Positions 1 through 64,000 of a DNA stretch of 64,000 nucleotides are shown one piece after another; positions within the stretch are counted from its first letter, which is position 1, and each line of letters starts with the position of its first letter. The notes beneath the pieces are model-generated. The model was not told the origin of the DNA, did not search any database, and saw only the letters and a program-made list of their open reading frames with translations. This DNA is from an uncultured bacterium (GTDB lineage: Bacteria > Krumholzibacteriota > Krumholzibacteriia > LZORAL124-64-63), in assembly GCA_963732385.1 (NCBI GenBank), contig CAVSZB010000005.1, positions 1 through 64,000 on the forward strand, read 5' to 3'. The position numbers were made by a program, and so were the translations under genes.

Positions 1-1122
1 CGGCCAGGCCCCGGACCAGGCCCCCGCCCTCCTCAGCAACTCGGCCCCGATGCGCGCCGCGGCCTGACCATCGCCATAGGGATTCACGGCCCTGGCCATC
101 GCCGCGTACGCCGCTTCGTCGTCGAGCAAACGCTCCGTCTCCCGCACGATACACGCTTCGTCCGTGCCGACCAGCCGCGCCACGCCGGCGACGATCGCTT
201 CCGGGCGCTCGGTGCAATCGCGCAGGACCAACACCGGCTTGCCCAGACTGGGCGCCTCCTCCTGGATGCCCCCCGAGTCGGTGAGAATAAGCGCGCTCTC
301 CTCCATCGCCCACACGAACGACCGGTAATCGAGCGGCTCCGTCAACGTGACGTTGGTCAGCCCGGACAGTGCGTCGATCGCGACCGCGCGGACATTCGGA
401 TTCGGATGCAGGGAATAGACGAGATGGACATCGGGCCGCGCGGCCAGACGCCTCAGCGCGGCGCAGATCGACCGCAGGCCGACGCCGAAGCTCTCGCGCC
501 GGTGCGCCGTCACCAGGATTCCGCGGCGGTCCGCCGGAAACAGCCGCGGCAGCGCCGCCGGTCGCGGCTGGGACAGGACCATCTGCAGGGCATCGATGGC
601 GGTGTTGCCGGTCACCCGGATGTCCTCGCGCCGGACGTTCTCGCGAAGCAGATTGTCGCGCCCGGCGGGGGTCGGGGCGAAGTGCAGGGTCGCCAGCGCA
701 CCGGTCAGCCGCCGGTTCATCTCCTCGGGGTAGGGGCTGTGCGGATCCCCGGTGCGCAGGCCGGCCTCCACATGCCCGACCGGCACGCGACCGTAGAAAG
801 CCGCCAGCGCCGCAGCGAAGGTCGTGGTCGTGTCGCCCTGCACCAGGACCCAGTCCGGCGCGATCCGGTCAAGAAAAGCCTGCACCCCCTCCACCGCGCG
901 GGCGGTAACGCGGGCCAGGCCCTGGCCGGGAGTCATGATGTCGAGGTCGTGCGCGATCCGGATGCCGAAGTGGGCCACGACCTGATCGAGCATGGCGCGG
1001 TGCTGGGCCGTGGCGCAGGTGTAAACCGAGAACACCTCGGGGTGGTCCTCCAGCATGCGGACCACGGGGGCCATCTTGATGGCCTCCGGCCGCGTGCCGA
1101 TGATGACGACAATCTTCAACAT
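1..1122 (-). CDS. wecB: UDP-N-acetylglucosamine 2-epimerase (non-hydrolysing), 3' end beyond window
   Basis: Manual translation from ATG at 1122: MLKIVVIIGTRPEAIKMAPV...VLVQGDTTT...GHVEAGLRT...SPYPEEMNR...TDSGGIQEEAPSLGKPVLVLRDCTERPE; not in the ORF track because it is truncated. Confidence 0.95.
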   Translation of the reverse strand, partial: MLKIVVIIGTRPEAIKMAPVVRMLEDHPEVFSVYTCATAQHRAMLDQVVAHFGIRIAHDLDIMTPGQGLARVTARAVEGVQAFLDRIAPDWVLVQGDTTTTFAAALAAFYGRVPVGHVEAGLRTGDPHSPYPEEMNRRLTGALATLHFAPTPAGRDNLLRENVRREDIRVTGNTAIDALQMVLSQPRPAALPRLFPADRRGILVTAHRRESFGVGLRSICAALRRLAARPDVHLVYSLHPNPNVRAVAIDALSGLTNVTLTEPLDYRSFVWAMEESALILTDSGGIQEEAPSLGKPVLVLRDCTERPEAIVAGVARLVGTDEACIVRETERLLDDEAAYAAMARAVNPYGDGQAAARIGAELLRRAGAWSGAWP

Positions 1123-1228
1123 TCCCGGCCTGCTTCTCCGTCCAATAGGGGCCCACTCCATGCCCCCCCCGCAAACTCCTGTTGATTCTGCCTCAAGATG
1201 CCTGTGATATCGAGCGATAGCTCAGGGA

Positions 1229-2128
1229 TTGACCGTGCGCCCGCGGGAAGGGCGCCCGTCCGCGCGGAGCGTGATGTCGCAGACCCTGCACTTCGGACCG
1301 GTGGCGCTGGCCTGGCGTTTCGATGCGGACGACCCGCGTTGGCGCCCGTTCCAGGCCGCCTACGCCCCCTGGCTCGACGCGGCGCCCGGCGATCTGGTCG
1401 TCGAAGCCGCGCTGGCCGGGGATCTCGACGACGAGCCCCCGGCGCCCCGCCTCCCCTCCTCGCTCTACCGCGCCCGGCGGGTCAGCGGGCGGGACTTCGA
1501 CCTGGGCGACGGGCTGGTGCGCGGCACGCTCGTGCGCACCGACCTGTGCCGCTGCGTGATCCATCCGATCCTGCTGCGCGGCGTCGGTCTGCGGGTGCTG
1601 GAGCAGTTCTTCTACCTGCTGTTCTACCAGACGGCCCTGGCGGCCGCGGACGCGGAGGCGCTCGCGCCGTTTTTGCTGCACGGCTCGGCGGTGCTGTCCC
1701 CCCGCGGCGCGCACGTGTTCTGCGGGCCGTCCGAGAGCGGCAAATCGACCGCCGCCGGTCACCAATGCGCCCACACGGTGCTGACCGACGAGTGCGTGGT
1801 CTTCTCGCCGGGCGCCGGCGGAATGCGCGCCGCCGGCAGCCCGGTCAACCCGTTCTGCGTCGCGCGGCGTCCCGGCGCCGGTCCGCTCGCCGGCCTCTAC
1901 CTGATCGAGAAGGCGCCGGCGCACGCTCTCCAGCCGATCGGGCGCGCGGAGGCGGTGCCGCGGATCACGGCGGAGATCATGCTGCCGCTCGGTTTGCTCG
2001 AAACCAGCCTGGCGCGCGGCATGGCCCGCGCCCTGGACCGAGCCCTGCTATTGTACGCCGGCGGCGTGGTGCGCAGACTGTGCCTGCTGCCCGACCCCGG
2101 TTTCTGGCCCCTGATCGAGCCGGCCTGA
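1229..2128 (+). CDS. HPr kinase-related P-loop kinase (RiPP-associated type)
   Basis: LLHGSAV...VFCGPSESGKST...LTDECV...GSP motif order typical of HprK-like proteins; start uncertain (later GTG/ATG at ~1271-1274). Confidence 0.75.
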   Translation: MTVRPREGRPSARSVMSQTLHFGPVALAWRFDADDPRWRPFQAAYAPWLDAAPGDLVVEAALAGDLDDEPPAPRLPSSLYRARRVSGRDFDLGDGLVRGTLVRTDLCRCVIHPILLRGVGLRVLEQFFYLLFYQTALAAADAEALAPFLLHGSAVLSPRGAHVFCGPSESGKSTAAGHQCAHTVLTDECVVFSPGAGGMRAAGSPVNPFCVARRPGAGPLAGLYLIEKAPAHALQPIGRAEAVPRITAEIMLPLGLLETSLARGMARALDRALLLYAGGVVRRLCLLPDPGFWPLIEPA

Positions 2129-2149
2129 GCCTGTCGCCGCCTGGAGAGG

Positions 2150-3979
2150 ATGCCCGTGTCGACGTCCACCACCGCCGCCCCTTCCGGAGCCAGCGCCCAC
2201 TCCAGCGCATCAACCGTCCGCACCGGGCTGCGCACGCTCGGGCCGTACATCGGGCGGCTGCGCCACCACCGGCGCGAGGTGGCGCTCGTCCACCTGGTGA
2301 TGCTCGCCTCGACCGCGTTCAGCCTGGCCATCCCCCTGCAGGCGGGGCGCTTCGTGGACGTGCTCGCGGGACGCTTCCCGCCCGACGCGCGCCTGTCCAC
2401 GCTGGTCATCGTCTGCGCCCTGCTTGCCGCGCAGCTCGCCGGCACGTTCATCTCCACGATCGTGGCCGAGCGGCTCCACCTCGACTACATCTCCCGGCTG
2501 CGCAAACGGCTCTTCGCGCATCTGCTGGAACTGCCGAGCCTCTACTACGGCGACCAGCAGGGGGGCGATCTCTCCACGCGGGTCACATCAGACGTGGGGA
2601 GCGTCACCTACATCGCCACCAGCGGCATGGTCACCCTCGCCCGCGCCGCGATCACCCTGATCGGCGCGGTCTGGCTGATGCTGCGCCTCGATGCCGGCCT
2701 GACGCTCGTCATCGTGTCGGTGGTGCCGGCGACCATGCTCCTCGTGCACTCGTTCGGCCACCGTCTCCACCGGCTCTCACGCCGGATGTACGAGGAGCTC
2801 GGCCGGATCAGCAATCACGTGCAGGAGGTGTCGGGCGCGATCCGGGTCATCAAGAGCTACAACAGCCAGGCCCACGAGGCGTCGCGCTTCGACCGTCTGG
2901 TGGACAGCTACCGTCAGGCGGGGCTGCGGCGCGCCATCCTGTCGGCAGCCCTCGAATCAGCCTCGCAGGTACTCCTGTGGATCGCGCTGATCGTGGTGGT
3001 GGTGTACGGCTTCGCGCAGATGACGCGCGGCGTGACGACCCAGGGCGAGTTGGTGGCGTTCTTCCTGCTGGCGTACCGCGTGGCGATGCCGGTGTCGGCC
3101 CTGACCTCGCTCTACGCCTCCGCGCAGGGAGCGGTGGCGGCGGCCGGACGGCTCGACGGCATCCTGGCCGTGCCGGCCGAGCAGCGCCGCGCCGGTTCGC
3201 CCCGCCCGCAGTTCGCCTGTCGCGGGGAACTGGCTCTCGATCAGGTCTCCTTCGCCTACGGCGAGCGGCCGGTCCTGCACGACATCAGCACCCGCATCGC
3301 GGCCGGCGAGTGGATCGGCGTGGTCGGCCCTTCGGGCGCCGGCAAGACCACCCTCACCGGCCTGCTGTTGCGGCTGTTCGATCCCTCCGCGGGATGCCTG
3401 CTGCTCGACGGGCGCCCCTTCGACACCTACGACCTGACCGACCTGCGCGGGCAGATCGCCTACGTTTCGCAGGATCCGGTGCTCTACGACCTGTCGATCG
3501 GCGACAACATCCGCTTCGGCCTCGTCGACGCCACCGACGAAGAGGTGCGTCTGGCCGCGCAGCGCGCGCACGCCCTGGAGTTCATCGAGCAGCTGCCGGA
3601 ACGGTTCGACACCCGCTGCGGCGAACGGGGACAGCGGCTCAGCGGCGGCGAGCGCCAGCGCATCACCCTGGCCCGCGCCTTCCTGCGCAATCCGCGCATC
3701 CTCATCCTCGACGAACCGACCTCCGCGCTCGACGCGCGCGCCGAGGACGCCGTGCACGCGGCGCTGCAGGCCCTGATGGCGGGGCGCACCGCAATCGTGA
3801 TCGCGCACCGCCTTTCGACCGTGCGCGACCTCGACCGGCTGCTGGTCCTGTCGCAAGGCTGTCTCGTGGAGGAGGGGAGCCACGCCGAGCTGCTCGCGCG
3901 TGACGGGCTCTACGCCGATCTGTACCGCATCCAGCACGGGCGCGACGCCGCGCCTGGCCCCCGGGCGAACGGACAGTGA
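2150..3979 (+). CDS. ABC exporter, fused permease/ATP-binding protein
   Basis: N-terminal TM helices; GPSGAGKT, LSGGERQR, ILILDEPTSALD, IAHRLST; no C39 peptidase domain. Confidence 0.95.
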   Translation: MPVSTSTTAAPSGASAHSSASTVRTGLRTLGPYIGRLRHHRREVALVHLVMLASTAFSLAIPLQAGRFVDVLAGRFPPDARLSTLVIVCALLAAQLAGTFISTIVAERLHLDYISRLRKRLFAHLLELPSLYYGDQQGGDLSTRVTSDVGSVTYIATSGMVTLARAAITLIGAVWLMLRLDAGLTLVIVSVVPATMLLVHSFGHRLHRLSRRMYEELGRISNHVQEVSGAIRVIKSYNSQAHEASRFDRLVDSYRQAGLRRAILSAALESASQVLLWIALIVVVVYGFAQMTRGVTTQGELVAFFLLAYRVAMPVSALTSLYASAQGAVAAAGRLDGILAVPAEQRRAGSPRPQFACRGELALDQVSFAYGERPVLHDISTRIAAGEWIGVVGPSGAGKTTLTGLLLRLFDPSAGCLLLDGRPFDTYDLTDLRGQIAYVSQDPVLYDLSIGDNIRFGLVDATDEEVRLAAQRAHALEFIEQLPERFDTRCGERGQRLSGGERQRITLARAFLRNPRILILDEPTSALDARAEDAVHAALQALMAGRTAIVIAHRLSTVRDLDRLLVLSQGCLVEEGSHAELLARDGLYADLYRIQHGRDAAPGPRANGQ

Positions 3980-5203
3980 CGGCCATGCGCCTGCGCCGCA
4001 TCCCCCCGCTTGACGCCGCCGAACGCTACTTCCTGGCGCTGCTGGCAGAGCCCCACCCCCCCCTGCCTCCGGCGGCCGACGAGACGTTCTGGGCCCGCGT
4101 GCTCGACCTGGCCGCGCGGCACCGGCTGGGCGAGTTCCTGCACGTGCGTCGCGCGGCGACATTGCGGGCGGACTGGCCCGCCGCGGCCCGCGCAAAGGCG
4201 CGCCGCTGGTACGTCGAGAACTCACTGCGCAACACCCGCTTCCACACCGAGTTGACGCGGGTGGCCGCGGCGCTGCGCGGGGACGGTCTCGCGCCGGTGC
4301 TGCTCAAGGGGGGCGCGCTGCTGCTGACCGTGTACAACGATCCCGCCGAGCGGCCGTTCGGCGACATGGATCTGCTGGTGCGGCCTGAAGAACTCGAGGC
4401 CGCCGCCGCGATCATGCGGCGACTCGACTACCGGCTGGACGAAGCGTATCAGCCGGAATCGTTCTACCGCGCTCACCACTATCACCTCATCTTCCGGCAC
4501 GCCGCGCGCCCCTGGCTCTGCTTCGAAATCCACTGGGACCTCTCCCTGCCGGTCATGGATGTGACGTTCAACGCCGACGGCCTGCGCCGGCGGGCGGTCC
4601 TCGCCGGGCGCGACGATCTGGAGATCCTCGTCCCGTCGCCGGGCGACGCGCTTCTTTTGCTGGCCCTGCACGCCGGGCTGAACGGTTTCGCCAGACTCGG
4701 CCTGATCCGCGACGTGGCCACCCTCGCCGACACCGATCCGGCCAGGCTCGCGGCCGGCGACCTCTGGCGCGCGGCGCAGATCGGCCGGCTCGCGGTGCCG
4801 TTGGCAACCAGCCTCAACCTCGCGCGGCTCTTCGGCGGGGAGGGGGCGGATCGCCTGCTCGCCGCCCGGCCCCGACCGTGGCACGGCAAGCTATTGCGGC
4901 GGATCCTGCAGACCCGAAATCGTCCTGCGACAGAGTCTGGTGCACTCCTCCGCCGGTGGGAATGCGGCGACGCTGCTGCGCCGGGACGACTGGTCCGGCC
5001 GGCTGGCGCAGCTGCGCCGGATGGTCTGGCCCGACGCCGGGACTCTTGGCATGGCCGGCCACCAGGTCCAGGGACCGGGCGGACTCACCCTCTGGGCCGG
5101 AGGGCGCTATGGGCCGGGCGCACCGCTGCGTTCGGTCATCTGGACCGCGCTGACTTTGACCGGCAGGGAACTGGATCGGGGGGAACACGGCCGGCCGGAA
5201 TGA
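3976..5203 (+). CDS. Nucleotidyltransferase family protein (NTP_transf_5-like), apparent +1 frameshift near 4905-4915
   Basis: VLLKGGAL...RPFGDMDLLV...HYHL...FEIHWDL; protein-like sequence continues in the +1 frame (PEIVLRQSLVHSS...) to the stop at 5203. Confidence 0.8.
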
Positions 5204-5231
5204 TGAGTAAAAATATCCACTGCCCCCCCCC

Positions 5232-5261
5232 TTGACGGTTCTGGGGATTGGGTTATATAAT
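5232..5261 (+). promoter_or_regulatory. sigma70-type promoter for small peptide gene
   Basis: TTGACG (5232-5237), 18 bp, TATAAT (5256-5261) in AT-rich intergenic DNA; GAGGA RBS before ATG 5321. Confidence 0.7.
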
Positions 5262-5320
5262 GATCCTTAGTATGTGAAGTTGGGTGCATTTCAACCCAGA
5301 GCATAATGCGAGGATAAATC

Positions 5321-5524
5321 ATGAATATCAGCGGCAGCGGGCAGGACAGCGGCCTGAAAAAGCCCTACCGCAAGCCCACTGTGGACTCACGAAAATTAAA
5401 GCCGGGCGTCTATGGAGACTACAGCCTCGACCAGAAAATCGGTGGCAGTAACAGTAACGGGCCGGGAAGCGACCAGGGTCGCCCCAGTATCTCCGGTCGC
5501 GGCGACAGCGTGCACCGCTTCTAG
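5321..5524 (+). CDS. Putative RiPP precursor peptide (67 aa)
   Basis: KKPYRKPTV resembles the YxxPxL RRE-recognition leader motif; Gly/Ser/Asp-rich C-terminal half; own promoter and RBS; directly upstream of PqqD gene. Confidence 0.75.
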   Translation: MNISGSGQDSGLKKPYRKPTVDSRKLKPGVYGDYSLDQKIGGSNSNGPGSDQGRPSISGRGDSVHRF

Positions 5525-5550
5525 ACTGCATCGTTTGACGGGACACGTGG

Positions 5551-5590
5551 AATCCTGCCGGTCTCTTTAGGGCTGGCAGGATTTCTTGTT
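5551..5590 (+). terminator. Stem-loop after precursor gene
   Basis: AATCCTGCCGGTC-loop-GGCTGGCAGGATT followed by TCTTGTT. Confidence 0.55.
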
Positions 5591-5622
5591 GCACACGGGA
5601 TTCGCGAACCGGGAGGCGGGTC

Positions 5623-5904
5623 ATGGATCGATGGGGGCCGCAGACCATTCCCAGACGCAACAATGAGGCGGTCTGGCGCGAGGTCGAGGACGAGATTTTC
5701 GTCTGTGCGCCGGACGGCGAGAGCATGCACACGCTGCGCGAAGTGGCGGCCGACATCTGGCGGGCCTGCGACGGCACGAACAGCGTGACCGACATCAACG
5801 CCCTGCTGCTCGAAGCCTACGAGGTCGAGCCGGACGTGCTGAGCGCCGATCTCGAAGCCTGCCTGGGTGACCTGGCGGCGCGCGACCTGCTGCGCGGTCT
5901 TTAA
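5623..5904 (+). CDS. PqqD-family RiPP recognition element (stand-alone RRE)
   Basis: 93 aa: WREVEDEIFV...HTLREVAADIWRACDGTNSVTDINALLLEAYEVEPDVLSADLEACLGDL. Confidence 0.88.
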   Translation: MDRWGPQTIPRRNNEAVWREVEDEIFVCAPDGESMHTLREVAADIWRACDGTNSVTDINALLLEAYEVEPDVLSADLEACLGDLAARDLLRGL

Positions 5905-5970
5905 TCTTGAGACAGCCTCTCGTATCCTGACCACCGTGGCGACCACTGAAATAGCCCCCCCGGGGCGAAC

Positions 5971-6744
5971 ATGACTGAGACGTCCGCACCCCGCCCGGCT
6001 CGCTCTATTCCGGCCCAGCCGCGCTCAGGGGAGCTGCCCGTGGCCCACACCCGACCTGCCGGCCTGACCGACCGCGGTCTGGCCCGCGCCAACAACGAAG
6101 ATGCCTTCTTCGTCGATCCTCAGGGCCGCCTTTTCGTGATCGCCGACGGGCTGGGCGGCCACGCCGCCGGCGAGGTAGCATCGGGCCTGGTGGTCGACAC
6201 GCTGGCCGCCGCCGCGCCCGGCGCGGCGGCCTGGTCCGACCCCGCGCAGGAACTGGGCGCCATCCTGGCCCGGGCCGACGCCGCCGTGCGCGAACAGGCC
6301 CGCGACGCGCTCACCGGCATGGGCGCAACCGTCGTGGCGATTCACCTCGACCCCACCGTGGCCGCCGTCACCGTCGCGCACGCCGGAGACAGCCGGGCCT
6401 ACCGCCTGCGCGCAACCGCCCTGTCGCGTCTCACGCGCGATCACACCCCGGAGGCCGAAATCGGCTACCGCCCGGACGGCCGCCGCAGCAACATCATCAC
6501 CCGCGCCATCGGCATCGGCGACGGCCGGACCGCAATCGACTTCAGCCGCACCGACCTCCACCCCGGCGACCTTTACCTGCTCTGCAGCGACGGTCTCACC
6601 GACATGGTCCCCGACCCCGGCATCGCCGCCATCCTCGCCCTCGACGCTCCCCCCGCCGACACCTGCCGCGCCCTGGTCGACGCGGCGCTGGCCGCGGGCG
6701 GGCGGGATAACGTCACCGTGGTGGTCGTGAAGATCCCGGCCTGA
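5971..6744 (+). CDS. PP2C-family Ser/Thr protein phosphatase
   Basis: RANNED, IADGLGGHAAGEVAS, HAGDSRAY, LCSDGLTD, GGRDNVT. Confidence 0.93.
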   Translation: MTETSAPRPARSIPAQPRSGELPVAHTRPAGLTDRGLARANNEDAFFVDPQGRLFVIADGLGGHAAGEVASGLVVDTLAAAAPGAAAWSDPAQELGAILARADAAVREQARDALTGMGATVVAIHLDPTVAAVTVAHAGDSRAYRLRATALSRLTRDHTPEAEIGYRPDGRRSNIITRAIGIGDGRTAIDFSRTDLHPGDLYLLCSDGLTDMVPDPGIAAILALDAPPADTCRALVDAALAAGGRDNVTVVVVKIPA

Positions 6745-6763
6745 GCCCGCGCGCGGCACGGCG

Positions 6764-7264
6764 CTACTGGTGAACCTTGAAATCGAATCCCCACGTGATG
6801 GCGACTCCGACGAAGCTCCCGTGCTCCGTCCAGGAGCCGTGGGCAAGAACACCCAACCGGGACCATGAGCTCTGGGACAGCCAGCCTCCGACCTGAACAG
6901 CCGGCCCCGTCGCCGCCCACGACTCCTCCACCGGCGACATGAAGCCATCGGACTTCACGCCCGACAGTCGGGCCACTCCTACCCCGCAGCGCAGCCCACC
7001 CCGATTCCCGTTCCGCCCGTACCCCGCCAGAGCCGCGTATTCCTCCCGCGTGGAGCCGAAAAGGCCGCCGCCGATGGCCGAGCCCCCGATCCAGAATGGC
7101 CCCCTCGACAGCCCGGCAATGACAGGCACCGAGAACCGGACATTGCTGACGCCGAACCCCATAGAGGCGAAGAGACGCGTAGCCTGAGGATCTGCACGCG
7201 CAAGCGACGGACAGGATACCCCCATCGCGAGAAGGGCCAGCAGAGCGAGAGTCCGCGTGATCAT
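6764..7264 (-). CDS. Hypothetical exported protein (beta-strand rich, possibly outer membrane)
   Basis: Signal-peptide-like MITRTLALLALLAMG; Gly/aromatic alternating pattern; real start likely 7264 within the longer ORF. Confidence 0.5.
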   Translation of the reverse strand: MITRTLALLALLAMGVSCPSLARADPQATRLFASMGFGVSNVRFSVPVIAGLSRGPFWIGGSAIGGGLFGSTREEYAALAGYGRNGNRGGLRCGVGVARLSGVKSDGFMSPVEESWAATGPAVQVGGWLSQSSWSRLGVLAHGSWTEHGSFVGVAITWGFDFKVHQ

Positions 7265-7284
7265 GAACGGGCTCACTTTGCGGT

Positions 7285-8076
7285 TCACGATCCGGGCTCG
7301 TCCGCGCGCGCGTTCCTGTCGTTGACCGTACCACTCTTCCTGGCGACGGCGAGGCAGGCGGTCGCCAGTACCGGCAGGGACGTGCGGTCCCGGCCGAAGA
7401 CCAGCCGGCGCAGGAGGCGCTGCAGCGGCGCCCAGCGGACGACATCCATGGGGGCGGTGACGTAGGATTCCTGCCGGATCTCGAAGCCGGCAGCCTCCAG
7501 CAACCTGCGTAATTCGCGTCGCCGGTAGATCCGGGCGCGCGCGAAGCGGTCGTGCAGACGCTTCGGCAGCCAGCTGAAGAGCGGGACCCGGTTCCAGCGC
7601 AGCAGCGGCAGGTCGGCGCCATGCGTCTCGAAGATCCACCAGCGGTTGGGCACGGAGATCGCGAGTACGCCTCCCGGCCTGAGGATCCTGTGCAGTTCAG
7701 CGAGCGCCAGGTGTTCGTTCATGACGTGTTCAAGGACTTCAAAGCTGATCACGAAGTCCACGCTCGCCGTCCGGACCGGCAGTTCGCCGCCATCGAAGCA
7801 GACGGGCCAGGCGCGCGGGACGATCGACCGCCGCGCCTGGTCGGTCGCAAGCTCGCCAAGGTAGCGACGATCGATATCCAGTCCGAGAACCGTGTCGAAA
7901 TGAGGCGAGAAGCAGAACGTCTGCGCGCCATTGCCACAGCCGAAGTCGAGCAGCACGCCACCGCTCCCGGGCAGATGCGGCTGCACGATCCGGTAGCGCC
8001 GGGCGAGCAGAAGATCATCCTGCTGCGCGGGGCGCCCGGCGGCAAGGTTGGGCAGAACCGCGTGGTCGGTCATCAT
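7285..8076 (-). CDS. Class I SAM-dependent methyltransferase
   Basis: LLDFGCGNG, SFEVLEHV, LRPGGVL. Confidence 0.9.
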   Translation of the reverse strand: MMTDHAVLPNLAAGRPAQQDDLLLARRYRIVQPHLPGSGGVLLDFGCGNGAQTFCFSPHFDTVLGLDIDRRYLGELATDQARRSIVPRAWPVCFDGGELPVRTASVDFVISFEVLEHVMNEHLALAELHRILRPGGVLAISVPNRWWIFETHGADLPLLRWNRVPLFSWLPKRLHDRFARARIYRRRELRRLLEAAGFEIRQESYVTAPMDVVRWAPLQRLLRRLVFGRDRTSLPVLATACLAVARKSGTVNDRNARADEPGS

Positions 8077-8122
8077 GCGCGCATAGTGGACGATCTCGCG
8101 TCTGCCCACAAGCGCGAGGGCA

Positions 8123-9595
8123 TCAGCGGGGGTCCTCCGGCCGGACTGCCGCCGCGACCACTGCTTCGACGACGGCGTACGCCTCCTTCGCGCAGTGATT
8201 CACCGAGATGCCGTAGAGCGAGTTGCCGGTCAGGTGCAGGCCGGGTAGCGCGGCGAGGCGCTGCGTCACGTCGGCGAGGCGCTCGCGGTGACCGACGGCG
8301 TACTGCGGGATCCCCTCGCGATAGCGGAACAGGCGGACCAGTTCCGGAGCGGTGCGCGGAGCCATCGTGCGGGCGAGGTCGGCGAGGGCGATCGCCTGCA
8401 CCTCGGCATCGGAGAGACCGGCCACGCCGGGATCGCGGGCGCCGCCGATCATCACCCGCAGCAGGACCTTGCCGGGGGGGGCCTGGAACGGGAAGAAGCT
8501 GGAGGTCCAGAGGACGCCGAGCGAGCGCACCTTTTCCTTGCGCGGAATCAGGAAGCCGAAGCCGTCGACGGGGCGGGCGAAGGCAGCGGCGTCATAGCCC
8601 AAGGAGACCACCGCGATCGGGGCCGGCTTCACCTCGCGCAGCGGGGCGGCCAGAGCCGGATCCCAGGCCGCGAGGATCTGCGCCGTCTCGCGCGCCGGGC
8701 AGGCGAACACGACCTGCGCGGCGGTCAGCGCCCCGGTCGCGACCGGCAGCGGGGCGCGGCCCGGCGTGGTGTCGCGCGTGCCGACCGGCGCGACCTCCCC
8801 CTCGGCGAACTCCACGCGCCAGCCGCCGGCGGGGTCGGGGCGCACCGCGGTCACGCGGCAGCCGGGGCGCAGGCGCGCGCCGCACGCCGCGGCCAGACGA
8901 GCGGTCAGTTCGCCGATGCCGCCGGCGAAAGTGTGCAGGACGCCGCCCGGTCCCGCCGGACCGGCGCCGCCGCCGGCGCGCTTGCGCGCGATCATCCCCC
9001 GGACCAGCGAGCCGTGCTCGCGCTCGAGCGCCGCCATCTTCGGGAGTGCGCCGTGCAGCGAGAGGCGCTCCACGTCGCCGGCGTAGACGCCACTGATCAT
9101 CGGGTCGAGCAGATTGGTCACGAACTCCGGGCCGACGCGGCGGCGGGCGAACGAGGCCACCGACTCGTCGCGGCCGTCGCGGCGCGGCGGCACCAACGGC
9201 TCGATCGCCAGGCGCAGCAGGCCGCGCCAGCTCAGCAGGCCGCTGCGCAGGAACGGGCCCGGCTTCGCCGCGATCGGCCGCAGCCGGCCGCCAAGGAAGA
9301 GGTAGCGGCTGGCGGCGGCGTCGCTGGCGCGGCGCAGGCGGTCGCGCAGACCGAGCTCATCGACCAGGCGCAGCGTGGCCGGCTCGTTGTCGAGGAACCC
9401 GTTGGGCCCCCAGTCGAGGAGGTACCCGTCCACGTTCTCGGTGACGCAGAAGCCGCCGAAGCGGGGCGCCGCCTCGAGCACCGTGATGTCGTCGGGGGTC
9501 CAGCCCGGGAGTTCGCCGGCGTCGATCCGCCGGCGGACCTGGAACGCCGTCGCCAGTCCCGCCACGCCGCCGCCGATGATCACCAGCCGCGTCAT
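8123..9595 (-). CDS. hemY: Protoporphyrinogen oxidase (HemY type)
   Basis: IIGGGVAGL FAD motif, WGPNGFL, SGVYAGD, GIPQY; last hem gene of the operon. Confidence 0.9.
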   Translation of the reverse strand: MTRLVIIGGGVAGLATAFQVRRRIDAGELPGWTPDDITVLEAAPRFGGFCVTENVDGYLLDWGPNGFLDNEPATLRLVDELGLRDRLRRASDAAASRYLFLGGRLRPIAAKPGPFLRSGLLSWRGLLRLAIEPLVPPRRDGRDESVASFARRRVGPEFVTNLLDPMISGVYAGDVERLSLHGALPKMAALEREHGSLVRGMIARKRAGGGAGPAGPGGVLHTFAGGIGELTARLAAACGARLRPGCRVTAVRPDPAGGWRVEFAEGEVAPVGTRDTTPGRAPLPVATGALTAAQVVFACPARETAQILAAWDPALAAPLREVKPAPIAVVSLGYDAAAFARPVDGFGFLIPRKEKVRSLGVLWTSSFFPFQAPPGKVLLRVMIGGARDPGVAGLSDAEVQAIALADLARTMAPRTAPELVRLFRYREGIPQYAVGHRERLADVTQRLAALPGLHLTGNSLYGISVNHCAKEAYAVVEAVVAAAVRPEDPR

Positions 9596-10608
9596 CGCGC
9601 CACCTCCCGGCGCACACCGTCGGCCGCCAGGACCGCCGCGGCCAGCGCACGGGCCGCCAGCGGGGAGGTCGCCGGCGCCGGGGCGCGCACGAGGCGCGTC
9701 ACGCCGGCCTTCGCCGCGTCGCGCGCCAGCTCCACGTCCAGTTCGACCAGCGTCTCCACGTGGTCGGTAAGGAAGCTGATCGCCACGAGCAGGATCTCCC
9801 GCCGCCCGGCCGCCGCCAGCCGCGCCGACTCCTTCACCACGTTCGGTCCCAGCCACTTCACCGGGCCGACGCGGCTCTGGAAGGCGAGCCCGTGGTCCAG
9901 TTGCGGGAAGCGCGCGGCGATGGCCGCCACCGCAGCGCGCACCTCGCGCTCGTACGGATCGCCGCGTCGCACGTAGCTTTCCGGCAGGCCGTGGGCCGAG
10001 AACAGCAGGTACGGTTGCGCGCCGGGCGGGAAACCGTCCGCCAGGGCGCGACCGATGGCGTCCGCCCACATCTCCACGAGCAGCGGCGCGTCGTGCCAGG
10101 TGCGAACGACCGGGAAGTCCGCCAGCGTGCGCGGCACCGGGGGCTGCGCGCGGCACAGGGCCCGCGCGAGGGCGCGCAGCGAGGCGCCGGTGGTCGTTGC
10201 GGAGTACTGCGGGTACTCCGGCACCGCGGCGAAGCGGCGGGCGCCGCGCGCCACGAGGCGCGCCAGCGCCGCGTCGGCGTTCTGGCCGCAGTAGAGGAAG
10301 GCCGGCTCCGCCACGGCGTCCTCTCCCGCCTCGCGCAGCGCCGTCTCGACCCGCTGCGCCAGCGCCGTCACCTGCGGCACCGACGGCGAACCGCCCCCCA
10401 TCAGCGCGTAGCGCTCGCGGGCGGCGCGGGCGCGGGACAGGGAGATCAAAGCCGCCAGCGGCAGACGCACCGGCGCCGGCAGGCGGATCATGTCGGGGTC
10501 GGCGAAGAGGCGGTACAGGAAGGGGCGCACCTCGCGCTGGTCGCGCGGGCCTCCCATGTGCAGCAGCAGGACGCCCAGGGCGCCGTCGCGATCGTCGGGC
10601 GGGATCAT
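9592..10608 (-). CDS. hemH: Ferrochelatase
   Basis: LLLHMGGP, FLYRLFAD, GGGSP, YPQYSATT, FSAHGLP, GDPY, FQSRVGPVKWLGP, DHVETLVELD. Confidence 0.93.
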   Translation of the reverse strand: MIPPDDRDGALGVLLLHMGGPRDQREVRPFLYRLFADPDMIRLPAPVRLPLAALISLSRARAARERYALMGGGSPSVPQVTALAQRVETALREAGEDAVAEPAFLYCGQNADAALARLVARGARRFAAVPEYPQYSATTTGASLRALARALCRAQPPVPRTLADFPVVRTWHDAPLLVEMWADAIGRALADGFPPGAQPYLLFSAHGLPESYVRRGDPYEREVRAAVAAIAARFPQLDHGLAFQSRVGPVKWLGPNVVKESARLAAAGRREILLVAISFLTDHVETLVELDVELARDAAKAGVTRLVRAPAPATSPLAARALAAAVLAADGVRREVAR

Positions 10609-10634
10609 GACCTCCAGCTTCCTCAGGTCCGCGC

Positions 10635-12024
10635 TCAGACCGTGCGACTGAACCGCGGCGCGTCCCCGTCCGGGGCGGCGCGGCGGCGACGCAGCCAGGC
10701 GTCGAACGGCATGCAGACGTTGCGGATGAACAGGCGTCCGGTATCGGTCGCGCGCAGGGCGTCGTCTGTGATTTCGATCAGGCCGTCGGCGGCCAGCGGC
10801 GCGAGCTCGGCCAGCTCGACGGCGAACGTCGCGGCGAAATCGAGGCCGAAACGCGCCTCCACCTCGGCGAAGCGCAGCTCGAAGTTGCACATCAGGGTCG
10901 AGATGACGTGGGAACGCAGCTTGTCGTCGTCGTCGAGGATGATCCCCCTGACCGCCGGCAGGCGACCGGCGTCGAGCGTCCGGTAGTACTGCGCGAGATG
11001 CGACTCGTTCTGCGCGAAGCGGCCGGCCACGCCGGAGATGGCGGTGATGCCGAAGCCGATCAGGTCGTCGGCCGGCAACACGGTATAGCCCATGAAGTTG
11101 CGGTGCACGCGCCGTTCGCGCAGCGCCACGGCCAGCTCGTCGCCGGGGCGGGCGAAGTGGTCCATGCCGACCTGCTCGTAGCCGGCCGCGAGGAACAGGC
11201 TGCGCGCGTCGTGGAACAGCGTGAACTTCGTGCGCGGGTCGGGCAGGGACGCCTCGTCGAGCGCCGCCTGGTGCTTCTTCAGCCACGGCACGTGCGCGTA
11301 GCTGAAGAGCGCCACGCGGTCGGGCTGCATGGCGATGATCTTCGCCACCGTCACGCGGAAGTTGTCGGGACGCTGGTGCGGCAGGCCGTAGATGAGGTCG
11401 AGGTTCACGCCGGCGAAACCGGCCTCCCGGCAGGCGCCGTAGATGCGGCGGGTCAGCTCCTCCGGCTGGCGCCGGTTGACCGCCTGCAGGACCGTCCAAT
11501 CCAGGTCCTGCACGCCGAGACTGATGCGGTTGAAACCGAGCTCGCGCAGCAGCCGCACCTGGTCGGGCGAGGAGACCACGGGGTCGATCTCGAGGGCGAC
11601 CTCGGCGTCGGGCGCGAGGCTGAAACGCGCGCGCAGCATCGCCATCAGGCGGCGCAGGCGCGGCTCGTCGAGGTAGTTGGGCGTGCCGCCGCCCCAGTGC
11701 AACTGGGTGACGCGCCGACGCGGGCCGAGCCGGTCGGCGACCAGGTCGATCTCCCGCTCCAGCCGATCGAGATACGGGTCGGCGGTTGCGCGCCGTCGCG
11801 TGATGACCACGTTGCAGCCGCAGAAAGTGCACCGTTCCTCGCAGAACGGGACGTGCACGTAGAGCGCCAGCGGCCGGTCAGACAGCGGCGGCGGCGTCGG
11901 CCAGCGCGGCGGCATGGCCGGCGGAACCGAAATCGTCGCGCCACTCGGGGGCGGTCGGGTAGCTGGTGTAGCGCGGCCCGGGCCGGTCGTACTTCTGCAC
12001 CAGATCGAACAGGCGCTCGTCCAT
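10635..12024 (-). CDS. hemN: Oxygen-independent coproporphyrinogen III oxidase, apparent frameshift near 11885-11895
   Basis: N-terminus MDERLFDLVQKYDRPGPRYTSYPTAP from ATG 12024 lies in a different frame from YVHVPFCEERCTFCGC...GMDHFA...RNFMGY. Confidence 0.9.
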
Positions 12025-12035
12025 CGCGCCCTCCT

Positions 12036-13100
12036 CTATGTCCAGTGCCGCGACCGGAACCCGCGCGCAGCCTCGACGACGGCCGACACGGTCGCGGGCG
12101 GGGTGTCCGGCAGCACGCCGTGACCCAGGTTGAAGATGTGGCCGGGGGCGGCATCGCCCTCGACGAGGATTTCCCGCGCCCGCGCCACGGCCGTGTCGGC
12201 CGGACCGAGCAGCAGCACGGGGTCGAGGTTGCCCTGCACCGCGGTGCCGGGCGGCAAAAGCTCGCGCGCGACCGTGAGCGGCGAGCGCCAGTCGACCCCG
12301 GCCACCTCCATGCCAAGAGTGGCGAGATGCGGCAGCAGGTGCGCCCCGCCGGCGGCGAAGTAGATGCGAGGCACCCCCGCTTTGGCGAGCCGCTCGAGCA
12401 CCGTCCGCACGTGGGGCGCCACGCGCGCGGCCCAGGTGGGGCCGTCGAGCAGGCCGGCCCAGGTGTCGAACAGCTGCACCGCGTCGGCGCCCGCCTCGAC
12501 CTGCGCCAGCAGGTAGTCGGCCACGGTGTCGGCGAGGCGCCGCATCAGCGCGTCGTAGGTCTCGCGGTCGGCGTGCATCATGGTGCGCACGCGGGCGAAG
12601 CTGGCCGAGCCCTCGCCCTCGACCATGTAGCAGGCGAGCGTGAACGGCGCGCCGGCGAAGCCGATCAGCGCCTCGCCGTCGGGCAGACCGGCCCTGATCG
12701 CGCGGATGGCGGCCGGCACGTAGGCGAGGTCACGACCCGGATCGACGGGGCGCAGCCGCGCCAGGTCGTCGCGCGTGCGCACGGGGTCGGCGAAGCGCGG
12801 CCCCTCGCCGGCGCCGAAACTCAGTTTCAGCCCCATCGCCTCGGGCACGACGAGGATGTCGGAGAACAGGATCGCCGCGTCGAAGCCGAACCGCCGCAAC
12901 GGCTGGAAGGTGACCTCCGCCGCCAGATCCGGGGTCTTGCACAACGTGAGGAAATCCACCTTCGCCCGCACCTCGCGGTACTCCGGCAGGAAGCGCCCCG
13001 CCTGGCGCATGAACCAGACCGGCGGACGGTCACACGGCTGGCCGCGGCAGGCGCGCAGGAAACGGTCGCGCTTCGTGAGGTTCGGCAATGATTCGCTCAA
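12036..13100 (-). CDS. hemE: Uroporphyrinogen decarboxylase
   Basis: PVWFMRQAGR, AILFSDIL, IGFAGAPFTLACY, QGNLDP, HIFNLGHGVLP; TTG start overlapping the regulator stop. Confidence 0.95.
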   Translation of the reverse strand: MSESLPNLTKRDRFLRACRGQPCDRPPVWFMRQAGRFLPEYREVRAKVDFLTLCKTPDLAAEVTFQPLRRFGFDAAILFSDILVVPEAMGLKLSFGAGEGPRFADPVRTRDDLARLRPVDPGRDLAYVPAAIRAIRAGLPDGEALIGFAGAPFTLACYMVEGEGSASFARVRTMMHADRETYDALMRRLADTVADYLLAQVEAGADAVQLFDTWAGLLDGPTWAARVAPHVRTVLERLAKAGVPRIYFAAGGAHLLPHLATLGMEVAGVDWRSPLTVARELLPPGTAVQGNLDPVLLLGPADTAVARAREILVEGDAAPGHIFNLGHGVLPDTPPATVSAVVEAARGFRSRHWT

Positions 13101-13798
13101 TGGTCCTCCCCGGACTGCAGAACGTAACCGGCGCCGCGCACCGTCAACAGATGGACGGGACGATCGGGATCGGGCTCGACCGCCTTGCGCAGACGTACGA
13201 TGAAGTTGTCGATCGTTCGCGGCGTCGGGGTGGCGTCGTAGCCCCACACCGTGTCGAGGATCTGGTCGCGCGTGACCGCCTCCCCCCGCCGTTCGAGCAG
13301 GAGCCGCAGGATCATCGTCTCCTTCTCGGAGAGCCGGAAGGTCTCGCCGGCGCGGCGCACCTCGTGCGCCCGCAGATCCACCTCGGCCCCCCCCACCCGC
13401 GCCACCGGGGCCACCGGCAGCCGCGCGTACCAGGCGCGCCGGCGCAGCATGCCGCGCACCCGCGCCAGCAGTTCGGCCAGGTGGTACGGCTTCGCCAGAT
13501 AGTCGTCGCCGCCGATCTCCAGGCCCCGCACACGGCTGTCGGGATCGCCCAGGGCGGTGAGGAAGAGCACCGGCGTGGTGTCGTTGCGGACCCGCAGGCG
13601 CCGGCACACCTCGAAGCCATCGATGCCCGGCAGGCGCACGTCGAGCAGGACGAGATCCCAGCTCCCGCCGCGCAGCAACTCGAGCCCGTCCTCGCCGTCG
13701 GCGACCCAGGCGACCTCGTAACCCTCGTCGCGCAGGTTGTCCTGCACGATCTCGGCGATGTGCTCTTCGTCTTCGACGATCAGGATACGCCCCTTCAC
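13097..13798 (-). CDS. OmpR/PhoB-family response regulator
   Basis: ILIVEDE, LLDVRLP, DDYLAKP, winged helix (RTIDNFIVRLRK, TVRGAGY). Confidence 0.95.
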   Translation of the reverse strand: MKGRILIVEDEEHIAEIVQDNLRDEGYEVAWVADGEDGLELLRGGSWDLVLLDVRLPGIDGFEVCRRLRVRNDTTPVLFLTALGDPDSRVRGLEIGGDDYLAKPYHLAELLARVRGMLRRRAWYARLPVAPVARVGGAEVDLRAHEVRRAGETFRLSEKETMILRLLLERRGEAVTRDQILDTVWGYDATPTPRTIDNFIVRLRKAVEPDPDRPVHLLTVRGAGYVLQSGEDH

Positions 13799-14844
13799 GA
13801 CCGCGGCTCCTCTGCCCGCAGCGCGCCGTCCCCGCGGCGCGGCGCCGCCGGCAGCACGATTTCGAACCGCGCGCCCTGCCCCGGACCGCGGCTCGTCGCG
13901 GTGAGCGTGCCGCCATGCTCCATGACGATGCGGCGCGCGATCGCCAGGCCAAGTCCGGTGCCCGGCACGGTGCCGCGGCGCGCCGCCGTGCCGCGACCGA
14001 AGCGGGCGAAGATGACCCGCTGGTCGTCGTGCGTCAGGCCGGGGCCGGCGTCGGTCACGGCGAGGAACGCGCGGCGCCCCCCGCGGGCGCCGTGGGTCAC
14101 AGTGACCAGACCGCCCGCGGCGGCATACTTCAGCGCGTTATCGAGCAGCACGCCCACCGCCCTGGTCAGCTCGCCCGGCCGCCCCAGCACCTCCGACGGC
14201 CCTTCGGCGGTCACCTCGACCTCCATCCCCGCCGCCCGCAGGCGCGGTTCGAGGCCCGTCAGCGCCGTCGCCACCGCATCGGCCAGGGCACACGGCTCCG
14301 GCGGCGTCGGCGCCATCGACTCGAGACGCTGCACCTCGAGCAGCTCGTCCACCATGGCCGCGAGACGGTCCACGTCGCCGCTCATGCGCTGCAGGTAGCG
14401 CTCGCGTCGGTCGGGCGGCAGGTCGCGGGCGGTCATCGTCTCGATCGAGAGACGCAGCGCCTGCAACGGCGTGTTGAATTCGTGGCTCACCGCCTTGATC
14501 AATTCGTCCTGGCGACGCCAGAGCCGCCGTTCGCGCCGGTGGGCGAGGTGCAAAAGACCGGTGCCGACCGTGATGACGGCGAGAAAGAACGTTCCCTCCG
14601 CGATGAACATCCGCGTACGCTGCCGCGTGCGGGCGTGCAGCGCCTCCGCGCGCGCGGCGAGCCCGGCGCCGGCCGCCGGATCGCCGGACGCCGCAGCCCT
14701 GGCGACGAGCAGTTCGACCTGCAGCCGCTCCGCCTCACGCGTGCGATCGAGCTGATAGAGGAACCACCAGACGACCTGGCCATAGCAGACCAGGACCAGC
14801 AGCGCGAACAGGACAGCCGCGCGATGTCCCGCCGGGCGCCGCAC
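13795..14844 (-). CDS. Membrane sensor histidine kinase
   Basis: Two TMs; SHEFNTPL H-box, DNALKY, DAGPG, GTGLGL. Confidence 0.93.
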   Translation of the reverse strand: MRRPAGHRAAVLFALLVLVCYGQVVWWFLYQLDRTREAERLQVELLVARAAASGDPAAGAGLAARAEALHARTRQRTRMFIAEGTFFLAVITVGTGLLHLAHRRERRLWRRQDELIKAVSHEFNTPLQALRLSIETMTARDLPPDRRERYLQRMSGDVDRLAAMVDELLEVQRLESMAPTPPEPCALADAVATALTGLEPRLRAAGMEVEVTAEGPSEVLGRPGELTRAVGVLLDNALKYAAAGGLVTVTHGARGGRRAFLAVTDAGPGLTHDDQRVIFARFGRGTAARRGTVPGTGLGLAIARRIVMEHGGTLTATSRGPGQGARFEIVLPAAPRRGDGALRAEEPRS

Positions 14845-14850
14845 GGCCGC

Positions 14851-16149
14851 TCAGCCCGCGCGGCCGGCGGCCAGCGCCGCCGCCAGCGTGACACCGAGAC
14901 GATCCACGTCCGTATCGTTCATGGCGTGGCTCAGGAACGCCACCTCCCACCCGGACGGAGCAAGATAGACCCCCTCGGCCAACAGACGCGCGTGCAGCGG
15001 CGCATAGCGACGGATCGCGGCGCCATCGACCGCGGCGAAGGCGGCCGGCGCCCCGATCTGCGCCACCAGCCAGAAGATCGAACCGAGCCGCATGAAGGTC
15101 GCCCCGGCGGCGAAGGCGGCCGGCGCCACGATCGCTTCCAGCCGCGCGCCCAGTGCCTCCAGTCGCTCGTGCACCCGCTCCGCGACGAGAACGCGCAGCG
15201 TGGCCGCGCCGGCCGCCATCGCCGCCGGATTGCCCGACAGCGTGCCGGCCTGGTACACCGGCCCCAGCGGCGCCAGCTTCGCCATGATCTCACGCCGGCC
15301 GCCGAAGGCTCCCACCGGCAGTCCGCCGCCGATGATCTTGCCGTAGGTGGCCAGGTCGGGCCGGATCGCGTAGTGCGCCGCGGCCCCCCCCATGCCGACC
15401 CGGAAGCCGCTGATCACCTCGTCGAAAATCAGCAGGGCGCCGTGCCGCTCGGTCACGGCACGCAGGTGGCGCAGGTACTCCGGGCGCTGCAGCAGCAGCC
15501 CGCAGTTGGCCGGCACCGGCTCGATCAGCACCGCGGCGATGCGGTCGCCCTCGCGCGCGAACAGCTCGTCCACCGCCTGTTCGTCGTCGAGCGGCAGGAC
15601 CAGCGTGTCGGCCACGGCGCCGGCCGGCACCCCCGCCGACGAGGCGATGCCGAACGTCGCCAGGCCGCTGCCCGCCTCCACCAGCAGCGGATCGGCGTGG
15701 CCGTGATAGCAGCCGGTGAACTTGACGATCCGGTCCCGGCCGGTGAAGCCGCGCGCCAGGCGCACTGCCGCCATCACCGCCTCGGTGCCACTGCTGACGA
15801 AACGGATCATCTCGACCGCCGGACAGGCCGCCACTACCGCCTCGGCCAACTCGATCTCGCCGCGGTGCGGCGCGCCGTAGGTGAGGCCGTCGGCCATGGC
15901 GTTCTCCACGGCGGACAGCACCTCCGGATGGCCGTGGCCGAGGATCAGCGGCCCCCAGGAACCGCAACAGTCGAGATAGACGTTGCCGTCCTCGTCCTCG
16001 AGGTGCGCGCCGACGCCCCGCCGGATGTAGAGCGGGTCTCCGCCCACCGAGAGGAACGCCCGCACCGGCGAATTCACGCCGGCCGGCATCAATCCGCACG
16101 CCCGGCGATACAGTTCGCGCGACTTGTCGCGCACCGGCCCGTCGCTCAC
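14851..16149 (-). CDS. hemL: Glutamate-1-semialdehyde 2,1-aminomutase
   Basis: GVNSPVRAF, SGTEA, FDEVISGFR, GKIIGGGLPVGA, YQAGTLSGNP. Confidence 0.96.
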   Translation of the reverse strand: MSDGPVRDKSRELYRRACGLMPAGVNSPVRAFLSVGGDPLYIRRGVGAHLEDEDGNVYLDCCGSWGPLILGHGHPEVLSAVENAMADGLTYGAPHRGEIELAEAVVAACPAVEMIRFVSSGTEAVMAAVRLARGFTGRDRIVKFTGCYHGHADPLLVEAGSGLATFGIASSAGVPAGAVADTLVLPLDDEQAVDELFAREGDRIAAVLIEPVPANCGLLLQRPEYLRHLRAVTERHGALLIFDEVISGFRVGMGGAAAHYAIRPDLATYGKIIGGGLPVGAFGGRREIMAKLAPLGPVYQAGTLSGNPAAMAAGAATLRVLVAERVHERLEALGARLEAIVAPAAFAAGATFMRLGSIFWLVAQIGAPAAFAAVDGAAIRRYAPLHARLLAEGVYLAPSGWEVAFLSHAMNDTDVDRLGVTLAAALAAGRAG

Positions 16150-17180
16150 AGCCAGCCCTCCCGCAGGGCGTCTCGCCCGTGGTAAGTGATAATGATGTCC
16201 GCCCCGGCGCGCGCCATCCCCCAGAGATTCTCGCGCACGATCCGCGCCTCGTCCACCCAGCCGGCCCGCGCCGCCGCCTTCACCATGGAGAACTCGCCGC
16301 TGACGTTGTAGCACGCCACCGGCAGCCTGACCTGCTCGCGCACGCGGCGGATCACGTCGAGGTAGGCCAGCGCCGGCTTGACCATGACGATGTCGGCCCC
16401 CTCATCGACGTCGAGCAGCACCTCCCGCACCGCTTCGCGCGCGTTGCGCGGGTCCATCTGGTAGGAACGACGGTCGCCGAACGCCGGCGCGCTGTCGGCC
16501 GCCTCGCGGAACGGTCCGTAGTAGCCTGAGGCGTACTTGGCCGAGTACGACATGATCGGCGTGCCCGACAGTCCGTTCAGATCGAGCGTCTGGCGAATGG
16601 CGCCGACGCGCCCGTCCATCATGTCGGACGGCGCCACGATGTCGGCTCCGGCCGCCGCGTGCGCCAGCGCCATGCCGGCGATCAGCGTCAGACTCTCGTC
16701 GTTGAGGATCTCGCCATCGCGCACGACACCGCAATGGCCGTGGTCGGTGTAGGCGCAGACACAGACATCGGTGGTGACCAGCAGGTCGGCGCCGAACCGC
16801 TTCTTCAGCGCGCGCACCGCCTGCGGGATCACGCCGTCGGCGGCGACAGCGTCGTCGGCGTGGGGCGATTTCGTCTCCGGCAGCCCGAACAACAGCACGT
16901 GCCGCAGGCCGAGCTTCAGGTCGGCCGCGACGGTCTTCAGCAGCCGGTCCACGCTCTCGCGCGCGATGCCGGGCATCGACGGGATCTCTTCGTGGCGGTC
17001 CTTGCCCGGCAGGACGAAGTGCGGTTGCACGAGCATGTCGCGGTGCAGGCGGGTCTCGGCCACCACCTCGCGCAGGACCGCCCGGCCGCGCAGGCGGCGG
17101 GGGCGATCGATCATCAACAGGCCCTCTTCGCAATCGCACTCGTGGTCGGGTCCGTGCTCATGCTCGTGGTGGTGGCTCAT
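16146..17180 (-). CDS. hemB: Porphobilinogen synthase with His-rich N-terminal extension
   Basis: RPRRLR, DVCVCAYTDHGHCG, APSDMMDGR, MVKPALAYLD, YNVSGE. Confidence 0.96.
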   Translation of the reverse strand: MSHHHEHEHGPDHECDCEEGLLMIDRPRRLRGRAVLREVVAETRLHRDMLVQPHFVLPGKDRHEEIPSMPGIARESVDRLLKTVAADLKLGLRHVLLFGLPETKSPHADDAVAADGVIPQAVRALKKRFGADLLVTTDVCVCAYTDHGHCGVVRDGEILNDESLTLIAGMALAHAAAGADIVAPSDMMDGRVGAIRQTLDLNGLSGTPIMSYSAKYASGYYGPFREAADSAPAFGDRRSYQMDPRNAREAVREVLLDVDEGADIVMVKPALAYLDVIRRVREQVRLPVACYNVSGEFSMVKAAARAGWVDEARIVRENLWGMARAGADIIITYHGRDALREGWL

Positions 17181-17259
17181 CGCGTTTCCTCCTCGGCGGG
17201 TGCGCTACGGCGCGACGCCGCCACGGACCACGGTCCGGAAGGGCGCCGCGAGCGGAAAA

Positions 17260-18165
17260 TCAGGCGGTCAGTTCGCGGTGCGCCAGGCGCGCCGCCGTCG
17301 TGGGATCGGCGGCGCGCACTGCGCAGCGACGCACGGATCCGTCGGGCTGCCCGAGCGTGGCGGTCAGGATGATCTCGTCCCCCGCCAGCACCGCCCAGGC
17401 CCCCAGGGGGAGATTACAGCCTCCCTCGCAGGCGGCAAGCAGGAGACGCTCGGCCGCCACCGCGCGCGCGGTCGGCGCGTCGTGCAGCCGGGCCACGGCC
17501 GCGGCCACGGCGTCATCCTGCGGGCGCCGCGCCCCCTCCGCGCGGATCTGCACGGCCAGGGCCCCCTGGGCCGGCGCCGGCACGAATTCAGCGGGGGTGA
17601 AAACGTGCAGGCGCAGCGGCGCGGGATCCAGACCGAGGCGCACCAGCCCGGCGCGGGCGAGCAGGATGGCGTCGTAGCGCCCGTCGCACGCCTTGCGCAG
17701 CCGGGTCGGCACGTTGCCGCGCAGGTCCGCGATCTGCAGATCGGGGCGCAGGGCCAGCACCTGGCTGCTGCGCCGCAGCGAGCCGGTCCCGACGACGGCC
17801 TTCGCGCGCAGCGGCAGCGCCGGCGCCGCTTCGTCCCACGCCTCGGTGCGAACGAGCAGGCACTCCTCGACCGGTCCGCGTTCCGGCACCGCGGCCACGG
17901 TCAGGCCAGGTGGCGATTCGGTCGGCAGATCCTTGTGCGAATGCACCGCGAGATCGATCTCGCCGGCCAGCAGGGCCGCCTCGATCTCCTTCGTGAAGAA
18001 CCCCTTCCCATCGAGGCTGGCCAGCTGGACGTCCTGGATGAGGTCGCCGGAGGTCTGGATGATGCGGATCTCCGCGGCGAGGCCGGCGCGCGCGGCCAGC
18101 AGGCCCTGGACATGCTTCGCCTGCCACAGCGCCAGGTCGCTGCCACGGCTGCCGATGACGATCAT
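17260..18165 (-). CDS. hemC: Hydroxymethylbilane synthase
   Basis: GSRGSDLALWQA, KGFFTKEIE, VHSHKDLP, LRGNVPTRL, PAQGAL, EGGC. Confidence 0.96.
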   Translation of the reverse strand: MIVIGSRGSDLALWQAKHVQGLLAARAGLAAEIRIIQTSGDLIQDVQLASLDGKGFFTKEIEAALLAGEIDLAVHSHKDLPTESPPGLTVAAVPERGPVEECLLVRTEAWDEAAPALPLRAKAVVGTGSLRRSSQVLALRPDLQIADLRGNVPTRLRKACDGRYDAILLARAGLVRLGLDPAPLRLHVFTPAEFVPAPAQGALAVQIRAEGARRPQDDAVAAAVARLHDAPTARAVAAERLLLAACEGGCNLPLGAWAVLAGDEIILTATLGQPDGSVRRCAVRAADPTTAARLAHRELTA

Positions 18166-19589
18166 GAAAGGCGTCCGTCCCTTCCCCGCGTCTCGCGCGG
18201 AGGGTGGCCGGCCGCGACCAGTGCCGGATGGCCGGCCGGCGGTCCGCCGGGGTGGCCGCCGGGATGGCCGTTGGTGCCGGCGGCGTCGGCGGCAAAGGTC
18301 TCGCCGAGCGCCTGGATCCCGCCCAGGCAGCAGAGCGCGCCCTGTTCCGCCTTGCAGCCTGAGGCCATCTCCTTCAGCCCGGCGATCAGCATGTGGGCGT
18401 TGCGCCGGACGATCTGGTTGATGCGCTTCTCCACCTGCCGCCGGTCCTCGGGGCTGAGGTTGCGCAGCGGACCCTCGAAAAGGGTGTCCATCTCCTGGCG
18501 GTTCTGGTCCAGGAAATTCTCGCGGTACTCCAGCAGCACCGGCAGCACCGAGCGCTCCACCAGCTCGTTGCGCAGCTCCTTGATGTGCTCGGAGATGATC
18601 GGCAGCGCCTTGCGGCGCTCCTCGAGGCGGGTCTGGCGATTCTGCTCCGTCTGACGACGCAGGTCGTCGATCGTGATCACCTCGACGCCGTCGGCCGTGG
18701 CGGCGTCGGGCGCAGTGTCGCGCGGCACCGCCAGATCGGCCACCAGCAACCGTCCTCCGGGGCGACGCACGGCGACCAGCCGGGCGGCGTCGAAGAGGGC
18801 CGTGGGCGCGCTCGTGGCGGTGACCAGCACATCGCAACCGTCGGGCGCGGCCAGGAAGTCGGCCAGCGCGACGGCGCGGCCGCCCCAGGTTGCAGCCAGC
18901 GCCTCGGCCCGGGACACCGTGCGGTTGATCCAGAGGAACCGCAGTCCCGGCAGGTCGCGCACGGCCTGCGCCACCTTCTCCCCCATCGGACCGGAGCCGA
19001 CAATGCCGACCACCGGCGCGGCGGCGCCGGCCAGGTGCGCCGAGATCTTCGCCTGCATCAGGCCGGCCATCGAGACCCGCCCCTCGGCGATGCCGGTCCC
19101 GGTGCGCACCTCCTTGGCGGTGTGGAGCGTCCAGTTGAAGAGGCGGCTCAGATCGGCGCGCGCGAGGCCGAGCGCGAAGCACTGCTCGTAGGCGGCCTTC
19201 ACCTGCGCGATGATCTGGCTCTCGCCCAGGACCAGGGAGTCGAGGCTGGCGGCCACCTCGGCGAGGTGCCAGACCGCCTGTTCCCCCTGGCGGAAGTAGA
19301 AGCTGGGCCGCGGCGCGTGGCTGACCTCCCTGCCGCCGTGCGCGCGGTTCTCCCGTTCGAAGAATTCGAAGAAGCGCGACAACTGCTCCTTCGGACTGCG
19401 CCCCCCGCGGCTCGTGAAAACCACTTCGACGCGATTACAGGTGCCCAGGTAGACCATCTCGGCGAATCCGCACCAGTCCCTCAGACGGGGCAGCGTCTCT
19501 TCGATACGGTCGGCCGGCACGGTGTAGTAGCCGAGATCCGCAGTCCCGCCATTGTGTATGGAGGTGCCGAACAGCCCAAACCGTTCCAC
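18162..19589 (-). CDS. hemA: Glutamyl-tRNA reductase with Cys/GHP-rich C-terminal tail
   Basis: TCNRVE, SLDSLVLGESQI, GSGPMG, NRT, DLAVPRD. Confidence 0.93.
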   Translation of the reverse strand: MERFGLFGTSIHNGGTADLGYYTVPADRIEETLPRLRDWCGFAEMVYLGTCNRVEVVFTSRGGRSPKEQLSRFFEFFERENRAHGGREVSHAPRPSFYFRQGEQAVWHLAEVAASLDSLVLGESQIIAQVKAAYEQCFALGLARADLSRLFNWTLHTAKEVRTGTGIAEGRVSMAGLMQAKISAHLAGAAAPVVGIVGSGPMGEKVAQAVRDLPGLRFLWINRTVSRAEALAATWGGRAVALADFLAAPDGCDVLVTATSAPTALFDAARLVAVRRPGGRLLVADLAVPRDTAPDAATADGVEVITIDDLRRQTEQNRQTRLEERRKALPIISEHIKELRNELVERSVLPVLLEYRENFLDQNRQEMDTLFEGPLRNLSPEDRRQVEKRINQIVRRNAHMLIAGLKEMASGCKAEQGALCCLGGIQALGETFAADAAGTNGHPGGHPGGPPAGHPALVAAGHPPRETRGRDGRLS

Positions 19590-19714
19590 GCGTCACTCCT
19601 CAGGTTCGCGGCGCTGCAGCCGGTGGCGGGCCCCTCCGGACACCGCCTCGCTGTGGCCCGGCCAATTCCCCACCAAGTCACAGGGAATATTGTCGCCGAA
19701 GGGCCCCCATGGTG

Positions 19715-19731
19715 TGTCACGGTATTGTCAC
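19715..19731. promoter_or_regulatory. OmpR/PhoB-type direct-repeat box upstream of hem operon
   Basis: TGTCAC-N5-TGTCAC (11-bp period), ~125 bp upstream of hemA. Confidence 0.45.
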
Positions 19732-20002
19732 AAAACAACTTATGCGTTCACGGACCGTTTCGACAAACACGCTCCGGAAAGCCGCGCTGTCAAGCGGCGT
19801 GCCCGGCGTTCGTGTCCGCTGGCACATCCTTTGCGATCGAGCTTCTCCCGGAACCGGTGGCTTCCGCCTCTCTGGCGCTTCAAGCCGTTGCAATTGCATC
19901 GCGTGACAGGTTGTGGCGCCCGGCGGGCCAGGGGCAGGAACGGACCATTCGACGGTCGAAATCGCCCCGGTTGGCGGGAACCTGGACAGTCGGGGTGGGT
20001 GG

Positions 20003-21379
20003 ATGATCCACGCCCGGGGAGGTGCCGAGTTGACAGGGGAGTGCGCTTGCGCCACCGAAACCCCGGCGCCGGACGTCTCGATCATCGTGCTGACCCACAA
20101 CGCGCTCGCCGCCACGCGCCGCTGCGTGGCGGCCCTGCGCGCCCACACCGGTCCGTCGCATGAGCTGATCCTGGTCGACAACGGCAGCGCCGCCGACACC
20201 GTGGCGTTCCTGCGCGAAACCGCCGCCGCCCACCCCGCCTGCCGCCTGCTCCTCAACGCGGAGAATCTCGGCTTCGCCGCCGGCAACAACCTTGGCCTCG
20301 CCGCGGCGCGCGGACGCGACGTGGTGCTGGTCAACAGCGACGTGGTCGTCACGCCCGGCTGGTTCGAGCGGCTGCTCGCCTGCGCCGACGCCCATCCACG
20401 GGCCGGACTGGTCGGCCCGTGCACCAACCGCATCTCCGGTCCCCAGCAGGTGGCGAACGTCGAGTACGACCAGGACTCGCTCGCCGGCCTCGACGACTGG
20501 GCGGCGCGTTTCGCCGCCGGGCATGCCGGCCAGGCTTCGCCGCACTGGCGCGCCGTCGGCTTCTGCGTCCTGATCCGCCGCGCGCTGCTCGAGACCATCG
20601 GCGGCCTCGATCCCCGTTTCGGACGCGGCAACTTCGAAGACGACGACTATGCGCTGCGCGCGCGCCTCGGCGGCTTCGAGAGCTGGATCGCCGGCGACTG
20701 CTTCGTGCACCACGACGGCGGGCGCAGTTTCGCCGCGGCCGGCATCGATCTGGCCACCAGCCTGGCGACGAACTGGGAGATCTTCAAAGCGAAGTGGGGC
20801 CTGCCGGCGACGGCGCCATATGGCCAGCCGGTGAAGGTCGGACAGTATGTGCGGCGCCGGTTCGAGCCGGCGCGCGACCGGATCCCGCTGGCGGGCCTTG
20901 CCGACTCCGCGCCGGCGACTGCGGCCGCCCAGGTGGCGCGGGGCGAGGAGCTCTTTGCGGCGGGCCTCTTCGTCCCCGCGGCGTCCGCCTTCCGCGCGGC
21001 CCTCGCCAGCGACCCCACCCACGCACGGGCCGGCAACGACCTCGCCTGCGCACTGTGGCAACTCGGCCAGGGAGACGAGGCCCTGTCCGTGCTGTGCACG
21101 ATCCTCGCCCACGACGCTTCCGACCGGGACGCGGCGTGGAACCTCGGACAATTCCTGTCGGCGCTCGGCCGACACGACGACGCGGTGCGGCTCTACGCAG
21201 CGTTCCTTGCGCAGCACCCGGATGCTCCGGGCTTCGCCGAGGCGTTGCAGTCCTGGAGCGGGAAAGACGGGCCTGGGCCCGGGAAGGATGATCGAGATGC
21301 ACAGAAGCTGGTTGCGAATCAGCGGACTCACGGCGATGGCGTTGCTGCCGTTGCTGCTGACGGCGTCCTGTTCAAGTAG
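20003..21379 (+). CDS. Glycosyltransferase family 2 with C-terminal TPR
   Basis: SIIVLTHN, LVDNGS, NLGFAAGNN, LVNSDV, FEDDDY; TPR-like helices; start may be TTG 20030. Confidence 0.88.
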   Translation: MIHARGGAELTGECACATETPAPDVSIIVLTHNALAATRRCVAALRAHTGPSHELILVDNGSAADTVAFLRETAAAHPACRLLLNAENLGFAAGNNLGLAAARGRDVVLVNSDVVVTPGWFERLLACADAHPRAGLVGPCTNRISGPQQVANVEYDQDSLAGLDDWAARFAAGHAGQASPHWRAVGFCVLIRRALLETIGGLDPRFGRGNFEDDDYALRARLGGFESWIAGDCFVHHDGGRSFAAAGIDLATSLATNWEIFKAKWGLPATAPYGQPVKVGQYVRRRFEPARDRIPLAGLADSAPATAAAQVARGEELFAAGLFVPAASAFRAALASDPTHARAGNDLACALWQLGQGDEALSVLCTILAHDASDRDAAWNLGQFLSALGRHDDAVRLYAAFLAQHPDAPGFAEALQSWSGKDGPGPGKDDRDAQKLVANQRTHGDGVAAVAADGVLFK

Positions 21380-22964
21380 CGGCGACGGCAGCACCACGCC
21401 GGAGGGCGATACGACGGCGCCGCTCGTCATCGGCACCTCCCCTCACAACGGCGAGGAGGGGGTGGCCCTGGGCCACGTCATCCGCGTCGTGTTCTCCGAA
21501 GCGATGGACCCGGCGACGACGACCGGCAATGTCACCCTGACGCCCGGCGACAACGTCAACCTGACCTGGGTCGACGACGACACGCTCGAGATCAGCCACG
21601 ACAGCTGGCCGGAGGGCACCGAAATCACGCTGACCCTGGGCGCCGGCCTCGCCGACACGAGCGGCAACGTCCTGCCCGCCGTCTACACCTGCGGCTTCTG
21701 GACCTGGACCTCGCAGGTGCGACTGCTGAGCAGCGACCCCGATTCCGGCGCGGTCGGCCTGGAGACGAACGCCGGCGTGATCCTGCACTTCTCCCACGCG
21801 ATGAACGCGTCGAGCGTGCACGACGCCATCACGATCTCGCCGACGATCGACGATCGCTACACGCAGACGATCAGCGAGAACGAGTTCCGGGTCGGCTCCC
21901 CGTCGGGCTGGGCGCCCGGCACCGAGTACACGCTGACCATCGCGACGAGCGCCATAACCCTCTACACCCCCTATCAGTACCTCGCGGCTCCCGTGACCAT
22001 CACCTTCACCACCGGCACCACTGCCGACACGACCCCGCCGTACATCGTTTCGACCCTGCCGGCGCGCGGCACGTCGGGCGTGGCGACCGCGACGAACCAG
22101 GCGATCATCACCTTCAGCGAGCCGATCGACCCGAACCAGTTCGATCCGACGCGCCTCGGAGCGCACGTCTTCATCTGGATCGCCAACGAACCGCAGTGGA
22201 GCGTGGACCGGCGCTCCGTCTCCCTGTTCTTCCGCACCCCGCTGCCGACCGGCGTGCGGTTCTTCGCCGTTTTCAATCCCGGCGACTTCCGCGACGACGC
22301 CGGCAACCCGAACGTCACCGCCGATTCGCTCTCCTTCACGGTGGCCGACGCGATCGACTACCTGCCGGTCGTGCCGAATGCCTGGTACCAGTTCACGCGG
22401 AGGTGGGAGGACACCGACCTCGAGGGGCACGCGGCCGGGCGCGACACCGTCTGGGTGCGGCACGAGAACCTGCAGATCGACGGCCGCTTCGACCGGGTCC
22501 GCTCCTACGGCCCCGGCTTCACGGTGATCGACGACCGCATGCACTTCCAGCTCACCGATCCCGCCCTCGTGGTGCGCGGCTTCTACGACTTCAATGCGGC
22601 CGCCGAAATCTGGTTCACCCCCGCCGTCGACTACGTGGTGCTGCCGTTCCAGGCGCGCACCTGGAGCGGCACGTCCACCGCGGGCGACATGTCGATCGCC
22701 TTCGACGGGCGCATCGTGGGCCAGGAGGTACTGCAATTCGAAAACGTGGAGTCGGACCTCTCGCTCGTCGTGGAGAAGTGCTGGAAGACGATCCTCAACC
22801 ACTCCTTCGGCGATGGCGTCTCCACCGGCGCCGACACGCTCTGGTGGGCGCCCGGGCTGGGCATCATCCAGGCGTTCAGCTCCGGCACCGAGACCAGAGA
22901 TTCCGAGCTGCGTGTCTACTGGAGCCGCGACCGGCTGATCGCGCTCGACCCGTTCGGCGACTAG
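21288..22964 (+). CDS. Lipoprotein with three SbsA/Big_5 Ig-like domains
   Basis: Lipobox-like LTASC; repeated DTTxP...P...FSE(A/P)(M/I)DP units. Confidence 0.8.
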   Translation: MIEMHRSWLRISGLTAMALLPLLLTASCSSSGDGSTTPEGDTTAPLVIGTSPHNGEEGVALGHVIRVVFSEAMDPATTTGNVTLTPGDNVNLTWVDDDTLEISHDSWPEGTEITLTLGAGLADTSGNVLPAVYTCGFWTWTSQVRLLSSDPDSGAVGLETNAGVILHFSHAMNASSVHDAITISPTIDDRYTQTISENEFRVGSPSGWAPGTEYTLTIATSAITLYTPYQYLAAPVTITFTTGTTADTTPPYIVSTLPARGTSGVATATNQAIITFSEPIDPNQFDPTRLGAHVFIWIANEPQWSVDRRSVSLFFRTPLPTGVRFFAVFNPGDFRDDAGNPNVTADSLSFTVADAIDYLPVVPNAWYQFTRRWEDTDLEGHAAGRDTVWVRHENLQIDGRFDRVRSYGPGFTVIDDRMHFQLTDPALVVRGFYDFNAAAEIWFTPAVDYVVLPFQARTWSGTSTAGDMSIAFDGRIVGQEVLQFENVESDLSLVVEKCWKTILNHSFGDGVSTGADTLWWAPGLGIIQAFSSGTETRDSELRVYWSRDRLIALDPFGD

Positions 22965-22995
22965 AGCGCGCCACAAACCGCGGTCAAGAAGAAGC

Positions 22996-23021
22996 CGGAG
23001 GGCGCCGCAAGGCGCCCTCCG
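22996..23021. terminator. Hairpin between convergent genes
   Basis: CGGAGGGCGCC-GCAA-GGCGCCCTCCG; T-rich tail on minus strand. Confidence 0.65.
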
Positions 23022-23100
23022 TGCGTTCCGGCCGGCGCTGAGGGCAACGGACGACACCGACAGCGGGGAGCGCCCGCAGAGGGCGCCCGCGGCGGTCGGG

Positions 23101-23586
23101 TCAGGCCTGGCCGCTCTGCTTGCGCGCAGACGGCCCGGCCTCCGGCGGCGGGGCGGCGCCAAGCGCGCGATCGAGAAGCAGGCGATGGTGGCGGCGGTGG
23201 CGCAGCGGCGTGATCAGGTCGGCATGCTCGCGATCGGACAGGTCCTGCCAGTGGTGGCGCAGGAAGGCGACCAGCCCCGTGGTGGCCTCGTCATAGGTCG
23301 CCAGCACCTCGGCGAAAGGGCACCCCCGCAGGCGTTTGCGCTCCTGCCGGTCACGGGCCTCGAAATCGGCAAGCCCCGAGCCGGTCCGCCGGTTGTTGAG
23401 ACGATCCTCGAAAAAGCGCACGGTGAATCCGTCCCAGAAGGCGAGATGACCGAGAGTCTCCTTCGCGTTTGTCATCCTGGTCGATTCCGCGCACTCCCGT
23501 ACCTCCGGCGCCAGCCGGCCCACAAGCGCCCTCAGACACCGGTCCTCCTCGACAATGCTGGCGATCAGGGCCTCCAGACGGTCCAT
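23101..23586 (-). CDS. DinB-superfamily four-helix protein
   Basis: NAKETLGHLAFWD and HRRHH metal-ligand pattern; RBS GGAGG before ATG 23586. Confidence 0.6.
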   Translation of the reverse strand: MDRLEALIASIVEEDRCLRALVGRLAPEVRECAESTRMTNAKETLGHLAFWDGFTVRFFEDRLNNRRTGSGLADFEARDRQERKRLRGCPFAEVLATYDEATTGLVAFLRHHWQDLSDREHADLITPLRHRRHHRLLLDRALGAAPPPEAGPSARKQSGQA

Positions 23587-23666
23587 GGCGCACCCCCCTC
23601 CCTGGGTCAGCGTAACCATATAGTTCCGGGCCGGTCGTCGGCAATAGCAAACCGGCGGCCGAGGCG

Positions 23667-26363
23667 TCAGCCGTCCGGAACGACGGCGAGGACGCAGTGC
23701 ACCACGCGCCCGTCGGGGTCGATCTCCACCGCGAAACCGCGCCGCCGGAAGACCGCGATCATGCGCTCGTTGTCGGTGGTGGTCTCCGCCACGATCCGCT
23801 GCGGATGCCACTGCCGCGCGATTTCCAGACAGGCGTCGGTCAGCGCGCCGCCGAGTCCGCGGCTCTGCCAGGCGTCCTCCACCAGCACGGCATACTCGAC
23901 CGCCTCGTGATCGGGGTCGGCCACGAGCCGCCCCACGCCGACCAGGCGCCGCGTGCCCCCCTCGCTCGTTTCGGCGACCATCGCGATCTCGCGGTCGTAG
24001 TCGTTGAAGCAGTAGCGGGTGGCCACCGCATGCTCTGACCACTGGCAGAAATAGCGGAAGCGCGAGTAGATCGTCTCGCGCGAGCAGCTCTCGAGCATCG
24101 CCTTCCAGAGCGGCTCGTCCTCCGGCTTGATCGGACGCAGGAGCAGGCGCGTGCCGTCGGGCAAAATCGACTCGCGCGCCAGTTCTTCAGGGTACGGCCG
24201 CAGCACGAGGTGGGCGTAGGAGCGACCCGACCAGACGAGCGGGCCGCGATCGACGATCACCCGGGCATCGAGAGCGAGCGCCCCGTCGGGCCAGACGAGC
24301 AGCGGGTTGACGTCCAGTTCGCGGATGGCCGGGCAGTCGGCCACCAGGTACGACAGCCGCATCAGCATTTCGATCAGACGGTCGAGATCGACCGGCGGTC
24401 GCCCGCGCCAGCCGGTCAGCAGCGGCCAGGCCCGCAGCGACTCGAGCAGGCGGCGCGCGAGCCGCTCGTTCAGCGGCGGCAGCCCCAGCGCGCGGTCGCG
24501 CAGCACCTCGGCCGCCGTGCCGCCGAGGCCCGCCAGGATGACGGCGCCGAAGGTGGGATCGCGTTTGGCCCCCAGGATGAGCTCCACGGAGTCGCGCGCG
24601 CGCGCCATCGGCTGCACCGTGACGCCGAGCAGGCGGGCGTCGGGACGGCGCCGCGCCGCGGCCAGGGTCACGCGGGCGAACGCGTCCCGCACGGCGGCCT
24701 CGTCGACCAGGTCGAGCGCCACGCCACCCGCGTCGGTCTTGTGGGTGATGTCGGGCGAGAGCACCTTCAGCACGACCGGGAAGCCGATCCTCCGCGCGAT
24801 CGCCACCGCCTCGCCGGCCGTCGCCGCCGGCTCGGGCCGGGTCACCGGGATGCCGTAGGCCGCCAGCAGTTCCTTGGCGGACGCTTCGTCGAGGATGTCG
24901 CCGGCGTCGGGCGGCACCGCGGCCAGGCGCCGCCTCACCTCCTCGCGGTCCGGCGTGAACGCCACCGGAATGTCGCGCGGGGTCTCGAACAGCGCGTCCA
25001 GGTTGCGCGCGTAGCGCACCAGCGTCATGAAGGCCCGCACCGCCTGCTCGGGGGTGCCGTAGGCCGGCACGCCCGCCTCGACCAGCAGTGCGAGCCCCTC
25101 GCGCACGCTCGCCCCCCCGATCCAGGCGGCCAGCACCGGTTTGGCCGAGCGGCCCGCCAGCTCCGCCACCGCGCGCGCGGCGGCGGTCGGGTTGGTCATC
25201 GCCTGCGGCGTGAGGATCACCAGGACCGCGTCCACCCCGGGGTCGGTCAGAACGATTTCCGTGGCGCGCGCGAACCGCTTCGAGCGCGCGTCTCCCAGCA
25301 CGTCCACCGGATTGCCGCGCGACCACATCGGCGGCAGCGATTCGTCGAGCGCCGCCACCGTGGTCGGCGCGAGCTCGGCCAGCGTGCCGTTGCAGCCGAT
25401 CAGGGCGTCCACCGCCATCACGCCCGGTCCGCCGGCGTTGGTGACGATGCCCAGGCGCGGCCCCCCCGGCGCGCGGTGGCGGGCCACCAGCTCGGCCACG
25501 TCGAAGATCTCGCCGATCTCGAACACCCGCGCAATGCCGGCGCGGGCAAAGGCCGCGTCGTAGACCGCGTCCTCGGACGCCAGCGCCCCGGTGTGCGAAG
25601 CGGCCGCCCGCGCCGACTCGGCGAAGCGTCCCGCCTTGTAGGCCACGATCGGCTTCGTGCGGGCGAAGGCGCGGGTGGCGGTCATGAAGCGGCGTGCATC
25701 GCCGATCGACTCGATGTACATGATGATCGACTCGGTCAGCTCGTCCTCGCCGAAATAGTCCACGAGATCGCCGAACTCGACGTCGAGCATGTTGCCGACC
25801 GAAACGAAGTAGGAGAAGCCGACGTTGCGCGCCAGCGCCCAGTCAAGCACCGACGTGCAGAGCGCCCCCGACTGCGAGATGAACGCCACGCGCCCCGCCT
25901 TCGGCATGCCGGCGGCGAAGCTGGCGTTGAGCCGCTGGTGCGGCGCGATCACCCCCAGGCAGTTCGGACCGACGATGCGCATGCCGTCGAACCGGCGCTG
26001 CTCCACGCGAATACGCCGCTCGAGCTCCTGTCCCTCCGGCCCCGCCTCGCGGAAGCCGGCCGACACGATCACCACGCCCAGGATGCCGGCCTCGCCGCAG
26101 GCGCGCACCAGGTCCGGCACCTGCGCCGCCGGCGCGCAGATCACCGCCTGGTCGGGCGGATGCGGCAGGTCGCCCAGGCCCCGATAGCACGGAATGCCCA
26201 GCACCGCCTCGTAATCGGGATTCACCGGGTAGACCACCCCGGCGAAGCCGGCCCCGACCAGATTGCGCAGGACCGTGCCCCCCACGCTGTTGGGATTGGC
26301 GGTGACGCCGATCAGCGCGATCCGCCGCGGCTTGAAGATCCGGTCGAGATTGTGGACGTTCAT
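23667..26363 (-). CDS. pat: Acyl-CoA synthetase (NDP-forming)-GNAT fusion, Pat/YfiQ-type protein lysine acetyltransferase
   Basis: GPNCLG, ISQSGA, SHTGAL, NPVDVLGDA, ATP-grasp HKTDAGGV, C-terminal GNAT (WQSRGLG). Confidence 0.9.
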   Translation of the reverse strand: MNVHNLDRIFKPRRIALIGVTANPNSVGGTVLRNLVGAGFAGVVYPVNPDYEAVLGIPCYRGLGDLPHPPDQAVICAPAAQVPDLVRACGEAGILGVVIVSAGFREAGPEGQELERRIRVEQRRFDGMRIVGPNCLGVIAPHQRLNASFAAGMPKAGRVAFISQSGALCTSVLDWALARNVGFSYFVSVGNMLDVEFGDLVDYFGEDELTESIIMYIESIGDARRFMTATRAFARTKPIVAYKAGRFAESARAAASHTGALASEDAVYDAAFARAGIARVFEIGEIFDVAELVARHRAPGGPRLGIVTNAGGPGVMAVDALIGCNGTLAELAPTTVAALDESLPPMWSRGNPVDVLGDARSKRFARATEIVLTDPGVDAVLVILTPQAMTNPTAAARAVAELAGRSAKPVLAAWIGGASVREGLALLVEAGVPAYGTPEQAVRAFMTLVRYARNLDALFETPRDIPVAFTPDREEVRRRLAAVPPDAGDILDEASAKELLAAYGIPVTRPEPAATAGEAVAIARRIGFPVVLKVLSPDITHKTDAGGVALDLVDEAAVRDAFARVTLAAARRRPDARLLGVTVQPMARARDSVELILGAKRDPTFGAVILAGLGGTAAEVLRDRALGLPPLNERLARRLLESLRAWPLLTGWRGRPPVDLDRLIEMLMRLSYLVADCPAIRELDVNPLLVWPDGALALDARVIVDRGPLVWSGRSYAHLVLRPYPEELARESILPDGTRLLLRPIKPEDEPLWKAMLESCSRETIYSRFRYFCQWSEHAVATRYCFNDYDREIAMVAETSEGGTRRLVGVGRLVADPDHEAVEYAVLVEDAWQSRGLGGALTDACLEIARQWHPQRIVAETTTDNERMIAVFRRRGFAVEIDPDGRVVHCVLAVVPDG

Positions 26364-26561
26364 GGCGCCTCCCGGCTGCTGCGCCTCAATAATGCGCTGC
26401 GGCGGCTGATAGCGCGAGTTCCGGGGCTGGTACGGCGATTGCAAACCGGCCTTGTCAGCCCGCCGATCCCACCCTAGACTTCCCGCCAGACCGCGCCCGG
26501 CTCCGGCCCCCGGCCGTCCGCGCCCAGACCGCGGTGGATCCAGACCATTGAGGAGAATGCC

Positions 26562-28049
<1,488 letters not shown>

Positions 28050-28133
28050 CCGCGCGCGAGCACAGCGCGCGAGAGCGCGCTCAACATCGAAGCGCCCAAC
28101 CGCCCGCGATGCCAGCCCTCTGCCCCAAACAAC

Positions 28134-28168
28134 CGAGGGGGGAGCCATCAGGCTCCCCCCTCGCTTTT
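28134..28168 (+). terminator. Intrinsic terminator between ompA-like gene and tyrS
   Basis: CGAGGGGGGAGCC-ATCA-GGCTCCCCCCTCG then CTTTT. Confidence 0.8.
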
Positions 28169-28196
28169 CCCCCTCACACCACAACCGCCCCCCTCT

Positions 28197-29474
28197 TCAC
28201 CCCACCCGAATATGATGATGCCCCTTCTTCCCCACCTGCAGCGCCACGACCCCCTCCCGCACATCCGCCATCACCAACCGCCGCATCTCGTCCCCCACGC
28301 TCTCCCCATTCACCCGCACCCCCCCCTGCCGCACCATCCGCCGCGCCTCTCCCTTGCTCCCGCACAGTCCCGACGCCACGAGCGCATCGACTAGCGCCAA
28401 CCCATCCCCGCCAAATTCATCCGCCTCCCGCACGCTCGACGGAATCCCCGCCGCGTCGCCACCCCCGCCGAACAACGCCGCCGCCGCCCCTTCCGCCTTC
28501 GCAGCCTCCTCCGGTCCATGCACGAGCGTCGTCACGGCGCGCGCCAGCGCCCGCTTGGCCTCGCGGACGTCAGCCCCCTCGAGCCGCTCGAAAGCCTCGA
28601 TCTCGGCGTGGCCCAGCAGCGTGTAAAGCCGCAGGAACCGCGACACGTCGCGGTCGTCGACGTTGATCCAGTACTGGAAGAAATCGTAGGGACTGGTGCG
28701 ACGGGCGTCGAGCCAGACCGCCCCTTCGGCGGTCTTGCCCATCTTGGCGCCTCCGGCGGTGGTCAGCAGCGGGAAGGTGAGGCCGTAGACCTCCGCGTGC
28801 GCAACGGTGCGGGTCAGGTCGACGCCGGCGCAGATGTTGCCCCACTGATCGTTGCCGCCCATCTGCAGGCGACAGCCGTAACGACGGTTCAGCTCCAGGA
28901 AGTCATAGGCCTGCAGCAGCATGTAATTGAACTCGAGGAACGACAGCCCCTGCTCCTGCTCGAGACGCAGCTTCACGGAGTCCTGTTTGAGCATCTCGTT
29001 GATGCGGAAGTGGCGACCGATGTCGCGCAGGAAGTCCACGTAGCGCCACGGCTCGAGCCAGACGGCGTTGTCGAGCAGCAGGCCGTCGCGCGGTCCGTCG
29101 CCGAAGCGGAGGAAGCGCGCGAGCTGGGCGCGGATGCCGTCGAGGTTGGCGGCGATCTTCTCGCGCGTAAGCAGGTCGCGCATCTCGCACTTGCCGCTCG
29201 GATCGCCCACGAGCGCCGTCCCACCGCCGGCGATGGCGATCGGGCGGTGACCGTGGCGCTGCAGGTGGACGAGCCCCATGATCGGCAGCAGGCTGCCCAC
29301 GTGCAGCGAGTCGGCCGTGGGATCGAAGCCGATGTAGGCGGTCACCGTCTCGCGGGCCAGCAGCTCGCGCAGCGGCGCCTCGCCGGTGCACTGCTGCGCG
29401 AAGCCGCGCCAGCGCATTTCGTCGAAGAAGGCGTCGCGCGGCAGGGTGTCGATCGCGTTCGCGTGGTCGGTCAT
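28197..29474 (-). CDS. tyrS: Tyrosine--tRNA ligase
   Basis: YIGFDPTADSLHVG, QMGGNDQWGNI, KMGKT, C-terminal S4 domain. Confidence 0.97.
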   Translation of the reverse strand: MTDHANAIDTLPRDAFFDEMRWRGFAQQCTGEAPLRELLARETVTAYIGFDPTADSLHVGSLLPIMGLVHLQRHGHRPIAIAGGGTALVGDPSGKCEMRDLLTREKIAANLDGIRAQLARFLRFGDGPRDGLLLDNAVWLEPWRYVDFLRDIGRHFRINEMLKQDSVKLRLEQEQGLSFLEFNYMLLQAYDFLELNRRYGCRLQMGGNDQWGNICAGVDLTRTVAHAEVYGLTFPLLTTAGGAKMGKTAEGAVWLDARRTSPYDFFQYWINVDDRDVSRFLRLYTLLGHAEIEAFERLEGADVREAKRALARAVTTLVHGPEEAAKAEGAAAALFGGGGDAAGIPSSVREADEFGGDGLALVDALVASGLCGSKGEARRMVRQGGVRVNGESVGDEMRRLVMADVREGVVALQVGKKGHHHIRVG

Positions 29475-30631
29475 CTGGTCCGTCCCTTCGTCGGCTTGCG
29501 CGCCTGCTCGCGCCTCGATTCGCGGCAGCGCGTTCGCATCACGTCCAGGCGATCCCCGCCCAGCGCCTCCACGAGCGCGCAGGCCAGCCGCCACGCCACC
29601 ACCGCCTCCCCCACCACGCCGGCCGCCGGCACGACGCAGGTGTCGGAGCGGACCCACGGCGCGCGCGACGCCTTCCCGGTGGCCAGGTCGACACTCGCCA
29701 GACCGTCGCGCACGGTGGAGATCGGCTTGGCGTAACCACGCACGCGCAGCGGCTCGCCGTTGGTCACGCCCCCCTCGAGGCCGCCGGCCCGGTTGGTGTC
29801 CCGCCCGACGCCGCGCGCCCCCGCCCGGTCGGGCCGCAGCGCATCGTGCGCCTCGTGTCCGGTCCGCGCGGCGCCCGCCACGCCGTCGCCCACCTCGACC
29901 CCCTTCACGCCCGGAATGGCCATGACCTCGGCCGCCAGCAGCGCATCGAGCCGCCGGTCCGGATGGACGTAGGCGCCGAGACCGAGCGGCAGACCGAAGG
30001 CGACCACCTCGAACACGCCGCCCAGGGTGGTGCCGGTCGCCGCGGCGGCATCGATCGCCGCCACCATGCGCGCCGCCGCCGCCCGGTCGAGGCAGCGCAC
30101 CGGCGTCCCGGCGCGGATCCGCCGCAACCGCGCCGCGGTCACCGCGCCCGGCGCCGCCTCGACGCCGCCGAGCGCGACCACGTGGCTCAACACCGTCACC
30201 CCGAGCTCGGCCAGCAGCAGCTTCGCGCACGCCCCCACCGCGACGAGGCCGGCCGTCGAGCGGGCGCTCGCCCGCTCCGCCACCGGCCCGCACTCGTCGA
30301 AGCCGTACTTCACGAGCCCCGCGAAGTCGGCGTGTCCGGGCCGCGGCGACGTCCAGCGCGGCGCCGCTTTGCCGGCGCCCCGCGCGAAATCGCGGTTCTC
30401 GATCACGAAGGCGAGCGGCGAACCGAGCGTCACCCCGTTCCAGAAGCCGGCCAGGAAGCTGACGCGATCGGTCTCGATGCCGCGCGCCCGCGGCCCCCGC
30501 CCGTGCCCCTCCAGCCGCCGCGCCATCTCCGCGTCGATATCCGCCTGCGGAATCGCCAGGCCGGCCGGGAAACCCTCCACCACGCCGACCAGCGCCGGTC
30601 CGTGGCTCTCGCCCGCTAGCAGGTAGCGCAT
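29471..30631 (-). CDS. aroC: Chorismate synthase
   Basis: GESHG, PRPGHAD, ERASARST, TNRAGGLEGGVTNG, RSD. Confidence 0.96.
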   Translation of the reverse strand: MRYLLAGESHGPALVGVVEGFPAGLAIPQADIDAEMARRLEGHGRGPRARGIETDRVSFLAGFWNGVTLGSPLAFVIENRDFARGAGKAAPRWTSPRPGHADFAGLVKYGFDECGPVAERASARSTAGLVAVGACAKLLLAELGVTVLSHVVALGGVEAAPGAVTAARLRRIRAGTPVRCLDRAAAARMVAAIDAAAATGTTLGGVFEVVAFGLPLGLGAYVHPDRRLDALLAAEVMAIPGVKGVEVGDGVAGAARTGHEAHDALRPDRAGARGVGRDTNRAGGLEGGVTNGEPLRVRGYAKPISTVRDGLASVDLATGKASRAPWVRSDTCVVPAAGVVGEAVVAWRLACALVEALGGDRLDVMRTRCRESRREQARKPTKGRTR

Positions 30632-30796
30632 GCGTTTCGACTCCTGGTCGGGGGATGGGCGCGCGGCGGCGCCGACGCCGCCCGCTTGTCGCGTGCGAAC
30701 AATAAGGTCCGACCGGCGGCGCCGTCCAGCGCGCGACCGCCGCAGCGACCGTTTTCCGGCCCGCGGCAGGCGGGTGGGGAGGGCTTGCAGACTCCT

Positions 30797-30904
30797 TCCT
30801 TACAGAGACTGCTACGGTAGCAACGAGTTTGCGCCCCCGATCGTCGCCCGGGCCGGGGCGCCGACGCTGCGCACTCATTGCTACCGTAGCAGTCTCTGTA
30901 AGGA
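30797..30904. mobile_element. MITE-like element with 32-bp terminal inverted repeats
   Basis: TCCTTACAGAGACTGCTACGGTAGCAAcGAGT (30797-30828) matches the reverse complement of 30873-30904 with 1 mismatch. Confidence 0.6.
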
Positions 30905-30944
30905 TGGCCCCCCACCCGGGTCATTGCAGCACCCGGCCGTGCCC

Positions 30945-32282
30945 TCACCCCTGCAGCCGCGCCAGCGCCGCGAAGAAGTCCGGGAAGGAGATGCCCACGC
31001 AGGCGTCGTCATCCAGGGTCACCGGCCCGTCGGCCACGAGCGCCGCCACGGCCAGCGACATGGCGACGCGGTGGTCGCCGCAAGTGGCGAGCGCAACGCC
31101 GGGAGCGCGCAACGCACAGGGGCCGCGCACGGCGAAACCGTCGGGCCGCTCCACGAACGGCACGCCGAAGGCGCGCAGCGCCACGCCCATGGCGGCCAGC
31201 CGGTCCGACTCCTTCACGCGCAGCTCGGCGGCGCCGGCGACGGTCGATTCGCCGTCGGCATGGGCGGCCAGCACCGCGAGGATCGGCAGCTCGTCGATCA
31301 GCGACGGCACCTCGTCGGGCGCGATGGCGAAGGGGCGCAGCGGACGGTGCCGCACCGTGATCCCGCCGACCGGCTCCCAGCCGTCGTCGGGGCGCGGGCG
31401 GATGGTGAGGTCGGCGCCCATCCGCCGGATCACGTTCAGGAAGCCGGCGCGGGTCGGGTTGAGCAGGACATCCTCGACCGTGACCGCGGAGCCGGGCACG
31501 AGCAGCGCCGCCGCCAGCAGGAACGCGGCCGACGACGGATCGCCCGGCACCGTCAGGTCGAAGGGGCGCAGCGGGCCGGCCGGACCCGCCGTCAGCGTGG
31601 CGCCACGGTCGGCTGCGTCGAGCGGTGCGCCCATCGCGCGCAGCAGCCACTCGGTGTGATCGCGCGTGGCGCCGCAGCCGGTCAGCGTGACCGGCCCCGC
31701 CGCCGACAGCGCCGCCAGCAGCAGCGCCGACTTCACCTGCGCCGAGGCGACCGGCAGGCGCAAGGCGCCGCCCGCCAGCGCCCGCCCCTCCAGCCGCAGC
31801 GGCAGGCGCCCCGGCTCGCCCAGCCAGGTCACGCCCGCCCCCAGTTCCGCGAGCGGATCGGTCACCCGCGCCATCGGCCGCGCGCGCAGGGAGGCATCGC
31901 CGTCCAGCCGCGCCGTCACGCGCCGCCCAGCCAGCAGCCCCAGCAGCAGGCGGGCGGTCGTGCCGCTGTTGCCGCAGTCGATCGACACCGCCGGCGCGGG
32001 CGGCGCAGACGCCGCGTGCGCCACCGCGCCCACGGCTCGCGCCGACCCCGGAAAGCCTCCCGGCGCCACCGTCACGACGCCGTCGACATGGTCGACCACG
32101 GCGCCGAGCGCCCGCACGGCGTCGAGCGACCGCCGCGTGTCGGCGGCATCGAGCCAGCCGTGCGCGCGGCAGGGGCCCGTCGCCAAAGGCGCCAGCAGGG
32201 CGACCCGGTGGGAGATCGACTTGTCGCCGGGCACGCGCACGCTTCCACGCAGCGGTCCGACCGAAGGAACGAGCCTGCGCAT
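30945..32282 (-). CDS. aroA: 3-phosphoshikimate 1-carboxyvinyltransferase
   Basis: PGDKSISHR, GNSGTT, SAQVKS, RDHTE, LRVKESDR, DHRVAM. Confidence 0.97.
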   Translation of the reverse strand: MRRLVPSVGPLRGSVRVPGDKSISHRVALLAPLATGPCRAHGWLDAADTRRSLDAVRALGAVVDHVDGVVTVAPGGFPGSARAVGAVAHAASAPPAPAVSIDCGNSGTTARLLLGLLAGRRVTARLDGDASLRARPMARVTDPLAELGAGVTWLGEPGRLPLRLEGRALAGGALRLPVASAQVKSALLLAALSAAGPVTLTGCGATRDHTEWLLRAMGAPLDAADRGATLTAGPAGPLRPFDLTVPGDPSSAAFLLAAALLVPGSAVTVEDVLLNPTRAGFLNVIRRMGADLTIRPRPDDGWEPVGGITVRHRPLRPFAIAPDEVPSLIDELPILAVLAAHADGESTVAGAAELRVKESDRLAAMGVALRAFGVPFVERPDGFAVRGPCALRAPGVALATCGDHRVAMSLAVAALVADGPVTLDDDACVGISFPDFFAALARLQG

Positions 32283-32555
32283 GGCGACCTCGTGGCGTTG
32301 GCGGGGCGGAACCGTGGCGGCCGTCGTGCCGAGGTGCCAGGACTAGCAGAGCCGCCCCCGGGGGTCAAGCGACCGGGGCGCCGCTCGCATTTCGGATTGA
32401 CGCTCCTCTTGCCCATGTGCTAACGGTCTTCCTGGGGTCAGAATTCGCATTCCAAGCCGCGCAGCAACCAAGCGCTGTCACTTCAACCGATGTAATGACA
32501 ATACATTGCGGCATCAACGCTGCCGCGTCCGCGGCCACCAACAGGAGGCGTTCCC

Positions 32556-33431
32556 ATGATGAAGCATGCCCGCGTTTTGTTCCTCGGCTGTCTGGCCCTC
32601 GCCCTGCTGTGGAGCAGCTGGGCCGGAGCCCAGGCGCCCACGACCATGGCGTACCAGGGCCGCCTGCTGGCGGCGACGGGAGCGCCCGTCACGGCCGCGA
32701 CGAGCGTCGCCTTCCGCATCTACGCGGCGGCCTCCGGCGGCACGGCCCTCTGGACCGAAACGCGCAGCGTCACGCCCGACGCCAACGGCGTCTTCACCAT
32801 CGATCTGGGCGCGACCACGCCCCTGACCACCACGATCTTCGACGGCACCGTGCGCTACCTGGGTCTCCAGGCGGGCGCCGACGCGGAGATGACGCCGCGT
32901 CAGGCGCTCTCGGCGGTGCCGTACGCCCTGCGCTCGGGCGCGGCGGCGGCGCCGGCGTCGATCGAAGGGGTGGCCAACAACGGCGGCAACATCGACCTGA
33001 TCGCGGGCGCCGGCCTGTCGGTGACGGGCAGCGACGCCGCGAACACCATCACCCTGGGCACGGCGATGGGAGGCATGCATCCGATCGCCTACGGCGTCAT
33101 CAACTCTAACGGCACCATCAACAACGACGGCAGCGCAAACTGGACCGTCACCTGGAACGCGTCGGTCAACGGCTATGAAGTCGCCATCTCGGGGTTCAGC
33201 TTCAATCTCTTCTCAGACCTGGCCTTCGTGCAGGGCATGGGCTACGCCACGGCCCGGATGTACATGACCGACGGCGTCAGCAACCACCTGCTCATCTGCC
33301 CCCGTCTCCACGACGGCACCGTTTCCCAGTTTCTCTGCTGCTTCATCGTCTACGATTTCCCCGGCATGAAGTCGGACAGCAGAGTGGCTGACCTGCCGCC
33401 CGGCATCCTCCAGTCCACGCTGGCACGATAG
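32556..33431 (+). CDS. Secreted hypothetical protein
   Basis: Signal peptide; YQGRL...FRIY...GGTALWTE...PRQALSAVPYA domain; RBS AGGAGG. Confidence 0.75.
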   Translation: MMKHARVLFLGCLALALLWSSWAGAQAPTTMAYQGRLLAATGAPVTAATSVAFRIYAAASGGTALWTETRSVTPDANGVFTIDLGATTPLTTTIFDGTVRYLGLQAGADAEMTPRQALSAVPYALRSGAAAAPASIEGVANNGGNIDLIAGAGLSVTGSDAANTITLGTAMGGMHPIAYGVINSNGTINNDGSANWTVTWNASVNGYEVAISGFSFNLFSDLAFVQGMGYATARMYMTDGVSNHLLICPRLHDGTVSQFLCCFIVYDFPGMKSDSRVADLPPGILQSTLAR

Positions 33432-33440
33432 GAGGCCATC

Positions 33441-35291
33441 ATGCGCAGAGCCTCCCTCATCCTTGGCGTCCTGATCGCGCTTGGGGCCGGCGCATCGCCG
33501 GCCTGGGCCCAGGGCGCCGTGAAGCCCGGCGGCTTCGTCGTCGGCGGCGGCACGGGGTACACCTTGACGCCGGGCGGCCTCCAGCTCGTGGGCGGCACGT
33601 TCGGCGTGGTCGGCGGCCGCGCGACCTCGGCCAGCTACACGGTCGTCGCGGGGAACATGGCGGGAGCGCCCTCGGGTCCGGCCTTCACCGTCTCCCCGGT
33701 GGCTTCGCCGATCCGGGGCCTCGGCGTGACCGTCACGGCCGTGGCCTCCAGCGGGTCGGGTGGCACCCTGGGCCTGACGCTCCGCTACCGCCAGGGCGGT
33801 GAAGACAGCGGCGTGGCCGTGCCGATGACCAGCAGCAACGGAACGACCTTCTCCGCCCAGATCCCGCCGACCGCCGTCACCGTTCGCGGACTCGAGTACC
33901 ACGTCTTCGGGAGCCAGTATGGAGGGATCACGCCGTCCACGCGGTCGAACCCCCAGCCGCTGACGGTGAACCTCGTCAACTTCGCGTACACGACCCAGCC
34001 CGACGCCCAATACCGGCTGATCGGCTTCTCGCACAACGTCAACCCCAGCGGCCTGGCGGACGTCTTCGTGGACGACCTGGGCGACACCAACCAGACGCAG
34101 TGGAAACTGGGGCGTTGGAACGACGCGGAGCAGAAGTACGACAGCTATTACGAAGTCGGCCCGATCAACCGGGGGCGCGGTTACTGGGTCATCGTCCGGG
34201 GCGACCGCGGCGTGGGCGCCAGCGGTACCTCGACAGCCCCTGACACCGTCGTGGGCACGCAGCGCTACACCAAGATCGTCCTGCAGGCGGGCTGGAACCA
34301 GATCGCCAATCCGTGCGCCTTCCTGGTGGACTGGGAGGGGCGTCTCGTGCCGGGCGGCGGCGTCGATGCCGCGCTCTGGTCCTGGAACGGCAGCGGCTAT
34401 GTGCAGTCCACGACGCTATGGCCGTTCGTCGGCTACTGGGTGAACAACACGCAGGCCGCCCCGCGGATGCTGCTGTTGCCGTACGCCGAGACGTCGTTGA
34501 CCGAGGCGAAGGCGGTCGCGGCGACGACCGCGCGCGCCGACCTCTGGCGCCTCGGCCTGCAACTGGCCGCCGGCGACGCCACCGACACCACGACCGAAGT
34601 CGGTCTGGCGGTCGATGCGAGCGACGGCTACGACGTCGCGGACTACGGCAAGCCGCCCTGCCCGCCGGGCCGTTACCTCGCCGTCAGTTCGGTGCTGACG
34701 CAGGTCGGCGCGCGCCCGGTGCGCCTGGCCGGCGACTTCCGCTCGCCCGACGCCGAGGGCTGGCGCTTCCCGCTCCTCGTTCAGGGCAACGTCGGGATGG
34801 CGGCCACGCTGCGGCTGACCGGCCTGCCCGACCTGCCGCCGGAGTACGTGGTCGCGCTCGTCGACCTGAGCACCGGCCAGGCGTACGACCTGCGCGAAGA
34901 CGACGGCCTCATCCTGCCGCTGGTGCCGTCGGCGGCCGGGACCCGCTACGATCTGGTGGTCGGATCGGAGGCGTGGCTGCGCGGCGAGGTGGGCGAAACG
35001 ACGACCATGCCCAAACGCACCGCGCTGCTGCCGAACTACCCCAACCCGTTCAACCCGAGCACGAAGATCGCTTTCGATCTGACCGGGCCGACCTACGTCC
35101 GGCTGGAGATCTTCGACCTGGCCGGGCGGCGCGTGACGACCCTGGTGAACGAGCAGACGCCGGGCGGCCGCCACGTCGCCACGTGGGACGGACGCGACGA
35201 CCGCGGGCGGACGCAGGCCAGCGGGGCGTATTTCTATCGCCTGACCGCGGGCAACGTCATGCTGACCCGTCCGTTGACGATGCTGAAATAG
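33441..35291 (+). CDS. Secreted protein with C-terminal FlgD-Ig/T9SS-like sorting domain
   Basis: Signal peptide; LQAGWNQIANP; C-terminal LLPNYPNPFNPSTKI...WDGRD...SGAYFYRL. Confidence 0.85.
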   Translation: MRRASLILGVLIALGAGASPAWAQGAVKPGGFVVGGGTGYTLTPGGLQLVGGTFGVVGGRATSASYTVVAGNMAGAPSGPAFTVSPVASPIRGLGVTVTAVASSGSGGTLGLTLRYRQGGEDSGVAVPMTSSNGTTFSAQIPPTAVTVRGLEYHVFGSQYGGITPSTRSNPQPLTVNLVNFAYTTQPDAQYRLIGFSHNVNPSGLADVFVDDLGDTNQTQWKLGRWNDAEQKYDSYYEVGPINRGRGYWVIVRGDRGVGASGTSTAPDTVVGTQRYTKIVLQAGWNQIANPCAFLVDWEGRLVPGGGVDAALWSWNGSGYVQSTTLWPFVGYWVNNTQAAPRMLLLPYAETSLTEAKAVAATTARADLWRLGLQLAAGDATDTTTEVGLAVDASDGYDVADYGKPPCPPGRYLAVSSVLTQVGARPVRLAGDFRSPDAEGWRFPLLVQGNVGMAATLRLTGLPDLPPEYVVALVDLSTGQAYDLREDDGLILPLVPSAAGTRYDLVVGSEAWLRGEVGETTTMPKRTALLPNYPNPFNPSTKIAFDLTGPTYVRLEIFDLAGRRVTTLVNEQTPGGRHVATWDGRDDRGRTQASGAYFYRLTAGNVMLTRPLTMLK

Positions 35292-35322
35292 CGACGCGCT
35301 CGCTGCCACGGATAGCACGGAA

Positions 35323-35353
35323 AGAGGGCCTCCTGCGCAGGAGGCCCTCTCTT
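35323..35353. terminator. Bidirectional terminator between convergent transcription units
   Basis: AGAGGGCCTCCT-GCGC-AGGAGGCCCTCT. Confidence 0.8.
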
Positions 35354-35399
35354 GTTGCCGGGGCGCCGCGGGCGCGCGAACCCGACCGGCGAAGGCAGG

Positions 35400-38300
35400 C
35401 TACTGCCCCATATTGGCCGGCAGCCTGAACTGCGCGAAGAAGCCGGGGGCGAACGGGTTGTCGCGGGAGCGCGGCTGCAGGTCGTAGCTGGCCGGCTGGC
35501 TGTGGCCGCTGCCGTCCTCGAGCGCCCACTCCAGCCGGTAGAGGCCGCCGTCCTGGGGCGTGACCGTGGCCGCATCCAGCAGGCGGAAGAGGGACCACAC
35601 CCCTTCCTGTGCGTTCTCGGGCTCCGAACCGTCGCTCAGGTGCAGGGCGATGCGGGCCGCCTGCACGCCCCCCAGGTCCGGCCACTGGTACGGCCACCAC
35701 TTGCGCCCGCCGCTGCCGCTGGAGTACTCGAGCGAGGCGCTGTTGCCGATCTTGAGGCTCGAGTACTGGGCCGGCGGCGTGACCTGGCGCGGCCGGATGT
35801 CGAAGGCGAGCCGCGGTTCGTCGGCGTTCTCGAGGCCGAAGGCGCGGCGGATCGCCGCCGCCGCGTCGAGGGCCAGCTTCAACTCGGCGCCGAGTCCGGC
35901 GTCCCCGCCGCCCGCGCCGCCGCTGCCCGACGCCGCGTACTGGGGCAGTTCGCGGTCCACGAACGTCTTGAGCGTCCCCTTGACCCCGCCGAAGAAGCGC
36001 CCGAACTCGTCGACCGTCACGTCGACCCGGCTCGTGCGGTCGAAGGGATACTTCGACGCCAGCGACCGGTACGGCTCGAGGACCTGCCGCTGCCACGATT
36101 CGTCGAGCCGGCTGAACGACTCGCCCCGGCAGGCCCGCAGGGCGATCTGCGCCGGGCCGCGCAGGTACGCCCGGAGCGCCTCGTTGCTGGCCGTCTCGCC
36201 CCGGCGCGACGACCCGCAGAACCGGTTGGCGATCCCCTGCAGGTGCCCGAAGACGTGGTCCTCGCTCTCGGGCTTCTGGTCGATCTCGCGCGTCATCTCG
36301 AGCGCCCGCCGCCCGGTGTCGCCGGCCCCGCGCAGCTCGGCGAGCTTGGCCGCCAGCTTGGTGAACATTTCGCGGTAGTCGCCCGCCCGGCTCCCCTCCG
36401 GTCCGACGTCGCCCGCCTTCTTCACGAAGGCGCGCAGCGTGGCGAAAGCGGCGTCGATGTCGAGCAGACGGGAGTACGTGACGCGGTCGTCGCCCTTGAG
36501 CTGGCTGTCGAAGTAGACGTTGCGTTCGACCTCCTGCAGCAGGCGGTAGAACGGCGAATCGTCCCGCGCCAGATCCTCGAGGCGGTCGACCGTCTCCATG
36601 AGACCGCCCTGGCGCGACACGGCCACGGCGCTCAGGAAACGGTTCCAGCGCTCGACGTACTCGCGCGCGTACCAGGAGAGGAAACTGGACGGATCGGCAG
36701 CATCGCGTCCGGCTCCCCGCAGGTCCGCCATCAGCCAGGCCGGCAGCGGCTGGTTGCCCGTCCTGGCCAGCGAGGCCCGGATCCGCTCCCAGCCGCCGAG
36801 GGTGAAAGCCCCCTCCACCCGCGGTCCCTCCGACGCACCGTCGGCCGCGACCAGCAGCAGCGGCGCCCCCGGCACCGAGGCCAGCGTGAACGGGCCGGCC
36901 TCGTGACTGGCGGCATCGATCAACGCCGAGAACAGCCGGTCCTCGCGCGACGACGCCTCCCAGAGACCCCGGAGGCGATAGGCCAGGTCGCTCGACGGCG
37001 CCGTGCGCCAGGCCGCCAGATCCTCCTTGTGGGTCCAGGTGTAGGCGACGTGCTGCTGGATCAGCGTCAGCAGTTCGCCGCCCTCCCCGCCGCCGCGGCC
37101 GGTCCACAGACGCCCGAGCTGGCCGGCCAGCAGCGGCGCCTCGCCGAGGGAGGGATCGCAAAGCATCCGGTAGGCGACATACGGCTCGTAGAAGGCGTCC
37201 CATGCTGACCGTGACTCCGGCGCGGCGAGCCGGCGTTCGAGCTCGTCGCGACTGGGCACCAGCAGCGCCCGCGCCAGACCGTCGACGTAGCGACGGCGGG
37301 CCTGCCGGTTGAGTTCGCGCCCCTGGTAGAGGCCGAGTCCGAGGCGGAAGCCGGCGCGCGCGTCGCGCGCGTCGAGCAGCTCCAGCTGCCGGCGCAACGG
37401 GTCGAGCTGCTGCAGCTGGACGCGCAGATCTCCGGGCGAGCGCGGCGTGACCGGATCGGCCCGGTAGTCGAGCGCCACGCGCTGCGTTTCGCGCAACAGC
37501 CGGCGATTGCCCACGAACGACGACAGCATCCAGACGCCGCACAGCAGCAGCCCCAGGCCGGCGGCGGCGGCGCCCAGCAGGTGCATCCTCCGGCCCCGCT
37601 GCGTCGCGCCGGCGGTGGGGCGGGCGATCGCGCGATCGGGGATGATCACGTTCAGGAACAGGTTCGCCAGGAAGCTCGGAGGGGTCTGGCCCGCGCCGGC
37701 GACGGGCCCGCCGCCGCCGCCGCTGGCGAAGTAGAGCCCGCGCAGCAGCGGGCCGTGCTCGAAGCTGCCGGTGGCGAACAGCCCCTTCACGCAGTGCCGC
37801 AGGCGGTCCCGCAGCGCGTGGAACTCCAGCGGGAAGAGGTAGATGCCGCCCAGCGGCTCCGGGCGCAGCTCGCGCACGAGCCGCGGCATCCGCCGCTTCA
37901 GGAGAGTGTGGTACAGGAGCTGGAACTCCTGGTCGAACAGCTTTTCCGGCGTGGTCTGCGCCATCAGGGCGCCGCTGAGCGTCGCGCCCCAGATCTGGTC
38001 GCGCGCCGCCCCCGACAGATCGCCGAAGAACTCCCCGAAGCCGCGGATCAGGTCGATCTTCGTCACCACGACATAGACGGGGAAGACCAGGCGCAGGTCG
38101 CGGCTGAGGTCGTCGAGGCGCCGGCGCAACAGCTGGATCTGCGCCTCCAGCCGCGCGCCGTGGCCCTGGCTGAGCTCCTCGGCGGAGATCGTCACGACGA
38201 CGCCGTTGAGGGCCGGCTGGCGAATCTTGCGGAGCTGTTCGAGAAAGGCGCTCCAGTCCCGCTCCGTGGCCTTGTCCTGCGCGGGATCGGCGAAGCGGTG

Positions 38301-38846
38301 ATCCGCCTCCAGCACGACGGCCTGGTTCGTGAACCACCACTCGCAGTGGCGCGAGCTGCCGATCGCCTTCATGTCGCCCGCCTGCCGACCCGGCACGCGC
38401 AGGCCGGAATGGCGCACGAGCGTGCTCTTGCCCGCGCCGTCGGCGCCCAGCACCATGATCCAGGGCAGGGCATGCAGGGCCGCGCCGCCGGCCACGCCGC
38501 CGGCCACGGAGCTCCGCTTCAGCGCGGCGAGCGCCGCCAGCAGTTCCTGGCGGGCCGCCTCGCGCGAACGCTTCTGGTCGTCGCCGGCGTCGGCCACGCT
38601 GGCGTCCGCCTCGCGGATCAGCGACACCTCGACCTGCTCGGACTGCTTCCGCCGGCGCAGGATCAGCACGAGCTCCACCGCCAGCGCCACGACCACGATC
38701 CCGATGATGAGATAGAGGCGCAGATGGCCGGTGATGCCGAAGCGGCCGCCCAGGCGCAGCAGCAGCGCCACCAGCGCCGCCGCCACGAGCAGGACCACGC
38801 TCTGCGGGTGGAACAGGATCTTGAAGATCTTGGCGATGATGTTCAT
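35400..38846 (-). CDS. tssM: Type VI secretion membrane subunit TssM/IcmF
   Basis: N-terminal TMs, PWIMVLGADGAGKST, CEWWF, LNGVVV, FPVYVVVTKIDL, LRGLYFAS, YPF, WSLFRLLD. Confidence 0.92.
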   Translation of the reverse strand: MNIIAKIFKILFHPQSVVLLVAAALVALLLRLGGRFGITGHLRLYLIIGIVVVALAVELVLILRRRKQSEQVEVSLIREADASVADAGDDQKRSREAARQELLAALAALKRSSVAGGVAGGAALHALPWIMVLGADGAGKSTLVRHSGLRVPGRQAGDMKAIGSSRHCEWWFTNQAVVLEADHRFADPAQDKATERDWSAFLEQLRKIRQPALNGVVVTISAEELSQGHGARLEAQIQLLRRRLDDLSRDLRLVFPVYVVVTKIDLIRGFGEFFGDLSGAARDQIWGATLSGALMAQTTPEKLFDQEFQLLYHTLLKRRMPRLVRELRPEPLGGIYLFPLEFHALRDRLRHCVKGLFATGSFEHGPLLRGLYFASGGGGGPVAGAGQTPPSFLANLFLNVIIPDRAIARPTAGATQRGRRMHLLGAAAAGLGLLLCGVWMLSSFVGNRRLLRETQRVALDYRADPVTPRSPGDLRVQLQQLDPLRRQLELLDARDARAGFRLGLGLYQGRELNRQARRRYVDGLARALLVPSRDELERRLAAPESRSAWDAFYEPYVAYRMLCDPSLGEAPLLAGQLGRLWTGRGGGEGGELLTLIQQHVAYTWTHKEDLAAWRTAPSSDLAYRLRGLWEASSREDRLFSALIDAASHEAGPFTLASVPGAPLLLVAADGASEGPRVEGAFTLGGWERIRASLARTGNQPLPAWLMADLRGAGRDAADPSSFLSWYAREYVERWNRFLSAVAVSRQGGLMETVDRLEDLARDDSPFYRLLQEVERNVYFDSQLKGDDRVTYSRLLDIDAAFATLRAFVKKAGDVGPEGSRAGDYREMFTKLAAKLAELRGAGDTGRRALEMTREIDQKPESEDHVFGHLQGIANRFCGSSRRGETASNEALRAYLRGPAQIALRACRGESFSRLDESWQRQVLEPYRSLASKYPFDRTSRVDVTVDEFGRFFGGVKGTLKTFVDRELPQYAASGSGGAGGGDAGLGAELKLALDAAAAIRRAFGLENADEPRLAFDIRPRQVTPPAQYSSLKIGNSASLEYSSGSGGRKWWPYQWPDLGGVQAARIALHLSDGSEPENAQEGVWSLFRLLDAATVTPQDGGLYRLEWALEDGSGHSQPASYDLQPRSRDNPFAPGFFAQFRLPANMGQ

Positions 38847-38916
38847 GGCCCTCCGCCACGCCCCGGGACGTCCGCTGCGACCGCGCGGCGCCGCCTGCGC
38901 GCCGCGTCGCGCCCTC

Positions 38917-39600
38917 TCAGCGCAGCAGCGCGAGCGCCTTGTGCGCCGCGCCGCCGATCATCAGGCGCAGGATCACGTACAGGACCAGCAGCCCGCCCGC
39001 GCCGCCGGCCACCGCCCACCAGAGCGGGAAGCCGCCCGCTGCGCCCCCCGCCGGGTTGTCGCGTCGCTTGCCGTTGGGCGCGAGCCTGATCTCCCGCCGG
39101 TCGCGCGGGTCGTAGCCCAGCTCGCGGCGGATCTCGTCGACCAGCGGCCGCAACTGCTCGCGCCCCGCCACCCGGTACTGCCCCTCGAAGCCGAGCGTCA
39201 GGCAGAGGTGGTAGATCTCGAGCAGGTCGTGCTTCGCGTCGCCGCCGCGGCGCACCTCGGCGAGGTTCGTGAAGAAGCGCGTGCCGGCGAGCCTGTCGCC
39301 GAACAGCTGATGCTGCAGCGGATTGGCGCGCCACAGTTCGCGGTGGTCCCAGTTCGAGCCGAGGATCGTCTCGTCGATGAAGGCCACCAGCGGGTACTTC
39401 ACGGCCTCGATGTCGTCGCGCCCGAAACCGGCTTCGAGCCCCTCGCGCTCGAGGCCGGCCAGGTGGCTCCTGATGCTCTGGCGCAGCGCATCCTCGCTGC
39501 CGTAGTTGCTGCTGTCGCGCAAAGAGAGGATGACGCCGAACAAACCGGTGGCGAGGTCCTGCAGACTGCGCCGCGGTCGGACCTGCTGCGCCCGTTCCAT
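38917..39600 (-). CDS. tssL: TssL/DotU family protein (no OmpA domain)
   Basis: KYPLVAFIDE, W...PLQ...AGTRFF, EIYHLCLTLGFEGQY, C-terminal TM. Confidence 0.92.
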   Translation of the reverse strand: MERAQQVRPRRSLQDLATGLFGVILSLRDSSNYGSEDALRQSIRSHLAGLEREGLEAGFGRDDIEAVKYPLVAFIDETILGSNWDHRELWRANPLQHQLFGDRLAGTRFFTNLAEVRRGGDAKHDLLEIYHLCLTLGFEGQYRVAGREQLRPLVDEIRRELGYDPRDRREIRLAPNGKRRDNPAGGAAGGFPLWWAVAGGAGGLLVLYVILRLMIGGAAHKALALLR

Positions 39601-39622
39601 GCCGCCACCCCCCTGGCTTCTC

Positions 39623-40978
39623 TTACTGCATGACGACGAGTTCGTAGGTGAGGCCGCACAGGTCGTGGCTGCCGGTGTAGATGGCCAGCGAGCGCCCCTC
39701 CACGATCGTGTCCCAGATCTCGCCCCGGGACTCGAGCTTGAAGTACGTGCGTCCAACCTTCAGCGGGAAATTCCGCGGCGGCACCGGCACGTGGACCGGC
39801 ACCACGCCGGGCGTGGCGGTCCGCACCAGGAAGTCGATGTTGTGCGGGCTGCCGACGATCACCTGCACCGGGACCTCGTCGCGGACACGCGCCTCCGACA
39901 GTTCGCCGCTCACGCCCAGGAACCACTGGACCGACGGCTCGAACAGACGCTCGTCGGCGCAGGTGCCCACGAGCACCCACTCGTCGCGCGGGGCGAGCGG
40001 GATGGCGGTGACGAGCTGGGGAATGCCCTTCTCGAGCAGTTCGCGGATGGTCCGCTCCAGTTCGCCGAACACCGGGCCGAGGTTCTCGTGCTGGTAGGCC
40101 GGCAGTTCGCGGGGGCTCCGGTCGACCACGAACGTGCAGAGCGCGCCCGCCAGCTGCGCCAGCGTGAGGTACGCCGGCAGCGGGTGGCCGCGCGGATTGC
40201 GCTGGTGGTGCGCCAGCAGAGGGACGAACGAGTTCGCGGTGTGCAGCAGCCAGAAGTGACCCACGTCGGCGGTGCCGAAATCGACCAGCCCGCCCCCGCG
40301 CTGCCGCGTCCCCTCGCTCAGGTAGGCGCTCTTGGTCACCAGCGTCTCGAGCAGGAAGCGCATGATGCCGGGCAGCGGACCGGCTGCCGCGATCGTCAGG
40401 CTCGGCGGCGCATAGTCGCGCGCGAGGATGAACCGGCCGTCGCTGGCGCGTTCGATCTCGGCGATCTTCAGCACGACGTGACCGGCCAGGTTCTCGCCGC
40501 CGAAGGCGAGCTTCAGATTCAGGCGCGAAACGACGATCTCGACCTGCTTGCCGGGGTCGTTCTCGTCGATGACCCGCACCACATCGCCGAGCTGGCGCGT
40601 TTCCGCGGCGCCGGTGCGCTCGGGCAGGCGGCAGAGCGGCACGCCGGCCCGCTCCTCGGGCGTGGCCAGGAACACCTCGAACCGCGTCTGGTCGGGACCG
40701 AACGCCTCGTTGAGCGGCCGACTGGGCGGCAGCGGGTCGACGGCGGGCGCGCGCACGATGCCGCCGTCGGGCAGGACGGCGTCCACCTCCAGCAGGGTCA
40801 GGCGGCCGTTGCCCAGCGCCTCGGTATCGATCTGCAGCGAGCGGACGCCCCAGGCGAACGGGATCAGGGCGTCCTGCCGGAACTGGATCTCGCCGAGCAG
40901 GGCGCGATCCGCCTGCTGGAAATGCTGAGGGCCGAGAAACATGCCCTCCTGCCAGACGACGCGGTTGTGACGGCTCAT
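39623..40978 (-). CDS. tssK: Type VI secretion baseplate connector TssK
   Basis: VVWQEGMFLGPQHFQQ, WGV, LPDG, YAPPSL, YQHENL. Confidence 0.93.
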   Translation of the reverse strand: MSRHNRVVWQEGMFLGPQHFQQADRALLGEIQFRQDALIPFAWGVRSLQIDTEALGNGRLTLLEVDAVLPDGGIVRAPAVDPLPPSRPLNEAFGPDQTRFEVFLATPEERAGVPLCRLPERTGAAETRQLGDVVRVIDENDPGKQVEIVVSRLNLKLAFGGENLAGHVVLKIAEIERASDGRFILARDYAPPSLTIAAAGPLPGIMRFLLETLVTKSAYLSEGTRQRGGGLVDFGTADVGHFWLLHTANSFVPLLAHHQRNPRGHPLPAYLTLAQLAGALCTFVVDRSPRELPAYQHENLGPVFGELERTIRELLEKGIPQLVTAIPLAPRDEWVLVGTCADERLFEPSVQWFLGVSGELSEARVRDEVPVQVIVGSPHNIDFLVRTATPGVVPVHVPVPPRNFPLKVGRTYFKLESRGEIWDTIVEGRSLAIYTGSHDLCGLTYELVVMQ

Positions 40979-41009
40979 GATCGCTGCGGCCCCTTCGTTG
41001 TCCGCCCGC

Positions 41010-41486
41010 TCACGACTTGTCCGCGGTCAGGCAGAGCTTCTCCAGGCGGATGGCGATCCGGGCGGAACCGCCCTCGAGCCTGACCACCTTTTTCCAGCAC
41101 CCCGAACGGTGATCGCAGAAATCCGCCACCACGCCGACGGCCGTCACCCCCTTGCCGCGCGCCAGCTCGAAGATCTGCGCCGGCTCGCCCGGCATGACGG
41201 TCAGCTCCCTGACCGACGCCACGGCCTCGCCCAATGCCCGGCCCCGGTCGTCCCAGAGCCGGTCGAAGGCCGCTTCGCCGAACGCCTCCGCGTCGCGCAG
41301 GCTGTAGATGCGCACGACCACGGCATGATCGGCCGGATCGTCGCACGAGTTCAGGCGGGCCGCCCCCACCACGCTGAAGGCATCCCTGGCGGCGCCGCCC
41401 AGCCCCAGCATGCTGCATCCGCTGACGCCCACGGCCAGGCCCAGGAGCGTCCCCAGCGCCAGCGCCCTACCGATTCTGACCGACAT
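41010..41486 (-). CDS. tssJ: Type VI secretion lipoprotein TssJ
   Basis: Lipobox VSGC; LN...VVVRIYSLRD...F; GVVADF; immediately upstream of tssK. Confidence 0.85.
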   Translation of the reverse strand: MSVRIGRALALGTLLGLAVGVSGCSMLGLGGAARDAFSVVGAARLNSCDDPADHAVVVRIYSLRDAEAFGEAAFDRLWDDRGRALGEAVASVRELTVMPGEPAQIFELARGKGVTAVGVVADFCDHRSGCWKKVVRLEGGSARIAIRLEKLCLTADKS

Positions 41487-41567
41487 CTTCGACTCCTTCG
41501 TGCGCAGCCGCTGCGGGAAGGGCCGGCGCGCGGTCCGTATGACCGGCGCGGCCTCGCCGCGCCAGAC

Positions 41568-42221
41568 TCAGCGGCCTGCGATGCCGGGCGGTGGCGGGAA
41601 GCCCGGCAACGGTCCGGCCGGCGTCGTTTCGCCGTCGCCGCCGCCGCCACCGAGACTCATGGCCAGACCGCCGACCACGCCGACGATCAGCGCGATGCCC
41701 AGCGGCTTGGCGAAGAACGACTTGCCGCCCTTTCCGGTCTGCACCGGCGTCGGCTGCCAGGTCGGCTGCGGCGCGGGAGCGGGCGTCGCGGGCGACACGG
41801 TCGCCGGCGCCGACTCGCTGCGGCAGCCCGCCGCGGCCTGATCGAAGTCCACCTGCTCGTCCCTGGGCAGCACGTCGGCCTCCGGACGCCAGCCGGCGTC
41901 GATCCGGAGCGCCTCGCAGAACATGTCGCGCGCGATGCTGTGATTGCCCAGGTTCACCAGACAACGCGCCTTCAGCACGTAGGCGTCGCGCAGGGCCGCA
42001 CCTTCGAGCGTGCCGCCACTGATGAACTCGTTGCAGATGTCGAGCGCCTTCTGGAAGTCCGCGAAATCATACAGATCCTGGGCCTGAGCGAGTGCCGGAG
42101 TCCCGGCCGCGAGCGCGGCCCCGATCCAGAGCCCGCCCGGAGCCACGGTGGCCAGAAAGGCGATCAGGGTCGCCAGGCCCAGAACCCGAAAAGCGTTGTG
42201 GCGACGGTAATTGCCCATCAT
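41568..42221 (-). CDS. Exported TPR-like protein with C-terminal hydrophobic/Gly-Pro tail
   Basis: Signal peptide, TPR-like helices, KPLGIALIVGVVGGLAMSLGGGGG...PLPGFPPPP. Confidence 0.65.
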   Translation of the reverse strand: MMGNYRRHNAFRVLGLATLIAFLATVAPGGLWIGAALAAGTPALAQAQDLYDFADFQKALDICNEFISGGTLEGAALRDAYVLKARCLVNLGNHSIARDMFCEALRIDAGWRPEADVLPRDEQVDFDQAAAGCRSESAPATVSPATPAPAPQPTWQPTPVQTGKGGKSFFAKPLGIALIVGVVGGLAMSLGGGGGDGETTPAGPLPGFPPPPGIAGR

Positions 42222-42315
42222 CTCCGGTCCCCCCTCCTGATGACGATCTGCAGTCCGGAACGCAGCATCTGACAATCGCCCGCACGGCTCAAGGAAAATT
42301 TGGGCGGCGCAACGG

Positions 42316-44456
42316 TCAGGGCGCCGACAGTTCGAAGCGGATCCGGATCTCCTGGTTCTCGGCCAGCCTGACCTTCACCCGCCCCTCCCCCCCGCGCCGC
42401 GGCTGAAAGTCAGCGCGCCGCCATCGCCCGCGTTCTGGGCGCCGGTCACCACGTAGCCGGGGCAGCGCGCGCCGATCGTGTGCTCGCCCGCCTCCAGCTT
42501 CACCTGCAGGAAGGGGGTCTGCTGGCCGGTGTCGATCCCGTCGATCGTCACGAACGCGGCCGGGGTGGCGGCCACGCGCAGTGAGCCGGTCCGCTCGAGG
42601 AAGCGGTGGTGCCCCAGCGCGAGCGTCTCGCCGGCCGCGATCTGGAAAGCCGGCAGGTCGAGGCGCCCGTACGACGGTCGGTACCGCAAAGAGACGGCGT
42701 GACGCCCGGCGTTGGCGGCCATCACGGCGACCTTCGCCCCCTCCTTGACCAGCTTCCCGTCCAGATAGACGTCCGCGTACGGAGAGATCACCACCCGCGC
42801 GTAACCGCGGCCCGGCGTCGCCGCGACCGTGGCGGAAGCGGCAGGGGGGGCGGCCACCGGTCGTTGTTGCGCCGGCGCTGTCGTGGGCGCTGTCGTGGGC
42901 GCTGTCGTCGGCGCTGTGGTCGGCGCTGTGGTCGGCGGGGTCGACGCAGCCGGCGGCGGCGTCGACAGCGGCGCGTCGACCGGCGCTGCGGGCGCCGGCG
43001 TCGAAACCGCCACGGTGTCCGGCGTCACGCCCGTGCGCGCGAACCGCGGCACGGGAGAGAGCAGGCGGCCGCCGATCATGATCGCCGCGGCGGCCACGAC
43101 CACCAGCACGGCCGCGGCCGCCCAGCGCGAGCCGGGCGAGGCGAACCATGAGCGGAGGCTGCTGCCGGACCCGGCGCCGGCCGTGCGGCCGGCCTTCGGC
43201 GCCGCCGCCTTCGGTTCGGGCGGGCGCGCCCTGCCAGCGGTGCGGGAGGCGGGGGCTGCGGAGGCCTTGGGCATGACGAGCGTGCGGCCGGTGGCGTCCT
43301 CGTCGGCGCGGGCCGGGCGGGCGGCGACGGCGAGGCTCTGGCCCGATTCCTCCGCCCTGCGCTTCAGTTCGCTGATCGCCTCGCTGGCCTTGCTGTTCTG
43401 CGGGTCGAGCGAGAGGACGTAGTGGAACTCGCGGATCGCATCGCCGATGTTCTCGAGCCCCATGTTCTTGAAATGGAAGCCGGCGTTGAGGTGGGCCTTG
43501 ATGTTCTGGTGCCGCAGCTCCTCGGCGAACGCCATCGGCTCCTTGGCGAAACGGGCCAGGTAATCGCGGCGGTACTTGATCAGGGCGCCCGACCGGTCGA
43601 TGCTCTCCATGCACTCCTTGAGCGCCAGCAGCACCTGGTCCATGTTCTGGTAGCGCTTCGCCGGGTCCTTCGCGAGCATCTTCTCCATCAGGGACGAGAG
43701 CTCCGCGGTCAGCAGCGGGCAGGCTTCGCGGGTCAGCGGCGCCGGCGCGTCGTTGATGATCGACTCCTGCACGGATGTCGGCGTGTCCCCCTTGAACGGC
43801 TTCTCCCCGGACAGGAGCTGGTAGGCCATCACGCCGAGCGAGAAGATGTCCGTGCGATGGTCGAGGTCGTCCCGGCCCGCCGCCTGCTCCGGCGACATGT
43901 ACGACGGCGTGCCGACGACCATCCCCGGCAGCGTCAGGTTCTGGGCGGTCAGGCGCGCGAAGTCGCGGGTGTCGCGGGCGAGGCCGAAGTCGGCGATCTT
44001 GATCTCGCCGTCGTTGCTCAGCAGCACGTTGTTCGGCTTCATGTCGCGGTGGATGATGCCGGTCGTGTGGGCGGCCTTCAGGCCGTAGGCCACCTCTTCG
44101 AGGATCAGCAGCGCGATCTCGGCGGGCAGCGGCCGCGAGCGGCCGGCGGCCTTCTGGAAATCGGCGAACAGCTTCTGCAGATCGGGGCCTTCGATGTACT
44201 CCATGACGATGAAGTACATGTCGTCTTCGGAGCCGAAGTCGATCACGCGGGCGATGTTGTTGTTCTGCAGCGAGGAGGCGGCCCGCGCCTCACGCTCGAA
44301 GCGGGCGATGAAGCTTTCGTCTCCGGCCAGGCCGGGGTGCAGGACCTTGACGGCGACCGAATAGTGCAGCGTTCCGTGCAGTCCCCGGTAGACCGTGGAC
44401 ATGCCGCCGGAGCCGATCTTCTCCTTGATCTCGTAGCCGTGGAACGTCGCCCCCAC
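42316..44456 (-). CDS. Membrane Ser/Thr protein kinase with PEGA domains; apparent frameshift in C-run near 42385-42395
   Basis: GSGGMSTVY, HRDMKPNN, DFGLAR, GTPSYMSPEQ; TM; PEGA; plausible C-terminus (KVRLAENQEIRIRFELSAP) in another frame ending at 42316. Confidence 0.9.
42874..42933 (-). repeat. 5 x 12-bp tandem repeat encoding TTAP linker
   Basis: ggcgctgtcgtg/ggcgctgtggtc units. Confidence 0.85.
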
Positions 44457-44490
44457 GTCGCTCCCTCCCCCCTGTGCGGACGCCGTGCTG

Positions 44491-46875
44491 TCAGGTCCGC
44501 GGTTTCCGCTTCAACTGCAGGTCGATCTTCAACCGGTCCCCCTGCGCGATCGTCACGCGGAAGGAGGTGTACTTGCCGCCGGAGCTGAGCGGCGGGAGCT
44601 GTTTCTGGCTGCCGTCGGCGGCCACCTGCGACGCGGTCTGCACGGTGAAGTCGTCGCTGCGGACCGTCAGCGTATGCTCGCCTGGCTCGAGACGGCCCGT
44701 CCACGGCGTGTTGCCGACCCGCTCCTGATCGATGTCCAGCGGGACCGGATCGGTCGCCTCGATAGCCACCTCTCCGCCACTGAGCACCATCTCCAGCCGC
44801 ACGCCCAGGGTCTGCCCGCCGCTGATCCTCACCTTCTTCATGACCGGCGCGTAACCCGGCTTCTCGGCCCGCACCTCCCAGTTGTCCGCCGCGGTCAGTT
44901 CGGTGACCACCGGAGCGGTGCCGACCGGCCGCCACGGCTCCCCGGCCTGGCGCACCAGCACGGTGGCGCCGTCGGGCGTGACGCGCACGCGGATCCGGCC
45001 GCTGGAGCTCACCGCCGGCGCGGCCGCGGCCTCGCTCGGGGTCTCGGCGATCGTGGCCGGCGCCGGCACGGCAGCCGCGGTCCCGGGCGCGCCGGTGGCC
45101 GCGACAGCGGGCGTTTCGCCCTCTCCCTCCGGAACGAGCGCGCGCAGCTGTCCGCCCACGGAGGTCGTTTCACTCCCCGCCGCCGTCACGGCGAGCACCG
45201 TGTCCGCGTACCCCGCCAGCGACAGCCGGAACTCCCAGGCGCCGACCGCCAGGTCCGCCAGCACGCAGGCGGTCTGGCGACCGGTCGGGGTGAAATCGGC
45301 GGTGCCGGCCCGCCGCATCCAGACCTGCGCCCCTGCCGGCTCGCTGGCCACCTGTACGATCGCCGTGGCCGGCGGCGCGGTCGGGCCGCGCCGCGTGAGC
45401 AGGACCGCGGCCACCGCCACGATCACCACCGCTCCGAGCGCCATCGCCACCATGCCCCGTCGCCGGCGCAGCCCCTCCAGAATACCGGCCACGGGCGACG
45501 CGGCGGCGCGATCCGGCCGCGCCTTGCGCGGCTGACGCGGCTCCCGCGGCACACGCGGCGCACGCGGCGGCGGCGGCGCAGCCGCAGCCGGCTCCGGCGC
45601 GGGCGCCGCGACCGGCTCGGCGGCGCGCCGTGGCGGGCCGGCCGCCGGCATGACCATGGTGCGTCCCGACTCCACCGGGTCGGCGGCATCGACATCGTCG
45701 GGCTCGTGCGCGCCGAGCGGACCGGCGCCCGTGGGCGGGGGCGCGGCGCGCATCGTGACCCCTGAATCCTCGGCCCGCTTGCGCAGTTCGGCCAGGGCCT
45801 GCGAAGCCTTCGGGTTGCGCGGGTCGAGGCGCATGACGTGACGGAATTCGCGCAGCGCGTCGGACATGCTGGCCAGGCCGAGGTTCTTGAAGTGGAAGCC
45901 GAGCCGCAGGTGCGAGTTGATGGCCTGGTGGCGCAGATCATTGGCGGTGGCGGCCGGGTCCCGGGCGAAGCGCTGGAGCAGGTCGCGCCGCAGCTTCACC
46001 AGCCCGCCCGACGAGTCGATGCTGTCCATGCACTCCCGCAGCGCGTGCAGCACCTGGTCCATCGACTGGTACCGCTTGCCGGGATCCTTGGCCAGCATCT
46101 TGCTGACCATCTCCTCCATCTCGTTCGTCAGGAGCGGGCACGAGGTCTCGGCCAGCGGACGGGGCGAGGCGTTGATGATGCGCTCCTGCACCTCGGTCGG
46201 GCTGTCGCCCTGGAACGGCTTCTCGCCGGCGAGGAACTGGTAGGCCATGACGCCGAGCGAGAAGATGTCGCTGCGGTGATCGACGTCGTCCCGGCCGACC
46301 GCCTGCTCCGGCGACATGTACGAGGGGGTGCCGACGATCATGCCCGGGCGCGTCAGGTCGTCCGAGGCCATCCGCGCCTGGTCGCCCGTGTTGCGCGCGA
46401 GACCGAAGTCGGCCAGCTTCACCTCGCCGCGCCGGTCGATCAGGATGTTGCTCGGCTTGATGTCGCGGTGGACGACCCCCTCGGCATGCGCCTCGCGCAG
46501 CGCGTACGCCACCTCTTCGAGGATCAGCAGGGCGATCTCGGGCGGCAGCGGCTGGGCCGCGCCGCTCTCGGCGCGCAGCATCTCGAACACCTTGGCCAGG
46601 TCGGGCCCGTCGATGAACTCCATCACGATGAAGTAGCAGTCATCCTCGCTGCCGAAGTCGATGACCGAGGTGATATTGACGCTGCGCAGCGCCGAGGCCG
46701 CCTTGGCCTCCCGTTCGAAGCGCGCGATGAACTGCGTGTCGCCGGCGAGGCCGGGGTGGAGGATCTTGACCGCGACGGGATAGCCCAGCGTCGTGTGGAC
46801 CCCCTTGTAGACGGTCGACATCCCGCCCGCGCCGATCTTCTCGTGCACTTCGAAGCCGTGAAACGCTGTAGCCAC
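44491..46875 (-). CDS. Membrane Ser/Thr protein kinase with PEGA domains (paralog)
   Basis: GAGGMSTVY, HRDIKPSN, DFGLAR, GTPSYMSPEQ; TM; VASEPAGAQV-type PEGA repeats. Confidence 0.93.
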   Translation of the reverse strand: MATAFHGFEVHEKIGAGGMSTVYKGVHTTLGYPVAVKILHPGLAGDTQFIARFEREAKAASALRSVNITSVIDFGSEDDCYFIVMEFIDGPDLAKVFEMLRAESGAAQPLPPEIALLILEEVAYALREAHAEGVVHRDIKPSNILIDRRGEVKLADFGLARNTGDQARMASDDLTRPGMIVGTPSYMSPEQAVGRDDVDHRSDIFSLGVMAYQFLAGEKPFQGDSPTEVQERIINASPRPLAETSCPLLTNEMEEMVSKMLAKDPGKRYQSMDQVLHALRECMDSIDSSGGLVKLRRDLLQRFARDPAATANDLRHQAINSHLRLGFHFKNLGLASMSDALREFRHVMRLDPRNPKASQALAELRKRAEDSGVTMRAAPPPTGAGPLGAHEPDDVDAADPVESGRTMVMPAAGPPRRAAEPVAAPAPEPAAAAPPPPRAPRVPREPRQPRKARPDRAAASPVAGILEGLRRRRGMVAMALGAVVIVAVAAVLLTRRGPTAPPATAIVQVASEPAGAQVWMRRAGTADFTPTGRQTACVLADLAVGAWEFRLSLAGYADTVLAVTAAGSETTSVGGQLRALVPEGEGETPAVAATGAPGTAAAVPAPATIAETPSEAAAAPAVSSSGRIRVRVTPDGATVLVRQAGEPWRPVGTAPVVTELTAADNWEVRAEKPGYAPVMKKVRISGGQTLGVRLEMVLSGGEVAIEATDPVPLDIDQERVGNTPWTGRLEPGEHTLTVRSDDFTVQTASQVAADGSQKQLPPLSSGGKYTSFRVTIAQGDRLKIDLQLKRKPRT

Positions 46876-46897
46876 GCCGCCTCCCTTTTCGTCCGGC

Positions 46898-47671
46898 TCA
46901 GGTCCGACTCTGCCGGGCCACCACGACCGTGATGTTGTCGGGGCCGCCCTCCTTGCGCGCCCGCTCCACGAGGAGCTGGCAGGCGCGCTGGGGCAGGTGC
47001 ATCGAGACGATGCGCAGGATTTCGGGGTCGTGAATCACTTTGATCAGGCCGTCCGAGCAGAGCACCAGCGTGGCCCCCTCGGCGAAGATGACCGGGTTGC
47101 CGATGTCCGGCTCCACGCCCTCCTCGTTGCCGAGCCAGCGCGTCAGGACGTTCGACAGGCTCTGCTTGTCGGGCGGCAGCGTCTGGCCCTGGCGCCGGTA
47201 CTCGCCGCCGAGCGAGTGGTCTTCGGTCAGCGGGAAGAGCTGCCCGTCGTGCGCGAGATAGGCGCGGCAGTCGCCGATGTGGCCGATCACCAGCTCCTGC
47301 CCGCGGACCACGGCGGCCGTGCAGGTCGTGGCCATGTTGGCGCGCAGCGGACTGGCGGCCGCATCGGCGAGGATGGCCCGGTTGGCCTCGAGCAGCGTCT
47401 CGTAGAGGGCCGCCCGCAGGTCGGTCGGCACGCCGGCGGCGAAGAAACGCTCGCCGAAGGTCTGCACCGCGATCCGGCTCGCCACCTCGCCCGCCGCGTT
47501 GCCGCCCACGCCGTCGGCCACGACGAGCAGCAGCGCCCCGGGCGCGGTGTCGCAGGTGAAGATGCCGACCGCGTCTTCGTTCTTCTCGCGCCGGCAGCCG
47601 ATGTCGCTGAGGCTGGCGTGCAGGAGTCGCAGGCCGGTGGCCGGTGACGTCGGCGGGCTGTCGTGGTTCAT
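46898..47671 (-). CDS. PP2C-family Ser/Thr phosphatase
   Basis: REKNED, VADGVGG, HIGDCRAY, LCSDGL, GGPDNIT. Confidence 0.93.
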   Translation of the reverse strand: MNHDSPPTSPATGLRLLHASLSDIGCRREKNEDAVGIFTCDTAPGALLLVVADGVGGNAAGEVASRIAVQTFGERFFAAGVPTDLRAALYETLLEANRAILADAAASPLRANMATTCTAAVVRGQELVIGHIGDCRAYLAHDGQLFPLTEDHSLGGEYRRQGQTLPPDKQSLSNVLTRWLGNEEGVEPDIGNPVIFAEGATLVLCSDGLIKVIHDPEILRIVSMHLPQRACQLLVERARKEGGPDNITVVVARQSRT

Positions 47672-49041
47672 GAGCCTCCTCTGCGACCCGGGAGCGCGAG
47701 GCCCGCCGGACGCGTTGTCCTGCGATAGACGAGCCCGACCGCGCCGCCCAGGAGCACGCGATCGCCTTCGCCGATGGTGGCCGTCCGCACCGGCCGTTCG
47801 TTGACCTGCGTCCCGTTCGTCGAGCGCAGATCGGTGATGATGACCGCGCCCCGCCGCACCCGCAGCACCGCGTGCTGGCGGGAGACCCGCGGCTCCGCCA
47901 CGACGATCGTGTTGCCGGCCGCCGAGCCGATCGTGGCGCCCGAGCGCGGCAGGCGGTGCACGGTCTGGCGTCCGCCGGCCGTCACGACCAGTTCGCCGGC
48001 CGAGGCGAAGCGCAGCCGCGCCAGCACGACCGCCGCGACGATCAGCACCAGGGCCGCCAGCAGCAGCGCCGGCCAGCGGCCGATGCCGCGCTCGGCGAGC
48101 GCCCGGCGGGCGCGCAGCGTGCCGTCGGCCGCGAGCTCGCCGTCGGCGCGCGTCACGCGCAGCGTCACGTCGGCCGGCAGCCCCACGCCCGGCGCGGCAA
48201 ACCGCGCCGCCAGCGCGCCGTCGACGACGGCCACCAGCCGCCGCACCGCCATCCCGGCCTCGCCGGCGCCGGCGGTCAGCAGCCGGCCGCCGCTGCCGTC
48301 GGCCAGGCGCCGCAGCCGCGCCGCCTCGGCGCCCGCCGCGTCGGTATCGCCGAGCAGGACGACGTACACCGCCACCCGGGCCGAGTCGGCGGCCGCCAGG
48401 CAGCTCACCGACGAGTAGCGGCTGCCCTGCCCCTGCCGGCCGCTCGTCACCACGATGAGCGTCCGCCGCGCCGGCAGCTCCGGAAAGGCCAGCACGGCCA
48501 GCGCGTCCTTCACATTGTCCCACAACGGGACCGGCGTGTCGCCGGCGAGGTCGGCCGCGGCCGGCGGGCGGGCCGCTCCCGCGCCGCCGCCACCGCCCGG
48601 CGCCAGCCGCCGCAGCGCCCGCGGACGCGACCCCGTCGCATAGAGTCCGCGCCAGGCGTCGGGCGCGGCCTGCCCCGCGAACGCCGCCAGCGCCTCGCCG
48701 CAGGCCGCCACGGCGTCGGCGGGCAGGCCGCGCAGATCGGCCAGCACCGCCACCGCCGACGGCGCGCCGCCCGGAGCGGGGGCGAACGGCAGCAGCGTCG
48801 GCGCGCCCACCGGCCCGCCGCCCGCCGCGAGCGTCAGCGCCGCGGCCGGCACCGCCAGCGGCAGACCGCCGGCGTCGACCAGCGTGAACGGGAGCTGGTA
48901 CTGCCCGCCCGTCAGCGGCACGCCCGGCTCGAGCCGCAGCTCGGCCGCAACCCCCTGGGCCCGCGCGCCGCCCCCCGGCGCCAGCAGCGCAATCACGACG
49001 GCCGCCGCCCGCAGCGACCGGAATCCGCGGCGTGAAAGCAT
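47668..49041 (-). CDS. Membrane protein: extracytoplasmic degenerate vWA-like domain, TM, cytoplasmic FHA
   Basis: Signal peptide; TPVPLWD...LIVVTSG...SGG; TM; IGS...VSRQHA...DLRSTNGTQVN. Confidence 0.75.
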   Translation of the reverse strand: MLSRRGFRSLRAAAVVIALLAPGGGARAQGVAAELRLEPGVPLTGGQYQLPFTLVDAGGLPLAVPAAALTLAAGGGPVGAPTLLPFAPAPGGAPSAVAVLADLRGLPADAVAACGEALAAFAGQAAPDAWRGLYATGSRPRALRRLAPGGGGGAGAARPPAAADLAGDTPVPLWDNVKDALAVLAFPELPARRTLIVVTSGRQGQGSRYSSVSCLAAADSARVAVYVVLLGDTDAAGAEAARLRRLADGSGGRLLTAGAGEAGMAVRRLVAVVDGALAARFAAPGVGLPADVTLRVTRADGELAADGTLRARRALAERGIGRWPALLLAALVLIVAAVVLARLRFASAGELVVTAGGRQTVHRLPRSGATIGSAAGNTIVVAEPRVSRQHAVLRVRRGAVIITDLRSTNGTQVNERPVRTATIGEGDRVLLGGAVGLVYRRTTRPAGLALPGRRGGS

Positions 49042-49140
49042 GTCCGCGCCGCCCCTCCCCACGGTACGACCAGGTGCGCCGGCGGGAGAATCCCGACCCG
49101 CGTGGCGGAGTCTAAGGCGCGGCGGCGGGCATCGCAATCG

Positions 49141-50934
49141 CTAGTCGACCGGCAGATCGAACTGCTGTGGGCAGCGCATCACCACGGCCGCGGCCAGGAA
49201 GCGCGACACGTACTCCCGCGTCTCCTGCGGCAGACACGGCGCGTCCTTGCGCACGAGGTCCCAGAACTTCCAGCGCGACCACCAGTCGATGTTCATGCGC
49301 CGCAGGCAGGCGCGCAGCCCGTTGTCGCCCTTGTTGTAGGCGGCCACCGCGCACATGCAGTCGTTGGAACCGTAGGCGATCATCAGGTCCTGCAGGTACT
49401 GGCAGGCCGCGGTCGTGGCCCGCACCGGGTCCTTGCGCTCGTCGACGGTGTCGTCGACCCGCAGGCCGTAGTCGCGGGCGGTGCCGCGCATGAGCTGCCA
49501 CATCCCCATCGCCCCGGCCGGACTCTCGATCTCGGCCTGGTAGCCGCTCTCGATGAACGGAAGGTAGCAGAAGGCCTGCGGGATCCCCTGCGCCTCGAGC
49601 TGCGAGCGCAGCATGTCCAGGTGCGGCCGCGCCCGGCGGAGCGTGCGCAGGGTGTAGTCGCGCCGGTCGACCGTCCACATCCGCACGGCGCCTTCCACCT
49701 CCGCCACCATCGTGCCCGGCAGCGCGTCCAGCCGCGTGTCGACCCCGAACTGGGCGAAGATCCGCGACAGCTCCTCTTCCAGGCTGAAGGCCGGCGGCGG
49801 CGGGACGGCCGGCGCCGTCTCCTCGGCCGCGGTCACCTCGGGTTCCGGCGGCGGAGGCGGCGGCGGCCGCCGCCCCTCGCGCAGCTCCTGCAGCAGCGCG
49901 AACGGATCGCGGTCCCGCAGCCGATCCCGGTCGATCCGCTTGGCGGTCTCGCGCAGCGCCTCCCGCACTTCGTCGTCGCTCTGCCGGTCGGGCGGCAGCC
50001 GGTCGGCCGCGATCAGCGAGCGGATGGCGATCTCGAACTGCGCCTTGGCCACGGTGTCGTTGGGCGGCGAAGCGTCGTAGGCCACGAGCGCGTCGTCGAG
50101 GCTGCGCCGCGCCTGCTCGACGTACATGTCTTTCGTCCAGAGCCGCTCCACCCGCTCGCCCGCCGGCCGCAGCGACGGCAGCAGCAGCACCCCCACCAGC
50201 ACCAGCGCCGCGATCCCCAGCACCATCGCCCCATGCACCGAAGGCACGGGACACAACTGCACGGTGAAGACGACATCGGCGAACCCGACCCGGTCCCCCA
50301 CCCGCAGTACCCGCTCCTTGACCGCCTCCCCGTTGACGGAAGTGCCGTTCCTGCTCCCGGCATCGGTGAGCAGCAGCCGGTCCCCCCGCCGCTCGATCCG
50401 CGCATGCACCCCCGAGATCTGCGCCAGCGGCAGCAGCAGATCGGCCCCCTCGTCCCGCCCGATCACGCTCAGCTTGCGCGCCAGCAGCAGCGAGGCTCCG
50501 CCCGCCCGCGTATCGCGCGACACCAGCCGCAGACAGAGCAGCCCCGCCGGATCAGGCAGCCGCCGCCCCGCCCCCCGCGCCCGCACCGGCCGCTCGAGCG
50601 AGAACACGAACTCCCGCTCCGGCCCCAGCCGCAGCACCGCGCCGTCCCGCAACGGCGCCCGCCCCACCCGCTCCCCGTCGACAAAGGTCCCGTTGGCGCT
50701 CCCCTGGTCCTCGACGAACCAGACCGCCCCCTCCTGCACCAGCTGCGCATGCCGCCGACTGAGCGCCGCATCGTCGATACAGAGATCGCACCCCGCATCC
50801 CGCCCGATCAGCAGCCGCCCCCCGGCCGGCACGCACACGTCGGCCCCGCCCGCCCGCGGACGCACCCGCGCCCCGCAGGCCGGCCGCGCCCCCGCGCGCC
50901 CCCCCGCTCTAAGTCCGCCGGAAGTGTCAGCCAT
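49141..50934 (-). CDS. FHA-FHA-TM-lytic transglycosylase (MltD-like SLT) fusion
   Basis: Two FHA (IGR...SRRHA...SANGT; IGR...SGVHA...SRNGT); TM; IESGY...AMGMWQLM...TARDYGL...DERKDP...AAYNKG...ETREYV. Confidence 0.88.
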   Translation of the reverse strand: MADTSGGLRAGGRAGARPACGARVRPRAGGADVCVPAGGRLLIGRDAGCDLCIDDAALSRRHAQLVQEGAVWFVEDQGSANGTFVDGERVGRAPLRDGAVLRLGPEREFVFSLERPVRARGAGRRLPDPAGLLCLRLVSRDTRAGGASLLLARKLSVIGRDEGADLLLPLAQISGVHARIERRGDRLLLTDAGSRNGTSVNGEAVKERVLRVGDRVGFADVVFTVQLCPVPSVHGAMVLGIAALVLVGVLLLPSLRPAGERVERLWTKDMYVEQARRSLDDALVAYDASPPNDTVAKAQFEIAIRSLIAADRLPPDRQSDDEVREALRETAKRIDRDRLRDRDPFALLQELREGRRPPPPPPPEPEVTAAEETAPAVPPPPAFSLEEELSRIFAQFGVDTRLDALPGTMVAEVEGAVRMWTVDRRDYTLRTLRRARPHLDMLRSQLEAQGIPQAFCYLPFIESGYQAEIESPAGAMGMWQLMRGTARDYGLRVDDTVDERKDPVRATTAACQYLQDLMIAYGSNDCMCAVAAYNKGDNGLRACLRRMNIDWWSRWKFWDLVRKDAPCLPQETREYVSRFLAAAVVMRCPQQFDLPVD

Positions 50935-50936
50935 GA

Positions 50937-51899
50937 TCACGTCGCCGCAGGCAGCGGGAAACACCGGAAGAGGAACCGCGTGCCCCCCATCTGCACCCGG
51001 TCACCATCGCGCAGCGCCTGCTCGGTAATCCGCACGTCGTTCACGAGCGTCCCGTTGGTGGAGTTGAGGTCCCGCAGCACGTACTGCCCCCCCCCGAACA
51101 CCACCTCCGCATGCCGACTGGAAAGGAACCGATCATCCCCGATGATGACATCGCACCCCGCCACCGACCCGAAGCGAAGGGTCCCGGCCGTCAACCGAAA
51201 GTCCCGCCCCCGCTGCGCCCCACTGACAGCCACGAGCCACGCCACCAACTCCTGCCGCCCCACCGGACTCATGAGGACAGCCGTCTTGTCGAGATCGTCC
51301 ACCGTCATCGCCCCCGGCGCCGCCACCGGCACCACAGGAGGAGGAGCAGCAGGAGGCGCAGGCGGCACATAGGCCGGAGGAGCCAGCAGGCGCAGCAGGA
51401 GCCGCCGGCGGAATGACCGGCCGCGCCCCGATCACCGTGATGTCATCCCCGCCCCCACCGGGTCCCCCCACCCCCGGCCCCGTCGGCACCCGACGGATCG
51501 GTTCGGAAACCGGCCGCGCCACCGGCGCATGCTCGATCCGCCGCACCGGCTCCGGCGCCCGCTGAAAAGGTTGAGGAGCAGGCGGCACCGCGCCAAGGGA
51601 GGAGGCGCAGCAGGAGCAGCCGGACAGCAGGAGCAGCCGGCCAAGTCGGCGGCCCCGCCGCCGGCGGCAGGAGACGTATAGGCAGGAGCCCCAGCCCCCG
51701 CATGAGGCGCCGGCGGCATCGGCTCCGCCGCCCGAGCCCCCCGCCCCGCCGCCGAACTCCCCCGCTCGTCATCTACAGGGATGAAATCCCCGCTAAGATC
51801 GCTCCCCCCCTCACAATAAGGACAGCTATCCCAAGACGGATCCAGGAGATGCCCGTTCGCACAATGCCGCACCTTGTTCTTCCGCTTCCCGAACAGCAT
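50937..51899 (-). CDS. Zn-ribbon / Pro-rich linker / FHA protein, broken by several apparent frameshifts
   Basis: N-term CANGH...CPYC from ATG 51899; Pro-Ala linker switches frame; C-term LSSRHA...DLNSTNGTLVN. Confidence 0.75.
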
Positions 51900-51965
51900 G
51901 CTCCCCCATCTCCCCCGCAGGACGGCCAAGCCAGCTAACTTTGTGGCTTGAGAAGGGTTCGGGGC

Positions 51966-51996
51966 AGTCTACCAACGGGGGTGCGGGGATTGTCAA
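51966..51996 (-). promoter_or_regulatory. Possible sigma70 promoter for FHA-kinase-tss cluster
   Basis: TTGACA, 19 bp, TAGACT on minus strand; spacer is long. Confidence 0.3.
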
Positions 51997-52339
51997 CTTA
52001 CTGGGCGGAGGACTTGTTCCCAACCCAGCTTCGATCGTAAGGCCGGCGGGCAGCGTGCTCTCGCCATTTATTGCCCAGGACGCTGCTAGGATTGCCGAGA
52101 TGGCTTCGAGTCACCCGTCCGCAAGCACTTCAACACGCTGATGGCCGTGCTCATGTCGAGCCGGAACATCTGCGGAACGCAAAGCCCCAGCCAACCTACG
52201 AGGGCAGTTGATTGCAGCCAGCCCTATAGATTTACACTGCCATGCGCTTAGACTATGCTGGTTCAGCCTTGTGGGCCAGGGGGGCCAGCGGGCTCCGTTG
52301 CAGTCACCTGATTCATGTTAACCACCGTGGGAGTGGGCA

Positions 52340-53056
52340 GTGTTTCATTGGATGATGTCGCCGCTTTCCCGACATGTCGACGGGGGCTTCGGCGCCATCG
52401 GAGACGCCTACAAGCGCGCCGCCGACAACCTGGATGAACCCGCTTCCTTAGCGAACCCGAATGGCCACTTGCCGGTGAACTTTTTGCGCCGGCATGCGAT
52501 CGAGCTCTTCCTCAAATCGATGATTATGGTGCTGCATCGTTGCTTGAGCGATCCGCAAGACGAGCGCGACGGAGATGCAATGCCGGAAATACAGGTCGAT
52601 GGTCGGTCGACACCCCTGTCACGCATCCATCGTATCCAGGCGCTTTTCGACTACTTTATGCAGTTGGCTACGTCTAACCGAGATCGATTTCTGGATGCCG
52701 ACAAGACGGACTGGGCTAAAGTTCCGAGCGAGCTCGCCGGCTGGATAGCCGCGATTGAACGAGCAGACGCATCAAGTACTTTCTTCCGCTATCCTGAGCC
52801 GCCCAACCGTGCCGCCGTGACAGACAAGTCCGCATGGCGCGAGGTGCATCCGGAAGACATCGATGCACGGCTGAGCAGGCCAGGTCGTAGCCCTACTGGG
52901 CTCTTCATTCTCATGGGCGAGGACGAATGCGTGCGGCTTGCTTGCGCGCACGAAGGACTTCCGCTCCAGGAACTGTCATTGTCGCTGAAGCAGGCCACCG
53001 AGATGTTGTCAGGCGCTCATATCGGACTTAGGGCCGAACTTGCAGGAGGGTGGTAG
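52340..53056 (+). CDS. Hypothetical protein, HEPN-like
   Basis: RHAIELFLKS...HRIQALF...FFRYP resembles the HEPN ExxLK/HxL/RYP pattern; lower GC. Confidence 0.5.
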   Translation: MFHWMMSPLSRHVDGGFGAIGDAYKRAADNLDEPASLANPNGHLPVNFLRRHAIELFLKSMIMVLHRCLSDPQDERDGDAMPEIQVDGRSTPLSRIHRIQALFDYFMQLATSNRDRFLDADKTDWAKVPSELAGWIAAIERADASSTFFRYPEPPNRAAVTDKSAWREVHPEDIDARLSRPGRSPTGLFILMGEDECVRLACAHEGLPLQELSLSLKQATEMLSGAHIGLRAELAGGW

Positions 53057-53297
53057 TGGCCGAGAATAGCAGCATCAACGAACCGAAGGCACCGCCAGGC
53101 GATTGACCTGCGCCAGGCCAGCGCCAATCCGGCTTCGCAAGCCTTTCTTGCGAGCCATTCGCTACGTAGGTCAGAACAAGCAGAGTACCACAACCGCCCT
53201 TCGCGAATGTAAGTGCTGACATCGCAAATTACGGCGGCAGCCACCAAGTTGGATGGAATCCCGCAATCCAACAGGCACCATTCAAGGAGCATGCTGA

Positions 53298-54395
53298 GTG
53301 GAGATCGCAAAGAAACTGACTCCCACCACAAAAACTATCGACGAACTAACCGAATTGTTCGACAACGGGCGCCTCGACCTAACGCCGGACTTTCAGAGAA
53401 ACTCCGTCTGGCCTGGCCCGGCTAAAGCATATCTTGTCGACACCATCCTCAACGACATGCCAATCCCCCTCCTCTTCCTCACTCGAGAGAAGGACACCAA
53501 TTCCAATCGCCTTCGATACCGTGTGATTGACGGGCAACAAAGAATTCGTGCCGCCATGGCTTTTCTTCACAATAGGTTCCCGATACCAAATCAATATAAC
53601 CTTCAGCGCCCCAACGGCACCAAGTTCAAGCGCGTCCGGTTCCGCAATCTCTCTGAAGCGCTCAAGGAGCGCTTCATTGGGTACAGCTTCGTTGTATCTG
53701 AGCTAAGCGGATTCACGGATGAGGAGTTGCGGGACATATTTGTTCGAATCAACAAGTATGTAGTGCGCCTCAATCCCCAGGAGTTGCGGGACGCAAAGGC
53801 ACCAGGCCCCTTTAGGCACTTCATCGACCAGTGTTCGCAGCGTGACATCTGGAACAAGGTCGGCATTTTCACTGGCAAGAATCGCGACCGGAAGCGCGAC
53901 AAGGAGTTCATCGCTGAGTTGGCGATTCTTCTTCTCGATGGGCCGCAAGACAAGAAGGGCTCACTCGATCTCTATTACGCAGCAGTGCCCGATCAATTTT
54001 CTGGCGACGACCTCCAAGATGACCTTATCGGAACGGCCGAGACGATTCACCAGTTGCTAGGAGCAAGCCCCCCTTCAACTCTAATTCGCCTACCTGTGTT
54101 TTATGGGCTGGTCGGCGCAATCTACAATATTCGATCAGACGAGGACGATGCGAAGAGGCTAGATGCGTCACTAACGGAAGCATATGATGCACTGGAAGAA
54201 TTGTCCGACTTGGCAGATGACGTCGCTAAGGATGGTGCGGTTCCACCGGCAGACCTCACAGAGGAAGCGAAAGCCCGCCGCACTGACGCAGGGATATTTC
54301 GTCGTTCCATCAGCCAGCAGACCGACAATGTTCGGCCTCGCACTGCGTGCATCGAGGTCCTTGAGCGCGTGATTCGATCTGCATTCGTTGAGTAG
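53298..54395 (+). CDS. DUF262 (ParB/Srx-like, GmrSD N-terminal) domain protein
   Basis: PDFQRNSVW, DTILNDMPIP, VIDGQQR, FVRINK...LNPQELR. Confidence 0.88.
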   Translation: MEIAKKLTPTTKTIDELTELFDNGRLDLTPDFQRNSVWPGPAKAYLVDTILNDMPIPLLFLTREKDTNSNRLRYRVIDGQQRIRAAMAFLHNRFPIPNQYNLQRPNGTKFKRVRFRNLSEALKERFIGYSFVVSELSGFTDEELRDIFVRINKYVVRLNPQELRDAKAPGPFRHFIDQCSQRDIWNKVGIFTGKNRDRKRDKEFIAELAILLLDGPQDKKGSLDLYYAAVPDQFSGDDLQDDLIGTAETIHQLLGASPPSTLIRLPVFYGLVGAIYNIRSDEDDAKRLDASLTEAYDALEELSDLADDVAKDGAVPPADLTEEAKARRTDAGIFRRSISQQTDNVRPRTACIEVLERVIRSAFVE

Positions 54396-54400
54396 ATGTC

Positions 54401-55396
54401 GTGCAAGACTTCATCAATCGTTACGAAGAAACCAGAGACCGCTTGGAAAGGGCAGCCCCTCGTCTTGAGGAGCAGTTAAAGACTGCTCTAAGAGATCACC
54501 GCATTCTCTTTCTTGCGGTTTCTGTACGCGTGAAGACTCTCGAGTCGGCGCTGCGCAAAATCAGCAAGAAGAAGTACAGCGATCCCTGGCAACAGATGAT
54601 GGACTTGATCGCTGGGAGAATCTTTACCTATTTTCGACCGGACGCCACCCAAGTGGAATCAGTTATCAGAGACTATTTTGATGTTCACGAGGAACACTCC
54701 AAGAACAAGTCAGATGATCTTGAATTCAACAAGTTCGGCTACACATCCAGACACTTGGTATGTTCTCTGCGCGAGCGGTTTCCCGACCTTCGATTGAAGT
54801 CTCTAATTCCGGAAGGGATGATGTTCGAGCTTCAGATCCGATCCGTCCTTGAACATGGATGGGCTGAGATAGAGCACGAACTGGTCTACAAGTCCGGTAC
54901 GGAACCTCCAGACGCTATCCGAAGAAGATTTGCTGCCTCTGCGGCCGCACTGGAAATAGTCGAGCGCGAGTTCGACAGCCTTCGCGACTTTGAATTTCAA
55001 ATGGCGGTGGATAGGTCGTTAGTCATTTCTGGCAATCTTGGTGCTCCCCTAGATAGGGCTTGGTTTATCGCCGTGCTGATGCGGGAATATCCTAGTCGCA
55101 GCACTTGGAGTCCCGATCCGCAGAAGAATGTCTTCTTCCGCAGTTATGAGCTCGTGCTCATCGAATCGCTTCGAGCGGTCGGTGTATCTACTGTTCGGGA
55201 CTTTCTCAACAGGCTTCGCAAGCCAAAGCCTAGAAGAATGGTTCGCGAGTACGCTAAGAAGCGAGGGATACTCGAGGCCGACGTTTCTCATCTTCCAATC
55301 GCGATCTTCGCGACGTTTTATGACTCTGCGATCTCCATACCTGGAGAAATCAAACAAGTTGCTGACTCCACCATGCGCGAGCTACTGGCTTTATAG
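54401..55396 (+). CDS. RelA/SpoT-domain small alarmone synthetase with C-terminal extension
   Basis: RVKTLESALRK, DLIAGRI, GYTSRH, ELQIRSVLEHGWAEIEHELVYK. Confidence 0.9.
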   Translation: MQDFINRYEETRDRLERAAPRLEEQLKTALRDHRILFLAVSVRVKTLESALRKISKKKYSDPWQQMMDLIAGRIFTYFRPDATQVESVIRDYFDVHEEHSKNKSDDLEFNKFGYTSRHLVCSLRERFPDLRLKSLIPEGMMFELQIRSVLEHGWAEIEHELVYKSGTEPPDAIRRRFAASAAALEIVEREFDSLRDFEFQMAVDRSLVISGNLGAPLDRAWFIAVLMREYPSRSTWSPDPQKNVFFRSYELVLIESLRAVGVSTVRDFLNRLRKPKPRRMVREYAKKRGILEADVSHLPIAIFATFYDSAISIPGEIKQVADSTMRELLAL

Positions 55397-55486
55397 CGGA
55401 GAAAGCCCCCACACGTGGTGCGAGGAGCTGCCTCACTCTACGATCGGCTCCTGAGGTGGAACCGTGTCCTCGCGGCATAAGATCTC

Positions 55487-55990
55487 TCTGGAGGCCTGCT
55501 TGAAACGAACCAGACGATCGGGCAGTCGCTGGGGCTGACGGCAAGGCAGATGCGGATCGGGCGGGTGACGGTGGCCATGCGGTACGAGGCGAAGGGTGGG
55601 GAGTATTCGCGGAAGTTCAGCCACTATGAGATCTCGCAGCAGCTCAAGTTCATCGAGGAGGATGTGGCGCGGTACGATGAGTTTCGGGAGGTGCTCCTGG
55701 GAGTGCCGGGGTTGCAGGTGAATCAAGAGTTCGAGGCGAGCGGGGCGGAGTCGGCGAAGAACGACATGATGATCGAGGCACTGCGGTCGGCCAGACGGAA
55801 GGCGGAGGCGCTGGCGGCGGTCGTGGGAGCCAATGTCGGGCGGGCGATTTCGATCAGCGAGTTCAAGCCCAATCCGACGGATCGCGACATCGACACCGTG
55901 GCCTTTCTGCGCGGAGTGCCGTTCCGCGGCCCCGAGCCGGACGGGATCGAGATCCGGGGGCGGATCTACGCCGTGTTCGAACTCGAGTAG
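55487..55990 (+). pseudogene. 5'-truncated SIMPL (DUF541) gene copy
   Basis: Matches the 3' part of 57887-58570; lacks signal peptide and N-terminal region; in-frame stop at 55478-55480. Confidence 0.75.
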
Positions 55991-55998
55991 GCAGCGGG
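55546..55998 (+). repeat. Direct repeat copy 1 (~453 bp)
   Basis: Near-identical to 58126-58578 (3 mismatches seen). Confidence 0.95.
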
Positions 55999-56068
55999 CG
56001 GCGTCGCTGCCCGATCTGGTGATCTTGCCGGCAGGAGCGGACGGCGGACATTCCAAGGAGGGCACGGC

Positions 56069-57769
56069 ATGACCGCCGAGGAGCTCGCGAGGCTGATCGA
56101 GGCCGGCGAAACGCTTGCGATCGAGTTCAAGGGCGAGGAGCGTGAGGGCCTCTCGGATGCCGAACTGGTGGAGACGGTTGTCTGCCTCGCCAACAGGCCG
56201 GGTGGTGCCGATGCAGCATGGTTGCTCGTCGGCGTCGAGGACGACGGCCGCGTGACGGGCGCGCGCCGGCGACATGCCGACCGCACCGATCCCAATAGGC
56301 TGCAGGCACTTGTGGCGAACCGGACGAGGCCGGCGCTGTCGGTGCGAGTTGACGTGATCGATATCGAGGGCAAGCAAGTCGTTGTCATCGACGTGCCTTT
56401 CGCCCGCTCGCCGGTCGGGACGACGGATGGCAAGTACGTGCGCCGGGCGCTGGGCGGCGACGGTCGACCGGCATGCGTGCCCATGCACTTTCACGAGATG
56501 CAATCGCACCAGGCCGATCGCGGCCTGCTCGATCATTCCGCGCTCGCGCTGCCGGACGCTCGCTGGCAGGATCTCGACCCGCTCGAATTCGAGCGTTTTC
56601 GCCGCTTCGTGCGCGAGAGTCAGGGCCGAGGCGATGCGAGCCTCGTGGAGTTGGCGGATATCGAGCTTGCCAAGGCGCTGGGCGCCGTGCAGGCCAACCA
56701 TGACGTGTCTGCCGTGCACGTGCTTGGCCTGCTGCTCTTCGGCCGCGAAGAGGCGCTGCGCCGGCTGCTGCCGACTCATGAGGTCGCCTTCCAGGTTCTG
56801 TCGGGCCAGAAGGTGGAGGTCAACGACTTCTTCCGCTGGCCGCTGCTGCGTGTCGTGGATGAGCTGCTGGCGCGATTCCGGGCTCGCAATCGGGAGGAAG
56901 AACTGCTGGTCGGCATGCTGCGGATCGCCGTGCCCGATTACGCCCCCGCTGCCTTTCGGGAGGGGGCTGCGAACGCCCTGATCCACCGCGACTACACTCG
57001 GCTCGGCGCCGTGCATGTGCAGTGGCGCGAGGACAGCATCGAGATCGCCAATCCCGGAGGCTTCCCGGAGGGGGTCCGCCTCGACAATCTGCTGGTCACC
57101 CAGCCGCGGCCCCGCAATCCCCTCCTGGCCGATGCGTTCAAGCGCGCCGGCATCGTCGAGCGCACCGCTCGTGGCATCGACACCATCTTCCACGAGCAGC
57201 TTCGCAACGGCCGTCCGGCGCCGAACTACGGGCGCAGCAACGAGAGCGGGGTCGTGCTTGTCCTGCCGGGTGGCAAGGCCAATCTGGCCTTCGCGCGTCT
57301 CGTCGCCGAAGAGAGCCAGGCCGCCCGCCCCCTGTCCTTGGATGACCTGTTGCTCCTCAACCACCTCTGGCTGGAGCGCCGCCTGAGTACGACCGAGTCC
57401 GCAGTGCTGATACAGAAACCCGAGGCGGAGGCGCGGACCCGCCTTCAGCGCCTGGTCGAAGCGGGACTCGTCGAAGCGCGCGGCGAGCGCAAGGGCCGGA
57501 CCTGGCACCTCTCGGCTCCCGCCTACCGGCGCCTTGGGGAGCCTGGCGCCTACGTCCGCCAGCGCGGATTCGAACCGCTCCAGCAGGAGCAGATGGTGCA
57601 GCAATTCGTGGAAAAGCACGGTTCCATCAGCCGCGCCCAGGTGGCCGAGCTTTGCCGGCTCACCCCTCCGCAGGCCTATCGATTGCTCCAACGGCTTGCA
57701 AAGAAAGAACTTCTGTCTCGGCTGGGCTCTCGGGGGCGGGCCGTCCGCTACGGGCTGAAGGCACGATGA
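56069..57769 (+). CDS. AlbA_2 (Schlafen-like) + RecG C-terminal (HATPase_c_4) + HTH protein
   Basis: IEFKGE...CLAN...LLVGVEDDG; REGAANALIHRDY, NPGG, PRNPLLA, RGID; C-terminal HTHs. Confidence 0.88.
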   Translation: MTAEELARLIEAGETLAIEFKGEEREGLSDAELVETVVCLANRPGGADAAWLLVGVEDDGRVTGARRRHADRTDPNRLQALVANRTRPALSVRVDVIDIEGKQVVVIDVPFARSPVGTTDGKYVRRALGGDGRPACVPMHFHEMQSHQADRGLLDHSALALPDARWQDLDPLEFERFRRFVRESQGRGDASLVELADIELAKALGAVQANHDVSAVHVLGLLLFGREEALRRLLPTHEVAFQVLSGQKVEVNDFFRWPLLRVVDELLARFRARNREEELLVGMLRIAVPDYAPAAFREGAANALIHRDYTRLGAVHVQWREDSIEIANPGGFPEGVRLDNLLVTQPRPRNPLLADAFKRAGIVERTARGIDTIFHEQLRNGRPAPNYGRSNESGVVLVLPGGKANLAFARLVAEESQAARPLSLDDLLLLNHLWLERRLSTTESAVLIQKPEAEARTRLQRLVEAGLVEARGERKGRTWHLSAPAYRRLGEPGAYVRQRGFEPLQQEQMVQQFVEKHGSISRAQVAELCRLTPPQAYRLLQRLAKKELLSRLGSRGRAVRYGLKAR

Positions 57770-57886
57770 AAACACACATCGTGGCACAGAAACGCACGCG
57801 TGCATTGAAAACGCACGAAGTCGACAATGCGGCGCAATGGGCGAGCGCGCATTTGGACGCACCTCCTCGCCCAAAGGAGAATCGCC

Positions 57887-58570
57887 ATGCGATCCCTGTC
57901 ATTCCTGATTCTGCTGGCGTGCATCGTGACAGCCCCGACTCTGGCTTCGAGCGCCGGGACCATCACCGTCATGGGCGACGCGTCGACGGTGGTCGGCGCG
58001 GACCGCGTCATCTGGAAGCTGTCGGTGACGACGAAGGACACGAAGCTGGAGCAGGCGACGGCGCAGGCTGATGGGCTGCTGTCCCAGGCGGTGACTATCG
58101 GGGAGTCGCTTGGGCTGGCGAAGGAGCAGATGCGGATCGGGCGGGTGACGATGGCCATGCGGTACGAGGCGAAGGGTGGGGAGTATTCGCGGAAGTTCAG
58201 CCACTATGAGATCTCGCAGCAGCTCAAGTTCATCGAGGAGGATGTGGCGCGGTACGATGAGTTTCGGGAGGTGCTCCTGGGAGTGCCGGGGTTGCAGGTG
58301 AATCAAGAGTTCGAGGCGAGCGGGGCGGAGTCGGCGAAGAACGACATGATGATCGAGGCACTGCGGTCGGCCAGACGGAAGGCGGAGGCGCTGGCGGCGG
58401 TCGTGGGAGCCAAGGTCGGGCGGGCGATTTCGATCAGCGAGTTCAAGCCCAATCCGACGGATCGCGACATCGACACCGTGGCCTTTCTGCGCGGAGTGCC
58501 GTTCCGCGGCCCCGAGCCGGACGGGATCGAGATCCGGGGACGGATCTACGCCGTGTTCGAACTCGAGTAG
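57887..58570 (+). CDS. SIMPL (DUF541) domain periplasmic protein
   Basis: RBS AAGGAG, signal peptide, TITVMG, ARRKAEALA...GRAISISE, VFEL end. Confidence 0.8.
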   Translation: MRSLSFLILLACIVTAPTLASSAGTITVMGDASTVVGADRVIWKLSVTTKDTKLEQATAQADGLLSQAVTIGESLGLAKEQMRIGRVTMAMRYEAKGGEYSRKFSHYEISQQLKFIEEDVARYDEFREVLLGVPGLQVNQEFEASGAESAKNDMMIEALRSARRKAEALAAVVGAKVGRAISISEFKPNPTDRDIDTVAFLRGVPFRGPEPDGIEIRGRIYAVFELE

Positions 58571-58578
58571 GCAGCGGG
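58126..58578 (+). repeat. Direct repeat copy 2 (~453 bp)
   Basis: Near-identical to 55546-55998, offset 2580 bp. Confidence 0.95.
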
Positions 58579-58580
58579 AC

Positions 58581-58802
58581 ATGGCACGCAAGGGATTCCA
58601 TAAGGCGCAGAAGAGCATCGAGGTCTCGGTCGGGGAATCGGTACGTATCATTCGGGAGTTGCAGGAGCTGAGCCAGAATGAGCTGGCAGAGCTTTCTGGA
58701 ATTCCGCAGTCGACGATTTCTGCGATCGAGAACGATCGTGTCAGTCTTGGCAATGATCGACGCCCAGGGCGCGGCCCCCCAACGTGGCTCGCAGCAGGTT
58801 GA
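58581..58802 (+). pseudogene. XRE-family HTH protein, probably 3'-truncated
   Basis: RELQELSQNELAELSGIPQSTISAIEND then non-HTH-like tail. Confidence 0.6.
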
Positions 58803-58889
58803 TTCCCTGAGCACTTGAACATCGGCTTTACCCGCACCGCCAGGAATCGATGAGGCGCTGCCCCAGCCGCTACAGAGACGGGAGGTTCC

Positions 58890-59978
58890 GTGTTGTCCGA
58901 CCTGTCCGCACTTGAACGGATCGGCTATTCACCGCGCTGGCAGGCGCTTTTCGCGCCTCATGTCGCGGGGGGGCTGACGGCCGCGCGTGTCATTCGCTGC
59001 GATCGTGGGGGCGTGCTGGTCGCGACGGTGGGCGGGATTCTGCGGGCGAGGCTGTCCACCCGGCTTCAGAAGGCGGCGGGAGGCCCGGCGGATCTGCCGG
59101 CGGTGGGCGATTGGGTCGCCGTGCTGGCTCCGGGGGACCTGGATGCGGCGCTCATCGACGTGGTGCTCGAGCGGGCGAGCGCCATCACGCGCGGGGATCC
59201 GGGGAAGACGTCCAACGTCCAGGTGCTGGTCGCGAACATCGACATCGTGTTTGTCGTGCAGCCGATCGCCGGGGCGCCGAATCTGCGCCGCATCGAGCGC
59301 GAGCTGTCCGTGGCGTGGGAGTCGGGGGCGCTGCCGGTGGTGGTGCTCACCAAGGCGGACCTGTCGGACGATCCGGAGGGGGCGCGGGCGGCGGTCGAGG
59401 CGATCGCGCCGGGGGCGGACGTGCATGCGCTGAATGCGCTGGCCGGAGAGGGCGTTGAGCCCCTTCTCGCCTATGTCTCGGGGCATCGCACCGCCGTTCT
59501 GATCGGGCCGTCGGGCGCGGGGAAGTCGACGCTGGTCAACGCGCTGCTCGGCGAGCGACGGCAGACCACGCGCGAGGTGCGGCTGAGCGACGGGCGGGGA
59601 CGCCACGCGACGGTGGCGCGCGAGCTGATCGAGCTGCCGGGGGGCGGCGTGCTCATCGACACGCCGGGGCTGCGTGAGCTTGGGCTGACCGGGTCGGAGG
59701 AAGGGATCGCGGCGGCCTTCCCTGAGATTGAGGCGGCCGCGCAGGCGTGCCGGTTCCGCGACTGTGCGCACGGTGATGAGCCGGACTGCGCCGTCCGGGC
59801 AGCCGTCGAGTCGGGCGCGCTGTCGGCCGAGCGACTGGCGAGCTACCACAAGCTGGTGCGGGAGGCGCAGCTCGCGGCGGCGAAAACGGACGTACGGCTG
59901 CGCTCGGAAGAGAAGCGCAAGTCGAAGGTCTTTGGCCGGGCGGTCAAAGAGTTCCACAGGCGGGGCGGGCGCGACTAG
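58890..59978 (+). CDS. rsgA: Ribosome small subunit-dependent GTPase A
   Basis: PAVGDWV, VANID, TKADL, GPSGAGKSTLVN, DTPGLRE, CRFRDCAHGDEPDC. Confidence 0.93.
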   Translation: MLSDLSALERIGYSPRWQALFAPHVAGGLTAARVIRCDRGGVLVATVGGILRARLSTRLQKAAGGPADLPAVGDWVAVLAPGDLDAALIDVVLERASAITRGDPGKTSNVQVLVANIDIVFVVQPIAGAPNLRRIERELSVAWESGALPVVVLTKADLSDDPEGARAAVEAIAPGADVHALNALAGEGVEPLLAYVSGHRTAVLIGPSGAGKSTLVNALLGERRQTTREVRLSDGRGRHATVARELIELPGGGVLIDTPGLRELGLTGSEEGIAAAFPEIEAAAQACRFRDCAHGDEPDCAVRAAVESGALSAERLASYHKLVREAQLAAAKTDVRLRSEEKRKSKVFGRAVKEFHRRGGRD

Positions 59979-60024
59979 GTGATCCCCGTGGTCCGCTCCC
60001 CCACGCCCGCCCCTGATCCGGCGA

Positions 60025-60816
60025 TCACTCCGGGATCATTCGGGGCAGCACGCCTCCGGGGCGGCCGAAGTGGGGAACGGTGTCGCCTCCATCCACCGGG
60101 TCGGGGCTCACGAAATTTCGTTTCGAAGCTGAGAAGTACAGGCATCCGGATTCGGCCGGCGGGCGACTCCGCACGAAGGCCTCGGCCTCCTGCAGCGCAG
60201 CGATCCAGGTCGCCTTGAGCTGGACGAGGTCGATCGGGACCGCCAGATCGAGGTGCGCCAGGTCCTCCGGCCGGACCCTGCCCCGTCGTCGGAGCATCTC
60301 CAGCAACGAGAGCGGCGCGTAGCCGGGGTCCTTGCCCACGGCGGCCCACACCAGGGCTCCGAGCGGCAGGACGTTTTCGTGCAGATAGACGGTGTCGAGC
60401 AGGTCCCGCGGTTCGTCGCGCCCGGCGAGGGCCAGGACCTTGTTGGTCGCCAGATCGATCGGGTGGAGCTGGTAACCGAACTCGTCACTGCGCATGACCG
60501 GCATGAAACGCCAGGCCGAGTCCTGGGCCCACTCGATTTTCGTCGCGGTCTCGCCCTGGCAGACGATGGCTCGGATATGGCCCGGCTGGCTGATCTCCGT
60601 TTCCACATTGTAGCCGTTCGCCACGAGGGTGCCGTGATCAGCCGCGAAGGCCGAGGCCACGCGGACGGCGCTGTCGTGGAAGTAGTCGAGGTCGTGGCTG
60701 AATCGGTGGGTGTTGGGGGCCACCAGAATGGCCGCCGCACCGGCGAGATAGCTGTGCTCACTGCGGTTCGTCGCGAGCAGGCGTCCCAGCCGGGCCTGGA
60801 AATCAGTCAGCGGCAC
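60025..60816 (-). CDS. AbiEii-like nucleotidyltransferase (type IV TA toxin-like)
   Basis: YLAGAAAI...RFSHDLDYF; NKVLALAGRDEPRDLLD. Confidence 0.75.
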   Translation of the reverse strand: MPLTDFQARLGRLLATNRSEHSYLAGAAAILVAPNTHRFSHDLDYFHDSAVRVASAFAADHGTLVANGYNVETEISQPGHIRAIVCQGETATKIEWAQDSAWRFMPVMRSDEFGYQLHPIDLATNKVLALAGRDEPRDLLDTVYLHENVLPLGALVWAAVGKDPGYAPLSLLEMLRRRGRVRPEDLAHLDLAVPIDLVQLKATWIAALQEAEAFVRSRPPAESGCLYFSASKRNFVSPDPVDGGDTVPHFGRPGGVLPRMIPE

Positions 60817-61073
60817 AGCTGAGCCCCTTTCTCCCAGGCGTGGCGGCCGCCGTGCCGCATCAGTTGCTCGGCGACCCAGGCCACGTCGGCGGCGCCGATC
60901 TCGAGATCAGGCGGACAGGACCAGAAGCAACGGGCGTGATAGGTGCGATAGGCCCGGCGCGCCTCGCGTACCCGGACCATGGCCCGGGCTTGCGCCGGCG
61001 CAAGTTCACGGCGGCTGTTGCGGCCGCCCCGGCTGCCGATCTGAGCGAGGTACCTGCGGACTGGAGTCTTCAT
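60807..61073 (-). CDS. Small basic protein, putative antitoxin/regulator
   Basis: 88 aa MKTPVRRYLAQIGSRGG...; overlaps the start of the nucleotidyltransferase gene. Confidence 0.7.
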   Translation of the reverse strand: MKTPVRRYLAQIGSRGGRNSRRELAPAQARAMVRVREARRAYRTYHARCFWSCPPDLEIGAADVAWVAEQLMRHGGRHAWEKGAQLCR

Positions 61074-61080
61074 GGAATAT

Positions 61081-61109
61081 ATCATAAGCGGCTTATGATC
61101 TAACGTCAA
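61081..61109 (-). promoter_or_regulatory. sigma70 promoter with overlapping palindromic operator (leaderless)
   Basis: TTGACG, 17 bp, TATGAT ending 7 nt before ATG; perfect IR ATCATAAGC-G-GCTTATGAT at 61081-61099. Confidence 0.75.
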
Positions 61110-61289
61110 TGTATGAATATTGTTATATGAATAGTATAGCTCATTTTCAGAATCCGCTCGCCCCCGTGCGTCGAGGGGGCCACCAGCCCGCGATTCACAG
61201 CGGATGGATCGCACAAAGCGTCTGGCGCTGGTCGATTCGGGGCGGAAGGCGTTAGACTCAGGGAACAACTCTCGCACCGGGAGGAAGCG

Positions 61290-61931
61290 ATGCAGGCCAG
61301 TGAGCATGAGGCGATGTGCCAGGCGGTGGTGGACGGGGACGCGGGGCGGGCCCGGGCGCTTGCGCTGGGGATCGTGGAGGCGCGGGGGGATCTCTTGGCG
61401 GCGGTGGAGCACGGTTTCGCCGCCGGGATCCGTCGGGTCGGGGAGCTCTGGGAGGAGGGCGAGTACTTCCTGCCGGAGCTGGTGCAGGGGGCGGAGGCGA
61501 TGAAGGCGGCCATGGAGATCCTTAATCCGGCGTTGGTGGCGGGGCGCGGAGCGGCGCCGGCGCGGGCCGGGGTGGTCATTGGGACGGTGCGGGGGGATCT
61601 TCACGATATTGGGAAGGGGCTGGTTGCCACGCTTTTGTCGGCGCATGGGTTCGAGGTTTACGATCTGGGGAGCGATGTGCCGATCGAGGCGTTCGTGGCG
61701 CGGGCCGGGGAGACGGGGGCCAGGATCGTGGCCGCTTCGGCGCTGTTGACGACGACGATGACGGCGCAGCGGGATCTCGTGCGCGCGATCGCGGAGGCGG
61801 GGCTGGCGCCCCGGGTGCGGGTGCTGGTGGGGGGAGCGCCGACTTCGGCGGCGTGGGCGGCGGAGATCGGGGCGGCGCATGCGGAGAATGCGCTGCGGGC
61901 GGTGGCGGTGGCGGAGGGGTTGGTCGCGTGA
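61290..61931 (+). CDS. Corrinoid (B12-binding) protein
   Basis: GEYFLPEL cap domain; GDLHDIGKGLV, DLG, SALLTTT, VGGAP. Confidence 0.93.
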   Translation: MQASEHEAMCQAVVDGDAGRARALALGIVEARGDLLAAVEHGFAAGIRRVGELWEEGEYFLPELVQGAEAMKAAMEILNPALVAGRGAAPARAGVVIGTVRGDLHDIGKGLVATLLSAHGFEVYDLGSDVPIEAFVARAGETGARIVAASALLTTTMTAQRDLVRAIAEAGLAPRVRVLVGGAPTSAAWAAEIGAAHAENALRAVAVAEGLVA

Positions 61932-62848
61932 GTGGCCGGGCGGGGCGGAGCGGACTGGGCGACCGTCTGCGGGCGGGGCCGGTGCTGCTGCTCGATGGGG
62001 GGCTCGGGTCGTCGTTGATCGAGCGGGGGTTGACGGCCGGGATGGCCCCCGATGCCTGGAACCTCGAGCGGCCGGACGATGTCGCGGCGGTGCATCGCTC
62101 CTTCGTCGAGGCGGGGAGCGAGGCGATCCACTCGAATACCTTCGGCGGCAACCGGATCAGGCTGGCGCGCGCCGGGCTGGCCGGGCGGCTGGCGGAGGTC
62201 AACGCGGCGGCGGTGGCGCTGGCGCGCGGGGCGGGCGCGGCGTTCGTGATCGGCGACCTCGGCCCCACCGGGGAGTATCTGCCCCCGGTCGGCGCCGGGG
62301 ATCCCGAGGCCTGGGCCGCGTCCTCCCTGGAGCAGGCGAAAGCGCTCGTCGCTGCCGGGGTGGACGGCATCCATCTCGAGACGATGAGCGATCTGCGCGA
62401 GGCGCGGATCGGCATCGCCGCGGTGCGCTCACTCTCGACCGACCTCCCGCTCCTGGCCTCGCTCACCTTCGAACGCAAGAAGCGGGGGTTCTTCACGGTC
62501 ATGGGCGACCGGCTCGTTCCCGCCCTGCAGGCGCTGCGTGAAGCCGGGGCCGACGTGGTCGGGGCCAACTGCACGCTCGGCAGCGACGATTTCCAGGCGC
62601 TGGCGGCGGAGGCGCTCTCGGCCGGGTTGCCGATCGTCCTCCAGCCGAACGCCGGGCAGCCCGAGGTGGTGGCGGGGCGCGTGGTCTACCGGCAGGCGCC
62701 CGAGGCGTTCGCCGACGACCTGGCCGCGGTCCTGTCCCTGCCCGCGGACGGCGGCGGGCGGATCGCGGCGGTGGGCGGTTGCTGCGGCTGCGACGCCCGT
62801 TTCATCGCGGCGCTGCGTGGCCGGATTTCCGGGGCGCCGCCTCCATGA
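61928..62848 (+). CDS. Homocysteine S-methyltransferase domain protein (split MetH module)
   Basis: LLDGGLG, NTFG, ETMSD, GANC, PNAG, GGCCG. Confidence 0.9.
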   Translation: MSGRAGRSGLGDRLRAGPVLLLDGGLGSSLIERGLTAGMAPDAWNLERPDDVAAVHRSFVEAGSEAIHSNTFGGNRIRLARAGLAGRLAEVNAAAVALARGAGAAFVIGDLGPTGEYLPPVGAGDPEAWAASSLEQAKALVAAGVDGIHLETMSDLREARIGIAAVRSLSTDLPLLASLTFERKKRGFFTVMGDRLVPALQALREAGADVVGANCTLGSDDFQALAAEALSAGLPIVLQPNAGQPEVVAGRVVYRQAPEAFADDLAAVLSLPADGGGRIAAVGGCCGCDARFIAALRGRISGAPPP

Positions 62849-63516
62849 TCGACGCCCTGTCCATCGAGACCCCGCTGGCGGAGGTGCATCGCCTGCTGGG
62901 ATACCCCGCGGGACGCGTCGTGCCGGAGCGCGTGCGGTCGCGGCTGGAGGCGCTCCTGGCGGAGAGCCGGAGCCTGATCGAGGCGCGCGGGGCCCACGCG
63001 CGGTTTCCCGTGGCCGAGGCCGACGCCGTGCAGCTGACCCGGCCGGGGCCCGCGAGCGCTTTGGGGGAATTTGCGCTCGGGCTGGTCACGATCGGCCCGG
63101 GGGTCGAGACGCGCGCCGCCGCCATGCTGCGCGCGGGCGACACGAGCGGCGCCCTGTTGCTCGACGCGATCGGATCGGCGGCGGCCGAGGCGGCGGCCGA
63201 TGCGCTCGGCAGCCTCATCGCGGGCGGGACGGCGGCCGGCGGTGTCGGGGAGCTGGCGCTTTCCCCCTGCCGCGTCAGTCCCGGCTACGGGGACTGGCCG
63301 CTGTTTGCGCAGGAGGCGATCTTCGCGCGTCTCCCCCACGAGGAACTCGGCGTGCGGCTCCTCCCCTCGCTGCTCATGACGCCACGCAAATCGATCACCT
63401 TCGCCCTCTGGTTCGACGCCGCCGGACACGCCCTCGGCGACCTGCGCGGCTGCTCGTGCTGCCCGCTGGATCACTGTCCGCGGCAGGATGCACGGCAGAG
63501 AGGAAAACCGGCATGA
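62845..63516 (+). CDS. Methionine synthase activation-domain-like protein
   Basis: VTIGPGVE, LLDAIGSAAAEA, SPGYGDWPL, MTPRKSIT, C-terminal CxxCxxxxC. Confidence 0.85.
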   Translation: MIDALSIETPLAEVHRLLGYPAGRVVPERVRSRLEALLAESRSLIEARGAHARFPVAEADAVQLTRPGPASALGEFALGLVTIGPGVETRAAAMLRAGDTSGALLLDAIGSAAAEAAADALGSLIAGGTAAGGVGELALSPCRVSPGYGDWPLFAQEAIFARLPHEELGVRLLPSLLMTPRKSITFALWFDAAGHALGDLRGCSCCPLDHCPRQDARQRGKPA

Positions 63517-64000
63517 ACTCCGCGTATCGTCCCCTCGTCCGCGTTCTCGATCCTGAGGAGCCGTCGCGCATCGTCGACGAGGCGATCGCCGTGCTCGAGA
63601 TCATCGGCGTGCGCGTCGACAGCGAGGCCGGGCGGACCCTGCTCCTGGACGCCGGGGCTACGGCCGACGGCGACCGGGTGCTGATTCCCGAAACGCTGGT
63701 ACGGCAGGCGCTGGCCACGGTCCCGCACGCGATCCATCTGTTCGACCGCGACGGGCGCGAGGCCGCCGATCTGTCCGGGGACCGGGTGCATTTCGACCCG
63801 GGCTCGGCGGCGATCCAGGTGCTCGACCCGCGCACCGGGCAGCGACGCGCAGCCGTCACCGCCGACGTCGTGGACCTGGTGCGTCTCGTCGACGGCCTCC
63901 CCCACTACGCGATCCAGTCGACGGCCCTCCTCGCCGCCGACGTCCCCGCGGAGGTGGCCGACCGCTACCGGCTCTACCTGGCCCTGCGGCAACGGCCGCA
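63513..64000 (+). CDS. Trimethylamine methyltransferase (MttB) family protein, 5' part
   Basis: Manual translation MNSAYRPLVRVLD...IVDEAIAVLEIIGVRV...LVRQALATVP...FDPGSAAI; context with corrinoid protein; runs off the window. Confidence 0.8.
   Translation, partial: MNSAYRPLVRVLDPEEPSRIVDEAIAVLEIIGVRVDSEAGRTLLLDAGATADGDRVLIPETLVRQALATVPHAIHLFDRDGREAADLSGDRVHFDPGSAAIQVLDPRTGQRRAAVTADVVDLVRLVDGLPHYAIQSTALLAADVPAEVADRYRLYLALRQRP

What the first reader, a model, noticed from the sequence alone, without database searches (positions are those of the whole stretch)
1229..5904. Orphan RRE-dependent RiPP cluster with only kinase and nucleotidyltransferase as modifying enzymes
Seen: HprK-like kinase, ABC exporter, NTP_transf_5-like nucleotidyltransferase, a 67-aa peptide with KKPYRKPTV, and a stand-alone PqqD/RRE. 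Known: YxxPxL leaders are bound by RREs, and this kinase/nucleotidyltransferase pair tailors paeninodin-type lasso peptides. Here there is no lasso cyclase (Asn synthetase-like), no B2 protease and no radical SAM maturase, and the peptide lacks the lasso Thr(-2)/Gly1 cleavage pattern. Inference: a linear Ser-rich peptide that is phosphorylated/nucleotidylated and exported, possibly an undescribed RiPP class. It sits next to a sugar-nucleotide gene (wecB), so a glyco-link is possible.
Basis: partly seen in the sequence, partly recalled or inferred. Interest (0 to 1): 0.85.

Follow-up and report, generated by a model that had tools for sequence, protein, structure and literature searches.

The report
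Tyrosine-type variant of phosphopeptide (LPP) cluster
This real gene cluster matches the enzyme set of the linear phosphorylated peptides described in 2026, but its peptide family carries a conserved tyrosine where those carry the phosphorylated serine, and its likely leader-cutting protease sits elsewhere in the genome, so it may be a tyrosine-modifying version of that pathway.

Summary
G000 has no lasso B2. The class is not undescribed: it works like the linear polyphosphorylated peptides (LPP; Popov 2026, PMC13381572), and this scan has found LPP-like clusters in other phyla. The cluster is not orphan either: an SpI-type peptidase fused to an RRE lies 334 kb away on the same contig, and 49 of 49 kinase-bearing genomes of the phylum have such a peptidase. 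The Ser-rich tail is not conserved. What is conserved is YxxP...GV[FY]GxY. Its last Tyr lies 18 residues after the RRE-anchoring Tyr, the spacing of LPP's phospho-Ser3: Tyr in 86 of 89 copies and Ser in none. LppK rejects S3Y. Best reading: an LPP variant of Ca. Krumholzibacteriota that phosphorylates, then glycosylates, a tyrosine (0.45). No chemistry was shown.

The parts
1..1122 (-). wecB, UDP-GlcNAc 2-epimerase; edge of a polysaccharide locus that runs off the contig and appears to continue at G000:C8:1 (neighbour, not core)
   Evidence: TIGR00236 E 2e-139; C8:1-7500 holds GT2, GT4 and PGA_cap genes in the order seen upstream in L059
1274..2128 (+). HprK/PEPCK-fold kinase (ScmC-like, LppK analogue); ATG start behind GGAG preferred to the TTG at 1229
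   Evidence: catalytic set H136, K157, D172, E173
2150..3979 (+). MsbA-like ABC exporter without peptidase domain (LppD analogue)
   Evidence: PF00664 + PF00005; TIGR02204 best, below cut-off
3985..5235 (+). NTP_transf_5 protein (LppN/PsmN analogue); DxD motif intact; one extra base at 4912 shifts the last ~96 residues, whose frame ends at 5203
   Evidence: PF14907 E 1.3e-36, residues 34-283; frameshift
5232..5261 (+). sigma70-like promoter TTGACG-18-TATAAT ahead of the precursor
   Evidence: 11 of 12 matches; similar site before the G002 copy, TTGACG also before the C7 copy; consensus match only
5321..5524 (+). 67-aa precursor: YRKPTV RRE motif (5366-5383), GVYGDY (5405-5422, Tyr34 at 5420-5422), hypervariable tail
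5549..5585 (+). 16-pair terminator-like hairpin between precursor and RRE
   Evidence: z -4.86; similar hairpins behind the C7 and G002 copies, z -5.86 and -3.27
5623..5904 (+). stand-alone RRE (PqqD family, LppB analogue)
   Evidence: PF05402 E 3.5e-15; model with precursor residues 10-45 scores 0.82 vs control 0.19
5971..6744 (+). PP2C-type phosphatase, cassette-linked
   Evidence: NF033484 E 1e-50, below cut-off; directly behind RRE/precursor in 9 of 9 cassettes of this layout

Best explanation
An LPP-like RiPP pathway with tyrosine as the modified residue. Shown from sequence: the gene set, the conserved leader YxxPx[LVI] and the invariant GV[FY]GxY. Modelled: the RRE binds the leader and leaves GVYGDY free. 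Inferred from LPP and pseudomycoidin: the RRE presents the precursor, and the kinase transfers one or more phosphates to the Tyr 18 residues after the anchoring Tyr (Tyr34 here). The NTP_transf_5 protein then caps the phosphate with sugar from the neighbouring polysaccharide pathway. An SpI-type Ser-His-Asp peptidase cuts the leader within GV[FY]G; in this genome it is the S26-RRE fusion at G000:C5:339620-340423. The ABC exporter secretes the linear core. The PP2C probably reverses or edits the phosphate. Orphan precursor copies (G000:C7:926908-927096) feed the same enzymes. The biological role is untested; an envelope- or biofilm-linked or signalling glycophosphopeptide is the most likely.
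For: Gene set equals the LPP core, also inside polysaccharide loci (PMC13381572). LPP: Tyr-16 to phospho-Ser3 is 18 positions; here position 18 is Tyr in 84 of 87 copies from 47 genomes (His 1, Cys 1, truncated 1). A leader-only profile that ends two residues earlier found 88 places, 85 with Tyr and none with Ser. 148 of the best 150 of 304 representatives have Tyr. Tyr is 0.7% of tail residues. No Ser/Thr position from 17 to 29 exceeds 19 of 85. In 5 of 47 genomes no copy has Ser after the motif, and in 2 (G134, G154, both with kinase) none has Ser or Thr. Kinase and SpI peptidase occur in the same 49 of 208 genomes; the precursor is in 44 of these and in 3 others, same 18 genera. Fusion keeps GSM/HR/KGD, folds like RRE plus signal peptidase, and has 13 full-length clusters. 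Four of 5 cassettes lacking S26 in cis have the fusion. RRE-leader model 0.82 vs best control 0.19, runs agree in at least 94% of contacts, partner pLDDT at least 61 (mark reached by 51 of 78 solved and 2 of 108 mismatched pairs).
Against: No chemistry was tested. Every characterised kinase of this kind that I read about modifies Ser, and LppK rejects S3T and S3Y. The window's own peptide has Ser right after the Tyr: a cut after Gly would make it Ser3, as in LPP, although Ser is there in only 13 of 85 and 14 of 150. 124 of 150 representatives have a Ser somewhere in the tail, 58 within positions 17-21, and leader position 7 is Ser/Thr in 132 of 150. The Tyr could be a peptidase or enzyme recognition residue. 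The two Ser/Thr-free genomes are 85-90% complete. The 150 representatives were ranked by a profile containing the Tyr. The fused peptidase belongs to the other (type B) S26 clade, not to the in-cis type A clade, so action in trans is inferred. The complex pass may be from memory of solved lasso/LPP RRE-leader structures. The genomes are kin, so co-occurrence is not independent. The NTase may be damaged in this strain.
Confidence: 0.45

Rival explanations
1. The NTP_transf_5 protein, not the kinase, modifies the Tyr directly (O-nucleotidylation or sugar-phosphate transfer); the kinase acts on a nearby Ser/Thr or on a small substrate.
For: Pol-beta-type nucleotidyltransferases such as GlnD and GlnE use Tyr as acceptor (recalled, no call). 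The DxD motif is invariant in 16 NTases. LppN's reaction is unknown, since its deletion had no effect, and PsmN's mechanism is left open.
Against: PsmN acts on the phosphate made by the kinase. The Tyr sits in the kinase's register in LPP. The PP2C suggests a phospho-monoester. Some cores offer the kinase no Ser/Thr.
Confidence: 0.17
2. An ordinary LPP-type Ser phosphorylation: the peptidase cuts after V-Y-G, the Tyr is only a recognition residue, and Ser3 of the core D-Y-S (or another tail Ser/Thr) is phosphorylated.
For: V-x-G fits the (-3,-1) rule of signal peptidases (recalled). It puts the window's Ser35 at +3. Known kinases of the family are Ser-specific. Most tails contain Ser. PP2C enzymes mostly act on Ser/Thr (recalled).
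Against: That Ser is Gly in the G002 orthologue, in the C7 copy and in most members (Gly 53 of 87 rows). LppA core residues 1-5 did not matter for cleavage, so a peptidase role does not explain an invariant core Tyr. Kinase-bearing genomes exist whose copies have no Ser/Thr.
Confidence: 0.25
3. The pathway is decaying or incomplete in this genome (peptidase lost from the cassette, NTase frameshifted), and the S26-RRE fusion serves something else.
For: S26 is absent in cis; extra base at 4912; the fusion derives from the other cassette type; no run held half of the stretch.
Against: The same layout plus fusion is kept in G001, G002 and G008; fusion catalytic residues are invariant; relatives' contigs lack the extra base, which suits an assembly error or a recent change; promoter, hairpin and a second precursor are intact.
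Confidence: 0.09
4. A lasso or radical-SAM RiPP whose core enzyme acts in trans.
For: Some type B loci of relatives pair the same leader family with a radical SAM/SPASM gene and Cys-ending cores. G000 has two Asn-synthetase-like genes and unrelated radical SAM genes.
Against: No B2 in G000, and only 1 strong B2 hit in 61 genomes, outside the family. Both Asn synthetases look like AsnB amidotransferases in other contexts. G000's best rSAM match is distant (118 bits) with no RRE or precursor hit on that contig. The window's core has no Cys.
Confidence: 0.04

Closest known systems
LPP, linear polyphosphorylated peptides of Bacillota: lppA-K-B-S-D-N of Paenibacillus alginolyticus DSM5050 (Popov et al. 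2026, PMC13381572; seen: abstract, first 2 of 12 parts of the text, sections 8, 9, 11, 12, 16, 35, part 1 of 11 of supplement 2, term searches in supplements)
   Same: Discrete RRE, HprK-like kinase, NTP transferase, MsbA-like exporter, SpI-type peptidase with Ser/His/Asp, no cyclase, YxxP leader with variable C-terminus, position in a polysaccharide locus, 18-residue spacing from leader Tyr to the conserved hydroxyl residue.
   Different: Motif GV[FY]GxY instead of FETxxS; Tyr instead of Ser; peptidase absent in cis here and fused to a second RRE in trans; PP2C in the cassette (no PP2C or SpoIIE term in their supplements, though an unnamed 'phosphatase' group co-occurs 27 times); dispersed orphan precursors; phylum Ca. 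Krumholzibacteriota, while the paper calls LPP restricted to Bacillota.
Paeninodin/pseudomycoidin-type lasso clusters: PadeK, ThcoK, PsmK kinases and PsmN (PMC6993621, PMC9266682; passages seen)
   Same: Kinase plus NTP transferase pair, discrete RRE, ABC exporter; precedent for hexose on the phosphate.
   Different: No B2, no macrolactam synthetase, no conserved C-terminal Ser (9 of 86); kinase motif H-K-D-E rather than H-K-D-D.
SynChlorMet (ScmC/ScmD), HPr-rel-A and GeoRSP cassettes of TIGRFAM/NCBIfam
   Same: Relatives of the kinase hit TIGR04249 ScmC and TIGR04352/04355 weakly and carry PF27840 ScmC; the RRE hits their PqqD models weakly.
   Different: All scores are far below the cut-offs; no radical SAM gene in this cassette; the two precursors scanned hit no NCBIfam model.
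Phosphotyrosine cyanobactins, dolichospermamides (PMC12639078; passages seen)
   Same: RiPP with phospho-Tyr, so phospho-Tyr itself is not new in RiPPs.
   Different: PKc-like kinase domain fused to a macrocyclase, relaxed for Ser/Thr/Tyr; no RRE, HprK fold or NTase.

Membership tests
LPP | Discrete RRE that binds a YxxP leader | tested here: met
   PF05402; model 0.82 vs control 0.19, Tyr16 and Pro19 in the interface; binding not measured
LPP | HprK-like kinase | tested here: met
   fold and motifs; LppK itself was not compared
LPP | Uncharacterised NTP transferase | tested here: met
   PF14907; frameshift after the domain
LPP | MsbA-like exporter | tested here: met
LPP | SpI/SipW-like leader peptidase in the cluster | tested here: not met
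   none in the cassette; only S26 match in G000 is the fusion 334 kb away; in cis in 4 of 9 cassettes of this layout
LPP | Precursor consensus YxxPxVLxHQxIxFETxxS with Ser3 | tested here: not met
   YxxPx[LVI] present; GV[FY]GxY replaces FETxxS; Ser at position 18 in 0 of 89
LPP | No macrolactam cyclase or B2 needed | tested here: met
   genome 95.8% complete
LPP | RRE in the LPP clade | not tested
   only a weak phmmer match to 9X8Z (LppB), E 0.1; no tree with LPP RREs
LPP | Polyphosphorylated linear product | not testable with these tools
   needs expression and mass spectrometry
Paeninodin-type lasso peptide | B2 protease | tested here: not met
   PF13471 0 hits in G000
Paeninodin-type lasso peptide | Macrolactam synthetase linked to the precursor | tested here: not met
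   two PF00733 genes, both distant and AsnB-like by N-terminus and context; lasso-cyclase models were not run on them
Paeninodin-type lasso peptide | C-terminal Ser acceptor | tested here: not met
   window peptide ends in Phe; 9 of 86 end in Ser
SynChlorMet / HPr-rel-A / GeoRSP | Scores above NCBIfam cut-offs and radical SAM in the cassette | tested here: not met

The most novel reading that the evidence does not exclude
An HprK/PEPCK-fold kinase has become a dedicated peptide tyrosine kinase. With the NTP_transf_5 protein it builds sugar-phospho-tyrosine on a genome-wide library of hypervariable precursors, the cassette's PP2C makes the mark reversible, and an SpI-RRE fusion processes them in trans. 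That would be a new acceptor chemistry for this enzyme fold and a modular, dispersed RiPP system in an uncultured phylum.
Probability: 0.35. Interest if true: 0.78.

Novelty: new variant of a known kind. Interest (0 to 1): 0.52.

Why it matters
The final LPP product, the reaction of LppN and the biological role are all open. This family gives a natural contrast: the same enzymes, a different conserved acceptor, hundreds of variable cores, a linked phosphatase and a soluble-looking peptidase-RRE fusion. If the Tyr is the acceptor, it is a tyrosine kinase of the HprK fold, which my searches did not find in print, and a tolerant tool for making phospho-Tyr peptides. It also suggests a ruler: position 18 from the RRE-bound Tyr is Ser in LPP, Tyr here, and Cys in radical-SAM-linked relatives. 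If the Tyr is only a recognition residue, the finding is one more out-of-phylum LPP cluster.

Tried and rejected
Pfam/NCBIfam gave no family for the window's kinase or precursor. PF10502 and PF00717 found only the housekeeping-type genes on C7 and missed the fusion; a custom S26 profile found it. The kinase profile against PDB sequences hit only P-loops. No kinase match in plasmids. The peptide alignment was too short for the metagenome scan, so the kinase was used; its 59 loci gave one family precursor (L189) and no complete cassette of this layout. Expression is not shown: no run held half of the stretch; two RNA-library contigs of one study span leader to RRE in a relative about 90% alike, and DNA carry-over is not excluded. 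Eight of 95 profile hits lay in long ORFs and were dropped as chance; one duplicate row was dropped. Literature searches with no paper on this family: 0 papers; listings only, none on it by title or abstract start; GVYG, GVFG and Krumholzibacter absent from 6 LPP supplements; one supplement was too large to read. The cleavage site could not be fixed: after Val, after Tyr/Phe, or after Gly of GV[FY]G are all arguable. LppK, LppS and LPP RREs were not aligned to these proteins. The PP2C link rests on 9 genomes, 8 of them in the query alignment, and may be one inheritance.
Full report
Observation. The window is the start of contig C5 of a 95.8% complete genome. Kinase homologues carry source names of Ca. 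Krumholzibacteriia, which is my only basis for the taxon. The ORFs are as described: kinase-like 1274-2128, ABC exporter 2150-3979, NTP_transf_5 3985-5235, peptide 5321-5524, PqqD 5623-5904. The kinase has no family hit itself, but its model (pLDDT 93.6) matches PEPCK and HprK/P, and His, P-loop Lys, Asp and Glu are invariant in 20 relatives. The NTase carries an extra base at 4912, after the Pfam domain; L002 and contigs of relatives in two DNA runs lack it. Whether this is an assembly error or a strain change is open. A PP2C gene follows at 5971-6744.

What is absent. No B2 protease in the genome; in 61 genomes only 5 had any match and one a strong one, outside the family. The two Asn-synthetase-like genes are remote and AsnB-like. 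The start of C8 seems to continue the locus upstream with glycosyltransferases and no RiPP gene.

What is present elsewhere. G000:C5:339620-340423 encodes an archaeal-type signal peptidase domain (TIGR02228 E 2e-8, below cut-off; GSM, HR, KGD) fused to a PqqD domain. Its model matches lasso RREs and signal peptidases/LexA, and 13 full-length clusters exist. It is the only S26-profile match in the genome. A second precursor copy lies on C7.

Relatives. Two layouts recur in the family. Type A is kinase-ABC-NTase-[S26]-RRE/precursor-PP2C at the polysaccharide locus, in 9 genomes. Four have S26 in cis (G016, G022, G006, G028). Of the five without, four have the fusion (G000, G001, G002, G008) and G025 has an S26 at a contig end. 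Type B is NTase divergent from S26-kinase-RRE, with or without radical SAM and precursor. The fused peptidases form one clade (98/94) among type B enzymes, apart from the in-cis type A clade (26 rows, not all loci), which suits loss of the kinase between S26 and RRE. Among 208 phylum genomes the kinase is in 49, the peptidase in the same 49 plus 2 weak hits, and the precursor in 47, 44 of them shared; all lie in the same 18 genera. These are kin, not independent cases. Close PP2C orthologues (250-389 bits, next 176) occur only in the 9 type A genomes of 91 searched, 8 of which built the profile.

The precursor. An unconstrained scan for short YxxP ORFs in the fetched loci picked out one family in the cassettes. 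Consensus: YxKPx[LVI]xxxx[IVL]x[LIV]GV[FY]GxY, then a hypervariable tail. Counting the first Tyr as 0, position 18 is Tyr in 84 of 87 copies, His in 1, Cys in 1, and missing in 1. To remove circularity I searched 91 genomes with a profile ending at position 16: 88 places, 2 of them new and both with Tyr, so 85 of 88, none Ser. In the 50%-clustered library 304 proteins match and 148 of the best 150 have the Tyr. Ser-richness is particular to this copy: the G002 orthologue has no Ser/Thr after the motif, and 2 of 47 genomes have none in any copy. Against this: the window's copy has Ser at 19, most tails hold some Ser, and leader position 7 is mostly Ser/Thr. The RRE-leader model scores 0.82 against 0.19 for the best control, with contacts at peptide residues 13-26 and 28, leaving GVYGDY outside. 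Similar complexes are solved, so this shows likeness rather than binding. Promoter-like and terminator-like signals flank the peptide gene.

Comparison. Popov et al. 2026 (PMC13381572) define LPP clusters by SpI, discrete RRE, HprK-like kinase, NTP transferase and MsbA-like exporter in capsular polysaccharide loci, with precursor YxxPxVLxHQxIxFETxxS. They showed cleavage after Thr-1 by LppS with LppB, and 1-4 phosphates on Ser3; S3T and S3Y were not phosphorylated, and lppN deletion changed nothing. Tyr-16 to Ser3 is 18 positions, the spacing of the Tyr here. PsmN is needed for hexose on the phosphate in pseudomycoidin. So the cluster works like LPP but fails two membership features: the precursor motif and the in-cis peptidase. 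Phospho-Tyr is known in cyanobactins, from an unrelated kinase. This scan has noted LPP-like clusters in several other phyla (unchecked notes); look-ups by this family's sequences and words found nothing. Supplements I could not see (one large LPP file, and most of supplement 2 beyond term searches) might list Tyr variants.

Mechanism and verdict. Shown: genes, motifs, conservation, co-occurrence. Inferred: RRE presentation, Tyr phosphorylation, sugar capping, cleavage in GV[FY]G by the fusion in trans, export, and editing by PP2C. Odds: kinase on Tyr 0.45; Ser as in LPP 0.25; NTase on Tyr 0.17; decaying 0.09; hidden cyclase or radical SAM 0.04. It is a new variant of a known kind with a sharp, cheap test (Y34F versus S35A). 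Interest 0.52.

Noticed in passing
G000:C7:926908-927096 (L063:6909-7097): Second, orphan copy of the precursor with the same leader, its own TTGACG site and hairpin, and a His-rich tail; also present in G002.
   Followed up: yes
G000:C5:415541-415680, 415068-415517, 411209-412600 (L242): A separate RiPP-like unit: 45-aa hydrophobic peptide starting MTMTFEKP, PqqD-like gene, and a probable B12-type radical SAM gene (label from reading the sequence); same peptide and PqqD in L072 and L078.
   Followed up: no
L039:14911, L050, L051, L052, L054, L056, L062: Next to the type B cassettes a 46-aa signal-peptide ORF ends in TGA followed in frame by [PT]YC in 7 of 7 loci: a likely UxxC selenoprotein. 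No SECIS was sought.
   Followed up: partly
L039, L041, L042, L070, L071, L112, L151, L189: Type B cassettes add a radical SAM/SPASM gene, and their precursors share the leader but end in F.NP.F..CC: a radical-SAM branch of the same family.
   Followed up: partly
L192-L238, L190, L235 (metagenome contigs): Distant kinase-RRE-rSAM-S26-NTase loci have precursors with YxPP...FETTALAC, Cys at position 18 and mostly C-terminal Ser/Thr.
   Followed up: no
L110, L113, L117, L124, L135: Orphan precursors sit beside a conserved operon that looks like dissimilatory sulfite reductase dsrAB (name recalled, not scanned) in five genomes.
   Followed up: no
L159, L161, L162, L164, L165, L126, L132, L147, L129: In many family members the polysaccharide locus keeps only ABC exporter + precursor, while NTase, S26, kinase and RRE lie at a second locus.
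   Followed up: partly
L034:1885-1947 (G028): Cassette precursor stops right after GAFGS, before the Tyr; the genome has a second full copy.
   Followed up: partly
G000:C5:about 426000-433921: Contig end with different codon use and genes that look alphaproteobacterial by eye: possible chimera or contamination.
   Followed up: no
window:7285-16314: Methyltransferase and a heme biosynthesis run (hemG/H/N/E/L-like by eye) with a two-component pair follow the cassette in several relatives.
   Followed up: no

Follow-up and report, generated by a model that had tools for sequence, protein, structure and literature searches.

The T6SS-i of Proteobacteria comprises 13 core genes (tssA-M), and the pathway of the P. 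aeruginosa H1-T6SS and Agrobacterium involves PpkA/TagE, PppA/TagG and Fha/TagH; the ectodomain of PpkA is a vWA domain. The minimal set of the threonine phosphorylation pathway is given as tagE, tagG and tagH (kinase, phosphatase and FHA protein), and peptidoglycan remodelling for assembly of the T6SS membrane complex is attributed to MltE of EAEC, a housekeeping lipoprotein encoded outside T6SS loci, and to TagX of Acinetobacter, an L,D-endopeptidase (PMC13584744). A phosphorylation-dependent complex of a zinc-finger FHA protein and a vWA protein, ArnA-ArnB, is described in Sulfolobus (PMC6509490), and the T6SS-iii of Bacteroidota is reported to lack homologues of TssJLM (PMC10781749).

The proteins of close relatives of the genome studied here (G000) are labelled Candidatus Krumholzibacteriia, and a literature search for 'Krumholzibacter' together with 'type VI secretion' found no paper. 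The window, that is, the whole 64,000-nucleotide stretch of DNA that we analysed (positions 1-64000 of contig C5), contains a cluster of T6SS membrane-complex and phospho-signalling genes. With a probability of about 0.9, the single, complete, canonical T6SS-i of this genome is split in two, and this cluster makes up the half that encodes the membrane complex and its control. The control genes include some unusual fusions.

The membrane-complex and control cluster

The co-directional cluster described in the sequence-only reading is confirmed: its 11 genes all lie on the minus strand between 35400 and 51899, and the intergenic gaps do not exceed ~150 nt. A search of RNA runs found none that covers this stretch. 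The cluster and its flanking features are:

52340..58578, plus strand: low-GC defence-like island (GC and Pfam gene content)
50937..51899, minus strand: Zn-ribbon - Pro/Ala-rich linker - FHA protein (Zn-FHA; Pfam FHA E 1.5e-17 at 50937-51368, Cys/His-rich N-terminus)
49141..50934 (ORF 49141-50964), minus strand: FHA-FHA-TM-helical linker-SLT protein (Pfam 2xFHA E 1.8e-37, SLT E 9.1e-21)
47668..49041 (long ORF 47668-49137), minus strand: signal peptide - beta domain - vWA - beta domain - TM - FHA protein (Pfam FHA, AF2, Foldseek)
46898..47671, minus strand: PP2C Ser/Thr phosphatase (Pfam PP2C_2 E 9.5e-20)
44491..46875, minus strand: Hanks Ser/Thr kinase 1 (Pkinase E 3.7e-50, PEGA E 1.3e-15)
42375..44456, minus strand: Hanks Ser/Thr kinase 2 (Pkinase E 3.1e-50, PEGA E 2.3e-4)
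41568..42275, minus strand: small protein; two TM-like segments, weakly TPR-like in one stretch (TPR_8 E 0.0044, under the cut-off)
41010..41486, minus strand: TssJ outer-membrane lipoprotein (Pfam T6SS-SciN E 8.3e-22; TIGR03352 73.5 bits, cut-off 31.6)
39623..40978, minus strand: TssK, baseplate-to-membrane-complex connector (Pfam T6SS_VasE E 1e-108; TIGR03353 343.6 bits, cut-off 100)
38917..39600 (ORF 38917-39756), minus strand: TssL (DotU), inner-membrane anchor (Pfam DotU E 3.8e-49; TIGR03349 156.8 bits, cut-off 89.95)
35400..38846, minus strand: TssM (IcmF-like), membrane-complex core (Pfam IcmF-related_N, IcmF-related and IcmF_C; TIGR03348 553.9 bits, cut-off 388)
35321..35352, no strand: GC-rich 14-bp hairpin (RNA fold)

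The NCBIfam equivalogs for TssM, TssK, TssJ and DotU/TssL are all above cut-off. The hydrophobic N-terminal stretch of TssJ terminates in Cys; TssL carries a C-terminal TM-like segment, has no peptidoglycan-binding extension and, by comparison with 233-aa orthologues, likely starts at 39600. At the tssM end of the cluster, where a terminator had been proposed, the hairpin lies between the convergent tssM and the gene at 33441-35291 (fold of 35285-35405, -61.3 kcal/mol, z -2.73) and is possibly a bidirectional terminator, but it has no U-tract, and a simple scan for consensus terminators gave no match there.

Phospho-signalling proteins

Both kinases consist of a kinase domain, a TM-like segment (residues 472-498 in kinase 1 and 441-470 in kinase 2) and a PEGA part, which in kinase 1 comprises PEGA domains predicted to be periplasmic. 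They are paralogues, and when G000 is compared with G002, a genome of the same genus, each kinase gene also matches the other at 74% DNA identity. In the 46898-48523 frame, the PP2C domain accounts for the last 257 aa; the gene starts at 47671, in a 4-nt overlap with the end of the gene before it. The protein scores 194.6 bits against NCBIfam Stp1_PP2C (cut-off 230) and, by analogy, may play a PppA/TagG-like role. In the small protein, the TM-like segments span 27-57 and 186-212; a Pfam search from the shorter start gave no match, and the positional counterpart in a relative, G006, shows a weak TPR_14 match (E 4.2e-4).

Four FHA domains are spread over three proteins. None of the three reaches the NCBIfam TagH equivalog cut-off of 120.25 bits (29.7, 67.3 and 43.7 bits), so that the assignment of an adaptor role is by analogy only. 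Zn-FHA, which begins at 51899 with a Cys/His zinc-ribbon-like N-terminus, is predicted to be a cytoplasmic pThr reader. The FHA-FHA-SLT protein contains a TM-like segment (residues 237-269), and its AF2 model (pLDDT 88.2) consists of two FHA domains (20-113 and 133-231), a helix (233-255) and a C-terminal part made up entirely of helices. Invariant in 28/28 aligned homologues are E462 and S463 (the ES pair), G477/W479/Q480 and A531/Y533/G536 of the SLT domain, and G159, R160, S174, H177 and N196 of the FHA domains; we take these to be the catalytic and pThr-binding motifs, respectively. The protein is a predicted bitopic lytic transglycosylase whose two FHA domains face the cytoplasm. No paper was found in a literature search for 'FHA domain' together with 'SLT domain'.

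The vWA domain of the third FHA protein, already recognized in the sequence-only reading, is confirmed at the level of predicted structure. The AF2 model (pLDDT 87.9) comprises an alpha/beta domain (109-283), a TM helix (323-345) and an FHA domain (348-441; in the long ORF, Pfam places FHA at 402-464), and its best Foldseek matches are von Willebrand A structures, namely, 4fx5 (E 3.8e-9), 6fpy and 5a8j (an ArnB paralogue), although Pfam VWA matches one of four orthologues (E 3e-4). This family includes ~30 full-length representatives at 50% clustering.

Tail genes on the same contig

The window was said to lack tail genes, and this holds for TssA, TssB, TssC, TssF, TssG, Hcp, VgrG and PAAR, the sole match to each lying further along this contig, past base 64000. 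The tail block occupies 77.8-90.9 kb, outside the window, and the tail genes and PAAR, all on the same strand as the cluster, are 14.5-39 kb away from it:

89769-90857, minus strand: tssA (Pfam; NCBIfam 265.6, cut-off 160.85)
89223-89753, minus strand: tssB (Pfam)
87725-89341, minus strand: tssC (Pfam)
87146-87655, minus strand: hcp (Pfam)
86307-87236, minus strand: tagJ/impE (Pfam ImpE)
85796-86374, minus strand: tssE (Pfam)
83898-86141, minus strand: tssF (Pfam)
82879-83934, minus strand: tssG (Pfam)
80183-82846, minus strand: clpV (Pfam ClpV-type AAA; NCBIfam ClpV1 1282, cut-off 885)
77842-80160, minus strand: vgrG (Pfam; NCBIfam 638, cut-off 186)
66.2-71.8 kb, minus strand: PAAR-DUF2169-PLD effector cassette (PAAR 66414-66587)

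A genome-wide profile search gave one match each for TssK, TssC, TssF, Hcp, TssM-N (PF14331), VgrG, TssB, TssG and ImpA_N. No membrane complex is encoded within the tail block, and no tail within the window block; because the core families searched across the genome are single-match, the two halves must work together. The evidence supports the split T6SS-i in an FCB-like lineage that the sequence-only reading had offered as one of two options.

The gap between the two blocks

The 25.9 kb from vgrG to the Zn-FHA gene contain T6SS cargo, the low-GC defence-like island, rsgA and B12-methyltransferase genes. The island, directly upstream of the cluster and rightly called unrelated to it, encodes GmrSD_N/NsnA-like, RelA_SpoT-like and Schlafen AlbA_2+HATPase_c_4 proteins; its per-gene GC is 0.50-0.68, with 0.555-0.564 in two 2-kb windows over 52-56 kb, and G002 lacks it at the syntenic position. 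We regard it as part of the spacer, not of the machine. The gap has grown to its present length through later insertions, that is, this island and the housekeeping genes.

The same split is found in G002, where the rsgA/B12 genes are 90-93% identical. In G032, the tail block is followed by a 6.6-kb divergent effector cassette and then by the genes for FHA, FHA-FHA-SLT, vWA-FHA, PP2C and TssJKLM; this locus encodes no kinase, so kinases are not obligatory in the block. The two blocks are 13.6 kb apart in G016, with amidase-like, PLD and PAAR genes in between, so that in both of these relatives nothing but T6SS cargo separates them. In G052, another relative, TssC and FHA-FHA-SLT are separated by 11.9 kb on one contig.

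Whereas both parts of Zn-FHA named earlier, the zinc ribbon and the FHA domain, are present, the gene is interrupted in this assembly: it passes from frame 0 to frame 2 and back to frame 0, and frame 0 has a stop at 51432-51434. The 280-aa orthologue from G006 aligns with 51899-50952 in one frame, across this stop; the conserved middle motif lies in another frame than this alignment, and the orthologue at locus L015 is a single intact ORF. Among the contigs of relatives, an extra base behind 51624 (X4) and the absence of 51386 (X2), each seen in one low-depth contig, would either way restore the phase. The two frame changes compensate each other, as expected of assembly indels or of a very recent change. 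Combined with the long spacer and the mobile-looking island at the junction, they could be taken to indicate a T6SS that was split by insertions and is losing function, with Zn-FHA as the first casualty. Such decay seems very improbable, however, given that each of the 13 core genes, like the remaining accessory genes, has an open frame of full length relative to its profile, that the split region is shared with G002 at 83-93% identity with the ORFs kept, and that the compensating changes in Zn-FHA match single-base differences in relatives.

Distribution of the module

Among 91 genomes of the family, TssK was detected in 20, TssC in 18 and both in 16. FHA-FHA-SLT (E<=1e-40) is present in 16 genomes, all of them TssK-positive, and 14 of these encode TssC, the two exceptions being draft MAGs of 70 and 670 contigs. 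Across the phylum (128 genomes at least 90% complete), 14 genomes gave a strong match to TssK, and 13 of these also have TssC. In G006 (95% complete), where the module is flanked by the housekeeping genes ligA and ackA, a search for TssA, TssB, TssC, TssF, TssG, Hcp, VgrG and PAAR detected none of these eight families; if they are truly missing, the module can be maintained in a genome that has no tail. G006, along with the compactness of the block, its own upstream region and the terminal hairpin, fits the other option of the sequence-only reading, a TssJKLM envelope channel that stands alone without a tail, is gated by Ser/Thr phosphorylation and works independently of any contractile tail in this genome. 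This option is refuted for this genome, and we regard it as very improbable: TssA, TssB, TssC, TssE, TssF, TssG, Hcp, VgrG, ClpV and PAAR are all encoded on the same contig and strand, the tail genes 26 kb away form a full set for which no second membrane complex is available, most FHA-FHA-SLT genomes carry TssC, and TssK is not known to have a role beyond docking a baseplate.

There is equally little to recommend general envelope or peptidoglycan-remodelling signalling, with the FHA, PP2C and kinase genes as mere neighbours of tssJKLM that do not control secretion: the best NCBIfam matches are indeed cell-wall signalling proteins (FhaB/FipA, PknB and Stp1), all below cut-off, and no FHA protein is a TagH equivalog, but FHA-FHA-SLT occurs in 16/20 family genomes with TssK and 0/71 without it, and G006, G016 and G032, although from different genera, share the order FHA, FHA-FHA-SLT, vWA-FHA, PP2C immediately upstream of tssJ. 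Gene order and strict co-occurrence support the earlier suggestion that TssJKLM is wired to a Ser/Thr phospho-module.

Proposed mechanism

From the observed gene content of the split T6SS-i, we infer the following steps. The two bitopic Hanks kinases would sense an envelope cue via the periplasmic PEGA domains and autophosphorylate on threonine, and the phospho-threonines would be read by the FHA domains of the three proteins. The soluble Zn-ribbon-FHA protein could serve as a TagH/Fha-like assembly adaptor, vWA-TM-FHA would couple its periplasmic vWA domain to the cytoplasmic relay, and the PP2C phosphatase would reset the relay. The FHA-FHA-TM-SLT protein might bring its lytic transglycosylase to the phospho-marked site and open the peptidoglycan for TssJLM insertion, a step we propose tentatively, at slightly less than even odds. 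TssJLM would then assemble, TssK would dock the TssEFG-VgrG baseplate encoded by the distant block, TssBC and Hcp would polymerise and fire, and ClpV would recycle the sheath. The interest that remains lies in the finding, in a Krumholzibacteriia-like lineage, of an enlarged threonine-phosphorylation module that includes a locus-encoded, FHA-coupled putative lytic transglycosylase.

Comparison with known systems

As in the T6SS-i of Proteobacteria, all 13 core components are present, those searched genome-wide in single copy, and TssA, H, I, J, K, L (DotU family) and M exceed the NCBIfam equivalog cut-offs; in contrast, they are encoded in two blocks 25.9 kb apart rather than in one locus, and the host belongs to a Krumholzibacteriia-like lineage. 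With the P. aeruginosa and Agrobacterium pathway, the locus shares a transmembrane Hanks kinase, PP2C and FHA proteins. Here, however, the locus encodes two kinases whose ectodomains are PEGA instead of vWA, the vWA domain is found in a separate FHA-bearing membrane protein, and there are three FHA proteins, all below the TagH cut-off; tagQRST and tagF were not seen at the locus.

Like MltE and TagX, the FHA-FHA-SLT protein is a predicted membrane-complex-associated, peptidoglycan-cleaving enzyme with a periplasmic catalytic domain, in this case an SLT domain with invariant ES, G-x-W-Q and A-Y-N-x-G positions in the 28 homologues. Whereas MltE is encoded outside T6SS loci and TagX is an L,D-endopeptidase, this protein is a predicted lytic transglycosylase encoded within the locus, and a single TM helix joins SLT to two cytoplasmic FHA domains. 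As in ArnA-ArnB, a Zn-ribbon-FHA protein is paired with a vWA protein, and Ser/Thr kinases and a phosphatase are encoded next to them; ArnB-type structures (8s05 and 5a8j) are among the Foldseek matches of vWA-FHA. However, ArnA-ArnB is archaeal and cytoplasmic and regulates the archaellum, whereas here the signal peptide and the TM helix predict a periplasmic vWA domain, so that direct contact of the ArnA-ArnB kind with the cytoplasmic Zn-FHA is unlikely. Finally, as with the T6SS-iii of Bacteroidota, this is a contractile secretion system outside Proteobacteria, but in this case, TssJ, TssL and TssM are all present.

Two co-oriented blocks make up one type VI secretion system

Because the GC content of the window is ~71%, genes were picked by third-position GC and then tested against Pfam. 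The gene list of the sequence-only reading proved correct: 11 minus-strand genes, separated by intergenic gaps no larger than ~150 nt, occupy 35400-51899.

Genes of the control and membrane block (the window is positions 1-64000 of contig CAVSZB010000005.1, hereafter C5)
50937-51899, minus strand: Zn-ribbon-FHA protein (Zn-FHA; Pfam FHA, E 1.5e-17)
49141-50934, minus strand: FHA-FHA-TM-SLT protein (FHA-FHA-SLT; FHA in two stretches, E 1.8e-37; SLT, E 9.1e-21)
47668-49041, minus strand: C-terminal FHA protein, vWA-TM-FHA (vWA-FHA; FHA match, AlphaFold2 model, Foldseek)
46898-47671, minus strand: PP2C phosphatase (Pfam PP2C_2)
44491-46875, minus strand: Hanks kinase 1, one TM segment, PEGA ectodomains (Pkinase, E ~1e-50)
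42375-44456, minus strand: Hanks kinase 2, built like kinase 1 (Pkinase, E ~1e-50)
41568-42275, minus strand: small two-TM protein (TPR_8, E 0.0044, sub-threshold)
41010-41486, minus strand: TssJ (Pfam T6SS-SciN)
39623-40978, minus strand: TssK (E 1e-108)
38917-39600, minus strand: TssL (DotU)
35400-38846, minus strand: TssM (IcmF-related domains)

TssJ, TssK, TssL (DotU/TssL family) and TssM all score above the curated cut-offs of their NCBIfam equivalogs, and the TssJ/TssL/TssM membrane complex is recognized both by Pfam and by TIGR03352, TIGR03349 and TIGR03348. A type IVB DotU/IcmF pair was rejected, given an IcmF_IVB score of 83 bits vs the cut-off of 1000 and the adjacent TssJ and TssK; the DotU_IVB model reaches 63.5 bits, passing its cut-off of 50, whereas the general DotU/TssL model scores far higher at 156.8 bits. 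The terminator placed at the cluster boundary by the sequence-only reading is in part borne out: there is a strong GC hairpin at 35321-35352, but it lacks a U-tract, and consensus scans detected neither a terminator downstream of tssM nor a convincing promoter. ARAGORN called a tRNA-Gly at 18243-18336 and a tRNA-Ser at 48022-48092, the latter within the vWA-FHA coding region; both are probably false positives of GC-rich sequence.

The cluster had been read either as a tail-less, stand-alone TssJKLM channel or as a split T6SS-i in an FCB-like lineage, and a genome-wide search for tail genes had been named as the test that could refute the former. In the genome under study (G000; 3.82 Mb, 9 contigs, 95.8% complete), TssC has one match, C5:88103-89011 on the minus strand, and annotation of C5:64-102 kb yielded the full set of tail genes.

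Tail and tail-associated genes on C5 beyond the window
89769-90857, minus strand: tssA
89223-89753, minus strand: tssB
87725-89341, minus strand: tssC
87146-87655, minus strand: hcp
86307-87236, minus strand: ImpE/TagJ gene
85796-86374, minus strand: tssE
83898-86141, minus strand: tssF
82879-83934, minus strand: tssG
80183-82846, minus strand: clpV (ClpV1 equivalog, 1282 bits vs cut-off 885)
77842-80160, minus strand: vgrG
68693-71782, plus strand: PLD-domain protein (1029 aa)
67390-68643, plus strand: DUF2169 gene
66222-66650, plus strand: PAAR gene

TssA, ClpV1 and VgrG pass the NCBIfam equivalog cut-offs, and the sheath and tube components (TssB/TssC, Hcp, together with TssA and ClpV) were all found by Pfam. 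The baseplate and spike are likewise accounted for, with TssK in the window and TssE, TssF, TssG, VgrG and PAAR at 66-86 kb of C5. Exactly one genome-wide match was obtained for each of TssK, TssC, TssF, Hcp, IcmF-related_N, VgrG, TssB, TssG and ImpA_N. The 13 core genes thus form one complete set in two co-oriented blocks 25.9 kb apart, and neither block can make a machine alone. With sheath, tube, spike and baseplate genes all on the same contig, the tail-less reading is refuted for this genome, and the complete core set in two blocks supports the split T6SS, to which we assign a probability of about 90%. The window ends 14 kb short of the first tail-associated gene; that a gene is missing from 64 kb does not bear on whether the genome has it. 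The presence in G000 of another T6SS or another membrane complex was rejected as well, there being one match for every family searched.

The system is a canonical T6SS whose accessory set for phosphorylation and peptidoglycan opening is lineage-specific and unusually rich. A complete T6SS-i with TssJLM is thereby documented in a Krumholzibacteriia-like lineage; our literature search, which covered sources other than subscription journals, found no paper linking Krumholzibacter with type VI secretion. The region C5:66222-75784 encodes, besides the PAAR, DUF2169 and PLD-domain proteins, a 276-aa protein of unknown function, a HEAT-repeat protein, several small PG_binding_1 proteins and two further unknowns. 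This T6SS cargo probably comprises an effector together with genes for its adaptor and immunity proteins.

The split locus in related genomes

Among 91 genomes of the same taxonomic family, TssK was detected in 20, TssC in 18 and both in 16. Four genomes have TssK without TssC. Two of them are G006 (95% complete, 70 contigs) and G069 (87%, 670 contigs); in G091 the match is a 50-residue fragment at the edge of a contig, and in G099 it scores 26 bits. TssC occurs without TssK in G074 and G088.

TssK-to-TssC distance where both are on one contig
G000: 48 kb
G002 (same genus): 45 kb
G016: 36 kb
G092: 23.8 kb (match coordinates only; fetched stretches 55% GC)
G032: 23.6 kb
G041, G054: ~10 kb (TssK upstream of TssC)

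Without an FHA-FHA-SLT gene, the loci of G041 and G054 represent another arrangement. Two relatives, G032 and G016, were annotated in full. In the near-closed G032, vgrG closes the tail block and is followed by a 6.6-kb divergent cassette (DUF6484, DUF2169, PAAR-like/GHH2 nuclease and HEAT protein), beyond which lie the genes for FHA, FHA-FHA-SLT, vWA-FHA, PP2C and TssJKLM. No kinase is present in this locus (C1:3628621-3639841, L020), including the interval between PP2C and tssJ. In G016, amidase-like, PLD and PAAR genes fill a spacer of 13.6 kb, and a kinase gene stands on either side of the control block. The kinases are a variable part of the control module.

G002 retains the whole layout of G000, with identities of 83% in the control and membrane block, 90% in the tail block, 93% in the rsgA and B12-methyltransferase genes, and 93.5% in the PAAR-DUF2169-PLD cassette; where G000 has its low-GC island (52.0-58.8 kb), G002 carries different sequence. 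Most simply read, there was a single ancestral locus whose cargo region, lying between vgrG and the control operon, expanded and, in the genus of G000, additionally gained unrelated genes. The spacer series of 6.6, 13.6 and 25.9 kb shows that growth of a cargo region is able to split a T6SS locus.

The unrelated island next to the cluster, already apparent to the sequence-only reading, was confirmed by GC (0.555-0.564 in two 2-kb windows over 52-56 kb) and by gene content. It is defence-like, lies between the T6SS control operon and rsgA (52340-58578; GC 0.50-0.68 per gene), and includes a GmrSD_N/NsnA-like gene (53298-54395), a RelA_SpoT-like nucleotidyltransferase gene with a weak PADLOC PDC-S33 match (54401-55396), and a gene for a Schlafen AlbA_2 plus HATPase_c_4 protein (56069-57769). 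Either side of the Schlafen-like gene are the copies of a 486-nt direct repeat (55513-55998 and 58093-58578; 2580 nt apart, identity 97.7%), in which the 3' part of the SIMPL (DUF541) gene occurs a second time; this looks like a duplication that arose on insertion of the Schlafen-like gene. The spacer also holds a B12-dependent methyltransferase set (61290-64000, continuing to C5:64980; 93% identical in G002), namely, a B12-binding corrinoid protein, S-methyl_trans, Met_synt_B12-like and MTTB-like proteins. Large, secreted-looking proteins encoded at 33441-35291 and C5:92642-96265 (L004:9642-13265) carry a FlgD_ig-type C-terminal domain, which in a G016 neighbour also weakly matches the Por_Secre_tail sorting domain and suggests type IX-like cargo in this lineage.

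FHA proteins of the control module

In the AlphaFold2 model of FHA-FHA-SLT (pLDDT 88.2), two FHA domains precede a single TM helix (233-255), after which come a helical region assigned to the periplasm and the SLT domain. Across all 28 aligned homologues, the SLT positions E462 and S463, G477/W479/Q480 and A531/Y533/G536 are invariant, as are the FHA residues G159, R160, S174, H177 and N196. We take the former to be catalytic (the Glu-Ser pair, the G-L-M-Q-like motif and the A-Y-N-x-G motif) and the latter to bind phospho-threonine, as in the two domain families generally. The Pfam SLT match (E 9.1e-21) and the invariant motif positions indicate a predicted activity of a family 1 lytic transglycosylase.

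FHA-FHA-SLT is strictly tied to this T6SS: at E<=1e-40, it is present in 16 of the 91 genomes, all 16 TssK-positive and 14 TssC-positive, and in none of the 71 TssK-negative genomes. A collection of 5.8 billion proteins yielded 109 matches at E<=1e-5, including 42 that contain FHA plus SLT (within P0001-P0044); those with names are labelled just 'FHA domain-containing protein' and come from Candidatus Krumholzibacteriia, from 'bacterium' or, for one FHA plus SLT protein, from Eisenbacteria. The same literature search, again outside subscription journals, found no paper combining 'FHA domain' with 'SLT domain'. A second, weaker match to the SLT part is present at G006:C19:67306-68349.

For the window's own vWA-FHA protein, Pfam gave no match in the vWA part, even at E 5; one of four orthologues has a Pfam vWA match (E 3e-4). 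In the AlphaFold2 model (33 sequences, pLDDT 87.9), a helix resembling a signal peptide is followed by a beta domain, then by an alpha/beta domain (109-283), a TM helix (323-345) and, last, the FHA domain. Foldseek matched the N-terminal part of the model best to von Willebrand A structures (4fx5, 6fpy, 8s05, 5a8j). The vWA label of the sequence-only reading holds, on the predicted model plus the Pfam match of that orthologue. A word-indexed search with the vWA part gave 5 proteins, and a full HMM search gave about 30 full-length representatives at 50% clustering.

In Zn-FHA, the zinc-ribbon and FHA parts were found, as had been described, and share a frame, but this assembly breaks the reading frame of the gene: the conserved central stretch of the linker is in a different frame, and the zinc-ribbon/FHA frame contains a stop at 51432-51434. 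The orthologue in L015, a locus of a close relative, is a single intact ORF of ~310 aa, and those in G006, G016 and G032 are intact at 280-313 aa. Public sequencing runs matched 50900-52000 at no more than 0.12 of the sampled words in any run, with no RNA run among the matches. Assembly from four of these runs gave short contigs of relatives with one extra base behind 51624 or with base 51386 missing; either restores the phase, each in a single low-depth contig. The frame changes may be an assembly error or a real recent change. Core genes are fragmented in relatives too: TssF in two pieces, TssC in three and ClpV in two (G002 C11:95603-97496; G111 C1:889464-890375; G016 L005:11750-14583). Frame breaks thus seem common in these assemblies, which calls for caution before pseudogenes are called.

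A relative with a membrane complex and no detected tail

G006 carries a complete FHA / FHA-FHA-SLT / vWA-FHA / PP2C / kinase / TssJKLM block (C25:3824-18203, L008) with ligA/ackA on one side and unrelated genes on the other. Its ORFs are all open and well conserved, and its TssK and TssM profile scores are higher than those of G000. No match for TssA, TssB, TssC, TssF, TssG, Hcp, VgrG or PAAR was found in this 95% complete assembly of 70 contigs. Among the 128 genomes of the phylum that are at least 90% complete, 14 have a strong TssK match, and G006 is the sole one of these that lacks TssC. The block might then be a self-contained evolutionary unit able to outlive the contractile tail. True stand-alone use is nevertheless very improbable, because a draft bin can miss a 13-kb cluster and the contig extends no more than 3.8 kb upstream of the G006 block. 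If the absence is real, some Krumholzibacteriia would possess a phosphorylation-gated TssJLM-TssK complex with its own lytic transglycosylase and a tail-independent function. A tail-less system would be a new class of envelope machine; G000, with its split T6SS, is not such a case.

Proposed mechanism and comparison with known systems

The data show directly which genes are present and co-occur, how their domains are ordered, what topology is predicted, and that catalytic and binding residues are conserved; the roles assigned below are our inference. The T6SS locus encodes two Pkinase proteins with TM segments and one PP2C, as expected of control by threonine phosphorylation. The PEGA-bearing kinases would sense an envelope cue and autophosphorylate, and FHA domains would read the marks. 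The three FHA proteins score 29.7, 67.3 and 43.7 bits with TIGR03354 (VI_FHA; cut-off 120.25), which places all three outside the TagH family; by analogy, they may work like TagH, with Zn-ribbon-FHA as the putative adaptor in that role. FHA-FHA-SLT could gather its transglycosylase at sites of kinase activity, so that TssJLM would cross the wall there. This specific role is tentative, somewhat short of an even chance. A complex prediction for the periplasmic parts of TssM (500-1148) and FHA-FHA-SLT (262-597) scored 0.00 vs a mark of 0.32, which speaks neither for nor against an interaction. vWA-TM-FHA would link its periplasmic vWA domain to the relay of kinases and FHA proteins, PP2C would reset the relay, and TssK would then dock the baseplate encoded by the distant tail block. 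If the transglycosylase is phospho-gated, there would be a direct, testable link from a signalling pathway to the site of wall opening.

In having a Zn-ribbon-FHA protein next to a vWA protein, the module resembles ArnA-ArnB of Sulfolobus (PMC6509490), and ArnB-type structures are among the Foldseek matches. In contrast, the vWA domain of the G000 protein is predicted to be periplasmic, so that the likeness may be in parts only. A 2026 review of T6SS accessory genes (PMC13584744) names TagE/PpkA, TagG/PppA and TagH/Fha as the minimum for the phosphorylation pathway, classes TagX as an L,D-endopeptidase, and places the gene for the transglycosylase MltE outside T6SS loci. Compared with the PpkA-PppA-Fha set, the module described here is richer, with a locus-encoded predicted lytic transglycosylase fused to two putative phospho-threonine readers. 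Whereas model systems rely on the unlinked MltE or on TagX, an endopeptidase, to get the membrane complex through the peptidoglycan, here the transglycosylase is part of the locus itself.
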